Shown here: positions 1 through 64,000 of the stretch, in pieces | Numbering within the stretch: the stretch's first letter is position 1 | Layout: every line of letters starts with the position of its first letter | NCBI RefSeq assembly: GCF_963921235.1 | Contig: NC_086108.1 | Span: 25,606,001 to 25,670,000, forward strand | Source: Mobula hypostoma | Lineage: Eukaryota | Direction of reading: 5' to 3' | Length of the DNA: 64,000 nt | The notes under the pieces: generated by a model | Told to the model about the DNA's origin: nothing | The model's input: the letters and a program-made list of their open reading frames with translations, nothing else | The model's database searches: none | Made by a program: the position numbers and the translations under genes

Positions 1-2059
1 GGGCAAAGTGCAACGTAATGTCAGCAGAAACGTTCAACTCACTGGACATCAGAGGAAGCTCCTGGAGAGAGCATGTGAGTACAACCTAAAACTGAACAAA
101 AGTAAATGTAGGATTAGAACTACAGAGATCAAATACATAGGTCATGTACTCATTGCTGATGGGCTAAAACCAGATGATGAAAAGGCCAGAGCTGTGGTAC
201 AGCTACCACCACTCGAAGACAAGCAAGAACTATTGAGGTTCATGGGCATGATACAGTATCTTGCTAAATTCATACCCAACTTATCAGAGGTCAGCGCTCC
301 ACTCTGAAAGCTACTAGAGAGCTACACTGAATGGCATTGGGAAGACGAACAGAAGAAAAGTTTTGACACATTGAAGCAGTTGGTTACCAATGCACCAGCA
401 CTCAAGTTCTATGATGTCAATAAACCGGTGATGATGTCTGTGGATGCCAGTTCGGAGGGAATAGGAGCTGTTATACTGCAGAATGGGAGGCTTGCTGTGT
501 ATGGATCACGAGCACTTACGGACTGTCAATGCCGATATGCTTAAATCGAGAAGGAATTACTCGCCATAGTTTATGGGTGTGAGAAGTTCCACCAATATGT
601 ATATGGCAAAGAAATCCAGGTTGAGAGTGATCACAAACCACTTGAGAGCATCTTCAAAAAGCCACTCCACCAAGTCCCTATGAGGCTGCAAAGGATGCTT
701 CTCACACGACAGCGGTACACTCTCACAGTCACCTACAAGCCAGGAAGAGAACTGTACATCGCTGATGCTTTGAGCCATGCTTACCTCAAAGAGCAAAAGG
801 AAGAGTTGCTAAGAAGAGAGCTGGAGGTCAACTGGGTTACACCTCAGCTCCCATCTCTGAGGAGAAGTTGAACATGACTGCAGATGATCCTGAAATGCAA
901 ATGCTAAGAGACATTACAATGAATGGATGGCCAACAGAAAGAAAAGATGTTCCAAAGGAAATGCAGAAATACTGGACATTTAAAGAGGAAATCAGCTATG
1001 CATCAGGATTAATGTTCAAAATGGCAAAACTCATCGTTCCAAAACAAATGAGACAGGACGTGCTCAACAGAATTCATGAGTCACACCTGGGGATAGTGAA
1101 ATGTAAAGAAAGAGCAAGAGACATTCTCTATTGGCCAGGCATGTCAACTCAGATAGAAGACATTGTGTCTCAGTGCACTGTCTGTAATGGAAACAAAAAC
1201 AGCAATCCAAGAGAGCCTCTGCTTCCTCACCCACTACCAGGAAGACCATGGGAAAAGATTGGCACAGATCTATTTCACTACAATGGTGAGAATATCTGCT
1301 TTGTGTGGACTACTATTCAAAATATCCGGAGATCAGCAAGTTAAGTGACACGTCCAATCGAGGTGTCATTACCAAAATGAAGTTGACATTCACAAGACAT
1401 GATATTCCAGACATTGTCGTTAGTGACAATGGTCCACAATATGCCAGTGGTTAGTTCAGAGGGTTCTCAGAAAGCTGGGAATTTCAACATGTTATTTCCA
1501 GTCCAGGGCACGCTCAGTCTAATGGACAAGCAGAGAGAACTGTACAAACTGTCAAGAACATGCTCAAGAAGGCACAAAGCAGCAACGGTGACCCTTACAT
1601 TGCTCTGCTTGAATACCGTAACACATCGATTGAGGGTGTGGGGTTCTCTCCTGCGCAGCTGTTGATGGGACGTCATCTGAAGTCCAAACTGCCAACATCC
1701 ACAACTCTACTGACTCCTGAAGGTAATGCTTACATGACAAGCAAAAGTTCAAGCAAATAAAGCAAACGAGCTACTATGACAGACATACAAGACAGTTGCC
1801 CGATCTGCATACAGGTGAAAATGGCAGAATACAGAGAGGAGACTCTTGGCAACCAGCTGTGGTTGTGAACAGACAGCAGCAACCAAGATCCTTCACAGTT
1901 CGCACGCCAGATGGAAGAGTTTACAGGAGGAACAGGAAGTATCTGCTGAAGACAGGCGAGAGGGAGTTTCCACGTACAGGTGCACAGGACATTTCCACAT
2001 ATACAGACATGGAAACAAACGACACCAAGAGTGATGCAGACTGCAAAGACAGTCTGTGA
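1..2059 (+). pseudogene. Gypsy pol pseudogene (RT C-term, RNase H, integrase)
   Basis: ORF pieces 8-307, 680-871, 868-1344, 1560-1760, 1796-2059 separated by stops and frameshifts. Confidence 0.92.
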
Positions 2060-2166
2060 GAGACTGACACGGATGAAGGACAAGCACAGTCACAGTTGTA
2101 TCACACACGGTCTGGGAGACAAGTCAAACTTCCAGCTCGATACAGAGACTAGACATACATACAGTC

Positions 2167-2213
2167 TCACACAGTTTGAGGCAAAGTCACACAGTTTGAG
2201 GCAAAGTCACACA
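2167..2213 (+). repeat. 20-bp tandem duplication (TCACACAGTTTGAGGCAAAG x2.3) in Gypsy A 3' UTR
   Basis: Directly visible perfect repeat. Confidence 0.9.
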
Positions 2214-2429
2214 TGTTATAAGTTCCAAGGTGTGAAATAAAAGGTTTATTAGTCTATGATAGGTAAAAGAAAATGTTAGTATTGTAAGATACAATGCACA
2301 ATACAGTACAAGAAGTTAAGATGGTTTTGTTTAGTTTATGTCATGGTTGTTGCACTGTAAGAAGAGCATACCTAGGGTCATTGTTTTGGTAATTCACAGT
2401 GTTGTTAAAAAAAACCTTGAGAAGGGGGA

Positions 2430-2563
2430 TGTAATGTATTGTGTGAGTATTCGTAGCATCAGAGTGCGTATGACGTCAGGATGTAGAGAGGTAAAAATGG
2501 AAGTCTATTGAACAAACGTGGTTGTTCAATCGACAGCAGTGTCTGAGTCACATCAATATTACA
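2430..2563 (+). repeat. 3' LTR of Gypsy A (about 134 bp)
   Basis: Starts TGTAAT right after the PPT and ends ATTACA (6-bp terminal inverted repeat); 5' LTR is outside the window, so the end is inferred. Confidence 0.7.
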
Positions 2564-2673
2564 TAAGCCACATACTGCCCATTCCACACCCCCACACCCA
2601 CCACCAATGTTGTCACCCCAATGTTGAAGATTTTGGGGGAATGACATTTTAAACTGTGATGAAGCTTTTCTTA

Positions 2674-2784
2674 CTGTCTTTCACACTGTAGGAGGTTGAT
2701 GCCACCAGAGTTATAGAGAAAAAGAGCAAGGCAGTTGCTGCTGGCTCTGCTGTCTTTCACACTGTAAGGGGCTGATGCCACTAG
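2674..2784 (+). repeat. Imperfect 35-bp direct repeat (2674-2708 and 2750-2784)
   Basis: CTGTCTTTCACACTGTAGGAGGTTGATGCCACCAG vs CTGTCTTTCACACTGTAAGGGGCTGATGCCACTAG. Confidence 0.8.
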
Positions 2785-3182
2785 TGTTTTTGGAATGTGA
2801 TCAATCCAACACCTCAGACAGTAGAGGGTTAATATTATTATCACCCATGGTACTAAGTCATCAATCCTCTTACTAGCATTCAGTCCGAGAAGAGTACAGC
2901 CCCACACTGAAGGTAGATGCAGAATTACATTTTACTTAATTCCCTAAAGGTTTTGAAATGCAAAACATTTTCATCCAAACTTTTTCTATGTTTCTAATTT
3001 TCATAATTTGTGTTTGCTATCTTGGGTGAGGTTGCAGATATCATTTCTGTGGCACTCCGTAATGAAAGCTACTAGAACAATACTCTTTCAATATATTGTA
3101 GAATATTGGAAGTCTGGATAGAAACCAAGTTGAGACAGAAGATGAAAGTATTTTGAGATCCTTAATTTTTCTGATCTACTTA

Positions 3183-4630
3183 CAATGCCTATAAAAAGTA
3201 TTCACCTCCCCCCTTGGAAGCCTTCAGGTTTTATTGTTTCACAACATTAAATCACAATGGATTTAGTTTGGCTTTCTTGACACTGATCATTAGAAAAAAA
3301 ACTCTTTCATGTCAAAGTGGAAACCAATCTCTACAAATTTGCATTCAAGGTGTTTCAATTGGTTGTAGTAAAAATACATCTGTATCTGGAAGGTCCAACT
3401 GCTGGTGAGTCAGTATCCTGGTATAAGCTACACCATAAAGACAAAAGAGCAAACAAATAAGTCCATGAAAAGGTTATTGAAAAGCAACAAGTTTGGGGAT
3501 GGATACAAGAAATTTCCAAGTCACTGAATATCCCTTGGAGTACAGTTAAGTCAATCATCAAGAAACGGAAAGAATATGGCACAACTGTAAATCTCCCTAG
3601 AGCAGGCCATCCTCAAAACTAAGTGACCATGCAAGAAGGGGACTAGTGAGGGAGGTCACCAAGAGATCTATGACAACTCTGGAGGAGTTATAAGCTTCAG
3701 AGGCTGAGATGGGAGAGACTGTGCATACAACAACTGTTGCCCGGGTGCTTCACCAGTCGCAGATTGATGGGAGAGTGGCAAAGAGAAAGCTGCTTTTGGG
3801 AAAAAAAAACTCACATGAAATCTCGGCTACAGCTTGCCAGAAGACATGTGGGACACCCTGGAAAAATGTTCTATGGTCTGATGAAACCAAACTTAAACAT
3901 TTTGGCATCACCACTATGTTTGGCATGAGCACATTATCAAAAACACAACGTCCCTATCATGAAGTATGGTGGAAGCTGCATCCTGCTGTGGGGTTGCTTC
4001 ACTGTAGCAGGCCCTGGAAGGCTAGTGAAGGTAAAATGAATGCCGCAAAATACAATGAAATCCTGGAAGGAAAAACTGATGCAGAGTGCAGGAGAAGTGC
4101 AACTTGGAAGAAGATTTGTTTTCCAGTAAGAACATGATCCCAAGTATAAAACCAAAGCTACACAGGAATGGCTTAAGAACAACAAAGTTAATGTCCTGGT
4201 CACAGTCTAAACAATCCAATTGAGAATTTGTGGATGAACTTGAAAAGGACGGTTCACTCACGATCCCCATGCAATCTGACAGAGCTTGAGCAGTTTTGTA
4301 AAGAAGAGAGGGGAAAGATTGCAGCATCCAGATGTGCAAAGCTGGTAGAGTCTTATCCACACAGACTCAAGGCTGTAATTGCTGCCAAAGGCGCATCTAC
4401 TAAATACTGATTTGTAGGGGTGAGTAATTATGCAATCAATTATTTTGTATTTAATAATTGTAATAAATTTAGACCAATTTGTAGAAAATTGTTTTCACTT
4501 TGACACGAAAGAGTCTTTTTCTGTTGATCAGTATCAAAAAAATCCAAATTAAATCCACTGTGCTTTAATGTTGTTGATCAATAAAACATGAAAACCTCTG
4601 GGGGGGGGGGAATACTTTTTATAGGCACTG
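3183..4630 (+). mobile_element. Tc1-like DNA transposon, both ends present, inactive
   Basis: TA flanks at 3181-82 and 4631-32; long TIRs (CAATGCCTATAAAAAGTATTC.. / ..GAATACTTTTTATAGGCACTG) matching over about 160 bp; transposase remnants inside. Confidence 0.95.
3435..4410 (+). pseudogene. Tc1 transposase pseudogene
   Basis: Start codon decayed to ATA; HTH (GYKKFPSH/IPWSTVKSIIKK-like), WKNVLWSDETK and C-terminal YPHRLKAVIAAKGASTKY*; many frameshifts. Confidence 0.92.
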
Positions 4631-4953
4631 TAAATCAGCTGATTATACAAAGTGACTAAATTAATTTCAAATAAGGGTAGAGCAGCAGGGAAAGTGGGTA
4701 GCATTGTTATGCAAGTTGCATATTGGACAGACAATGGTTATATTATTATGAACTACATCAAATCAAAATCGTATGTACTATGAATCTCATAAAATTTGCG
4801 CGGGAAAATTGTTTAAAGACAGATTATTTCCCATTCTAAACCAAGAGAGTTTTGATTAAAAGCACAAAAGGATGGACGTGCAATATTTTCATGTTTCATT
4901 AATGACATTCCAAATCACTTTACCATGTACTTGCGTTATTTTGCAGCATAACC

Positions 4954-5587
4954 TATTATAGCGAGAGGATTCGAGTACAGGAGCAGGGAGGTACTACTGC
5001 AGTTGTACAAGGCCTTGGTGAGACCACACCTGGAGTATTGTGTGCAGTTTTGGTCCCCTAATCTGAGGAAAGACATCTTTGCCATAGAGGGAGTACAAAG
5101 AAGGTTCACCAGATTGATTCCTGGGATGGCAGGTCTTTCATATGAAGAAAGACTGGATGAACTGGGCTTGTACTCGTTGGAATTTAGAAGATTGAGGGGG
5201 GATCTGATTGAAACGTATAAGATCCTAAAGGGATTGGACAGGCTAGATGCAGGAAGATTGTTCCCGATGTTGGGGAGGTCTAGAACGAGGGGTCACAGTT
5301 TGAGGATAGAGGGGAAGCCTTTTAGGACCGAGGTTAGGAAAAACTTCTTCACACAGAGAGTGGTGAATCTGTGGAATTCTCTGCCACAGCAAACTGTTGA
5401 GGCCAGTTCATTAGCTATGTTTAAAAGGAAGTTAGATATGGCCCTTGTGGCTACAGGGGTCAGGGGGTATGGAGGGAAGGCTGGGTTCTGAGTTGGATGA
5501 TCAGCCATGATCATAATAAATGGCGGTGCAGGCTCGAAGGGCCGAATGGCCTACTCCTGCACCTATTTTCTATGTTTCTATGTTTCT
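4954..5587 (+). mobile_element. Young 5'-truncated CR1 LINE (ORF2 C-terminus + 3' UTR)
   Basis: ORF 5003-5491 LVRPHLEYCVQFWSP..TRGHS..FFTQRVVNLWN; (TTTCTATG)n tail; TSD ATAACC at 4948-53 and 5588-93. Confidence 0.95.
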
Positions 5588-5845
5588 ATAACCACAATTG
5601 TAATGCAGGAAACACAACAGCCAATTTACTGACTACACACTCCCACCAACAGCAATATGACAATGATAAGATAACCTTTTTTAATAATGTTCAATGATAG
5701 AACTACCTTGCTCTTTTTCTCTAGAGCACAAATGGATCTTTTATATGTCCGGAGGTAGCAGATGGAATTAAAATTTTCCACCCAAAAGGGAGCACCCAAA
5801 ATGATTCCTCAATATTGCAGTGGTGTGTGAGTCCAGGTTTATTGA

Positions 5846-7515
5846 ACAGTACAGCACAATGCAGGCTCTTAGCCCCATGATGTTGTGCCAACCTTTTAAC
5901 CGACTCTAAGATCAATTTAAATCTTTCCTCCCATGTAGCCCTCCATTTACCATCCATGCCTATCTACTAGTTACTAGTCTCTTAAATGTCCCTAATTTAT
6001 CTGCTCTACCACCAACCCTGGAAGATTGTTCCATGAACTCTCTGCTCTCGGTTAAAAAAACTTACTTCCAATGTTCCCACTGTTCTTTCCTACAGTAACC
6101 TTAAAATTATGCTCCCTCATATTTGTCTCTGCCCTGGGTAAAAGTCTTTGGCTGTCCATGCAATCTATGCCTCTTATCATCGTCTGCACCTCTATCAAAT
6201 CATCTTTGATCCTCCTTCTCTCCAAAAAGAAAAGCCCTTGCTCATTTTTAGCCAGAGGGTGGTGAATCTATGGAATTTGTTGCCACGGCTGGCAGTGGAG
6301 GCCAAGTCATTGGGTGTATTTAAGGCAGAGATTGATAAGTATCTGAGTAGCCAGGGCATCAAAGGTTATGCTGAGAAGGCGGGGGAGTGGGACTAAATGG
6401 GAGAACGGATCAGCTCATGATAAAATGGCAGAGCAGACTCGATGGGCCGAATGGCCGATTTCTGCTCCTTTGTCTTATAAGACATGTTCTCTAATCCAGG
6501 CAGCATCCTGGTAAACCTCTGCACCATCTCCAAACTTCCACATCCTTCCTATAATGAGGCAATCAGAACTGAACACCATACTTCAAGTGTGGTCTAACCA
6601 GGCTTTTAAACTCAGTTCCCCAACTAATGAAGACCAACACATCATACACCTTCTTAACAACTCTATCAATTTGCTCGGCAACTTTGAGGGATTGATGGAC
6701 ATAGATCCCAAGATCCCTCTGTTCCTCTATAATTCTAGAAAGCCTGCCATTAACCATGTATCTTGTCTTCAAATTCAAATTCCCAAAATGAATAACTTCA
6801 TACCTTTCTGGAATAAGCTCATTCTGGGCTGAGATCCTCAGCCCAGCTTTGTGTCCTATCAATGTCATATTGTAAACCTTGTCAGCCTTCTACACTATCC
6901 ACAACTCAATCAACCTTCATGTCATCTGCAAACTTGCATATTATTTATAAGTATCACAAACAGCAAGAGGCCCAGAAGAGGACCCTGTGAAACACCACTG
7001 GTCACCAACCCTCAGGCAGACGACTCTCCATTTACAACCTCCCTCTGTCTTCCAATTCTGAAAACACACAGTCAAGTTCATCTGAATTCTATGCCTTCTG
7101 ACTTTATGAGTAAGCCTACCATAGGGAACCTTATCAAACATCTTACCAAAATCCGTATACTGTACACCATATCCACTGCTCTACCTTCATCAACATGTTT
7201 GTCACATCCTCAAAGAATTGAATCAAGTTTGTGAGGTAAGACCTACCCCTCATAAAGCTATGCACGCTATCCCGAATCAGACAATGCTTGTGAATCCTGT
7301 TTCTAAAAGCATTTTCCAATCATTTGCCTACCACTAAATTAAGTCTCACTGGTTTATAACTCCCAGGGTTATCCCTACTCCCTTTCCTGAACAGAGACAC
7401 AACATTTGTCACAGTGCTGCCACCTGGTATGCCTCCTGTGGCCAATGAGGATACAAAGATCATCGCCAAAGGTGCAGCAAAATCTTCACTTGCTTCCTGC
7501 AGTAACCTGGGACGT
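5846..7515 (-). mobile_element. Older CR1 LINE fragment (RT region to 3' end)
   Basis: Minus-strand YKPVRLNLVVGK, FDKVPYGRL, LVRPHLKYGVQF with stops and deletions. Confidence 0.9.
6246..6478 (+). mobile_element. Short CR1 3' end inserted in the opposite-strand CR1
   Basis: FSQRVVNLWNLLP..GEWD; near-identical to the reverse complement of about 15266-15500. Confidence 0.9.
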
Positions 7516-8731
7516 TCTTTGGTCTCCAAAGTGGGCACTGAATATGGAACCTTCTGACTTGGAGATGAAAATGTTATCGATAGAAATGTGAATTCGGGAA
7601 TGCATAGATTATAGTATGGCTGCTTGCTAACTAATGATTAGAGAATGCTTTAGATGAGAGAGTTGGTGCAGTTAAAGAAGAAACATTCTCAGTAAAATGT
7701 ACAGTACCTCTCCACATGAAAATATGCAATGTTATCCTACAAAACATTGCAATGGGCCACACTCAGAACATTATTTTCCTGCCATACTTTGTTGATGATG
7801 GCAATGGATTCACCTTGTACAAGCAAGGTCTCGCACAACAAAAACAATAGTCTCTTATTATCCTGGGTCCAGATGATGTCAAATTTGCCCAGTTTATAAT
7901 ACAGCGTGGAGTTGGGAATACTGGGACAACAAGCAAGTTGTAAAGTTGTCTGTAAAGATACATTTCACAGTTTTATTTCTCGAATGCTTGCATTCTCTAA
8001 GGAACATTTATTCTCCATTCAACCAGAAAAGATTGGCATCTCTCTTTGAACACAATCAATGTCCAGTCATCCAGTAATCTGTAAATTTCATCCATTGACA
8101 GGGTCTTGGAACTTTTGAAGGAAATGATGCCTCATCATTGACTCAACCTTTGGCTTGTGGATGCACTGATGCGAGGTCACAAAGGAATCACAAGTTCAGC
8201 CGCAGCACTTAAATCCCATTTTTATTTTAACATGTTATTTTATCTCAGTATATAAAGTGTGGTTGTTGTCACCACTGTATCAGCCAATGAACCAGCCAGG
8301 GTCTGCACATGCTTGTCTTTCTTCTGAATGTTCTGATTGAATCACATATGCTTTTGAGGGCACTGGACAAGACAGATGTACAAGATGTTCCCTTGGTGGG
8401 GGCATATTAAACTTGGGGGCATTGTAATGAAAGAATCTATTTCTGTTAGAGCAATGAATCCCCCCTTAGCATTATGTACTGATCTGTTGTGTGCGCATGC
8501 ACATTGTTCTCTCTCTCTCATTGCAATGTGAAAACACCAGTTAAAGCATTTCAAGTATGCATACTTCTATTTAACATGTATGTACCGGTGCACAGACACA
8601 ACAAATTGGCGACTAGTTCGAACCTGAATGTCAGAGAATATCACAGTTATGGGATGAAAGAATGAGAAAGTTGAAGGACGTGTGAGTAACAGTGAAAGAC
8701 CGGCTGAAATTAAAGTGAAAATAATGTGGTG

Positions 8732-11030
8732 ATGGCTTCAGTCAGGAAGGTTGATGGATCTGAAAGTGTTAAAGAAGGCTGAGAGTCATATATCAAGAGG
8801 GTGGAACTGTGCTGTGAAGCAAACAGCATGGAGAAGCAAAAGAAAGTCCCTACACTTCTTAGTTTAATGGGTGCAAGAATGTATAGTCCCTTATGCAAAC
8901 TAGTAACCCCTGTAAAGCCAGTGAGAAAAACATTTGATGAAATTGTTACAATTTTACAAAAATACTTAAGCCTTAAACTCCTGGTAATAGATGAGAAATT
9001 TAGGTTTTACAAAAGAAACCAATAAAAAGATGAAAGCCTTTTTGAATACCAGTTCATTAGCTATGTTTAAAAGGAAGTTAGATATGGCCCTTGTGGCTAC
9101 AGGGGTCAGGGGGTATGGAGGGAAGGCTGGGTTCTGAGTTGGATGATCAGCCATGATCATAATAAATGGCGGTGCAGGCTCGAAGGGCCGAATGGCCTAC
9201 TCCTGCACCTATTTTCTATGTTTCTATGTTTCTATACAATGCAGAACTGCGTAAACTATCCCAGTACTGTGACTTTAGAGATGGACTTTCTGATACATTA
9301 AGGGACAGGCTTGAATGTGGCATGCATAGTCAAAACACTCAAATGAGGCTACTGGCCGAAGCAGATCTAACCTCCAAATGGGCATTGACTATTGCAATAT
9401 CATTAGAGCCTGCAGCAAAGGATGCAGCAGAACTACAGAAATGGAGGTTAGGATGTGAAATGCACAAAGTGTTCCTGAATGATGCAATAAGTCAAAAATG
9501 TTATCGATGTGGCAAATCCTTCCATATTGCAAATGACTGTTGGTTCAAAGAAAAAGTCTGCAGAAAGAATCACAGACAAGCTCACACAGAGGTAATGTGC
9601 AAGGCAGACAAAAAAAAAACGAGTGAAAAGTCTCAAACACCAAGCTAAGTAAATACATAGAGTTACCAAATGTAAAACAGAATCAGACATCATAGACTCT
9701 GACAAAGATGAATTGTCATGCCTAGAAATGCATAGTGTAACTGAAGGAGATCACAAAATTATTTGGATCACAATAGATGTGTCTGGTTTAAAACTGCAAA
9801 TGGAGATGGATACAGGGTCAGCTTTGCCCATAATTCCAGAGGCTGACCACAGCAGATTGTTTTCTAAGATACCATTAGGGAAGACTACAGTGATGCTAAA
9901 GACATGTGAAAATCTGTCTCCCAAAGGCAAACTGAAAGTAAATGTGACATATGGAAGCCAAACACAACAGTTAGAACTTCATGTATTGAAAAGTGAAGGG
10001 CCAGCACTTTTCAAAGGTGAATGGTTGAGAAAACTACAACCAGACTGGCACTCAATCAAAGCTCTCAGTTAAGTATCCAGTATCTGGTCCACATGACATC
10101 TCCGTGTTTGATCTCCAACATCCACTGTGTATATCAGTGATTCAGTTCTTGGCATCAACAGACAACTGCAGCCCAAATTGTAGCATTAACCAGAGGCTGT
10201 CTCAGCTGCGTAATGCTAATGAGAAGGTGTTTGAGAAGGGAATAGATAAACAAATCGAAGACTTGGCCAAAAGCTGTTTGGGATGCCGAGAAGTTCAAAA
10301 TGCACCCCACAGTCTCTGTTACACCCGTGATAGTGGTCATTGTAACCATGGCAAAAAGTACTTACCGACTTTGCTGGGCCATTCATTGACTCCATGTTTC
10401 CAATCGCTGTGGATGCTCATTTGAAGTGACCGGGGATTATACCAATGAAGTCAACCACCTCAGCAGACTGTCTGCTCCGAGGACTATCTATGCCAGAAAT
10501 GGTTTACCAGAACAAGTTGTGAGTGACAACGGACCACAATACACATCAGAAGAATTACAACTGTTCATGAAGAAAAATGGCATCAGACATTTCAAGTCAT
10601 CTCCTCACCACCTAGCAATGAATGGGTTAGCTGAAAGGTTTATCTAAACCTTCAAAACATCCATTGAAGTGATGGACAAGGAGGGCATTTCTCTATAGCA
10701 CAAGGTGAACAACTTCCTTTTTGTGTATTAGAACTCTGTTCATGCGATGACAAATCAAACACCTGCAATGCTGTTCATGATCAGGAATCTAAGATCTTGT
10801 ATAGACCTCTTGAAACCAGATCTATGGAAGGAAGTGCAGAATAATCATTTCAGCCAGTTATCAAGTGAAGCAGCAAGGAGCTTCAGAATTGGACAGGACG
10901 TCCTAGCATGAAGACAAGTAGACACCTGGTGGGATAGCTAGAAGAACTAGACCACTGATGTACACAGTGGATATTGGTGATCAGTCATAGAGACGTCATG
11001 TGGACCAGATACTGGATGCTTAATTGAAGA
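8732..11030 (+). pseudogene. gag-protease-integrase pseudogene of Gypsy B (no RT/RNase H)
   Basis: Gag ESYIKRVEL..EKFRFYKRNQ; CCHC knuckle CYRCGKSFHIANDC; protease MDTGSA; integrase GLPEQVVSDNGPQYTS..NGLAERF. Confidence 0.9.
9050..9233 (+). mobile_element. Young CR1 3' fragment inserted in Gypsy B gag
   Basis: 9049-9236 is identical to 5403-5590; TSD ATAC at 9046-49 and 9234-37; gag frame rejoins as ..FEY/NAELRKL. Confidence 0.95.
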
Positions 11031-11503
11031 CTGAGTGAACTGCATCCAATAAGATGGGCACTTTACAACCACCAGACCTGCCTCTCAGGATGATATCACT
11101 GATAGTAATGTGACAATGAAAACCCAGAACATTGTCCCAGACAACTACCAAACCTGATGCCACTCCACAGGTCCAGAGGGGCTATCCAGAAAAAAAACAG
11201 AGCACCACCCAAAACTCTAAAGCTTTAGAACTGTGAAGTTAGTTATGGACTGTTATTGTGAAAGCATGTTTATTTAGAAATGGGTTTATGAAAGGGAAAT
11301 TGAATGTTTTGTACATATACAGCTTTATATTGCATTAATCTGAAGGAGGGGGAAGTGTAATATATAGACCTATTTCTTTTAGAGCGATGACCCCCTCCCC
11401 CCTTAGCTCTACGTATTGATCTGTTATCTATGCATGAGCATTGTTTTTTCTCCTTTTTTCTCTTTTCACTTCTCCTCTCTGTGTCTGTATCTGTCCCTCC
11501 CTC

Positions 11504-11559
11504 TGGACCCCTTACTTAATGGTATTGGTGTGTTGTATGAGAAAGGTTGGGAACCCCTG
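11504..11559. mobile_element. Right end of a small hAT (Charlie-like) MITE
   Basis: Ends AAAGGTTGGGAACCCCTG, the reverse complement of a CAGGGGTTCCCAACC hAT-type TIR; left TIR not found. Confidence 0.55.
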
Positions 11560-11825
11560 GTCTGGATAAAAGAACCAACCATAAGAGTGAGATGAAGTGG
11601 AAGCTCTTCTTCCAGGGATTTTCAAATCATTCTTCACTTTGAAGAGCTCTAGATGCTGACTTTAAATATATTTAAGGCTGAGATTGCTTGTCTTTTGGGT
11701 TGTAGAGAGAAGACCAGACAGGAGAGTGAAAATGAGTCTAGCAATTAGTTCAGCCATAATCTTACTATGTGGTGTTGCTGGTTCAGTGACCATAACTTTG
11801 ACTCCTGATCCTATTTCTTATTTTC
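11560..11825 (+). mobile_element. Highly decayed CR1 3' end
   Basis: ATATATTTAAGGCTGAGATTG, CAGCCATAATCTTA, ACTCCTGATCCTATTTCTTAT match the CR1 3' ends elsewhere in the window. Confidence 0.7.
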
Positions 11826-13219
11826 TTTCACTTGCCACCTGTTATATAGTCAAGGTTCTGGCTGAAATATTTTACAAGGGTTCTGTTGAAGAGTTATCAA
11901 CCTGAAGAATGAATTCTGTTTCACTTTTGCTCCACAAAAGCTCCTTGACCTCCCGGACATTTCAAATATATCCTGTATAGCGTTCCAATCTAACTTAATT
12001 CTGTTGCTAGCTGATTGGTAAAGAATAAGTTAATATGCTTTCTAATTCTTTCCCTGAGGAACTATTAAAATATTGTGACTTTTATGCATTGCAGTTTTTG
12101 GGAATAAAGTTGTCCCATGTGGTCAGGTTAATAAGAAGCCAATCATTCCAATGATAAACTGAGTGTGATGAGACATGGGACCATTTTAATCAAAATTTCT
12201 AAATTTAGTATTGTCCTTAGCTGTTCAAGCAAATTTCAATATCTCTCAATTACCTACTAGTCCATAGAGAATGAAAGAATTATTTGGGAACAAGCAATAA
12301 CATTGTTAATGATCTACAAAAACAGCTATGGAGTGGCACTGATATAGAATTCCAGATTATTCTTGTTACTCACTGGGATCTCAGTCCTCTGACAGTTTTG
12401 TGTTTTTATTATGTTTATGGGAGACAGCACACACCTGTAAAATGTCATCATTTTAGATTTTCTATTGTCTTCAGCCAAGCTTAACCCACTCAACAAAATA
12501 CTGAAGCCTGCATTGGGAGTTATGTAACTGCATTTAATCAATTGTAAATTACAGTCCAGGAGCAAAGGTAGAAATGTTTCTATTGCTTACTGTCAGCAAC
12601 GATCTTGGTGGTGGAAAACACCCACAAATGCCTTACTGACATTTCCTTTTGAGGAATTTTTGCACCTTTTAAGAGAAAAAAGTAATATAATGCCATAATC
12701 AGATACTCATTAACAGTGAGGTATCTTGCATATTCATAAGAAATGTAAGTAGAATTTTAATGACACATATCAGTATAAATTGTTTGCCTGGAGTTCAGTT
12801 GGTGTCAAATTTTTAGCATTTCCTATGAGCTTTGATTAGTCATTGAGAACAAACTTGTTTCATGTTCTTTATTTTCCCGTTCTGTCAGTGTATGATCCCC
12901 CTTATTGGCATTGATATGGCTGAATCATTACCAACAACTTCTTCCTCTTGGAAATCTGACAGAAAATCACTTTCACCCCCTGGTGTTCAATAAAACCTAT
13001 TGACCTAGCAGATTAGACATTGCCAGCAATGTTGAAGGTTAAATCTCATCTTCGTCTGAATGTATCGGTCTCAAATCAGGAGACAGGGAAAGTGTCACTT
13101 TAACAATCTTCTTATTTTCACCATGAAGTCTTTTGATTGACAACTGCTTGAATGTCTTTTTGATGCTACAGGTTTCAGAATCTTAAATTTCCATGATACA
13201 TAATCAACTACAAGTATAT

Positions 13220-14070
13220 TACCATAAGATCATATACAGTCGGACCAGAATTAGGCTATTGACCTAGAGAATCTGCTCAGCTATTTCATCATGGCCCAGG
13301 GTGTATCGATGCAGCAGGGTCCTAGTGCAGGCAATGACCCAGTAATCGGACAATTTAAATGCCGGGTCAGATGGACTGGAAGGGACCAGAGGTGAGGGTT
13401 GAGCCAGTTCTGTTTGCTGCTCTGCGAAATTTACTCTACTCTTCACTACACTGAGGCTGTGGTCTGCTCCATGGTTCATGTTTGCAAACATCGTGATGAT
13501 TTGCCCTGCTGAGGCTGAGACGGTGGGCCTGTTCCAGCTGTTCTGGGCTTTGTGTCCATGGACTTGCTTTCGTTCTGAATGCTGCTGCCTGCTTTTCTTG
13601 TTTGCACAATCTGTGTATTCACTCTCTCTCTGCACACATTGGGTTTTTTAAAATTAGGTTCTTGCAGGTTTCTTGTTTCATGGCTGCCTCTAAGCAGACA
13701 AATCTCAAAGCTGTATAATTTATACATACATTGCTAAGAAACTTTGAACTGTGGACTGCGTCCCTCTCAGCCCCAATCTCCTGCCTTCTCCATATTCCTT
13801 CATGCACTGATTAATCTGGAATCTATCAACCTCTGTCAGAAATATACCCAATGAGTTCGCCTCCACAGTCATCTGTGGCAACAAATTCCACAGATTCATC
13901 ACTCACTGGCCAAAGAAATTCCTCCTCATCTCTGTTCTAAACAGATGTCCCTCTACTCTGAGGCTGTGTCCTCAGGTCTTAGACTCTGCCACTCTTCTCC
14001 ACATCTACTCTATCTAGACCTTTCAACATTTGATAGGTTTCAATGAGATCCCCCTCTCATTTTTGTGAAC
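13220..14070 (-). mobile_element. CR1 3' fragment interrupted (about 13295-13750) by a plus-strand SINE-like element with a Rex1/L2-type tail
   Basis: CR1 tail ACCATAAGA.. and minus-strand NLWNLLPQ; insert tail GGCTGCCTCTAAGCAGACAAATCTCAA recurs at about 36765-36846 and inverted at 44760-44975. Confidence 0.8.
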
Positions 14071-14174
14071 GTCCTTTGAACCCTCTTTAATGTGTTACAA
14101 TGGTACAAAAGTCATACCTGAGGTTATCATTACCCAAAAGTAAAGCACCAGGAAGATTTGGGGCAGCATAGAGG

Positions 14175-14578
14175 GTCTTTGGAGCGTAGAAGGTTGAAGG
14201 GGGACTTGATAGAGGTGCTTAAAATTATGAAGGGGATAGATAGAGTTGATATGGAAAGGCTTTTTCCATTGAGAATAGGGGAGATTCAAACAAAAGGACA
14301 TGAGTTGAGAGTTAAGGGGCAAAAGTTCAGGAGTAACACAAGGGGGAACTTCTTCACTCAGAGAGTGGTAGCTGTGTGAAACGAGCTTCCAGTAGAAGTG
14401 GTAGAGGTAGGTTTGATTTTGTCATTTAAAAAAAATTGGATAGGTATATGGACAGGAAAGGAATGGAGGGTTATGGGCTGAGTGCAGGTAGATGGGACTA
14501 GGTTAGAGTAAGCATTCGACATGGACTAGAAGGGCCGAGATGGCCTGTTTCCATGCTGTAATTGTTATATGGTTATAT
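14175..14578 (+). mobile_element. CR1 3' fragment
   Basis: SLERRRLKGDLIEV..TKGHEL..FFTQRVV; tail TTATATGGTTATAT. Confidence 0.92.
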
Positions 14579-14848
14579 CTGTTGCCTCACAATTCCAGTG
14601 ACGCCAGTTCAGTCCTGGCCTCTGGTGCTGCCATATTTTGACCTTGTGTGCATTCCCTGTGACTGTAGGATTTTCTCCTTCTGCTCTGTTTCCCTCTCAA
14701 ATCCCAAAGAAGTGCTCACTAATAGGTTAATTCACTGCAGTGCATGTAGGTGAGTGACAGAAATTGGTGGGAGTTGATAGGAATGTAACCCGGTGCTTAA
14801 TGGTCAGCACAGAACTCAATGGATACAAGGACCTATTTCCATGCAATA
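14579..14848 (+). mobile_element. tRNA-derived V-SINE (HE1-like), decayed
   Basis: B-box-like CCAGTTCAGTCC, V-domain-like TCCCTGTGACTG..ATCCCAAAGA..AGGTTAATT, CR1-like tail. Confidence 0.65.
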
Positions 14849-15252
14849 GGAGAATGTCATTAACTCTGCCTATATCAATGAATTTAGAAGCACACACTCA
14901 CAGATTCATGGGGAGATACGGCACAGAAACAGACCCATTTCTCCACCAATCGCATGCTGACCATCAGTAATCTGGTTACCCTAACCCTACATTAATCCTT
15001 TTCCATATTCTCCCCACAACACATTAAAAATTCCATTCCTGCCACACTGCTTACAAATAGATCCGCTCTATGATACATGCCAGAGCATCTGTCATGCCCA
15101 CCTGACACACCTAGAAAACAAGGATACTTAGTCAGAATGGGCTTTCTGGATTTCATTTCGGCATTCAACACTATTAACCTGTAGACCCTGGTGAACAAAC
15201 TCCTAGTCCTCAGTCTAAATACACCACTGTGCAACTGGGCTTCCAAACCAAT

Positions 15253-18168
15253 AGACCATGAGACCATAAGACAAAGGAGCAGAAGTCGGCCATTTGGCCC
15301 ATTGAGTCTGCTCCACCATTTTATCATGAGCTGAACAATTCTCCCATTTAGTCCCACTCCCCCGCCTTCTCACCATAACCTTTGATGCCCTGGCTACTCA
15401 GATACCTATCAATCTCTGCCTTAAATACACCCAATGACTTAGCCTCCACTGCTGCCCGTGGCAACAAATTCCATAGATTCACCACCCTCTGACTAAAAAA
15501 AATTTCTTCGCTTTTCTGTTCTGAATGGGCGCCCTTCAATCCTTAAGTCATGCCTTCTCGTACAAGACTCCCCCATCATGGGAAACAGCTTTGCTACATC
15601 CACTCTGTCCATGCCTTTCAGCGTTCGAAATGCTTCTATGAGGTGCCCCCTCATTCTTCTAAACTCCAAAGAATACAGTCCAAGAGTGGACAAACATTCC
15701 TCACATGTTAACCCTCTCATTCCCGGAATCATTCTAGTGAATCTTCCCTGTACCCTCTCCAACATCAGCACATCCTTTCTTAAAAAAGGAGACCAAAACT
15801 GCCCACAGTACTCCAAGTGAGGTCTCACCAGCACCTTATAGAGCCTCAACATCACATCCCTGCTCCTATACTCTATTCCTCTAGAAATGAATGCCAATAT
15901 TGCATTCACCTTCTTCACCACCGACTCAACCTGGAGGTTAACCTTAAGGGTATCCTGTACGAGGACTCCCAAGTCCCATTGCATCTCAGAACTTTGAATT
16001 CTCTCCCCACTTAAATAATAGTCTGCCCGTTTATTTCTTCTGCCAAAGTGCATAACCATACACTTTCCAACATTGTACTTCATTTGCCACTTCTTTGCCC
16101 ATTCTTCCAATCTATCCGTCTCTCTGCAGACTCTCTGTTTCCTCAGCACTACCAGCCCCTCCACCTATCTTCATATCATCAGCAAACTTAGCCCCAAAGC
16201 CATCTATTCCATAATCTAAATCGTTGATGTACAATGTAAAAAGAAGCGGCCCCAACACAGGCCCCTGTGGAATACCACTGGTAACCGGCAGCCAACCAGA
16301 ATAGGATCCCTTTATTCCCACTCTCTGTTTCCTGCCAATCAGCCAACGCTCTATCCACGTATGTAACTTTCCTGTAAGTCCATGGGCTCTTATCTTGTTA
16401 AGTAGCCTCATGTGTGGCACCTTGTCAAAGGCCTTCTGAAAATCCATATATACAACATCCACTGCATCTCCCTTGTCTAGCCTACTTGTAATTTCTTCGA
16501 AAAATTGTAATAGGTTTGTCAGGCAGGATTTTCCTTTCAGGGATCCATGCTGAGTTCTGCTTATCTTGTCATATGCCTCCAGGTACTCTGTAACCTCATC
16601 CTTGACAATCGACTCCAACAACTTCCCAACCATCGATATCAAGCTAACAGGTCTATAATTTCCTTTTTGCTTCCTTGCCTCCTTCTTACATAGCAGAGTG
16701 ACATTTGCAATCTTCCAGTCCTCTGGAACCATGCCAGAATCTATCGACTTTTGAAAGATCATCGCTAATGCCTCCACAATCTCCACAGCTACTTCCTTCA
16801 GAACACGAGGGTGCATTCCATCTGGTACGGGAGATTTATCTACCTTTAGACTATTCTGCTTCCTGAGTACTTTCTCTGTCGTAATTGTGAATGCGCACAC
16901 TTCTCTTCCCTGCCACCCTTGAGTGTCCGGTATACTGCTGATGTCTTCCTCAGTGAAGACTGATGCAAAATACTGTTCCATTCCTCCGCCATCTCCTTAT
17001 CTCCCATTACAATTTCTCCAGCATCATTTTCTATTGGTCCTATATCTCCTCTCACCTGTCGTTTACTCTTTATATACTTGAAAAAGCTTTTAGTATCCTC
17101 TTTGATATTATTTGCTAGCTTCCTTTCACAGTTAATCTTTTCCCTCTTAATGAGCTTCTTAGTTTCCTTTTGTAAGCTTTTAAAAACTTCCCAATCCTCT
17201 GTCTTCCCACTAATTTTTGCTTCCTTGTATGCCCTCTCCTTTGCTTTAACTTTGGCTTTGACTTCTCTTGTCGGCCACTGTTGCATCCTTTTTCTATTCG
17301 AAAATTTCTTCTTTTTTGGAATATACCTGTCTTGCACCTTCCTCACTTCTCGCAGAAACTCCAGCTACTGCTGCTCTGCCGTCTTTCCCGCCAGTGTCCC
17401 TTTCCAGTCAACTTTGGCCAGTTCCTCTCTCATGCCACTGTAATTTCCTTTACTCCACTGAAATATAGACATATCAGATTTCGGCTTCTCTTTTTCAAAT
17501 TTCACAGTGAACTCAATCATGTTATGATCACTGCCTCCTAAGGGGGTTCCTTCACCTCAATCTCTCTAATCACCTCCGGTTCATTACACAATACCCAATC
17601 CAGTGCAGCCGATCCCCAGTGGGCGCAACAACAAGCTGTTCTAAAAAGGCATCTCGCAGACGTTCGACAAATTCTCTCTCTTGAGATCCAGTGCTGACCT
17701 GATTTTCCCAATCCACTCGCATGTTAAATCCCCCACAATTATCATAACACTGCCCTTCTGACAAGCCTTTTCTATTTCCTGTTGTAATTTGTAGTCCACA
17801 TCAGTGCAGCTGTTTGGAGGCCTACAAATAACTGCCATCAGGGTCCTTTTACCCCTGCGATTTCTTAGCTCAACCCATAAAGATTCTGCACCTTCCGATC
17901 CTATATCACCTCTTTCTAATGATTTAATATCATTTCTTACCAATAAAGCCACGCCTCCCCCTCTGCCTACCTTCTTATCCTTCTGATACACCATGTATCT
18001 TTGGTCGTTCAGCTCCCAGAGACATGCATCCTTTAGCCAGGTCTCAGTGATGGCCACAATATCATACCTGCCAATCTGTAGCTGTACGACAAGATCATCC
18101 ACCTTATTCACTATGCTGCATGCATTTAAGTATAACACCTTAAGACCAGTATTTGGTACTTTTTGCCT
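15253..18168 (-). mobile_element. CR1 LINE, nearly complete ORF2 (APE endonuclease + RT), frameshifted
   Basis: LYLNACSI..AITETWL (EN), YRPVSL, DFQKAFDKVPH, GIPQGPVLGP, FADD across five overlapping ORFs. Confidence 0.96.
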
Positions 18169-18493
18169 TGAAGGTCAGGAAACACAACTGCTCCTCCTTC
18201 CCCATCATCCTCAACACGTGTGCCCCGCAGAGCTGTGTGCTGAACCCATTGTTGTATACTCTACTCACACATGACTGCACAGTCAAACACCTGAGTATTC
18301 ACATTGTCAAGTTCACCTATAACACAATAGCGGTGGGGCTCATCACCAACAACATCTATGAAGAGCAGTTAGAACAGCTTGAGGCCTGCTGCCAGTCAAA
18401 TAAGTTCTTCCTCAATGTCAACAAGCAAAGGAGGTGTTTATTGACGTCAGGAGAACTTGCACCTTTCACACCCCTCTTTACACTGACAGCACA

Positions 18494-21181
18494 GGTCCCA
18501 CCACCATCTCCTGGGTCCTCAGAGACTCCACCATCCCCCCTTGAACACCTCAACACTCGCCTCTCTTCAGATGCTACTAACCACCTTCCTCCCTTTGATT
18601 CCAGCTCTCATCCACACAGTCTTTACAATTCCTTCTCTGAGGCAGAACATTCTGTCCTCAGTAAGGGCCTCACCTTTATCCCCTTGCATCCACACCTCAG
18701 TGAGTTCTGCACCCACCATGACGCTGAGCTCTTCATCCAGTGCCTCTGACTCCATGCCTATTTCTTTGGCAAGGACTCTCCAGCCCACACTGATGACCCC
18801 TTCTTCCATCCAACCCTCCTTCTCTTCCTGAACACCCGCTCTGATCTTCTGCCTGCTCTGGATATTTTCACTAACAACTGCTGACAAGATATCAACCACC
18901 TTGACTTTACTACTCCTCTCTCCAACTCTAACCTCACTCCTTCCAAACGCACTGCTCTCCACTCCCTCCACACTAATCCTAACCTCACCATCAAACCCGC
19001 AGATAACGGGGGTGCTGTAGTAGTCTGGCGGACTGACCTCTATCTTGCTGAAGCCAAGCGACAACTCTCAGACACCTCCTCTTACTTACACCTTAAACAG
19101 GACCCCACTAGGGAGCAGCAGGTCATTGTCACCCACACCATCATTGAACTTATTAACTCTGAGGATCTCCCATCCACTGCCACCAACCTCATAGTTCCCT
19201 TACCCCTCACCTCCCATTTCTATCTCCTTTCTAAGATCCATAAACCTGCCTGACCAGATAGACCATTTTATGTCTTGTTCTTGCCCCACCGAACCTATAT
19301 TTCATACCTTGACTCTTTCTTTTTCTCTCTTCCCCTTCCTCCGTTCAGTCCTTTCCTACCTACATGCTTCGCATTTCACATGCTCTTGATCTTTTCAATG
19401 GCTTCAAGTTCCCAGGCTGTCCTATTTTCACCATAGATGTCCAGTTCCTATACACCTCCATTCCCCATCTGGAAGGCCTCAAAGCCCTCGTTTCTTTCTG
19501 GATACCAGACCTAACTAGTTCCCCTCCACCACCACTCTCCTCCAACTAGCAGAACTGGCCCTCAGTCTCAATAATTTCTCCTTCGGCTCCTCCCACTTCC
19601 TTCGGGAAAAAAAGGTGTAGCCATGGGCAGTCGCATGGGTCCCGGCTATGCCTGCCTTTTTGACGCTACATGGAACAGTCTATGTTCCAACCCTACACCA
19701 GTATCACTCCCCAACTTTTCCTATGCTACATTGACTGCATTGGTGCTGCTTCCTGCACCCATGCTGAGCTCGTCGACTTCATCAACTTTACTTCCAATCG
19801 CCCTGCCCTCAAATTTACCTGGTCCATTCCTGACACCTCCCTCCCCTTTTTTAATCTCTCTGTCTCTGGAGACAGCTAATCTGCTGATATTTTTTATAAA
19901 CCCACTAATTCTCACAGCTACCTACACTATACCTCTTCCCACCCTGTCAGTTGTAAAAATGCCATCCCCTTCCGTCAATTCCTTTGTCTATGCTGCATCC
20001 GTTCCCAGGACAAGGCTTTTCATTACAGAACTAATGAGATGTCCTCCTTCTTCAAAGAAAGGTGCTTCCCTTCCTCCACCATCAATGCTGTCCTCACCTG
20101 TCTCTCTTCCTTTAGCGCACGTCTGCCCTCATCCCAACCACCCGCCATCCCACCTGGGATAGGGTTCCTCTTGTCCTCACCTACCACCCCATCAGCCTCC
20201 ACGTCCAGTAGATAATTCTCCATAACTTCTGTCATCTCCAATGGGATCTCACTACCAAGCACATCTTTGTTTTCCCCCTCTTTCAGCTTTCCACAGTGAT
20301 CGCTGCCTACGCGACTTCCTTGTTCACTCATCCCTCCCCACTGTTCTCCCTCCTGGTACTTATCCTTGCAAGTGGAACAAGTGCTACATCTGACCCTACA
20401 GCTTCTCTCTCACCAGCAATCAAGGCCCCAAACAGTCCTTCCAGGTGAGGCAACACTTCTCCTGTGAATCCTTTGGGGTCATGTGCTGTATCCGGAGCTC
20501 CTGGTGTGGCCTCCTGTACACCAGTTAGACCCATCATAGATTGGGAGACTGCTTTGCTGAGCACTGTCACTCTGTCCACCAGAAAAACTGGGATCACCCG
20601 GTGGCCACTCATTTCAATTCTACTTCCCATTCCCACTCCGATATGTCAGTCCATGGTCTTCTTTACTGCCGAAATGAGGCCAAACTCAGGTTGTAGGTGC
20701 AACACCCTATATTCCATCTGGGGAGCCTCCACCCTGATGGTAAGAACAATGATTTCTTGAACTTCCGGTAATTGCCCCAACCCTCTCCTTCACCATTCCC
20801 CAAACCCATTTCTCTCTCTCACTTTACCTCCTTATCTGCCTGTCACCTCCCTTTGGTGCTCTTCTCCCTTCCATGGCCTTCTGTCCTTTCCTATGAGATT
20901 CCCCCTTCTCCAGCCCATTATCTCTTTCACCAATCGACTTCCCAGCTCTTTACTTCACCTCTTCCCGGTTTCACCTATCACCTACCTTGTACTTCTTCCT
21001 CCACCCCTCCTCCCCCCACCTTCTTACTCCGACCTTATCTTTTTTTCCAGTCCTGATGAAGGGTCTTGGCTTAAAATGTCAACTGTACTCTTTTCCATAA
21101 ATGCTGCCTGGCCTGCTGATTTCCTTCGGCATTTTGTGTGTATTAATTTGACTTCCAGCATCTGCAGTTTTCTCTTGTTTG
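18494..21181 (+). mobile_element. Penelope-like element (RT + GIY-YIG endonuclease pseudogene + 3' pseudo-LTR)
   Basis: VLSKGLTFIP, LTIKPADNGGAVVVWR, GVAMGSRMGPGYACLF, LCYIDCIG, decayed GIY-YIG VMCCIRSSWCGLLY..RLGDCFAEH; pyrimidine-rich pLTR with hammerhead motif. Confidence 0.92.
21048..21085 (+). ncRNA. Minimal type I hammerhead ribozyme motif, decayed (Penelope pLTR)
   Basis: CAGTC-CTGATGA-A-GGGTCTTGGCTT-AAAA-TGTC-AACTG; core GAAA mutated to AAAA. Confidence 0.7.
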
Positions 21182-21759
21182 AGACTCAAAAGCAGTTACT
21201 TTTCTCGTGCAGTAAGGCTGATCAGCTCCTCCACCCATTAACTCACATTTCCACACCGTCCACTACCACTGACTTAAACTTTCCTGTCAGTCACCTTGTG
21301 TACAGACATCCCTGTACCTAGTGTTACCTTATGGACATTCAATCAATCAATGTATATAAGCTGTTTTATGCATTTGTATTCACATTTATTGTGTTATTTT
21401 TATTGTCTTCTTTATCCTATTGTGCTTTTTTTGTGCTGCATAAAATCTGGAGTAACGATTATTTTGTTTTCCTTTACACGTGTGTACTGGAAATTGCATT
21501 AAATAATTTTGAATCTAGAATCTTGAATTAACTCTCCAACAATTCTACCACTCACCTGAACTAGAAACAATTTACAGTGCACAATTGATCCACCAGCTGA
21601 CCCATTTTTTGAATGTGGAAGTAAACCAGCTGACCTGAGGAAATGCAACAGTCACAGGGAGAAGGTGTGGACTCCACACAGAGAGCTTATTACTGAACAC
21701 AGTGTTCTAGCACTACGAAGCAGTGGCTTCACTGGCTATGTTACTCTGCCAGAGGTGGG

Positions 21760-21951
21760 ATGATAGAGGAATCTGGACAAAAAGTGTTGGAAACACTCAA
21801 GTGGCATTTTTGGAAAGAACAACAATGCTTCGGGTCAGTCTTTTGAGCAGAATGTAAACAGTAAAAATTAAATCTGTTTCTTTTTCCAGGGTTGCTGCCT
21901 GACCTGCTGAATCTACCCAGCATTTGATTTCAGATTTCTGACATCTACAGT
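21760..21951. mobile_element. Old inverted-repeat element made of two head-to-head Penelope pLTR ends
   Basis: Left arm AAGTGTTGGAAACACTCA.. is the degenerate reverse complement of right arm GCTGCCTGACCTGCTGAATCTACCCAGCATTT. Confidence 0.6.
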
Positions 21952-22269
21952 TATTAATTTTCATATAACTTTGAAAGGATTAAATGTTCGTAGACAGTAA
22001 TGAGATTACAATGAGGCAGATCATACTTTGCTATAAGTAGCTGTTCCCCGGGGAACTGGCACCTATCAGTCCTCTGCTCTTCAGTACATTTGTTTTCTGC
22101 GTCTATGCACCATGAGATGCTGGAGGGCAGGTGCTGGTTCATCTCACCTGCTGCTCTATTGCTGCACTCTGGGGTTGGAAGGCGAACGATGCCAGTCATG
22201 TTGAGCTATCTAGTCCCTTGGTCTCACACTACCTCTGCAGGAAGGTGATGACGGCAAAGTACACAAGCT

Positions 22270-22590
22270 GCTGAGCAACTAGTCCAGACACTTCTAGAGT
22301 TCAAACCACACGACAGGAGTTCTAAAATTTCAGTTCGTTTAGGCACCAGAAACTTGGAACAATGGCAATTCTTTGAAATAGTGACCAGAAAGCTGCCATT
22401 TTATAAGAAAATGTCAATATCCTGTCCTTCAGGGGTGTATATCTGTTAACCGTTTCAGGTCAGGTCTGCATGTGAATTAATCCTATCCTATATGTTTGAG
22501 TATGACACAACCTAGCAACCACCCTGTAACCACCCTAACACTTCAAGGGCTACTTGGAATGGGACCTGACAACAACACTTGCAGCCTGAC
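22270..22590 (+). mobile_element. Old tRNA-derived SINE (same family as 33610-34625 and 28580-29900)
   Basis: GAGTTCAAAC B-box-like motif, GTCCTTCAGG, TTCAAGGGCTACTTGG colinear with the other copies. Confidence 0.55.
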
Positions 22591-23074
22591 ATTTATCTAA
22601 CAGGGCCCCATTCATTTAACTAGATATTAAATAATGGACAATTACATAGTCATATAACATACATGGTCAGTATGTAGATGAAAAACGTTAAAAGTAAGTG
22701 TTTGATTTACTAATTTAATATCTATAATAATTTAGATCAGTTAAATGCACATAAATTAATTCAATTCTAATAGCTTAATTGTTTTAATATTTTAATTACT
22801 TAGGTATATTTTATTTATTTCTGAGTTCCTTTGGCTGCACAAGCTGTCAAGGAAACGAAGGGTGGTCACAGTGGGTCATTGGATTCTGCCATCTGAGGCC
22901 TCCTGCCTCCTGGTGTACTGCTCACTGCTGGGCCTAGAACTGGACAAGCAAGTCCTCAAGCAATTAGTGAGGTGCAAGGATGAAGGGGTGGTTGGGTAGA
23001 AGGAAGGCAAGGGCTGGATCAAACACAATCTAACTCACTTGAGCCACTGCAGACAAACAGTAAAAACAAGTACA

Positions 23075-24910
23075 CAGAAAGAATATAGAATATGGAAATC
23101 TATAGCATATTACAAGTCCTTTTGGCCCACAATGTTGTGCCGACCATGTAACCTACTCGAGAAACTGTCTAGAATTGCCCTACCACATAGCCGTCTATTT
23201 TTCTAAGCTCCATGTGCCTATCTAAGAGTCTCTTAAAAGATCCTATTGTATCCTCCTCCACCACTGTCACCGGCAGTGCATTCCACACACCCATCACTCT
23301 CTGTATGGAAAAATTCACCCCTGACAATCACCTCTGTACCTACTTGCAAGCACCTTAAAACTATGGCCCCTTGTGTTAGACATTTCAGCCCTGGGAAAAA
23401 AGCCTCTGGCTATCCATACAATCAATTATTCTAATCATCTTATACACCTCTATCAGGTCACCTCTCATCCTCCGTCACTCCAAGGAGAAAAGGCCAAATT
23501 CACTCAACCTATTCTCATAAGGCACACTCTCCAATCCACACAGCATCCTTGTAACTCTCCTCTGCATTCTTTTTATAGTATCCATATCCTTCCTGTAGTG
23601 AGGTGACCAGAACTGAACACAGCACTCCTAGTGGGGTCTGACCAAAGTCTTATATAGCTGTAACATTACCTCAAATTTCTTGAACTCAATCCCATGGTTG
23701 ATGAATGCCAACACACCATATGCCTTCTTAACAACACTGTCAACCTGTGCAGCAGCTTTGAGTGTCCAATGGACACGGACTCCAAGATCTCGCTGATCCT
23801 CCACACTGCCAAGAGTCTTACCATTAATATTATAATCTGTCTTCAAATTTGACCTTCCAAATTGAACCGCTTTACAATTAACTGGGTTGAACTCCATCTA
23901 CCACTTCTCAGCCCAATTTTGCATCCCAGCGATGTCACGTTTCAATCTGACAACCCTCCAGACTATCCACACCACCAACCTTTGTGCCATCAGCAAACTT
24001 ACTAACCCACCCTTCTAGTTCTTCATCCAGGTCATTTATAAAATTCACAAGGAGGGGTCCCAGAACAGATCTCTGCAGAATACCACTGGTTACCGACCTC
24101 CATGCAGAATATGAAACATCTAGAACCACCCATTGCCTACTGTGGGTAAGCCAATTCTGGATCTACAAGGCAAGGTCTCCTTGGATCCCATGCCTCCTTA
24201 CTTTCTGAATGAGCCTTACATGGGGAACCTAACCAAATGCCTTACTGAAATCCATATACACTACATCCACTGCTCTACCTTCATCAATGTGTTTTGTTAC
24301 ATTCTCAAAGAATTCAATCAGGCTCATAAGCAATGAACGCAAACAACAGGAATTCTGCAGATGCTGGAAATTCAAGCAACACACATCAAAGTTGCTGGTG
24401 AACGCAGCAGGCCAAGCAGCATCTATAGGAAGAGGCGCAGTCGACGTTTCAGGCCGAGACCCTTCGTCATAAGCAATGACCTGCCCTTGGCAAAGCCATG
24501 CTGACTATCCCTAATCAGATTACGTCTCTACAAATGCTCATAAATCCTTCCTCTCAGGATCATCTTCAACAACTTGCTCATCACTGAAGTAAGACTCACT
24601 GGATTATAATTTCATGGGTTATCTCTAGTTCCTTTCTTGAACAAGGGAACAACATTTGCAACCCCCTAATCCTCTGGTACTTCTCCCGTCCGTATCGATG
24701 ATTCAAAGATCATCGCCAGAGGCTCATCAATCTCCTCCCTCACTTCCCATGGTAGCCTGGGGTATATCTCATCTGGTCCCGGTGACTTCTCTAACTTAAA
24801 TCTTTTCAAAAGCTCCAGCACATCCTCTCTCTTAATGTTTATATGTGTTTCAGTCCACTCCATCTCCACAATTGCTGAGGTCCTTTTCCCTGGTGAATAC
24901 TGAAGCAAAG
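23075..24910 (-). mobile_element. CR1 LINE fragment (RT to 3' end)
   Basis: KSPGPDEIYPRL, VTSGILQRSVLGP, SKFADGTK, LYKTLVRPH on the minus strand. Confidence 0.93.
24337..24466 (-). mobile_element. Young 130-bp solo Penelope pLTR end with partial hammerhead, inserted in CR1
   Basis: 13-bp TSD TCATAAGCAATGA at 24324-36 and 24467-79; minus strand TGACGA-A-GGGTCTCGGCCT-GAAAC-GTC-GACTG. Confidence 0.92.
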
Positions 24911-25049
24911 ACCTGAAATCATTGTATTTGCTGGAGATGTTTTTTTATGAATAAAGTGTACTTTTGAAATAATAAAAGGAAAACAGTATCTTTGAGGCAG
25001 CTGAGCTCAACTTCCCGTTCCTCTCAACTATGATTATGATCTTATAAAC

Positions 25050-26400
25050 ACTTATTCTTTATTCCTGCACAGATCTGGGTATCTCTAGCAAGAATTTGAT
25101 GCTCACTTCAATTGCCTCTGTGAAGATGGTAATGGTGCTTCATTATCTTCCCAAATCCCTGCGGATCAAATAGTGAAGTTTCTCCCATTAATATGCAAGG
25201 AGGTGCAGGCTTTAGGCTCTGCTCTGATTTTCCCATCAGGCTCAAATGTGTTTCTGAGGAGGAATTGGAGAGATTTGTTTCTCTGTACTTTTTGTTTTGG
25301 TCCTTCTTGTTTTAGTGATTGTGGTCTTGGAAGGTACTGTCAAAGAAACGGTGAGCTGCTGCAATGCATTTTGTATAGATGGTAAATAATGCAGTCATGA
25401 TAGTGGAGTCTGTCAGTGGGTGATCATCAAGGTACATGCTTTATCCTGAATGTTGGTGGCAGTCTTTTGAATGTGTACATATGTGGGCAATTGGAAGTTT
25501 TTTGACCACATTCCCAAATTGTGCATTTTATATAGTGTATTAGAGAAGCTTTGAGGTATCATGAGATGAGTCATCCTCCGCATGAGATCCAGTCACTGGC
25601 TTGCTCTTGTAAACACAATATCCATGCAGCTCATACCATAAGTTTCTGATCTATTACACCTTAGGAATATTAAGAGTTTCAATGATGGCCCTACTCCCCT
25701 GGCTAGACTCACTTTTGTTGGAGGTTGTCATAATGTGACAACTGTGTGATATGAATATTGTTAACCCAAATGGTCCGCTTCTTGCCTGATGCAAGATAAG
25801 ACACCTTTTTAGTCATGAAAATATGAACAAAATGGAATACTATTGAATTTTAATTTTCAGAGAGTGAGAAAGGCATTGCTGGAGATTTCTGGGCCCAGGA
25901 CTTTGTCTGGGGGATGTCTGCAATGGGGTTATGGGGTTGAGATACTTTACATCCAACAAGACAATCTTATAATATGACTGACACCATCCTATGAAGTGTT
26001 TCTCTCTCATCCTCACTAACCACTTTTAATGGGGCTTCTTATTCTACAATTGGTTAATTTCTGTTGCTGGGGGCATTTTCCCCGATGTTACCTGTGGAGT
26101 TTATTGACCACTCCCACCCCTTACTTGATCTCAGATACCACCTACTAGCTTGTACTCACCCCCCTTCCCGCATCTTCTTGGTCTGGCTTCTGCCCCTTTC
26201 TTTTCCTGTCCTGATGAAGGGTCTCAGGCTGAAATGTTGATTGTTTATTCCTCTTCATTAACCAAGAAACTGAGTCCCTCCAGCACTGAATGTACAAACA
26301 GTATGTTCCCTTTGGAATTTAGCTTTTGGCTGTGTTTGACCCCACTAAAAGAGTAATGCCAGTGCAGTCACATCTCCAATCATTTACTGTTAAAGTAATG
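25050..26400 (-). mobile_element. Very old CR1/L2-group LINE 3' part; related fragment at about 42600-42790
   Basis: 3' end (TTCAATTGCCTCTG..) is the reverse complement of the SINE tail at 34540-34620; GGAAGGTACTGTCAAAGAA..GCTGCAATGCATTTTGTATAGATGGTA; no long ORF left. Confidence 0.55.
26085..26290 (+). mobile_element. Penelope pLTR fragment with hammerhead motif (26206-26243)
   Basis: CTGTC-CTGATGA-A-GGGTCTCAGGCT-GAAAT-GTT-GATTG; both core boxes intact. Confidence 0.8.
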
Positions 26401-26449
26401 TGATTAACTGTGAATAGGCTGACTTCCATTTGTTGAGCTTCAGTATGGA

Positions 26450-26800
26450 TTACTTCCTCACTGCCCGTTACACAGCTGCTGTTTAGGACACCGAGGAAGT
26501 TCCTCCATCTCTGGCGGTGTTCAGGACTTCCTTTATCATGTCCGTACCTTCCTCTTGGTTTTCACTGCTGTCAGTCACGCAAGTCTCAGGTGGAGACTCA
26601 GGAATTCAGTTGCACACAGATGTAGAGTGATTCTTCATTGCTTTTTCTGTAACAATTTTGTTTTACCAGTCAGGGTTTAGTCCTGAGCTGAACCTCTGAA
26701 ACCGGAGGACCAGTGGAACACTTTTGTCCTTTATCCTTTGAGCTGTTTGACATGGATGAACCTATCAAGAGCTAAAACATAAAGCCCTAACTGAGGCTAA
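26450..26800 (-). mobile_element. Non-autonomous RTE-related retroposon
   Basis: GTTTTACCAGTCAGGGTTTAGTCCTGAGCTGAACC and GTTTAGGACACCGAGGAAGTTCCTCCATCTC resemble antisense RTE 5' UTR and 3' end motifs (recalled). Confidence 0.5.
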
Positions 26801-27047
26801 TGTATTTGGCTGTCTTTATAATATGGCGCGACTGAGGACTAGCATGAATTTAGTCCTGAGTTGTAGCATCTCTGCGTCCTGACATTCCTGACATGTACTT
26901 GCAGTTTGTCATAGCAAATGATTCTGTTGCAGATGATTAACCCCGATGGCTAGTGGAGCTGGTTAATTTATTCTGAAGCTATGCATGTCATGGAAGTGTG
27001 AAGACAAGAGTTCTTCTTTGTAGGACACTCTATTTGATTGACAGATA

Positions 27048-27592
27048 CAGTACTGTGCAAAAGTTTTATGCACAAATATATAGCTAGAGTGCCTCAGACT
27101 TTTGCATAGTACTGTGTTTGTCAACATGGAGCGGAGAACAAGTTTGTAAATCTGGCAGGAGTAAAGTATGTTGGGAATGGTGAGCGTGGAGTGCTGTGGG
27201 AGGGGTGTGGGAGAGGTGGCAGAGAAGGAGTGCCAGGGGTGGGGTGGGGGTTCTATGAGTGCAGACACACTCAATTCTGAGACACCAGTCAAAGTAATTT
27301 GATTCCAAACAATTGGTTATTGATCATTACAGAATATCTCTCTGGTGCTTTCCACTCCTTTCCTTCTCCCTTCCCCTTTTCCAAGCCATGATTCCTCTCT
27401 CCCTGCTCCTTTCCCACTATCAGTCCAGACTTGTATCAGAATTAGGTTTATCATCACTCACATATGTCATGAAATTTGATTTTTTTTTGCAGCAGTACAG
27501 TGTACTATATAAAATTACTATGATAAGTACAAAAGTCTTAGGCTCCATAGCTATATCTATGTGTCTAAGTACTGTATTTTTGCACAGTACTC
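27048..27592. mobile_element. Composite Tc1/mariner-type MITE, copy 1
   Basis: TA flanks; each end is a roughly 70-bp palindrome CAGTACTGTGCAAAAGTCTTAGGCAC..GTGCCTAAGACTTTTGCACAGTACTG (consensus); shared interior with copies 2 and 3. Confidence 0.88.
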
Positions 27593-27772
27593 TAGTGGGA
27601 TCAACATTCAATTCTGTCAGAGCCACTCACTACTATGAACATGCAACAGGGCCACTACCTCCAAGAGCACTATCTTATCAGGAGGGATGATAATGGAAAG
27701 TTCTGGAATGTTGACTTCAATTTCTTCTAATTTTGGCACAGACCCTTAAACATGAATGAGCAAAGTTTCTCA

Positions 27773-28476
27773 GGCTGCATGACAGACCGGATAAGCTTTT
27801 TCTCTTCATTTTGACCTCCATCCACACTGAAATGTCATTTTCCTCCCCAGAAAACGGAGCTTTTCTAAAACACTCTCCAGAGTGTTCAAATCTGAAAACG
27901 CCAGTTGGGCGTTGTAGTGTGTACGGAGTAACCGGAGGTTTTAAAAAACCTGTCGTCCCTTTCATCGGTGAAGAGACTATGGCCGTAGGAAATGTTTCCA
28001 GGGTGACCCCTCTATGGGAATGGGGAAGATGTTGGCGGGGCCACCCTGGGGTCTGTGTGTCTGGATGTGTAGCTACTGTAGTGGCTGTGAGGCTGGTATT
28101 GTGTCAGTTTTCCAATGTTCGTCATCAGCTGGGTCATACTGTCCGTGAACTCCCTGTTGGTTGCCTCCATACGCTCCAGTATTTGTTTTGTTTAGTTTGA
28201 AGTCCTCCTGCGCGAGAGCCAATAGCTGTCCTTTGTTTGGCAATTTTCTTTTAAGTTCTTCTAGTCTGTAACTGGACAAACACACACCAAGTATACCGTT
28301 TCCTCTTAATTTGTTTTCTGTAGATGTGTCCTGCGCATGCCCAGTAGGAGGCGATTCGCCCAAATACACATTTTAATGTGGATGGAGGTATTTTCAAAAT
28401 CACTTGGTGTGGACGCCTATCGTTTTTACGCGAAACTGGCGTTTTCAAAATTATCTGGTCTAGTGTGGACGTAACC
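27773..28476 (-). mobile_element. PIF/Harbinger-type non-autonomous DNA transposon
   Basis: 3-bp TSD TCA (27770-72, 28477-79); right TIR reads GGTTACGTCCACACTAGACCAGATAA on the minus strand, left one degraded; repeated GAAAACG/TCCACAC subterminal motifs. Confidence 0.75.
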
Positions 28477-28698
28477 TCAGACTCTGGAGGGATGAATGTG
28501 CTCCTGTCCTTTCTGAATCGAATTCCTAGTTTCTGAGTGATCTGTTTAATTTTACACATGTACTGTCTCACGATGGTTTAATACAACTGAGTGACTTGTC
28601 CATTACAGAGAGCCACTAGAAGTCCCATTGCTATTGTCTGATGTTAGATTAACATCAGAGCAAATTAAACAAACACATTTCCTTCTGCAAATGGTATT

Positions 28699-29067
28699 TG
28701 TTAGTTCGTTAGGTGTCATGTCGTACGATGTGGGCGATCGTGGTCTTTCCATGACCACAATTGTTCTTGGCAAGTTTTCACACAGAAGTAGTTTGCTATA
28801 GCCTTCTTCGGGGCAGTGTTTTTACAAGATGAGTGATGCCAGCCATCAAAGCTCTTCAGAGATGGCCTGCCTGGCATCAGTGGTTGCATAACCAGGACAT
28901 GATATGCACCAACTGTTCATACGACCATCCACCATCTGCCCCCATGTCTTCACGTGATCCTGATCTGGAGGCTAAACAGGTGCTACACCTTCCCCAAAGC
29001 TGACCTGCAGGCTAGTGGAAGGAAGGAGTGCCTTACACCTCCTTTTGGTATCTCCACCCTGCCACCG
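28699..29067 (-). mobile_element. Non-autonomous RTE-related retroposon, full length
   Basis: TSD TGGTATT at 28692-98 and 29068-74; CAGAAGTAGTTTGCTATAGCCTTCTTC resembles the antisense RTE UTR motif. Confidence 0.7.
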
Positions 29068-29094
29068 TGGTATTAATAAACCCATCATATAAAT

Positions 29095-29772
29095 GTAATT
29101 GCAAAGAAAGCACAACAGCACCTCTACTTCCTTAGGAATCTGCAGGACATCAAAGACTTTGACAAACTTCTATAGATGTGCAGTGGAAAGTGTATTGATT
29201 AGCTGCATAACAGCCTGGTATGGGAACACCAATGCCTTTGAATGGAAAATCCTGCAAAAGGTAGTGGATTCAGCCCAGTATGTCATGGGTAAAGCCCTCT
29301 CAATCATTGAGCACATCTACATGAGATGCTATTATAAGAAAGCAGCATCTTTCATTGAAGATCCTTGCTACCCAGACCATGCTCTTTTCTCACTGCTGCC
29401 ATCAGGTAGAAGGTACAAGTGCCTCAGGTCTCGCACCACCGGGTTCAGGAACAGCTATTGCCCCTCAGCCATTAGGCTCTTGAACCGAAGAGGAGAACTG
29501 TATTCATCTATTGAGATAGTCCCGCAACCAATTATCTCACTTTAAGGACTTCTTATCTTTTTTATTTCATGCTCTTGTTATTTATTGCATTTATTTATAT
29601 ATGCATTTTGCACAGTTTGTTGTCTTCTATGCTTCTGCTCTTTCATTGATTTTGTTTATAATTACTATTAGATAGATTTGCTGAGTATGCCCGCAGGAAA
29701 AAGAATCTCAGTGTTAAATGTGGTGACATACATGTACTCTGATAATAAATTTTACTTTGAACTTTCAACTTT
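29095..29772 (+). mobile_element. Rex1/Babar LINE 3' fragment
   Basis: KKAQQHLYFLR, LTNFYRCAVESVLISCITAWYGN, HALFSLLPSGRRY; AATAAA + (ACTTTGA)n tail. Confidence 0.92.
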
Positions 29773-31221
29773 AATTCAATGGTTGCCATCACAAATATTC
29801 ACTACTTTATTATAGTTCCATTAGTTAATGAAATCTACATAGCCCACAGGAGGGATCTGAAATCATCACCAGATCACTAGCTCAAGTCTTTGGGTTACTG
29901 CCACTGAGTTTTGATATCCAGAAGTATTGGATGCTATTTTCTAAACCACAGGGTCCTAATAATGGATGTAAAGCCAATACTGTTGTATGAAATATATCTG
30001 GCTAAATATCTCCTAAATTCCATTAGAATGAAGAAATGAACTTAGATTAAAATTGCACAAAATTGAAAACATAATAATTAAATTTTTCAATGGTGAAGCA
30101 GCAATTAAATACATCTAGAGTAACACGACTGTATTGATTTGATGCAAATTAAAGAAGTTATATTGATCTCTTTAGCCCAGAGGAAAAAGAACTTGTTGAG
30201 AAAGTGAGCTAAAGCTAATGATAAGGGATGTTTAATTAAATTCTCCCTACATGTAGTCATATTTTAACTTTTGTCTCACTGTGCAGTGCAGCTGTGGGTA
30301 GGTTCTCACATTGCATGGTGAGTAAAGAATGCATGTTCAATGGCAGCTTGTACAGACTTCTTAAATTCAATATAGTCTGCTCAATCTGTATGTTAATCTC
30401 AGAACTGGAATGTATTTTGCTCCCTAACCAATTTATGATTTTATCCATTTCTAAGAATTACTTGTAAAATATATGTTAAGTACTGTGATACTGAACCATG
30501 AACTTAATAAGTTATGAATGCTGGTTCAATGTTGCTTATTATTTTGAAGAGTGGGTAGAATGCTGAGTGATAAATAAAACACTTTCAATGGTTACCATGC
30601 CAACATATAACATTGCATTGCATTACAGAACATGGATTCCAAGGTTACAGCCAAATTTCTCCAAAGTATAGTGTTATTTCTAATGAAAGGTCATCTACTT
30701 GAAAAGCTAATGCTGTTTCTTTTCAGAGAGATGTTACCTGACCTGCAACATGTTTTTAGAATTTTCTCTTTTCACGACTACTCATTCTTCAAGACCGTAG
30801 CAATTTTATGGCCATTTAAGTACGTTAACATTAAACAATGATCAGGTTATAAAGAAAATTGAAAAGAATGATTCTAAGAATTTGCATTGCACTTAATAGT
30901 TTAATTTGAGCAGTTAACCTCTATTGAGTTTCCCTTCCCCTTCCTTTCCACTATACCTAGGGTTATGGAATAGTATGGCTTCTGGGAGATCTTTTGTACT
31001 TCACCCAGTGGCTAATTTTTGTTGGACTGATGTGAAAGGTATATCACACCATCAAGATCCTAAGGAACTGAAGCTTAGAAGCTCTAATTTACTGATGTTA
31101 TTCTTAGGCTTTTAGAAACCTAAATACCATGGATGGGTGAGGAAGGCAAAAATTCTACAGATTTTTAATTGAGGAGAGTAGATTTGGAATAAATGCAACT
31201 TGCAATAAGTGACAAGCTGAG

Positions 31222-31420
31222 GAGGAAACACAAGAGACTGCAAATGCTGGAATCTGGAGCAAGAAAAACAAACGATTGGAGTATCTCGGTAGGTTGAGCA
31301 GTACTGGTGGGTGTATGGAGCGGTATCTGTGGGAGTAAGGAAGTGTTGATGTTTTTTCAAGTAGAAACCCTGGCCCAAAACATTGACAATTCATTGCCCC
31401 CACAGACACTGTTCAGCTGA
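31222..31420. mobile_element. Head-to-head Penelope pLTR-derived element with deleted centre
   Basis: ACACAAGAGACTGCAAATGCTGGAATCTGGAGCAA (antisense pLTR end) followed by sense GGCCCAAAACATTGAC. Confidence 0.7.
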
Positions 31421-32215
31421 ATAAGTGAAGAACTTTGGATTCAGCATTCTTGTAATAAGGGAGGCAGAGAACATTAGAAATTCTCTTCACATCTCAGTGT
31501 AGAACCCAGTCCAAGTTACTACTTTTTTACAAATATTACTACATTCTTTTATGGATTGATGTAGTAACCAATTTGTACATTTCAAGGTGAAACCATAGGA
31601 TAAACAGATTGCTTTGATGGTGCTGTGTTTAATAAATATTAGGTAGGACACTTGGGCAGTTTAGTGCTTTTAACTGAGAAGCTCTTATGCATTGAACAGA
31701 ATTGGGTTGTAGCCTTGAGTTGTTGTGGTTGTCGGAAGACAAATTTTAAGGTGACAGTCATTCTTCTGTCTGTCTCGGACCAACACCCAATCCTTTTGTA
31801 GCTTGCAAATAATTGAGGCTTTTTACTACCAATTTTGTTAATCAGCTTTAGACTCACCAGGGCAAATTGTTTCAATTCAAATGAGTTTACTCAATAGGGA
31901 GACAAAATTGGCATTTTAGCCTACGGCATGTTCTGGACAAAAAAAGAATAGCTCTTAATAATCAGTGTTTTAAATTACCATTGTGCATAATAAAGCCCCA
32001 GAAAACCAACTTGAGTTCTCAGAAAGGTCATAGATCTGAAATATTAACTGTTTCTTTCTGCAGATGTACATTTTCCTGCTGGATATCTCCAGCAGTTTCT
32101 GCATACAAATATAATTCAGTAAATATAATTTTCTTTCTTTCAGCATTCTACCTTCCACTATGTCTCGTGTGTTCACATAGTTCCTAATGCTGATGGCTCT
32201 GCATTTGATTATGTT

Positions 32216-32764
32216 CAGAACTATGAAGAAGTATTAGGCACATACTGTATATAGAGCAAGGGTGCCTAAGATTTTTGCACAGTCCTGTATCTGTCAATAG
32301 AAGCAGAGAGAGAGTTTGTAAATCTGCTGAGAGCAAAGTATGTTGGGAATGGTGAGGGTGGAGCACCGCGGGAGGGCTGTGAGACAGGTGCCAGCGGAGA
32401 GGGGTGGCACGAGTGCTGAAACACCCAACTCTGAGACACCAGGGCAAGGTAATTTTATTTCAAACAATTGGTTCACTGATGATTACAGAATGTCCCTCTG
32501 GTGCTTCCTGCTGTCTCCCCTCTCCTTTCTCCTTTTCCCAACCATGATTCCCTCTCCTTGCCCCCTTCCCACTCTCAGTCCACTCTAGAGACCCATATCA
32601 GAATCAGATCTGTCATCATTCACGTAGTGTATGTCATGAAATTTTGTTTGTTTTTTATGGCAGCAGTACAGTGCAATAGATAAAATTACTACAGTACTGA
32701 GCAAAACCTTAGGCACCTTAGTTACATGTAGTGTATATGTGCCTAAGACTTTAGCACATTACTG
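32216..32764. mobile_element. Composite Tc1/mariner-type MITE, copy 2
   Basis: Palindromic ends 32216-32287 and 32692-32764; interior homologous to 27115-27520. Confidence 0.88.
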
Positions 32765-32814
32765 TCTGTAAGTGTTTCAATAATGAACCTAGATGACTGT
32801 TATAGGTTACATCA

Positions 32815-33350
32815 GCTACAGAGTGTCATAGAAAGGGGAAACAAGCACTTCAGCCCATCAAATCCGTGGTGAACATTAACCATCCGTTTTCACTAATCCT
32901 AAACACATTTTTCTTTATTTTCCTCACATTCTCATCAACTCTGCCCAGATTCTACAACTTGCCTCCAAATGAGGGGGTAATTTATAATGGCAATTGATCT
33001 ATCAACCTGCATGTCTTTGTGAGGAAACCATGATTGGACTGTTCCCATAACCAATGACATCACTTTCAAGAACTCTTCATTTCATGTTCTCGATATTTAT
33101 TGCTTATTTATTATTATTTATTTTTTCTTTTGCATTTGTACGGATGTCTTTTGGGTGTGGTCTTCCATTGATCCTATGATGGTTATTGGATGTACCGAGT
33201 ATGCCTGCAAGAAAACTAAACTTGAGGGTGTATGTACTGTGATAATAAATTTACTTTGAATGTGAACTTCAATTCATACAGAGTCACAAAACAAACTCAC
33301 AATGACAGGGCTGGAGGTTAGGGTTGAAACTGGGTCACTAATTCTGTGTG
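32815..33350 (-). mobile_element. V-SINE interrupted by a plus-strand Rex1 3' UTR (about 33031-33270)
   Basis: CACTAATCCTA..CCCAGATTCTAC..GAGGAAACC, then GGGTTGAAACTGGGTCACT; the insert matches 29520-29770. Confidence 0.75.
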
Positions 33351-33609
33351 ACATTTTGTTTTGTAATACTGTACTGTATTGGAAATATAGTTCCCATATT
33401 GTCACCTTATTAGAATAAATTTAGACTGATTAAGGACAGTGGAATTGGATAACTATATATAAATTAGAAATGGAAGAAGTGGGAAACCACGTAAGGTAAC
33501 AGTCATCTCAGAGCAATTCGGTGTATTAGATGTTAGCTGCAGAGATCATCACAATCAACGCATCACGTCCCCATCCTGCCTCCGTATGTGCATACAGTGA
33601 CTGCTCAGC

Positions 33610-34625
33610 AGCTAAGTTACTAGATTAGACTATAAAGGCCTGAACAAGTAACCCAGAGCACAACGCTCAAATACTAGCACTGCATTTTTTGAATTTAAAC
33701 TCAGTGTCATAGAGACGTGGGGCATGGAAGTGGTCACTTCAGCCCACCCTTTTGTCCATCTGCAGTGAACTCATTTTCTCACATTTGGACAGTATGCTCT
33801 ACGTCTTGCCTATTCGAGTGCCTCGCAGACATTGTAATGCCGTCTGATTCCACCACGTCATCTATCACTGTATTTCAATCATTAGCCACTCTTTGTATAT
33901 AAACAAAACATTCTCCTTGGGTCACATTTGAAACTCCTTCCTCTCACATTAAACTGATGTCCTCTTGTTTTCAACTTGGGAAAAGGATTCTGACGAAAAA
34001 GAAGATCAGCTAAGACTGAATGGCAGAGCAGACATGATGGGCCAAGTGGCTTAATTCTGCTCCTATATCTTATGGTCTTATGGTCAATCTACCCTATCTG
34101 CACTTCTCATAATCTTATATACCTATCAGGTCACTCTTTGGCCTGCTTCACTCCAGGGAAAACAACTATCCATAACTAAAGCCATCCAATTCAGGCAACA
34201 TCCTGATGAATCACCTTTGCTCTCTCCCCAGCACAACCACATCCTTCCCATAATGTGACGATCAGTACTGCGCACAATGTTTCAAGAGCTGTCTAACTAA
34301 TCTTTTTGTCAATTTGCAACATAACGTCCCAACTCTTATATTCTGGAATTTGAAACACGACAACTAGTCTCAGTGATGATGATCCCAGAACACCTGAATA
34401 GTTGCATAATGTCACGAGCCTCACTAATGTTCTTCAGGAAAGGAACCTTTACCATTGTTAGCAAGTCTGGCCTTTGATGTTACTCCATATATGTTGTACA
34501 CTATGTGGTTAGATCATAAAAATGTCTGATGATATGGACCTCAATTCAAGGGTAATTTGGGTTTAGGCAGTAAATGCTGATCTTGCCACTAGTGCCCAGA
34601 TCCTGAAAGAATAATTTTTTAAAAT
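33610..34625 (+). mobile_element. Old tRNA-derived SINE split by a minus-strand CR1 fragment (about 33706-34343) that itself holds a plus-strand CR1 tail (33995-34085)
   Basis: GAATTTAAACTCAG | GGAATTTGAAA..CTAGTCTCAGTGATG..TTCAAGGGTAATTTGGG..TAAATGCTG; CR1 tail TCTTATGGTCTTATGGTC. Confidence 0.7.
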
Positions 34626-35264
34626 AGTGTCTTTGGTAACCAGCTCTAAGGAGCTCAGAACTATGTAAAATCTGCACAAGGGCAACTGTGGATAATCATT
34701 TAATATACACAACTCTCTGTTTCTTTTTACATCATTCGTCTCTTGACATTCCAACTGATATCAACAGAGTTTATTAGCAAATCAGATTTTTTCTTGTGAA
34801 TTATCGAAGGCAGAAAAGCAGCTTCTGCTAAGTAAGCAAAATCATGTAACATGAACTGTGAAGGGGAGAGCATCCAGATTATTGTTGGTGAACCCAGAAA
34901 CCTTGACAAGATTGCTCAGGTCAGAATGATGGAATGCAAATGTGCCTCATATTTTAATCTGAGTACTTAACAACAATTTGTGTTTACACAGTTCAGTTAA
35001 TGTAAAGAAAAAAATCAATGGAAATAGGTAACATTAAATAATTTCTGATTTGGAGAGGATCTGGTGGACTGATCTGAAATTGGATCAACTGTTTAAAGGT
35101 TGAGAAAGAGAATGAGAGAGAGATGCTGAGGTTGAATGGCTTAGGAAATATTTCAGGACTGGAAGCATATTAGAGTAAGTCTTGGATGAGACAAAAAGGG
35201 AGGATTACCAGAAGGCAATCTGTAATCAATGTACAATTGAAGATTACAAATGTAGACAATGAGT

Positions 35265-35420
35265 AAAGCTCTGGTACTCCGGCTTCCACCCACAGTCGAA
35301 GGATGTACCAGTTGGTAGGTTAATTACTCATTGTAAATTGTCCCACAATTAGGCTAGGGTTATATCGGGGGGTTGCTAGGGAGGCTGGAAGGGTCTGTTC
35401 CAATAAATAAAGAAAGAAAG
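35265..35420 (+). mobile_element. V-SINE 3' half
   Basis: CTCCGGCTTCCACCCACAGTCGAAGGATGT..GGTAGGTTAATT..TGTAAATTGTCCC; (AATA/GAAA)n tail. Confidence 0.7.
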
Positions 35421-36404
35421 AAAGTGACAAAGGTTTTGTCAATACAGATGGAAGTGCTGAATTGAAGGCAGTAGGAATGGGGGGGGAGTGGGACTAGGAC
35501 AGCCGGTGTACATCACTGAGGATGAAATAATATTGATCTCAAACATTGCACTCTCCTGGCATACTGGACAGCAGTGACTTACACCCTACTGCATTCTTTG
35601 GAATCACACACTACCTATATGACAGACACCTCAGAACAGTGAAAAGGCGTCATCAATGTGGTATCCATGAAGGATAAGAATATGAACAACGGTCTGATTA
35701 AACCTCAGAAGATAGCTAGGGTTAACAATGTTATATTGACCAATTATACTGCAAAATGATCCGCATGCAGATAACTGCCTGATTAAACCCGACATCCTAA
35801 TTCATAAAGCGCTTGATAAGTTAGATTTGCCCTCAGTGTGTACTTTTTCTTTGGAAAGAAGAGTTCAAAGGTTATGAGACATTAAAATAGTTTTAGTGCA
35901 CTCTGTCTGCAAGAGCAAGATACATTGATTCCACTATTTCTCCAGAAGATGAGTATCATACCTTGGTGAATCTGTATAAGGTAAAGATTCTCAAGGGAAG
36001 AGGGAATGCATAGTCTTTCTCTGTTGGTAGTTCTTTTCTCATGAGCTAAGATCACAAACAGGACAACAGAACCACTTAAACAGAATTCTTAATATAGGTC
36101 ATTTCCCTATCATCTCATCTAGTGGATGGGATCCCACATGGGGAATATGTAGAAATGAAGATGAAAGTAATAAGCCAATTATGCATAATATTGATATGAT
36201 TAGAAATGAAAATACCTGAAATGCCATCTAAAATGTGGACCTCTACTATTGTTTGTGGCACTTGCGCAAAAACATTTCTTTATGATCCAATATATTTATT
36301 TGTAAAATTAGTTTCAATATCTGTTGACAATAAACTTATATTTATATGGGACCTTTTATGACCTGTGATTTCCCCCCCCCCCCCACCAAATGTTTTGGCA
36401 GGTA

Positions 36405-37050
36405 ATTATTTTTGAAGTGTTTTTATAGTTGTATGTAGGAAACCCATCAGGCAATTTGCATATAACACGAACAGCAGTGGGATGAATGACCTGAAATGAT
36501 TTTGTGCTCTTGCTCAATGATTGAAAGAATGCTCTTACATTTTATTGGAGAACTGCTCCTGCTGCTGCAAACTTTGTGTCTGTGAGGTTTGCGGAGATTT
36601 TCCCTGCTATATGATGAATTAAGACTGAGCCTTTGGACCTACTCCAGCTGCTCCGGGAATTCGGGTCTATGGACTGAATTTGGTATGATTTGTGTTTTTT
36701 TTTCTCTGTGCATTAGGTGTTGATCTTCCTTTTTTAATTGGGTTCCTTCAGGTTTCTTGCTTTGTGGCTGCCTGTAAGCAGACAAATCTCAAGGATGTAT
36801 AATTTATAAATACTTTGTTAATAAATGTACTTTGAATCCTTTGAATACGGTGGGATCTTTTGCATCCTTATATCCACTAGAGGGTTGGGGTGGGGGAAAG
36901 GGTGTTCAGTGTTTGATATATGTGTTAAAACACATCACTGCTGACAATCCAACAGCTCACGAATTTTAGATGCTCTCATCTCTGGAGTAGGGTTTGCGTC
37001 TTTAACCTTCTGACTCCAAGTGAAAATGCTAACATCTTGTTGAAACTGAC
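36405..37050 (-). mobile_element. Deu-domain SINE copy 2, interrupted at about 36563-36846
   Basis: TTTTGAAGTGT..GTAGGAAAC..CAATTTGC; GGGATCTTTT; TCTCTGGAGTAGGGTTTG..AACCTTCTGACTC. Confidence 0.7.
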
Positions 37051-37898
37051 ACATTCATATCTTCAATTACCCAATGTTTAATCTTAGTATATTATGTACA
37101 CACAATTATCAATAAATACTTGTTCCTGGTGTTTACCTGAATACTCATCCATAACTTAACTGGAACATTTACTCAATTCAATGCAAGATGTGTTCAATTA
37201 ACTGGGATTTATCTAAATTACTTATCCACTTAATTAACATGATTTGTGTTTATTCAATACAATTATCCACAGAATTTAGATTTGTAATTGGTGATAATTA
37301 TCTGCAAAAATTTTGATGATATTAATTCATAATATTAACATGTTATTGCACTAATACTTTGCTGCTTAGCTATCCAACTATATGGAGCCAAATTTTCCGA
37401 ACATTTATGCTACAACAAAGGCATATCTGCCATTATTGCTGAAATGCCCGGAAATTATCTTGTGGCTTTGACGATGTCAGTGGCTTGGGATGTTTTATTA
37501 TGTTAAAGGTGTTACACAAATCGTGTTCTTTTCATTGTGTTATATGGCACTGTTTAACCCAAGTTATAAAATTGCTCAGACTTTTGCAATGCTCCTCGGA
37601 AATCTTCACAGAGAGAAATGAAGAGCAGATTGTTAGAGTTTGGTTCATATTTAAATCAATAATGTGATTGAGTTTGATGAATTTACTGCACCATGATTGC
37701 CACCACCACTTGACCCATACAGAAGCTCAACATAGAGCATTCAATTGCTTGGCTGCTTGCCTAAAGGTAACATTTTTTACTGAATTGTTCCAGGAACTTC
37801 ACTGAAATGTTAAATGTCCATTGAATAACAACATAAATGATTTGATCAGTGTCTTGTGTTGGTTTTAAAGGTTTTTTCTTTCTTTATTAATTGAGTTT

Positions 37899-38114
37899 AG
37901 CTAGCTGGCTGGCTGTTTAGTGGCATCCGCATCGCACTTTGAGACGAGTGGTCCTGTGTTTCAATCAGGCTGACTCCTTCCACATTTTCCATCTATGCTG
38001 GGCTGAGCATTGAGTTAGCAACTTGGCCTCATTTAAAAAAAAACTACAGACACATACTAAGGAAACGGTAAGGTTGTTGCCCGATATGTCACAAAGCATG
38101 GAGAGGACCAATTT
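37899..38114 (+). mobile_element. tRNA-headed SINE with RTE-like body, full length
   Basis: A/B box-like TGGCTGTTTAGTGG..GTTTCAATC; GGGCTGAGCATTGAGTTAGCAACT; TSD ATTGAGTTT 37890-98 / 38115-23. Confidence 0.75.
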
Positions 38115-38169
38115 ATTGAGTTTGGGTGCAAAGCATGGAACCTAATGAGTTCAAAGTTTTAAGTACATT

Positions 38170-38618
38170 TATTGAGAGCAGCCTGCCTGTTATGGGAACT
38201 GTACTTCCCTCAAGTGCAGGGCTCTGCAGAGAGTGGTGTGGACAGTCCAACGCATCTGTAGACGTGATCTTCCCACTGTTCAGGACATTTCCAAAGACAG
38301 GTGTGTAAAAAGGTCCCGAAGGATCACTGGGGACCTGAGTCACCCCAACCACAAACTGTTCCATTTGCTACCATCCAGGAAATGGTACCGCAGAATAAAA
38401 GCCAAGACCAGCAGGCTCCGGGACAGCTTCTTCCACTATCAGACTGCTCAATTCATGCTGACGCAACTGTATTTCTATGTTATATTGACTATCCTGTTGT
38501 ACATAATATTTATTATAAATTACTATAATTGCACATTGCACATTTAGAATGAGATGTAACGTAAAGATTTTTACTCATGTATATGAAGGATGTAAGTAAT
38601 AAAGACAATTCAATTCAA
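38170..38618 (+). mobile_element. Rex1/Babar LINE 3' fragment
   Basis: DLPTVQDI..SHPNHKLFHLLPSRKWYRRIKAKTSRLRDSFF; AATAAA + (CAATT)n tail. Confidence 0.88.
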
Positions 38619-38954
38619 TCAATGTATGTATACTATATATAACCTTGAGATTCATCTCCTTACAGGCAGCCAATAAACATTGATAATTGATAATGGCATT
38701 CCTCAGGGTCACATGCAGTTCAGAACACGATCCCACAGATATACACTGTTCTTAATTTCAATAACGCTTGAAAATTCAGTCGTTGTATACCATGATCCTA
38801 AACCCATTTCAACAGGTCAGGTTCGAATCCTATTTGATACCTATGAAATGCTGTGTTCTTCCATTATGTCGGGCTCAGTTCTCCAGATATATTGGAAAAG
38901 CTGCTCATACAACATCTCACTTTGTGCATTTTTCAGTGCACAATATTCCATGAT

Positions 38955-39405
38955 ATCACAGGCACACTTCCCCACACCACTGGTAATATCTACAGGAGAT
39001 ACTCCTCAAAAACAAAGCATCTATCATCAAAGGTCCCACCATTCATGTTTTCACAACCACCTTCGGGCTGGAGCTCAGAAGCCTGAAGTCCCACATCTCC
39101 AGATTCAAGAACAGCCGCTTCCCTTCAACCATTAACTTCTTGGACCAACTGGAAAAACCTTAATCACTACAGCACAGCAACCCCTTGACCACTTTGATCA
39201 CTTGCACTAAACAGGACTGAGATTTTTTTTGTCGTAATTGTGTCCTTTTCAGCAAAAATTGTGTATAATTTGTGTTTAAATTAGACTCTTTTTGTGAATG
39301 CTACTTATTGTATATGATGCAATGTGCCAGAGAAGCTGATAGAAGTTTTTCATTGCACCTGTGCAGCATATACTTGTACATATGACAATAAACTGACCTT
39401 TGACT
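38955..39405 (+). mobile_element. Rex1/Babar LINE 3' fragment
   Basis: ITGTLPHTTGNIYRR, ..TSRFKNS-like segment, AATAAACTGACCTTTGACTT tail. Confidence 0.8.
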
Positions 39406-41251
39406 TCTGACAATTATTTCTCCAGTAAATGGAGGCATCATCGATGTTGCAAGACTTCGGTCAACACAGCATTCACTTAACATTATGAACATGTTATGTG
39501 GTGTTCCTGACTGCTCAAACATTAGACGCTGATTTTCTTGAGCTAATTACCCATTTTAATCAATGTTTTTATAACTATTTTAGCAAATATTAATTATCTC
39601 ATCCTCACACCAATGAAACAAGAGAGAGCAACTTGCATACATTAATCCACAGTTATCCCACTTGATTATGCTGAATAGTCACATTGTTAAGACAAAATAA
39701 TCCTAACAATGAAATTCCAGTTTCTGATTAAATTTAAAGAGCACAAATCTCAGTTGAAACCCATTGCACTTGCATCCGACTGGGAAATAGACAAAAGACT
39801 ATTTTCATGTAAACTCGCCACTTCCATTATATATATGCCAAGGTTGAAGTTATGAAGTATCAAAATATTTTTGGAACTATTACTATAAACAGCATTAAAT
39901 GAAATCATTATTATCTTTTCTCTGAATATCCTTCCACCAATAGCTATTTCCCAAAGGAACTAAACTAGATTGTATCAGTTCCTCAGGTGATAAGGCCTCA
40001 TGGTTCAGAAGATAAACTTCAGCTGCAAGGCCATACTGTGAGTGTCAGCAGATGACAGAGCCATCAGCCGAGCTAACTCACTGTCACACCACATCTCCAT
40101 GTGCACATTTTCTAAAGGAGATAGAGTGAAATCCTCCTTGATTCTTTCTGTCACTAGCTGAGCCCAAATGCATCAAATCAGTGTTACTTGGCTGAGATAA
40201 GCTTATTTGACAGACTCAAGGGACTTCTACATCTAGCTCATACCATTCACGTTGCAATTATATACTAACACTTTTAGTTCCAAGCAAAAGTGGAACCACC
40301 TACTCACAAAATTTAAAATTGGCACATTGGTCTGAAATTTAAAAACTTGGAAAACACTTCATGATATTTTCTTTTGATGAGCAGACCTTTTATACTTCAT
40401 AAAAACTGAAATTAGTTCAGAAATGAGATTGTCAGTCTATTATAATTTCTAGTACAATTGTCAAAGTAGTTTGCAACATAACGGGGATATCTTAACAATC
40501 CACTTCATAAAATTGAAGACTAGACTTTCAACAAGATTAGCTTAGGGAGAGTTGAGTGCTTGTTTGTATTGCTTTATTTTGTGCTGAACATTCTTCCACA
40601 GATGCATTCAAAGACAATTATATTTTATCTTAGTTCAAATTTGTTTTCATGCACACACTTCATTTAAAATTTACAATCAAGTTCTGTAACTCAGAATGAG
40701 TTGTTCATTAATCTTGGTTAACAGGCATCTTTAATTGTGTGTTCACCCAAGTCCTGAACTTCTTAAAATAAGTTTTGATGCCCTTCTGTGCCACTGGAGA
40801 CAGTTGTTCTTTGGAAGCATGGTTTTTGCAAAGGGTAAAGATCTCAACGATAAAGATTAGCTTTGTTTGTCTTTGTATATCAGAACAATGTGCAGTGAAA
40901 CGCATCATCTGCATCTAACACAGTTCAAATGTGTGCTGGGGTAGCCTCCTGTGTCAATATAGTATGCACACAATTTATAAATCCTAACTTGTACATCTTT
41001 GGAATTTGGGAGGGGTTCAGACTATCCAGAGGAGACCCGAAGAAAAGGAAAGCAAAAGCAAGACCTGTAGATTACTGCCTATGTTGCTCTCTCACTCAAT
41101 ATGACACTTTCCTCATCTATGAAAGGAAGCATTCTCAGGTTGGACTGCAGGTTGGTGTGTAGTGGGATTCCTGTGACCAAGACTTCTGAAAAAAACAGCT
41201 AGCATTCAGTTGTTCTTGTTTTTACAAGCCCTCACTGTAAATCTGGGCAGT

Positions 41252-41456
41252 TGTTGTTGTTCCTTACCATGCCTCGTGGCATATTGGGCAACAACCTTGC
41301 TGTCTCTTGAGCATTTTGACTGTTTTGCCCAAGGCCAAGTTGCTAGCTCAATGCTCAACCCTGCATGGAGCTGTATGCAAGGAGCTAGCCAGATTTGAAC
41401 CCAGGACCACTAACCTCAAAGTCTGGGGCAGATGCCACTACACCACTGGTCGACAG
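41252..41456 (-). mobile_element. tRNA-headed RTE-type SINE, full length (same family as 37899-38114)
   Basis: 12-bp TSD AATCTGGGCAGT at 41240-51 and 41457-68; (CAA)n tail; B-box GGTTCAAATC on the minus strand. Confidence 0.85.
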
Positions 41457-43500
41457 AATCTGGGCAGTGCTGAGGGATAAGTGTTGCACATCTGTCAACA
41501 TGCTCCATTGCTGAAATCATACCTGGCATTATATCAGAATCCCCATTCTCCTGATTGGGATCCCTTATCTTGGAATTGAAAGATAAAGTCTGATATATCT
41601 TTCAAACTACAGATTTTATCTTTCACTAATTTGGTTTTGAATTTTTAAAACTATTTTTATTTTAATACACTACTTCATTTGTATATCCTAGAAGTATGTT
41701 GATCAGTTCTAGTGTTCTCGACTCTGGGAGAAAATAGTAGCATGAAGTATTACAAAACAAAAAAAATCATCAAAGTGCGCCAATTTATATCCAGTCAGGT
41801 CACGTTCACATTTTCTGAGCCGATAAGAAAGTCTTTGGTGCTCAGCCAATGAAGATACAGTATGTAGAGAATGCTGTTAGAGCTGATTGAACTCGCACTC
41901 TCATTCCTGGGAATGTATTCTGAGTGCTACTATAAGTGAGATTCTAATAAAATTTTAATAACACTTCAGTCTTACTTGTTGCTGAATTCTACGTTTTAAT
42001 AATATAAGATAATTAGACAATGTTAAAACGTTTTCATGTCTCAGGGACATTTAAAAAAATCATGACTACGTTAACAAACTGAATCTTTACCTCAGCATCG
42101 CCTGTGTCAAAGGTGTGGTAGTTGGGAGCATTGTCTCTCAAAGGAGCTAATTCAGGATTAAAAGATGAAGAATTCCTGAAAAGACATTTGGACAGGTACA
42201 TGAATAGGAAAGGTGGATTTGGGCCGACTGTGGTCACTTGGGACCAGTTTAGAATAGTATTTTGGTTAGCATGAACAAATTGGGCCAAAGACCCTGTTTC
42301 TATATGATATGACTCCGTGACACTATTTCAAACAAAAAGTTCCAGAACACATTTCAGCTGGTAACAACATATTGAGGGAGCTTAGTGAGGTAATGGCATA
42401 ACATTTCCTAGAATAGACAGATACATTTTTCCCTTGAAGATGGATGTGTTCAGAACAGATATGAAGGGAAAGAGCACACTTCCTGATGAGTGAGAATGGT
42501 TAACAAGATCTCGCAGCTCACAAATGAGTGAGGTTGCTTGCTTTCCATTCTTTTTGTATTTGGATGTAACGAGCAAAGCCAACTTTTGTTATCTGTCCAT
42601 AAGCTAACGGCAGTATTGTGGAGATGACTTTTAAATTGCTGCATCTCTTTTGGTGGAGATTTTCCTATAACATCGTTGCTGAGGAGTTCCAGGACATAGT
42701 CACTGTGATGATGAAGGACCAGCTATGTATTTCATAGTCAGGATGGTGTGGGACTTGAACATGATGGTGATTCCATTAGGCATTGCTTTGCTTTATTTCA
42801 TTGACCTTATTCCACAGGTACGGCATGGTAACGGGCCCTTATAGCCCAACAAGCTGATGCTGCCTAATTACATCCATGTGACCAATGCCTTTGGAGTGTG
42901 GGAAGAAACCATGGCACCTGGAGGAAACTCACTCAGTCATGGGCTGAATAGACAGTGGTGGGAATTAGTCCCAGATTGCTGGTTCTGTAACGGCTTTGTG
43001 CTAACCACTACGCTGCTGAGCTGCCTCTGTTCTGATGGAAATAGGGTGGAAGGAACAAGAGGCAAATCATGTTGGCAGGTGATCAGAGTGAAATGAGACC
43101 TGGCAACATGAAGAATAAAATGAGACATGATTTTGACAGAGGAATGGGTAGAAAAAGAAGAATTTGGATGATGTGCAAGCAAGTAGGATTTATTTAATTT
43201 GGAATCTCACAGTATTTAAAAGATACAGTACTTAGATGAACATTTCAATCACCAAGGCAGAGAAGGCTATGTACTGAGCCCTGGAAAATAGGATGGGTAT
43301 GGATAGGTACTTCCTGATCAATACAGATCTAAGTTCTATATTTGGAGCCATGAGAACCTTGAGAACTTTGCCCCAGTGAGTCTAGAAGAAAGGAGAGTTT
43401 GGAGATGTTCCTGATCAGAGATATACATAGATGACTTGCATGAATCAGAGCTGAGAGTGAAGGAAATAGGTGGGAAGAGTAGAAAAGAAAGTAAGTGTAA

Positions 43501-43670
43501 AATAGTCAACGTTTTGGGCTGATACCCTTTCTCAGAACCTGAGGAAGGGTCTCGGCCCAAAACATCAACTGTTTGTTCATTTCCCTGGATGCTACCTGAC
43601 CTGCTGAGTTCCTCCAGCGTTTTGTCTGTGTTGCTTTGGATTTTCAGCATCTGCAGAATTTCTTGTGTTT
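43501..43670 (+). mobile_element. Penelope pLTR end with inverted 5' arm (hairpin 43501-43573) holding two opposed hammerhead motifs
   Basis: AGTCAACGTTTTGGGCTGATACCCTTTCTCAG-AAC-CTGAGGAAGGGTCTCGGCCCAAAACATCAACT. Confidence 0.85.
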
Positions 43671-44299
43671 ATAATTGTGAAATAGTCCAACAATCATTAT
43701 TGCTCATCTTCTGCATTAAAAGAACTCCAGAGGCTGCAATTAATAGCCAAAAGAGCAGTCCTCATCATTAAGGATTGAAAAGATCTGCCTATTCCTCACT
43801 AGCACAAATGTTGCCATTAATAACATTTGAGTTTTATTGTGCTATTGTAAATGAAAAAAACACTTTTGAATCATCAGCTTTTTCTCAAATATTTCCATGT
43901 TTCACAGATAAGACTGCAGTAGAGATGAAAAGAATATATCAGTACTGCTATCTTCTACCATTCACCCAGCCGACAATTGTCCCAGTTTAAGCTTCTCCGC
44001 ATTTGCCTTCCATCCTTACTGTTGTCAATCTTCTACACAGATTTGAAGAAAGCCATTAACTTCCACAGGCTCAGGTAAGACTAACAAGCTGAATAAAAGC
44101 TTCACAGTTCAGCAAGTCTGACCTTCTCACTGGTTTAAATATACATTCTGTTGCAGATCAATAAGCATAAAATTCAATAGCAGTGCACTGAAGAAGCAAA
44201 AACAATGATCGTCATTGCTGTGGACATCGTAAAGAAATATACAAAGGTTTTTTTTAATAGGCTTTGATAACATTAAATCAGGGAATCTTCAGGAAACTC

Positions 44300-44545
44300 T
44301 GACCCAGTGAATCTGCATTAACAATCAAATACATAATTACACTAATCCTACATTAGTTGTCCCAATATTCCCATCAAATCCCCATAGATTCTGCCACTTA
44401 ATACACACTGGAACAATTAACCTATTAACCCGTGTGTTTTTGGGATAGGGAATGATAGCAGAATATCCAGGGGAAAATCTTGCAATCACAACTCCCAGCA
44501 AATTAAACCCAGTTCCCAGGAGCTATGAAGCACAGTGCTACCCTC
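44300..44545 (-). mobile_element. V-SINE, decayed
   Basis: TTACACTAATCCTACATTA..AGATTCTGCCAC..CAATTAACCTATTAACCCG..TTAAACCCAG. Confidence 0.7.
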
Positions 44546-45904
44546 AGTGACAGGGCCAATAGTACATTTATGTGTCTGGATGGTGTGAGACCTGTAGGGC
44601 TGTTTTCCCTCCATGTTTAATTATATGCAGATAAATAAAGAGGGGAATTTAAATTGCTTGTGTGGGAAGTAAAAAAATCATACCAGAAATGTAAATGATT
44701 TGTATATCCTCACAATAGTCCACATTGTCTGACTGTTATTGTAGCATTTCAAAATTCAAAGTTTAAAGTTCAAATGTTATCAAAGTATATTTAAAGTGAA
44801 TATATTATACAACCTTGAGATTCGTCTCCTAATAGGCAGCCACAAACAAAGAAACACAAAAGAACCCATTAAAAAAGACTGTTGAATACCCAATGTGCAG
44901 AGAGAAAAAAACAAATCATGCAAACAGTAACCGTAAGCAAATAGCCTTCTGAACTGAAGTCCACAAAGAAACAATTTTACATTTTCTTGTGTTTATGTGT
45001 TCATCATTCCTTTAATGTCTCTGCATTGTTATCAGATACAACATCTCTGAAGTATCTGTGCTGAATGTGGATAATTTTGATGTATGAGGAGAATGGAATT
45101 TTAAACTGTTTGCTGAAAATGTTAACTAATGATGGCGTGAGCTTTGAAATATGCCAGTGCTTGCGGGAAGATTTACTAGACATGGATTTCCCATCAAAAA
45201 GAAACATACACAAGATTTTTAGTGCTGTTATTAACTGTTTTGCTCAATGTGCTGGTTTATCCAGCCCCTCATTAAAAATGAGAATTGCATAATCCTAGTG
45301 AATGTTCACTGGATCTGTTGGAGTGATCATATGATCAGTAACACTTTGCCTGCCAGAAAACTGAACCTACAGTATGTGAACAGTATGGCTCCTCCATAAT
45401 GTTTAGCTACAGTCAATAACTGTGAGGAACAAGGCTCCCCTCTGGCAAGAGAGGGAGGATATTTGTGTAGCAGTGAGTGCACTGGTTTAACATGACCACA
45501 GTCATTGTCTGAGAGAGCAACTAATTTGGGAGAATAGTACTGTCAAAAGTCAAAGTTGAATATATTGTCATATGAACATGTATATTTATAGATAGGTGCA
45601 ATGATTTGTTTTCCATTTTTTTTTTGCGGGAGGAGGGATTTGGGGATCAATGTACCTGCTCCATTTTTTTGGGGGAGGTGGGGTTTGGGAGTTGATGATC
45701 GTGCTGCCTTTCTTTTCTTTCTTGGTTTCATGGCTACCAGGAGAATTGAAGAATTTCAAAGTTGATAACAAATGAAGCTTTGAACCTTTGAATGAAAATC
45801 TTACTTGCAGCGACATTATAGGCACAGACTTGAGAGCCAACTTTCACAAGAGAAACATAAATTAACAATAAATGATACCTGAAAGAACACAATTATAAGA
45901 AATT

Positions 45905-46745
45905 AGGGGCCGGATAGTAGTGCAGGAGTTCGCATGACTCCATTATAGTGCCAGTGACCAGGTTCAATGAAGTCACTGACTGTAAAGAATTTGTACATTC
46001 TCCACATGACCATGTGGGTGCTCTGGGTTCCCTCCCGCATTCTAAAGACTATAAGATCACAAGATATAAGAGCAGAATTGGTCCATTGAGTCTTCTCCAC
46101 CATTTCATCATGGTTTATCGATTTCCCTCGCAGTCCCAATCTCCTGCCTTCACCCCCTACCCCTTCATGCCCTGACTCATCAAAACTCTATCAACCGCTG
46201 CCTTAAATATACCCAATAACAGCCTCCACAGCCACCTGTGGAAACAAATTCCACAGATTCACCACTCTCTGGCTAAAGAAATGACCCATTTCTATTTTTA
46301 ACGGACGTCCCTCTATTCTGAGGCTGTGTCGTCTAGTGTTAGACTCCCTTACCATAGGAAACATCCCTTCCATATCCACAAGGCCTTTCAATATTTGATA
46401 CACTTCAATGAGCTCTGCTTGCATTCTTCTGAATTCCAGTGCGTACAGGCCCAGAGCCATCAAACACCTCTCATATGATAGGCCTTTCAATCCCTGAATC
46501 ATTTTCATGAACCTCCTTTGAACCCTCTCCAATGTCAGCATACCCTTTCTTAGGTAAGGGGCCCAAAACCACTCACAGTACTTCAAGTGAGTCCTCACAA
46601 CTGCCTTATAAAGCCTCAACATTACATCCTTGCTCTTATATTCTACATTTACGGGTTGGTAGTTTAATTGGTCACAGGGGTGTCATTGGGCAGAGCGGTC
46701 TCATTGAGCTGGAAGGTCCTGCTACGGATAACTAAATAAATAATA
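45905..46745 (+). mobile_element. V-SINE split by a minus-strand CR1 3' fragment (46051-46648), apparently within a minus-strand Rex1 remnant (about 45795-46995)
   Basis: ..CCCTCCCGCATTCTAAAGAC | TACGGGTTGGTAGTTTAATTGG..; CR1 ORF 46203-46622. Confidence 0.8.
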
Positions 46746-49700
46746 TATAAATAAATATACGTCTCTTGTAGTGCTAAGTGGTTATAGTTTTTCTGTGATG
46801 AAATTGTGATTAGGGTTGAGGGTTGGTTCATGAATTGAATGGGTGAAGGGAAGTAGCTGTTTTTGACCATGGTTGTGTGGGAATTTCAGCTTTTCTACCT
46901 CTCATCGAATGGCAGCTGTGAGAAGATTGCATAGGCCACATGGTGGGGACCTTTGATGATGGGTGCTGCCATATGAGGCAGCACCTCATGTAAATACTTC
47001 TACATTCGATAAAATTTATTCTCAGAAGGTATTTTTCCATCAACTTTGACTGGGATCTATAAAATCTTGGTGGCAATTGTATGAGAGGGTAATAGCCTCC
47101 AGTCACTATTGGCACCTCACTTCTGTGCTTAGAGAATTCCTAAGGTTTGCAGCATTTCAGATGCCTGGCTGTTCTGACACAACCCCCCGAACCAGTACTG
47201 GGAAACAAGGCGCCTGCCACCATGCCTATCTGCCTTTGGTATTGCCAGTGCTCTCTGCTCTTCTGTGACTTTCGGCAGTGACCAGATTGGTAGCCACTTC
47301 TCTTCAGAGAGATGCGGACAGAACACCAATGATCATCAGCCAGTTTCAACAGTATTGGAGGAGCTGAACCCTGAGTTTAAGAACATAAGGTACAGGAGCA
47401 GCAGTGGGTCTATCGGCCAAGTGTAGTTAGAGACACAGTGAGCCTGGTTCTGAACACCTCAGCAAGGGGAAACATTATACCTATATTCACCCTTTCAATC
47501 TCGATAAGAAACATAGAAGCATAGAAAATAGATGCAGGAGTAGGCCATTTGGCCCTTCCAGCCTGCACCGCCATTCAATATGATCACGGCTGATCATCCA
47601 ACTCAGAACCCTGTACCTGCATTCTCTCCATACCTCCCGATCCCTTTAGCCACAAGGGCCATATCTAACTCCCTCTTAAATATAGCCAATGAACTGGCCT
47701 CAACTGTTTCCTGCGGCAGAGAATTCCACAGATTCACCACTCTCTGTGTGAAGAAGTTTTTCCTCATCTCGGTTCTAAAAGGCTTCCCCTTTATCCTTAA
47801 ACTGTGACCCCTCATTCTGGACTTCCCCAACACCAGGTAAAATCTTCCTGCATCTAGCCTGTCCAATCCCTTTAGGACTTTATACGTTTCAATAAGATCT
47901 CCCCTCAATCTTCTAAATTCCAGTGAGTATAAGCCTAGTCGATCCAGTCTTTCATCATATGAAAGTCCTGTCATCCCAGGAATTAATCTGGTGAACCTTC
48001 TTTGTACTCCCTCTATGGCAAGAATGTCTTTCCTCAGATCAGGAAACCAAAACAACACACAATACTCCAGGTGTGGTCTCACCAAGGCCTTGTACAACTG
48101 CAGTGTTACCTCCCTGCTCCTGTACTCGAATCCTCTTGCTATGAATGCCAGTATACCATTCGCCTTTTCACCACCTGCTGTACCTGCTTGCCCACTTTCA
48201 ATGACTGATGTATAATGACACCCAGGTCTCATTGCACCTCCCCTTTTCCGAATCGGCCACCATTCAAATAATAATCTGTTTTCCTGTTTTTGCCACCAAT
48301 GTGGATAACCTCACATTTATCCACATTAAATTGCATCTGCCATGAATTTGCCCACTCACCTAACCTACCCAAGTCACCCTGCATCCTCTTAGCATCCTCC
48401 TCACAGCTAACACTGCCGCCCAGCTTCGTGTCATCCGCAAACGTGGAGATGCTGCATTTAATTCCCTCATCCAAGTCATTAATATATATTGTAAACAACT
48501 GGGGTCCCAGTACTGAGCCTTGCGGTACCCCACTAGTCATTGCCTGCCATTCTGAAAAGATCCCGTTTACTCCCACTCTTTGCTTCCTGTCAACCAACCA
48601 ATTCTCTATCCACATCAGTACCATACCCCAATACCGTGTGCTTTAAGTTTGCACACTAATCTCCTGTGTGGGACCTTCTCAAAAGCATTTTGAAAATCCA
48701 AATATACCACATCCACTGGTTCTCCCCTATCCACTCTACTAGTTACATCCTCAAAAAATTCTATGAGATTCGTCAGACATGATTTTCCTTTCACAAATCC
48801 ATGCTGACTTTGTCCGATGATTTCACCGCTTTCCAAATGTGCTGTTATCACTTCTTTGATAACTGACTCTAGCATTTTCCCCACCACCGATGTTAGGCTA
48901 ACCGGTCTATAATTCCCTGGTTTCTCTCTCCCTCCTTTTTTAAAAAGCGGGGTTACATTAGCCACCCTCCAATCCTCAGGAACAAGTCCAGGATCTAAAG
49001 AGTTTTGAAAAATTATCACTAATGCATCCACTATTTCTTGGGCTACTTCCTTAAGCACTCTGGGATGCAGACCATCTGGCCCTAGGGATTTATTTGCCTT
49101 TAATCCCTTCAATTTACCTATCACCACTTTTCTACTAATATGTATTTCCCTCAGTTCCTCCATCTCACTAGACCCTCGGTCCCCTACTATTTCCGGAAGA
49201 TTAATTATGTCCTCCTTAGTGAAGACAGAACCAAAGTAGTTATTCAATTGGTCTGCCATTTCCTTGTTCCCCATGATCAATTCACCTGTTTCTGACTGTA
49301 AGGGACCTACATTTGTCTTAACCAATCTTTTTATTTTCACATATCTATAAAAGCTTTTACAGTCAGTTTTTCTGTTCCCTGCCAGTTTTCTCTCATAATC
49401 TTTTTTCCCTTTCCTAATTAAGCCCTTTGTCCTCCTCTGGTGGACTCTGAATTTCTCCCACTCCTCAGGTGAGCCACTTTTTCTGGCTAATTTGTATGCT
49501 TCTTCTTTGGAATTGATACTATCCTTAATTTCCCTTGTCAGCCACGGGTGCACTACCTTCCCTGGTTTATTCTTTTGCCAAAATAGGATGAAAAATTGTT
49601 GTAGTTCATCCATGTGATCCTTAAATGCTTGCCATTGCATATCCACCGTCAACCCTTTAAGTATTATTTGCCAGTCTATCTCAGCTAATTCACGTCTCAT

Positions 49701-50955
49701 ACCTTCAAAGTTACCCTTCAAGTTCAGAACCTTTGTTTCTGAATTAACTATGTCACTCTCCATCTTAATGTAGAATTCCACCATATTATGGTCACTCTTG
49801 CCCAAGGGGCCTCTCACGACAAGATTGCTAATTAACCCTTCCTTATTGCTCAATACCCAGTCTAGAATAGCCTGCTCTCTAGTTGGTTCTTCGACATGTT
49901 GGTTCAAAAAACTATCCCACATACATTCCAAGAAATCCTCTTCCTCAGCACCCTTACCAATTTGGTTCACCTAATCTATATGTAGATTGAAGTCACCCAT
50001 TATAACTGCTGTTCCTTTATTGCACGCATTTCTAATTTCCTGTTTAATGCCATCCCCTACCTCACTACTATTGTTAGGTGGCCTGTACACAACTCCCACC
50101 AGCATTTTCTGCCCCTTAGTGTTATGCAACTCTACCCATATCGGTTCCACATCCTCCCGGCTAATGTCCTTCCTTTCTATTGCGTTAATCTCCTCTCTAA
50201 CCAGCAATGCTACCCCGCCTCCTTTTCTTTCATGTATATCCCTCCCGAATATTGAATATCCCTGAATGTTGAGCTCCCATTCTTGGTCACCCTGGAGCCA
50301 TGTCTCTGTGATCCCAACTATATCATATTCATTAATAACAATCTACACTTTTAATTCATCCACCTTGTTACGAATGCTCCTTGCATTGACACACAAAGCC
50401 CTCAGGCTCGCTTTTACAACACTCTTAGCCCATATACAATTATGTTGAAAAGCGGTCCTTCTTGGTTTTTGCCCTGGATTTGCCGGCCTGCCACTTTTAC
50501 TTTTCACCTTATTACTTTTTGCTTCTACCCTCATTTTACACCCCTCTGTCTCTCTGCACTTGTTCCCAACCCCCTGCCACATTAGTTTAAATTCTCCTGA
50601 ACAACAGTAGCAAATTCTCCCCCTAGGACATTGGTTCCAGTCCAGCCCAGGTGCAGACCATCCCGTTTGTACCTGTCCCATCTCCTCCAGAACTGGTTCC
50701 AATGCCCCAGAAATTTGAATCCCTCCCCCTTGCACCATTTTTCAAGCCATGTATTCATCTGATATATCCTCCTATTTCTACTCTGACTAGCACGAGTATT
50801 GGCACTGGTAGTAATCCAGAGATTATTACCTTTGTGGTCCTACTTTTTATTTTATCTCCTAACTCTCTAAATTCAGCTTGTAGGACCTCATCCCATTCTT
50901 TTCATTTATCGTTGGTACCTATCTGCACCACGACCACTGGCTGTTCACCCTCCCA

Positions 50956-53665
50956 TAGAAACCATAGAAACCATACTACAGCACAGAAACAGGCCTTCTG
51001 GCCCTTCTTGGCTGTGCCAAACCATTTTCTGCCTGGTCCCACTGACCTGCACATGGATCATATACCTCCATACACCTCCCACCCATGTATCTGTCCAATT
51101 TATTCTTAAATGTTAAAAAAGAACCCGCATTTACCACCTCGTCTGGCAGCTCATTCCATACTCCCACCACTCTCTGTGTGAAGAAGCCCCCGCTAATGTT
51201 CCCTTTAAACTTTTCCCCCCCTCACCCTTAACCCATGTCCTCTGGTTTTTTTCTCCCCTTGCCTCAGTGGAAAAAGCCTGCTTGCATTCATTCTATCTAT
51301 ACCCATCATAATTTTATATACCTCTATCAAATCTCCCCTCATTCTTCTACGCTCCAGGGAAGAAAGTCCTAACCTATTCAACCTTTCTCTGTAACTGAGT
51401 TTCTCAAGTCCCGGCAACATCCTTGAAAACCTTCTCTGCACTCTTTCAACCTTATTTATATCCTTCCTGTAATTTGGTGACCAAAACTGAACACAATACT
51501 CCAGATTCGGCCTCACCAATGCCTTATACAACCTCATCATAACATTCCAGCTCTTATACTCAATACTTTGATAAATAAAGGCCAATGTACCAAAAGCTCT
51601 CTTTACAACCTTATCTACCTGTGATGCTACTTTTAGAGAATTTTGTATCTGTATTCCCAGAACCCTCTGTTCCACTGCACTCCTCAGTGCCTTACCATTA
51701 ACCCTGTATGTTCTACTTTGATTTGTCCTTCCAACGTGCAATGCCTCACACTTGTCTGTATTAAACTCCATCTGCCATTTTTCAGCCCATTTTTCCAGCT
51801 GGTCCAAGTCCCTCTGCAGGCTCTGAAAACATTCCTCACTGTCTACTACACCTCCAATCTTTGTATCATCAGCAAATTTGCTGATCCAATTTACCACATT
51901 ATCATCCAGATCATTGATATAGATGACAAATAACAATGGACCCAGCACTGATCCCTGTGGCACACCACTAGTCACAGACCTCCACTCGGAGAAGAAATTC
52001 TCTACTACCACTTTTTGGCTTCTTCCATTGAGCCAATGTCTAATCCAATTTACCACCTCTCCATGTTTACCTAGCGAATGAATTTTCCTAACTAACCTCC
52101 CATGCGGAACCTTGTCAAAGGCCTTACTGAAGTCCATGTAGACAATATCCACTGCCTTCCCTTCATCCACTTTCCTGGTAACCTCCTCGAAAAACTCCAA
52201 TAGATTGGTCAAATATGACCTACCATGCACAAAGCCATGTTGACTCTCCCTAATAAGTCCCTGTCTATCCAAATGCTTGTAGATTCTGTCTCTTAGTACT
52301 CCCTCCAATAACTTACCTACTACCGACGTTAAACTTACTGGCCTATAATTTCCCGGATTACTTTTCGATCCTTTTTTAAACAACGGAACAACATGAGCCA
52401 CTTTCCAATCCTCCGGCACCTCACCTGTAGACAGCGATATTTTAAATATTTTTGCCAGGGACCCTGCAATTTCAACACTAGTCTCCTTCCCGGTCTGAGG
52501 GAACACCCTGTCAGGTCCCGGGGATTTATCCACTTTAATTTTCCTCAAGACAGCAAGGACCTCCTCCTTTTCGATCTGTACAGTTTCCATGATCTCACTA
52601 CTTGTTTTGCTTAATTCCATAGACTTCATGCCAGTTTCCTTAGTAAATACAGATGCAAGAAACTTATTTAAGATCTCCCCCATTTCCTTTGGTTCCGCAC
52701 ATAGCCGACCACTCTGATTTTCAAGAGGAACAATTTTATCCCTTACAATCCTTTTGCTCTTAATATACCTGTAAAAGCTCCTTGGATTATCCTTCACTTT
52801 GACTGCCAAAGCAACCTCATGTCCTCTTTTAGCCCTCCTGATTTCTTTCTTAAGTATTTTCTTGCACTTCTTATACTCCTCAAGCACCTTATTTACTCCT
52901 TGCTTCCTATACATGTCATACAACTCCCTCTTCTTCTTTATCAGAGTTGCAATATCCCTTGAGAACCAAGGTTCCTTATTCCTATTTACTTTGCCTTTAA
53001 TCCTGACAGGAACATACAAATTCTGCACTCTCAAAATTTCTCCTTTGAAGGCTTCCCACCTACCGATCACATCCTTGCCAGAGAACAACCTGTCCCAATC
53101 CACACTTCTTAGATCCTTTCTCATTTCTTCAAATTTGGCCTTCTTCCAGTTAAGAACCTCAACCCTGGGACCAGATCTATCCTTGTCCATGATCAAGTTG
53201 AAACTAATGGTGTTATGATCACTGAAACCAAAGTGCTCCCCTACACAGACTTCCGTCACTTGTCCTAACTCGTTTCCTAACAGGAGAACCAATATTGCAT
53301 CCTCACTAGTTGGTCCCTCTATATATTGATTTAGAAAACTTTCCTGAACACATTTTACAAACTCTAAACCATCTAGACCCCTAACAGTATGGGAGTCCCA
53401 ATCAGTATATGGAAAATTAAAATTTCCTACCACCACAACTTTATGTTTCCTGCAGTTGCCTCCTATCTCTCTGCAGATTTGCTCTTCCAAGTCTTGTTGA
53501 CTATTGGGTGGTCTGTAATACAATCCCACTAATGTGGGCATACCTTTCCTGTTTCTCAGCTCCACCCATAAGGACTCAGTAGACAAGCCCTCTAATCTGT
53601 CCTTCCTGAGCACTGCTGTAATATTTTCCCTAACAAGCAATGCTACTCCCCCACCTTTCATTCCT
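50956..53665 (-). mobile_element. Young 5'-truncated CR1 of a second family inserted in ORF1 of the long CR1
   Basis: TSD CTCCCA at 50950-55 and 53666-71; (CCATAGAAA)n tail; uninterrupted ORF2. Confidence 0.95.
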
Positions 53666-53718
53666 CTCCCAATCCAGAATGTCCTGCAGCTGCTCAGAGA
53701 CATCCCTGGCCCTTGCAC
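51205..53718 (-). CDS. CR1 ORF2 open reading frame (partial APE endonuclease + intact RT domain), 837 codons, chimeric N-terminus
   Basis: RT motifs YRPVSLTSVVGKLLE, QHGF, DFSKAFDKVPH, GVPQGSVLGP, FADD. EN N-terminus missing and GDFN is GNFN. Starts at a GTG in host sequence and is frameshifted at a G run near 51215. Expression not shown. Confidence 0.75.
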   Translation of the reverse strand: MQGPGMSLSSCRTFWIGRGMKGGGVALLVRENITAVLRKDRLEGLSTESLWVELRNRKGMPTLVGLYYRPPNSQQDLEEQICREIGGNCRKHKVVVVGNFNFPYTDWDSHTVRGLDGLEFVKCVQESFLNQYIEGPTSEDAILVLLLGNELGQVTEVCVGEHFGFSDHNTISFNLIMDKDRSGPRVEVLNWKKAKFEEMRKDLRSVDWDRLFSGKDVIGRWEAFKGEILRVQNLYVPVRIKGKVNRNKEPWFSRDIATLIKKKRELYDMYRKQGVNKVLEEYKKCKKILKKEIRRAKRGHEVALAVKVKDNPRSFYRYIKSKRIVRDKIVPLENQSGRLCAEPKEMGEILNKFLASVFTKETGMKSMELSKTSSEIMETVQIEKEEVLAVLRKIKVDKSPGPDRVFPQTGKETSVEIAGSLAKIFKISLSTGEVPEDWKVAHVVPLFKKGSKSNPGNYRPVSLTSVVGKLLEGVLRDRIYKHLDRQGLIRESQHGFVHGRSYLTNLLEFFEEVTRKVDEGKAVDIVYMDFSKAFDKVPHGRLVRKIHSLGKHGEVVNWIRHWLNGRSQKVVVENFFSEWRSVTSGVPQGSVLGPLLFVIYINDLDDNVVNWISKFADDTKIGGVVDSEECFQSLQRDLDQLEKWAEKWQMEFNTDKCEALHVGRTNQSRTYRVNGKALRSAVEQRVLGIQIQNSLKVASQVDKVVKRAFGTLAFIYQSIEYKSWNVMMRLYKALVRPNLEYCVQFWSPNYRKDINKVERVQRRFSRMLPGLEKLSYRERLNRLGLSSLERRRMRGDLIEVYKIMMGIDRMNASRLFPLRQGEKKTRGHGLRVRGGKV

Positions 53719-54179
53719 CAGGGAGGCAACATACCCTCCTGGAGTTTCGTTTGTGGCCGCAGAAATGCCTATCTATTCCCCTTGCAATCGAATCCCTTAT
53801 CACTATAGCTCTCCCAATCCTTTTCCTTCCCTCCTGTGTCGCAGAGCCACCCATGGTGCCATGAACTCAGCTGCTGCTGCTTTCCCCTGATGAGACATCT
53901 CCCCCAACAGTATCCAAAACAAGAATTTTGTCATTTCAATGAGATCATCTTCCATTCTTCGAAATTCTAGAGAGTACAGATCTACTCCGTGTCACCTCAC
54001 TTCATGTGACAAATCCATCACCTTAAGGATTGATCTAGTGAACCTTTGCTACAATTCTTTAGCCACAAATCCATCCTCCTTGAAATCAGACCTGTAGTTA
54101 CAGCAATATTTCAGCTGCAGTCTCAACAGGGGCCAATATCAATGGAGAAAGATGAAACATATCATATTCCTTTCCAGAT

Positions 54180-55545
54180 GACTTGGTCATTGACTTCAAG
54201 AAGGAGGTTTTGCACATGCTCATGTCTTCATCAATGGTGCTGAGGTTGAGAGCTTCAAGTTCCTGGGAATGAACGTAAATAACCTGATCACCCTTCAAGC
54301 ACTTAGCCCTGTATGTGGAACAAGTGCTACACCTGCCCCTTATTTTCTCCCTCATCACTACTCAGGGCCACAAACAGTCCTTCCAGTGAGGCAACAGCTT
54401 GGGGTCTACTGTATCCGGTGTTTTCAGTCTGGCCTCCTATACATCAGTGAGACCCAATGTAGATTGAGAGATGACTTCAACATGCACCTCCACTCCATCT
54501 GCCACAACAGGCGAGATTTTCCCAGTGGCCATCTATTTTAATTAAAATTCCCATTCCTATTCCCATTTTCACAAGTCAGTCCATGTCCTCCTCTACTATT
54601 ATGATGAGGCCACTCTCAGGTTGAAGGAGCAAGACCTCATGTTCTCTTTGGGTAGCTTCCTACCTGATGGTATAAACACTGATGTCACAAACTTTCAGTA
54701 ATTTCTCATCCTTCCTCCTTCTCTCTTTTTCCATTCCACAGTAGGGTTCCCCTCTTACCCCTTCTCTTCTCCACTCCTGCCAATCACCTAGCTCTGATGC
54801 CCCTCTTCCTTCCATTTCTCACATGTTCCATTCTCCTCATTGATCAGATTCCTTCTTCTTCAGCCCTTCCTCTTTTCCATCTATCACTTCCCAAATCTAC
54901 TCACTTCATCCACTCTCCCACTTTCCCCCTCACTTGGCCTCATATATCACCTGCCAGTTTGTACTCCTTCCCCCTCACGTTTTTATTCTAGCTTCTTTCC
55001 CCTTTCTTTCCTGTTCTGATGAATGATCTCGGCCTAAAATGTCAACCATTTATTCCTCTCCATAGATGCTGCCTGACCTGCTGAGTTCCTTTAACATTTT
55101 GTGTGTGTTCCCCTCCTTGGACTCTGTCTATACTTTTCGCTACCATAATAGGACAGCTAGCATAATCAAAGACCTCACCCATCCTGGCCATTCTCTCCTC
55201 TCCTCTCTCCATTTGAGGAGAAGGTACAAAAGCCTGAAAAATGTACTACCATATATAAGTTCAAGCACTGCTTCTACCTCATATTTACACTACTATTAAA
55301 TGGTTCCCTAATACGATAAGATGGATACATGACTTTGCAATCTACCTCGTCATGACCTTGCATCTTCTTGTCTACCTGCAGTAGACTGTCCCTGTAGCTG
55401 TTACACTTTATTCTGCATTCTGTTATTGTTTTACCTTGTACTATCTTAATGCACTTGGTAATGCATTAATCTGTATGAACAGTATGCAAGACAAGTTTTT
55501 TTTTGCTGTACCTCAGTACATGTGGCAATAATAAACCATTTCTTG
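54180..55545 (+). mobile_element. Rex1/Babar LINE remnant (54180-54287, 55110-55545) interrupted by Penelope
   Basis: LVIDFKK..INGAEVESFKFLG; IIKDLTHPGHSLLSSL..RRYKSLK; AATAAA tail. Confidence 0.8.
54288..55109 (+). mobile_element. Penelope 3' fragment (GIY-YIG + pLTR, hammerhead remnant 55011-55047)
   Basis: GVYCIRCFQSGLLYISETQCRLRDDF; homologous to 20340-21140. Confidence 0.88.
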
Positions 55546-55669
55546 TTTATTAATGTACCTGTAGGTTTGTATATACTGTAGGAGAAAACAACACGACCGG
55601 TGCCTACTAAAACACAAGCACAAAGGATGCGGGCAAAAATTGTGCATTAATATGGGGACAAAAAGCCAC

Positions 55670-55955
55670 AGGTTCCCCACACTATCCACTGTCCTCTACT
55701 ATCAGATTCCTTCCTCTCCAGTCCTTTACCTTTCCTACCCTCTGGGCTTCACCTATCACCTTCTAGCTATCCTCCTACAGCTCTCCACACTTTTTAAAAT
55801 TTTGGTGTCGTTCCCCTTCTTTTCCAGCTCAGAAGATGGCCGGAAACTTTAATTGTTTAGTCATTTCCATAGATGCTGCCTGACCCACTGAGTTCCTCCA
55901 GCATTTTGTGTGTGTTGCTCTGGATTTCCAGCATCTGCAGACTTTCTCATGTTTA
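55670..55955 (+). mobile_element. Penelope pLTR fragment
   Basis: ATCAGATTCCTTCC..CACCTATCACC..ATAGATGCTGCCTGACC..TTTCCAGCATCTGCAGA. Confidence 0.82.
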
Positions 55956-56784
55956 TGATAGTTTAGTGCCTCTTCTTAAGTGCTATTAAATTTCTGGCCA
56001 AAATGTGATAGAATTTACCTGGCTCTTGGCCATAAACATCATCCATGTAATGTGTGTGGACGTCATTAGAATTTAATTCAAAATCAATGTTATTCTACAG
56101 TATAAAAACACCAAATAATTTGGCACACATTTGCAGTTAATTTGCAATTCCATTTAAAGATAACTAGTAAGAAATATACAAAACATTCCTAGTATTTCTC
56201 AAATTAACTGTACAATACAAAAATAATTAAATGAATAATGACTTTGCCAAGCCATTGTATTCATTTAACTATATTTCTGTATCTATTTTAACTGGTCTAT
56301 TAAATTTGGCAAGAAACTATTAAAGAATTTGATTTGCCATATTGTGTTACCGCATGCTTATTATCAATAGCACGTTTTATTTGTGGACACAAATGTCTAA
56401 AGAAAAGGTGAGATTATTTTTGTGTCAAGGTGCGGTTTTAAATCAGCCTCATTACTTCTGGCATTCTGAGCCACATTTAATAGTTCATACACTTTTCTCA
56501 CTGTGCCTCAGCATTAGAACTCCACGAGGCAGTCTTCACACCTAAACAAAAGTGGTTGTCACATTGATTGCTAGAGGCGCTTAAGTCCTCGCACCTGATG
56601 AAGTGAAAATGTTTCTGGCCTAAATTGGTTACCAGGCAATTTTCACAGTTAGGCAACCCACTTGTGAAAGAGCTTGGGGCATTGATTGGCAGTGATCGGT
56701 TTACAATCCAGACTATGCAACTTTTAAAATATTTCATTGGTTATCAGTTATTCATTTTGTGAGGAGAAAACTTGTCATAAATAA

Positions 56785-57985
56785 TTCTGTTATCTACCAT
56801 CATGAAGTGCTTTGAGCAGCTGGTCTTGGCACACATTAACTCCAGCCTCCCAGGCAGCCATGATCCATAGCAATGTGCCTCGTGCTAAAACAGGTCTGCA
56901 GCAGACACTATGTCCCTGACTTTACACTTATGTCTGGAGCGTCTGGCCAGTGAAGTCACTCACACGGAGATTCTCCAGCAGATGTTTATGAGAATGATCA
57001 TGGGGATGAAAGGGGTCTGAGAAGTGTTCGATGGCCCTGGGCCTCCACTCACATAAATTTAGAAAAATGAGGGAGTGATCTCATTGAAATATTGAGAAGT
57101 CTAGGCAGACTGGACATGGAGAGAATGGTTCCATAGTGGGAGAATTTGGGACCAAAGGGGCTCAGAATAGAAGGACGCCACTTTAGCACAAAGAGGAGGA
57201 GGAATTTCTTTAGCCAGAGGGTTGAATCTCTGGAATTCATTACCACAGACTGCAGTGGAGGTCACATCATTGTATATATTTAACATGGAGATTGATAGGT
57301 TCTTTATTAACAAAGGTTTTGAAGGTTACGGGGATAAAGCAGAGAATGGGATTGAGAGAGGAAATAAATCAGCCATGAATGACTGGCAGAACAGACTCAA
57401 TGGCTGAATGGTCAAATTGTGCTCCTCTGTCCTTGGCTGCATATTCACCTTCAGAACTTTAATTCAAGGAAAATTCATCAACAAATTCCTAGATCTGAGA
57501 CTCAACATGGCCCTTTGCAATTGCAATTCCTGACCAACAGATGACAATTAGTAATTAAAGGACACAGTATATCCACCATAATTATTCTCAACACTTATAT
57601 CCAACAAATTGCGTCTTCAGCATCCTACTCTACTTCCTATACACCCGCGACTGCGTGGCTAGGTTCTGCTCTAGCAAGTTTACACACGATTCTACCATTA
57701 TAGGGAGTTTCCCAAATAACGATAAGTCAAATATCAGAAGAAGATAGAGAGCTTCGTGACATGGTGTCACAGTAAAAGCCTCTCCTTCAACATCAGCTAA
57801 GCAAAAGAGCTGGTCACTGACTTCAAGAAGTTCATGGGTTCCTGTTTAGATCAATGGTGTTGAGCTTGAGAGGGTTGAAAACTGAAGTCACCAATAACCT
57901 ATTCTGGTCCCCATAGATGCCATGGGCAAGACTGCTCACCACTGCCTCTACTTCCTCAGGATGCTCAAGGAATCTGGATATCCTT
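56785..57985 (+). mobile_element. Old Rex1/Babar RT fragment interrupted by a CR1 3' fragment (about 56965-57435)
   Basis: STIMKCFEQLVLAHI; ILLYFLYTRDC; AHHCLYFLR; insert has NFFSQRVxNLWNSLPQ. Confidence 0.8.
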
Positions 57986-58239
57986 TTTGAGCTTCACTTA
58001 TTTTTATCAATGGTAAATTGATTTATTAATGTTGCAGGTACTGGGGCTCGGTGAAAAGCATATCTTGATACCATTCTTACAGAGCAATTCATTATAACGG
58101 CATTGAGGATGAACAAGGTAAACAATAGCAGTGTACATATATAATAAAGTGTTACAGTTACACAGAAAATGCAGTTTGGACAATAAGGTGTGAGGCAAGA
58201 ATCCCTTGTATCATAGTAGGGAACTGTTCAATAGGCTTA

Positions 58240-58961
58240 CAGTACTGTGAAAAAGTCTTAGGCAACTTAGCTATATATATATAGCTAGGTTGCCTAAGAC
58301 TTTTGCACAGCTCTGCATTTATCAACATGGAGTGGAGAGCGAGTTTGTAAATCTGGTGGGAGCAAAGGATGTTGGGAATGGTGAGGGTGGAGCACAGTGA
58401 GAGAGGTGTGGGACAGGTGGCAGAGAAGGAGTGCCAGGGATGGGGGTGGTGTGGGTGCAGACCCTGAGACACCAGGCAAGGTGATTCCAAGCAAATGGTT
58501 TATTAATCATGATAGAATGTCTCCCTGGTGCTTCCGGCTCCCTTCACCTTCCATCCTCCTTTTCAAACATAATTCTCCTCTCCCTGCCCCCTTCACACTC
58601 TCAGTCCACAATAGAGACTCTTATCAGAATTAGGTTAAATGTAGGTTTTCAGAAATGAAATGGCAGAGGTGTTTTAAGTTTAAGGGAAACCGTAACAACT
58701 CCTCTATTGTCCTCCAAACACAGAACATGAAGTGCAATAAAAAAAACTTTACATAATTACCTCATCACATCAGGTCAGCCTCTTAAAGTGAACCCCAGCT
58801 CAAAGCCGGTGGTTGTGAATTACAGTATGTACGTTTCCACACATTACATTATCATCACTCACATGTCATGAAATTTGTTTTGTTTTGGCAGCAGCAGTAC
58901 AGTACAATATATCAAAATTACTACAGTGCTGTGCAAAGGTCTTAGGCTCTCAGCTATATAT
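58240..58961. mobile_element. Composite Tc1/mariner-type MITE, copy 3 (insertion at 58640-58848, right end truncated)
   Basis: Left palindrome 58240-58315 after TA; interior homologous to copies 1 and 2; half palindrome 58924-58961. Confidence 0.85.
58640..58848 (-). mobile_element. Candidate solo LTR (209 bp)
   Basis: Absent from the other two MITE copies; TGTA..TACA termini (minus strand starts TGTAAT, like LTRs A and B); TSD not clean. Confidence 0.5.
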
Positions 58962-58964
58962 TGC

Positions 58965-59630
58965 CCTGGATCCAGCTTGTAAATGCCATTACAAAGAAAT
59001 GAACAGCAGCACCTCTACTTCCTGAGAAGTTTGTGAAGGTTTGGCATGACATTTAAAACTTTGATAAACTTCTGTAGATGTGTGGTAGAGAGTATATTCA
59101 CTGGTTGCAGCACAGCCTAGTATGAAAACACCAATACCTTGAATAGAAAATCCTACAAAGAGTAGTGGATACAGCCACGTCAAACACGGGTAAATCTCTC
59201 CCCACCACTGAGTACATCTGTATGGAATGCTGTTGCAAGAAAGCAACATCCATCATCACAGTCTCCAACCATCCAGATCATTCTCCATCCTTGCTCTGTC
59301 ATCAGAACGAAGGTACAGGAGCCTCAGGAACAGCACCACCAGGTTCAGGAACAGTTATTACTCCTTAACCATCATGCTCTTGAACTAGCGGGGATGATTT
59401 TATTCAATTTCACTTGCCCCATCACTGAACCGCTCCCATAAACCCTGGTCTCACTTTCAAGGACTCGTCATCTCATGTCCTCGATATTTATTGCTTTTTT
59501 ATTCATTATTACTTTCTTTTTCTTTTGTATTTGCATAGTCGGTTGTCTTTTACACATTGGTTGTCTGTCTGCCCTGTTGGGTGTGGTCTTTCATTGATTC
59601 TATTGTGTTTCTTGTATTTACTGTGTATAT
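58965..59630 (+). mobile_element. Rex1/Babar LINE 3' fragment, end cut by the LTR element
   Basis: QQHLYFLRSL, LINFCRCVVESI; homologous to 29095-29690. Confidence 0.88.
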
Positions 59631-59634
59631 CCTT

Positions 59635-62600
59635 TGTTATGACACACACCCAACTGTGCCAGTTTCCAGGGTATGGACGCTCTAACTCTCCGGAATATGG
59701 ATAGCTAGGATGGCCCCTTTAAGGATTCAGGATTGTCCCGCTAATTGGCAATCATATTTTGGGCATCAAGAATTGAGTACTTACAGAGCTCCTGAACGGA
59801 GCCTCGGTGCTCAATGATAAGCCCAACCTGAGATTTCATCTAGCAGTTAGTTTTGTGCTTAGTTCTTGATCCAGTTTTATTCCATGTCTTGATCCTAGCC
59901 TTGGATACTCCAGCATTTGGGTCCAAACGATCCTTGTCAAGGACTTTTGTCGCAGTATGATTGAACCAGTATGGACCCAGTGGAGTATCAGAGTCTTTTG
60001 TCCGCTGTGGCCAGCCACAGCGAGAAGATTTCCAGACTGAGCCTGGAGATAAATGATCTCCAGGTAGCTGTTTGTCAACTTTTACAAGGAAGAAGCCAGA
60101 GTTGCTCTATGGAGTCAGTACATCTTCCTACTCCCAAGAGATTCAATGGTGACCTGGGCTCTTACTGCAGCTCCTTATTCAATGCTCATTAGTGTTCAAA
60201 CTCCAGCTGTCCTGGTTTCCTTTGGAGCGTGGAAAGGTCGCCTTCATTACCTGTCTTCTCACTGGGAGAGTCCTGGCCTGGGCTACCGTGCATTGGGAAT
60301 GAAGGTCGGAAGTTTGCTCAAATTCAGAGGAGTTCATAGCAGCCATGAGGAAGGTGTTCCATCAGCCTGCTGGAGCCAGCCGAGACTTGGACCATCTGAT
60401 GAAGAATTGACAAGGCGGATGGTCAGCAGCTGACTTTGCTATCGAGTTTCAGATCTTGGCCCAAGAGAGTGGCTGGAACAAAGAGGCCTTGGCTATTCTA
60501 TACTGCTACAGACTCTCAGATGAACTGAAGGATGCCCTCACCTTGGGAGAGTCAGTGGAGGACTTAAAGGTTCTGATTGCCCAATCCATTTGTCTCAATA
60601 ATTGTCTGGCAGAACGTGAGCGGGACTACATCAAGAGGTCAAAGAGAACTAGCCTGAGTCCGGCCTCAATGCATCATTGTTCTGTCTCCCGATCTCCGAT
60701 GGTAACCAGCCTGTCTCCTGCTCAGGACTGAGGTGAGCCTGTGCAAATTAGATGCAGAAAAATCTCCACCAATGAGAGTTTCCAGCATAAGAGTTGAGGT
60801 TGCTGTTATTATTGCAGGGAAGCAGGTCACCTGTGGGCCAAATGTTCGAAGTCGCAGCTGTTAGGAGAACTGCTAACACTGTCTGGTGTTGGGAGGACTG
60901 TGACAGTAGCAGCCACTACCCCTCAACCTCACAAATTTTGGTGTCACGCTAAGGGTGGAGATCTCCTGGGGTATGAACTGATGAGGGGTGAATGCTTTTT
61001 TGGACTCTGGGACATCTGGAAATTTCTTGGACTTGGGGACCACCCGTCAGCTCAACATACTGCTGCAGGCATTGAGCCAGCCCATGTCCGCAATTGTCCT
61101 GGACGGATGTCCACCCGCTTGCTTCTGGCAGATCTGGCAGCAGACATTGGTCTTGTGGGTGAGGACAAATGAACATGCGGAGGACATTTGTTTTTCTATC
61201 ATTGAGTCTTCTCACATACCCCTAATCCTCGGGCAACTTGGCTGTCCCAGCATAACCCTTCCGTGAACTGAAATGAAGAGCAGATCATTGCATGGTTCAG
61301 TTGCTGCAAGAAGGTTTGTTTTCAGATTGGTGTTCCAACCCCTAGACTCTCCTGAGACTAGCAGCCAATGAGGGGGCAGATTTCTGTTCGGGGTAACCTG
61401 GAGCCATCAGGAAACCCAGTCCTGCCTTCAAGGGCAAACAAGTCAGCTCCAGCCAACAGGCCCATATGAGTACTGACCCTGTCCAGTCAGGGGCGAGCAG
61501 GAACTAAAGAGTGAGGGGATCTATAGTTCAGGAACAAGCTAAGGAGGTGCCCAGGCAGTCTCGAACCTTAGCAGCTAAGCCAAAGGGCTCCAGTTGCCAG
61601 GTCCCTTCTATGGGGAAGACTCCAAAATGAAGATCCTTGGTGTCTAGTCCCACGAGCACAAGAACCATTTGTCATGCTTTACTGCTGACGTCTGAGGAAA
61701 TGGATGAGGATTCGGACAGTGATTTGGCTTCTGTTTTCATTAACAACTCTTGTGAATCAATGAAGGAGACTCTGGGGTCTGCCAAATAACTCCTGCTACC
61801 TAAGGAATCTCAGGGGTTACATTGGAGGAAGTTTTGGGGGTTACTTGCAGCACCAAGCTGGTAGAGGTCCTTCCATCTACAAGAATTTGGAAGACATCTT
61901 CAGTGAGGGAAAGGCCTCGACTCTTCCACTGCACTGACCCTATGACTGTGCAATAGATCTACTGCCTGGTACTTGACCTCCACGGGGTCGGTTGTATGTA
62001 TTCTCAGGTCCAGAGAGAAATGCTATGGAGGAGTATATAAAGGAGGCTCTTGCCCTGGGATTCATTTGGCCCTCCACCTCTCCAGCTGATGCTATCTCCT
62101 CCTTTGTACAGGAAAAGGACGGGAGCCTGCAACCATGCATAGATTAGAGGACTGAATCACATGATGATCAAGAATCATTACCCTCAAGAGTTCCAAGGGA
62201 CAAGAGTATTCTTCAAGATAGACTTGCAGAGTAAGTACAATCTGGTTCGCGTAAAGGAGAGTGACAAGTGGAAGTCAGCATTCAACACACCAGCAAGGCA
62301 CTATGAGTATCTGGACATGCCCTTCAGTCTTGTGAGCGTGCAAAGGTTTTTTCAGGCCTTTATTAGTGACATGCTCCAGGATGTTCTCCATAAGTTTGTC
62401 TTCGTCAGCTTGGACAGCATCCTAATTCTCTCAGAGTCCATGGAGGAGCACATCGCTCACATCAGAGATACTCTAAAGAGGATTCTTGATCATGGACTTT
62501 ATGTCAAGCTGGAGAAGTTCATATTTCATGTAGCCACCATTTCACTTTTGTTGTTTCATCACCTCTAATGGCATTCTCAAGATGGACTCTAGTAAGACAC

Positions 62601-64000
62601 AGGCATTCAGAGATTGGTTACAACCATCCAGTGCAAAACAAGTCCAACAATTCCTGGGATTTGCCAACTTTTACTGAAAATTCATTAGAAACTTCATCTC
62701 GGTGGTAGCTTCACTGATAGCACTAACCAAGAGATACACAGACCATTTCGTTTGGACTATTGAAGCGGAGGTTGCTTTTGCAGAGCTCAAACAGCGGTTC
62801 ACGACAGCTTCCATTTTGGTTGCACCTAACCTGGACCTTCCCTTCATCGTGGAGGGGGAACGCCCCCGACGTCAGAGTGGATGAAGTGTTATCTCAATGA
62901 GTACATTCGGACAATAAACTCCACCCGTGTATGTTCTTTTCCAGGTGGCTATCCCTGGCAGAGGTGATCTACGACATTGGAAATAGAGAGCTGCTAATGG
63001 GCAAGTTGGCTCTGGAGGAATGGAGTCACTGGCTTGAGGAGACCAAGAACCCTTTTATGAAAGGACCACAAGTACCAGTATTCTGGAGGCCAAGAGACTG
63101 AATTCCAGGCAGGTCAGGTGGTCTCTTTTCTTTAACTGCTTTACTTTCATCCTGACCTATTGACAGTAGTCAAAGAAGCAGAAGTCAGATGCCTTGTCCC
63201 CTCATTTCGGCAAATCCAAAGAGGAGGAACAGCCGATCACCATTTTGTCCTAGGCCAAGGTGATAGTGTAAATTTGTTGGGGAATCGACAAACTTGTTCG
63301 CAAGGCCCTGGTACAAGGGGAGATTGCTCAGAATGGCCCTCCAGGTCGGCAGTTTGTTCCTAGTTCTGTCCTCTCTGTTTCTTCAATGGGGACATGTATT
63401 GAGAGTGACTGCTCACCCAGGGATTGCCAGGACCCTTGAGTTCATTAAGAGAAGATATTGGTGGTCTGAAATGGTGAGGTAAGTACATCAATATGTGCAG
63501 GCATGTGAGGTGTGCGCCCTGAACAAGAAGCCCTGCACCCACTCCCTGTTCCAGAAAGACCATTAGCTTACATCTCCAAGGACTTTGTCACGGGTCTTCC
63601 TCCTTCCAAGTAGAAGACCGTTACCATGTTAATTGTAGATTGTTTATCGGAGGTCTGCAAATTCATCACCTTGGACAGACTACTTGGGCGAAATCGTCCT
63701 GTACCAGGTCTTCAGGATCCATGGTTTTCCAGTGGATATTTCGTCAGATTGTTGTCTGCAATTTGCACCACATATTTGGAGGGCATTCTGCAAGCTGATT
63801 GGAGCAACAGAAAGCCTTTCCTCTGTGCTTCACCTGCAGTCCAATGACTAAACAGAGCAGGTGAACCAAGATTTCGAACATATCCTAAGATGCCTGGCCT
63901 CTGAAAGACTGGACGAGGTCACCCACAACACTTTATGACATTTGACATTTCAAATGCCAGTTTGGGTATTCTCCACCACTCTTCCCTAAGCAGGAGGATG
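59635..64000 (+). mobile_element. Ty3/Gypsy LTR retrotransposon C, Tf1/Sushi-like lineage, decayed, runs off window end
   Basis: 5' LTR about 59635-59954 (TGTTAT..GCA); gag from ATG 59971 (PTPKRFNGD; AQESGWNKEAL; CYYCREAGHLWAKC), protease FLDSGTSGNF, RT KIDLQSKYNLVRV..HYEYLDMPF, integrase HPGIART..YWW..CEVC, DFVTGLP. Confidence 0.94.
59971..64000 (+). pseudogene. gag-pol pseudogene of Gypsy C
   Basis: Numerous stops and frameshifts; RT catalytic YLDD decayed to SLDS. Confidence 0.9.

Follow-up and report, generated by a model that had tools for sequence, protein, structure and literature searches.

Decayed minimal hammerhead motifs in a 64-kb window are probable remnants of the 3′ pseudo-LTR of a Neptune-type Penelope-like element

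We propose, with a probability of about 0.78, that the hammerhead-like motifs dispersed across the 64-kb stretch of DNA analysed here (the window) are decayed minimal hammerhead ribozymes (min-HHRs) of the 3′ pseudo-LTR (pLTR) of a Neptune-type Penelope-like element (PLE), and that the autonomous element, by its own reverse transcription, likely gave rise to the units lacking reverse transcriptase (RT) sequence, which would have been dead on arrival. Searches with blastn and nhmmer from slices of the window located 11 motif loci, one per 5.8 kb, in agreement with an original prediction of about ten copies at roughly one per 6 kb; the copies were real at the predicted positions and one locus was added. 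Variant-1 copies were confirmed at 21048-21085 (+), 24438-24469 (-), 26206-26243 (+), 55011-55048 (+) and 55825-55855 (+), and a back-to-back pair comprises a motif at 43503-43540 (-) adjoining another at 43539-43571 (+). A copy expected at 31340-31390 does fall in a locus of the motif family, which proved to consist of two inverted arms meeting within stem II, without a CUGANGA box. The second variant, anticipated at about 11880, 30680 and 32015, was found at 11878-11916, 30675-30713 and 32013-32050 and is homologous to the family (leave-one-out nhmmer E-values of 4e-7 to 4e-6 at four of four variant-2 loci; nothing below E 0.1 in a reversed-window control); the stem II word ascribed to it, AAAGGTCAT, is present in two of these three copies and absent at 11880. 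A further variant-2-like locus, previously unlisted, lies at about 21767-21955. Upstream of the motif the three variant-2 copies have no sequence in common, and no master element for this variant was found inside the 64-kb window. The features are:

11877-11990, plus strand: variant-2 relic of hammerhead and tail (HHR+tail), with two core changes
18498-20770, plus strand: decayed, 5′-truncated ORF of an EN+ PLE, with RT, thumb, linker and C-terminal GIY-YIG and many frameshifts and stops
20771-21047, plus strand: 3′ UTR portion of the pLTR, rich in pyrimidines and common to the copies at 54.3, 55.7 and 26.1 kb
21048-21085, plus strand: min-HHR relic of the long element
21086-21185, plus strand: 3′ tail common to all copies, with two end points at about 21141-21147 and 21181-21185
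21767-21955, no single strand: probable inverted pair resembling variant 2, heavily decayed (plus arm, leave-one-out E 4e-6; minus arm, E 0.01 only, in a profile)
24337-24469, minus strand: short HHR+tail unit inserted into a CR1-like LINE, starting within the core (U4-N7)
26117-26262, plus strand: truncated copy with the 3′ UTR end, the motif at 26206-26243 and the beginning of the tail
30675-30788, plus strand: variant-2 HHR+tail relic, with two core changes
31226-31440, no single strand: inverted pair, old and belonging to a related subfamily, with the arms meeting within stem II and no CUGANGA box
32010-32116, plus strand: variant-2 HHR+tail relic, core changed and shortened
43494-43675, no single strand: inverted pair, the minus arm with the motif at 43503-43540 and the plus arm with the motif from 43539 and the full tail
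54284-55110, plus strand: 5′-truncated copy beginning in the linker/GIY-YIG region and ending at the short tail end
55686-55958, plus strand: 5′-truncated copy beginning in the 3′ UTR, with the motif at 55825-55855 (stem II deleted) and the full tail

The reading as Penelope hammerheads is supported by position: the motif stands downstream of an ORF encoding RT and GIY-YIG, in the same orientation. The ORF was identified by tblastn with P0001, P0004 and P0019 and with a profile of 69 full-length homologues, which matched over positions 180-898 of 901; the homologues carry RVT_1 and GIY-YIG and align along 18633-20756. Pfam and NCBIfam searches of frameshifted window pieces returned no families (6 and 3 pieces, respectively). 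Between RT and EN, 67 of the 69 full-length homologues have a CX2-5CxxC linker; a linker of the CX4CxxC type occurs in the long element at about 20360-20395, with its last cysteine codon broken, and is also readable in frame at 54292. Both the motif at 21048 and that at 55011 stand in sense behind ORF remnants. The linker motif, rather than a tree, points to a Neptune-type PLE, and Nematis shares this linker. The 5′ truncation, inverted arms, optional tail and target-site duplication (TSD) match those of Neptune-clade EN+ PLEs in the available text of Craig et al. 2021 (PMC8557442), in which the optional tail of 30-40 bp corresponds to the gap of about 40 nt between the two 3′ ends seen here; in contrast to that clade, the 64-kb window holds no intact or tandem element copy. 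The long copy is without its 5′ end, and no 5′ pLTR was found in the window.

Judged by its sequence, the consensus of the family represents a minimal type-I hammerhead and has the core boxes CUGANGA, GAAA and UH. The consensus originally proposed agrees with a CpG-aware consensus of the window copies and with loose-end consensuses of 483 contigs (run X2) and 397 contigs (run X7), and was read independently from hundreds of contigs of two organisms. An extra A stands between A9 and 10.1 in all six ungapped copies; the G10.1-C11.1 pair is present in the consensus (among the six copies, two G-C, three G-U and one unpaired), as is a palindromic 15.2-16.2, retained in two of six. The predicted assignment to the min-HHRs of Penelope pLTRs is supported, the motif lying 3′ of the RT-EN ORF and fitting the min-HHR consensus in the available text of Cervera and De la Pena 2014 (PMC4209133), where such ribozymes were described in pLTRs of metazoan PLEs. 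Shared with those min-HHRs are the CUGANGAH core, the extra base before stem II, G10.1-C11.1, the 2-nt palindromic loop III, a short stem I, a U-rich upstream region and an occurrence mostly as single motifs of truncated elements, with some close opposite-strand pairs. By comparison, stem II here is 4 bp, at the short end of the published range, the motif is locally dense, with 11 loci in 64 kb, and the alignment rows and table of that paper covered here include no cartilaginous fish, although its supplement may list a chondrichthyan motif.

Least probable among the readings considered is that a repeat end resembles a hammerhead by chance or without function. This reading would accommodate the Rfam scan of the window, which gave no hammerhead up to E 1 among seven matches, the covariation among ten window copies, which did not exceed shuffles (450 of 500 reached the score), and a fold-energy shuffle z-score near 0, calculated for a consensus with one wrongly called base. 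It does not fit the placement of the motif behind a PLE ORF, the match to all four extra min-HHR features, or a layout near-identical to that of the Acropora Neptune motif (PMC4209133, available text). Nor does it fit related elements, which keep the same hammerhead architecture with different stem sequences. In 80 related loci, core-only matches numbered 41, compared with 5.0 in shuffles, and 18 of the 41 had both stems, compared with 0.025 per shuffled set; stem covariation was strong across four related elements, those four having been chosen by a pairing descriptor. Among 29 related loci on metagenome contigs with enough downstream DNA, seven carry a like motif 530-930 nt behind RT, and the other 22 gave no descriptor match downstream of RT; some metagenome loci also carry inverted truncated partners. 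The family-specific pattern had no match in viral, prokaryote or metagenome contigs, and the related-locus search of viral contigs gave 65 pattern matches and no relatives. The miRNA-like Rfam matches in the window are palindromic repeats.

The motifs in the window are mutated and likely dead, and sit in truncated element copies. None is intact as a ribozyme: a core-plus-stems descriptor had no match in the window, in line with the Rfam result. Both core boxes are kept only in 26206-26243, where stem II is mismatched. Decay of CpG has removed G12 from four of the six ungapped copies, and CpG positions overall are changed at 20/48 compared with 19/173 elsewhere. In the relic at 21048-21085, G12 has become A and the loop III palindrome is lost; at 55011-55048, G12 is lost and stem II damaged; and in the pair at 43494-43675, both arms have lost G12 and each breakpoint lies no more than 3 nt from C3. 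It is very improbable that some copies are still active, cutting host transcripts or giving circular RNAs. The genome-wide consensus is intact, and non-CpG changes in the six ungapped variant-1 copies are rarer in the core (1/59) than outside it (18/114; Fisher p 0.004); however, this contrast is exposed to ascertainment, and four other aligned copies have two core changes each. The absence of descriptor matches and the loss of G12 also argue against activity, as do the dispersed, non-tandem arrangement and the behaviour reported for published min-HHRs, with no activity as monomers and low activity as dimers (PMC4209133, available text). Folding of the monomer consensus predicted stems I and II with pair probabilities of 0.90-1.0, together with a hairpin that hides the core and exceeds the open fold in stability by 2.2 kcal/mol; dimer folding favoured other pairings, by a method unable to represent a double hammerhead.

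The units are, as originally described, short and RT-less, with RT sequence remaining at only 1 of 11 loci. Their reading as non-autonomous, ribozyme-bearing retroposons was not sustained, as they form nested 5′ truncations of an autonomous 3′ end, with starts at element positions 18498, 20341, 20878, 20948, 21041 and 21053 and a common 3′ end. A second 3′ end, about 40 nt upstream, is found in the window at 55110 and among the contigs, 991 and 870 of which have loose ends behind 21141. The copy at 24337-24469 is the youngest short unit and is flanked by an exact 13-bp TSD (24324-24336 and 24467-24479) with 3-nt microhomology; it has neither C3 nor the 5′ strand of stem I. A clear TSD was found at only this one of the 11 loci, other 7-11-nt matches with a mismatch being rejected as chance. 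Six or seven of the 11 loci begin at, or inside, the 5′ half of the ribozyme, and a zone of 30 nt at the ribozyme holds the starts of three of seven variant-1-type loci (p about 0.006, post hoc). Many short copies in related invertebrate-type loci likewise start at the ribozyme 5′ edge; among the contig matches listed (24 rows, with 2,751 more beyond them), no loose end lay at this edge. Uneven 5′ ends, and variant-2 copies without common upstream sequence, are also to be expected from a self-propagating short unit.

We considered whether the HHR+tail units of about 130 nt constitute a separate SINE-like or retrozyme-like non-autonomous family, with its own transcription and with Penelope RT acting in trans, which we regard as unlikely, if less so than chance resemblance or surviving activity. 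The concentration of starts in the ribozyme 5′ half keeps the idea partly alive, and one short unit was inserted directly, with a TSD. Precedents exist in the available texts describing putative non-autonomous PLEs in Chlamydomonas (PMC8557442) and PLE-derived retrozymes in vertebrates, including one chondrichthyan (bioRxiv 10.64898/2026.07.22.740005). These non-LTR retrozymes resemble the window copies in their type-I hammerheads derived from PLE pLTRs and in occurring as dispersed vertebrate monomers, but are defined in the available text by tandem units, each with a complete hammerhead; neither is present in the 64-kb window. The short copies are also nearer to longer copies than to one another: the 43.5-kb copy has its highest identity (83%) to a copy with UTR sequence and only 75% identity to the other short copy, and a 2-nt insertion that it shares with the UTR-bearing copies at 26.1, 55.0 and 55.8 kb is missing from the 24.4-kb copy, as from the long copy. 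The starts of short units cluster within about 25 nt yet differ, falling in stem I, the core or stem II, and some copies are inverted. Contigs cover the UTR and EN sequence upstream densely too (a qualitative observation), and edge-starting arms occur on contigs with RT-coding sequence at three related loci (L012, L052 and L065). Because the short units neither group nor stand in tandem, a separate short-unit family is unsupported, in a small sample: the view of subfamily structure here comes from 11 loci together with contig pile-ups, and pile-up depth is not equivalent to copy number.

Under our preferred reading of truncated insertions from an autonomous PLE, the mechanism would resemble that established biochemically for the Anolis carolinensis Poseidon element (Frangieh et al. 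2024, PMC11167929, available text). By this analogy, the endonuclease would nick the target, internal initiation by RT at either of two tail sites would generate the two 3′ ends, and RT would copy uncleaved RNA through the ribozyme, then halt early or fold back to leave truncated or inverted copies. In Poseidon, as here, the hammerhead is followed by a stretch of about 110-130 nt with two alternative ends, and insertions copy uncleaved RNA, to which we liken the window copies; Poseidon is of a different clade and its ORF starts inside the ribozyme, whereas the long copy in the window is without its 5′ end. Single truncated motifs (PMC4209133) and inverted 5′-truncated arms (PMC8557442) are both described forms of PLE insertion in the available texts. 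Four CpGs would decay after insertion, in most cases taking G12 with them; cleavage by the master motif would require a dimer or the protein of the element. The over-representation of starts at the ribozyme 5′ edge may reflect either a transcript 5′ end in the upstream pLTR, with run-off from the first tail, or stalling at stem I. We tentatively suggest, as a possibility short of even odds, that the short insertions record a Penelope replication intermediate in vivo, in which an uncleaved transcript begins at the ribozyme 5′ edge and RT starts internally at its first tail, that of the 5′ pLTR, then runs off or folds back at that edge. If so, solo and palindromic HHR+tail units of about 130 nt would map the transcript start, and mobilisation would usually proceed with the hammerhead uncut, in Neptune elements of both fish and invertebrates.

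Penelope hammerheads as a kind have been known since 2014, and the window contributes a further lineage and a family of great abundance rather than a new system. A literature search on Penelope hammerheads, pLTR transcription and elasmobranch elements found, in the texts available, no paper devoted to this family, and supplements beyond those texts may list a chondrichthyan motif. The sequencing-run data are contigs, uninformative on cleavage ends, strand or level; in each DNA run, more than 52,000 contigs match 0.7 kb of the family, a depth that is not a copy number. This abundance provides enough insertions to ask whether it is the cleavage site, the ribozyme edge or the transcript start that 5′ breakpoints track.

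The repeat-rich DNA of the window contains sequence homologous to the predicted motif at every locus of the original prediction. Profiles built from the window copies found 11 loci in the 64 kb, one per 5.8 kb, and nothing below E 0.1 in the reversed window. Loci with the second type of stem II (variant 2) are likewise homologous, with leave-one-out recovery of 4/4 (E 4e-7 to 4e-6), including a locus near 21.85 kb missing from the original prediction. The 31.3-kb locus (31226-31440) consists of two inverted arms that meet within stem II, and it lacks the 5' core box. Building a CpG-aware consensus from the window copies reproduced the predicted one, and contigs from two organisms (loose ends of 483 and 397) agree with it in stem II, GAAA, loop III and stem I. 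The hammerhead call was correct, and the motif is of a known kind.

The window holds a decayed Penelope-like element at 18498-21185 (+), the ORF of which aligns with a profile of 69 full-length homologues over positions 180-898 of 901; the only second ORF remnant that this profile detected in the window lies at 54404-54686. The homologues have RT and GIY-YIG domains, and 67/69 carry the CX2-5CxxC linker, described in PMC8557442 as a mark of Neptune and Nematis. The best protein match is from Chiloscyllium, with relatives also in Mobula and Stegostoma, which makes a cartilaginous fish the likely source of this vertebrate DNA. All in sense, the ORF is followed by a 280-nt pyrimidine-rich UTR, the ribozyme motif and a 100-nt tail.

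Related elements were drawn from 80 loci on metagenome contigs encoding related RTs, 29 of which had enough downstream DNA; a descriptor match lay behind the ORF in 7 of these 29 and was absent downstream in 22. In one family, the motif almost matches the one published for Acropora Neptune. Core-only matches, with pairing not required, numbered 41 in the 80 loci versus 5.0 in shuffles, and both stems were present in 18 of the 41 (0.025 per shuffled set). When four related families, chosen for pairing, were combined with three window copies, both-sided changes appeared at 5 of 7 pairs. The window copies alone showed no excess covariation. The refuting condition of the original prediction that concerns covariation thus does not refute it at the family level and says nothing about individual copies.

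The core-plus-stems descriptor found no intact hammerhead in the window, and an Rfam search of the window gave no hammerhead match. Among six ungapped variant-1 (main-type) motifs, four have lost the core residue G12, two retain the loop III palindrome, and the core is complete at 26206-26243 alone, where stem II has a mismatch. Substitutions are concentrated at four CpGs (20/48 versus 19/173 elsewhere). Outside CpGs, the core of these six appears conserved (1/59 changes versus 18/114 in non-core positions); because the remaining four aligned copies have two core changes apiece, we do not take this as selection on the genomic copies. The motif copies in this window are probably dead.

The original prediction had cast the short units as non-autonomous retroposons mobilised by Penelope, a family claim that the copies do not support. 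Aligned to the element's 3' end, they start at element positions 20341, 20878, 20948, 21041 and 21053 and have two alternative 3' ends, separated by about 40 nt; the end that gives the shorter tail also occurs in 991 and 870 contigs. These two ends fit the 30–40 bp tail described as optional in PLEs (PMC8557442; PMC3846280); in Anolis Poseidon, this tail is flanked by two sites at which RT starts internally (PMC11167929). The 24.4-kb unit (24337-24469, -) starts inside the hammerhead core; it interrupts a CR1-like LINE and is flanked by an exact 13-bp target-site duplication. The 43.5-kb locus (43494-43675) is an inverted pair, each breakpoint ≤3 nt from core position C3. These variant-1 short copies are 75% identical to each other, whereas the 43.5-kb copy is 83% identical to the UTR-bearing copy at 55.8 kb (55686-55958, +) and shares with three longer copies a 2-nt insertion not found in the 24.4-kb unit or the long element. 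No tandem units were found in the window. Given the shared 3' ends, differing 5' starts, kinship to longer copies and lack of tandems, the short units in this small sample of window loci look like recurring by-products of autonomous masters. The motif at 24438-24469 (-) belongs to the youngest short unit and to a separate subfamily, in which position 7 is C and the first pair of stem II is G-U (or A-U). Some family contigs lack most of the 3' UTR (about 410 nt; joints 20633/20636 to 21044) and others about 80 nt of it (joints 20959/20966 to 21040).

The 5' ends of the window loci gather at the 5' half of the ribozyme, and 3 of 7 variant-1-type loci start in one zone of 30 nt (p about 0.006, calculated post hoc). 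Nothing upstream is common to the three variant-2 copies, and no clean tail-only copy was seen among profile matches in the window. Of 13 partial arms in the related loci, 4 begin at -9 to +14 relative to C3. Short arms from the ribozyme 5' edge, like those at 43.5 kb, occur in related Neptune-type loci, the first of which is a similar back-to-back pair:
L052:26-219, short arm
L012:2-61, short arm
L065:2523-2595, short arm

An uncleaved transcript would start in the upstream pseudo-LTR (pLTR), and RT would run off at its 5' end; transcription starts inside the pLTR in Penelope and Chlamys (as described in PMC8557442), and the main in vitro substrate in PMC11167929 is uncleaved RNA. Alternatively, RT would stall and fold back at stem I. 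The clustering may reflect either event; the rival explanation is a short family that propagates itself.

In the family consensus, stems I and II are predicted to form; loop III has 2 nt, so that stem closure would be impossible in a monomer, and the predicted lowest-energy fold buries the core and lies lower than the open fold by 2.2 kcal/mol. This prediction fits either the inactive monomer and weakly active dimer published for minimal hammerheads (PMC4209133) or the protein-assisted cleavage reported in PMC11167929. In two DNA runs, core position 6 reads C in 382 and 349 contigs (CUGCUGA or CUGCCGA; window 21074-21082) with an agreement of only 0.61-0.63, seemingly a subfamily outside the window. 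A6C is described as a core change that occurs naturally and favours Mn2+ (PMC7151607).

At 27717-28200, two open frames, of 128 and 146 codons, overlap on opposite strands; neither had a Pfam match, and no host exon was recognised there. Other repeats in the window include:
27033-27251, short palindromic element, then a common 176-nt sequence
32306-32607, the same
58234-58633, the same
51205-53772 (-), long CR1-like LINE copy
47500-50700 (-), long CR1-like LINE copy
15266-18174 (-), long CR1-like LINE copy
4952-5590 (+), long CR1-like LINE copy
5403-5590 and 9049-9236, CR1-like 3' end, exact 188-bp direct repeat, 3646 bp apart
766-1344, LTR-retroelement remnant
9166-10424, LTR-retroelement remnant
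60798-62568, LTR-retroelement remnant
3694-4137, Tc1-type transposase remnant

The palindromic elements, which look MITE-like, gave rise to spurious Rfam miRNA matches. The LTR-retroelement remnants comprise integrase zinc finger, zinc knuckle and RT sequences. In one CR1-like LINE copy, an open frame of 855 codons encodes endonuclease and RT domains, and the 188-bp direct repeat reflects either a recent duplication or an assembly effect.
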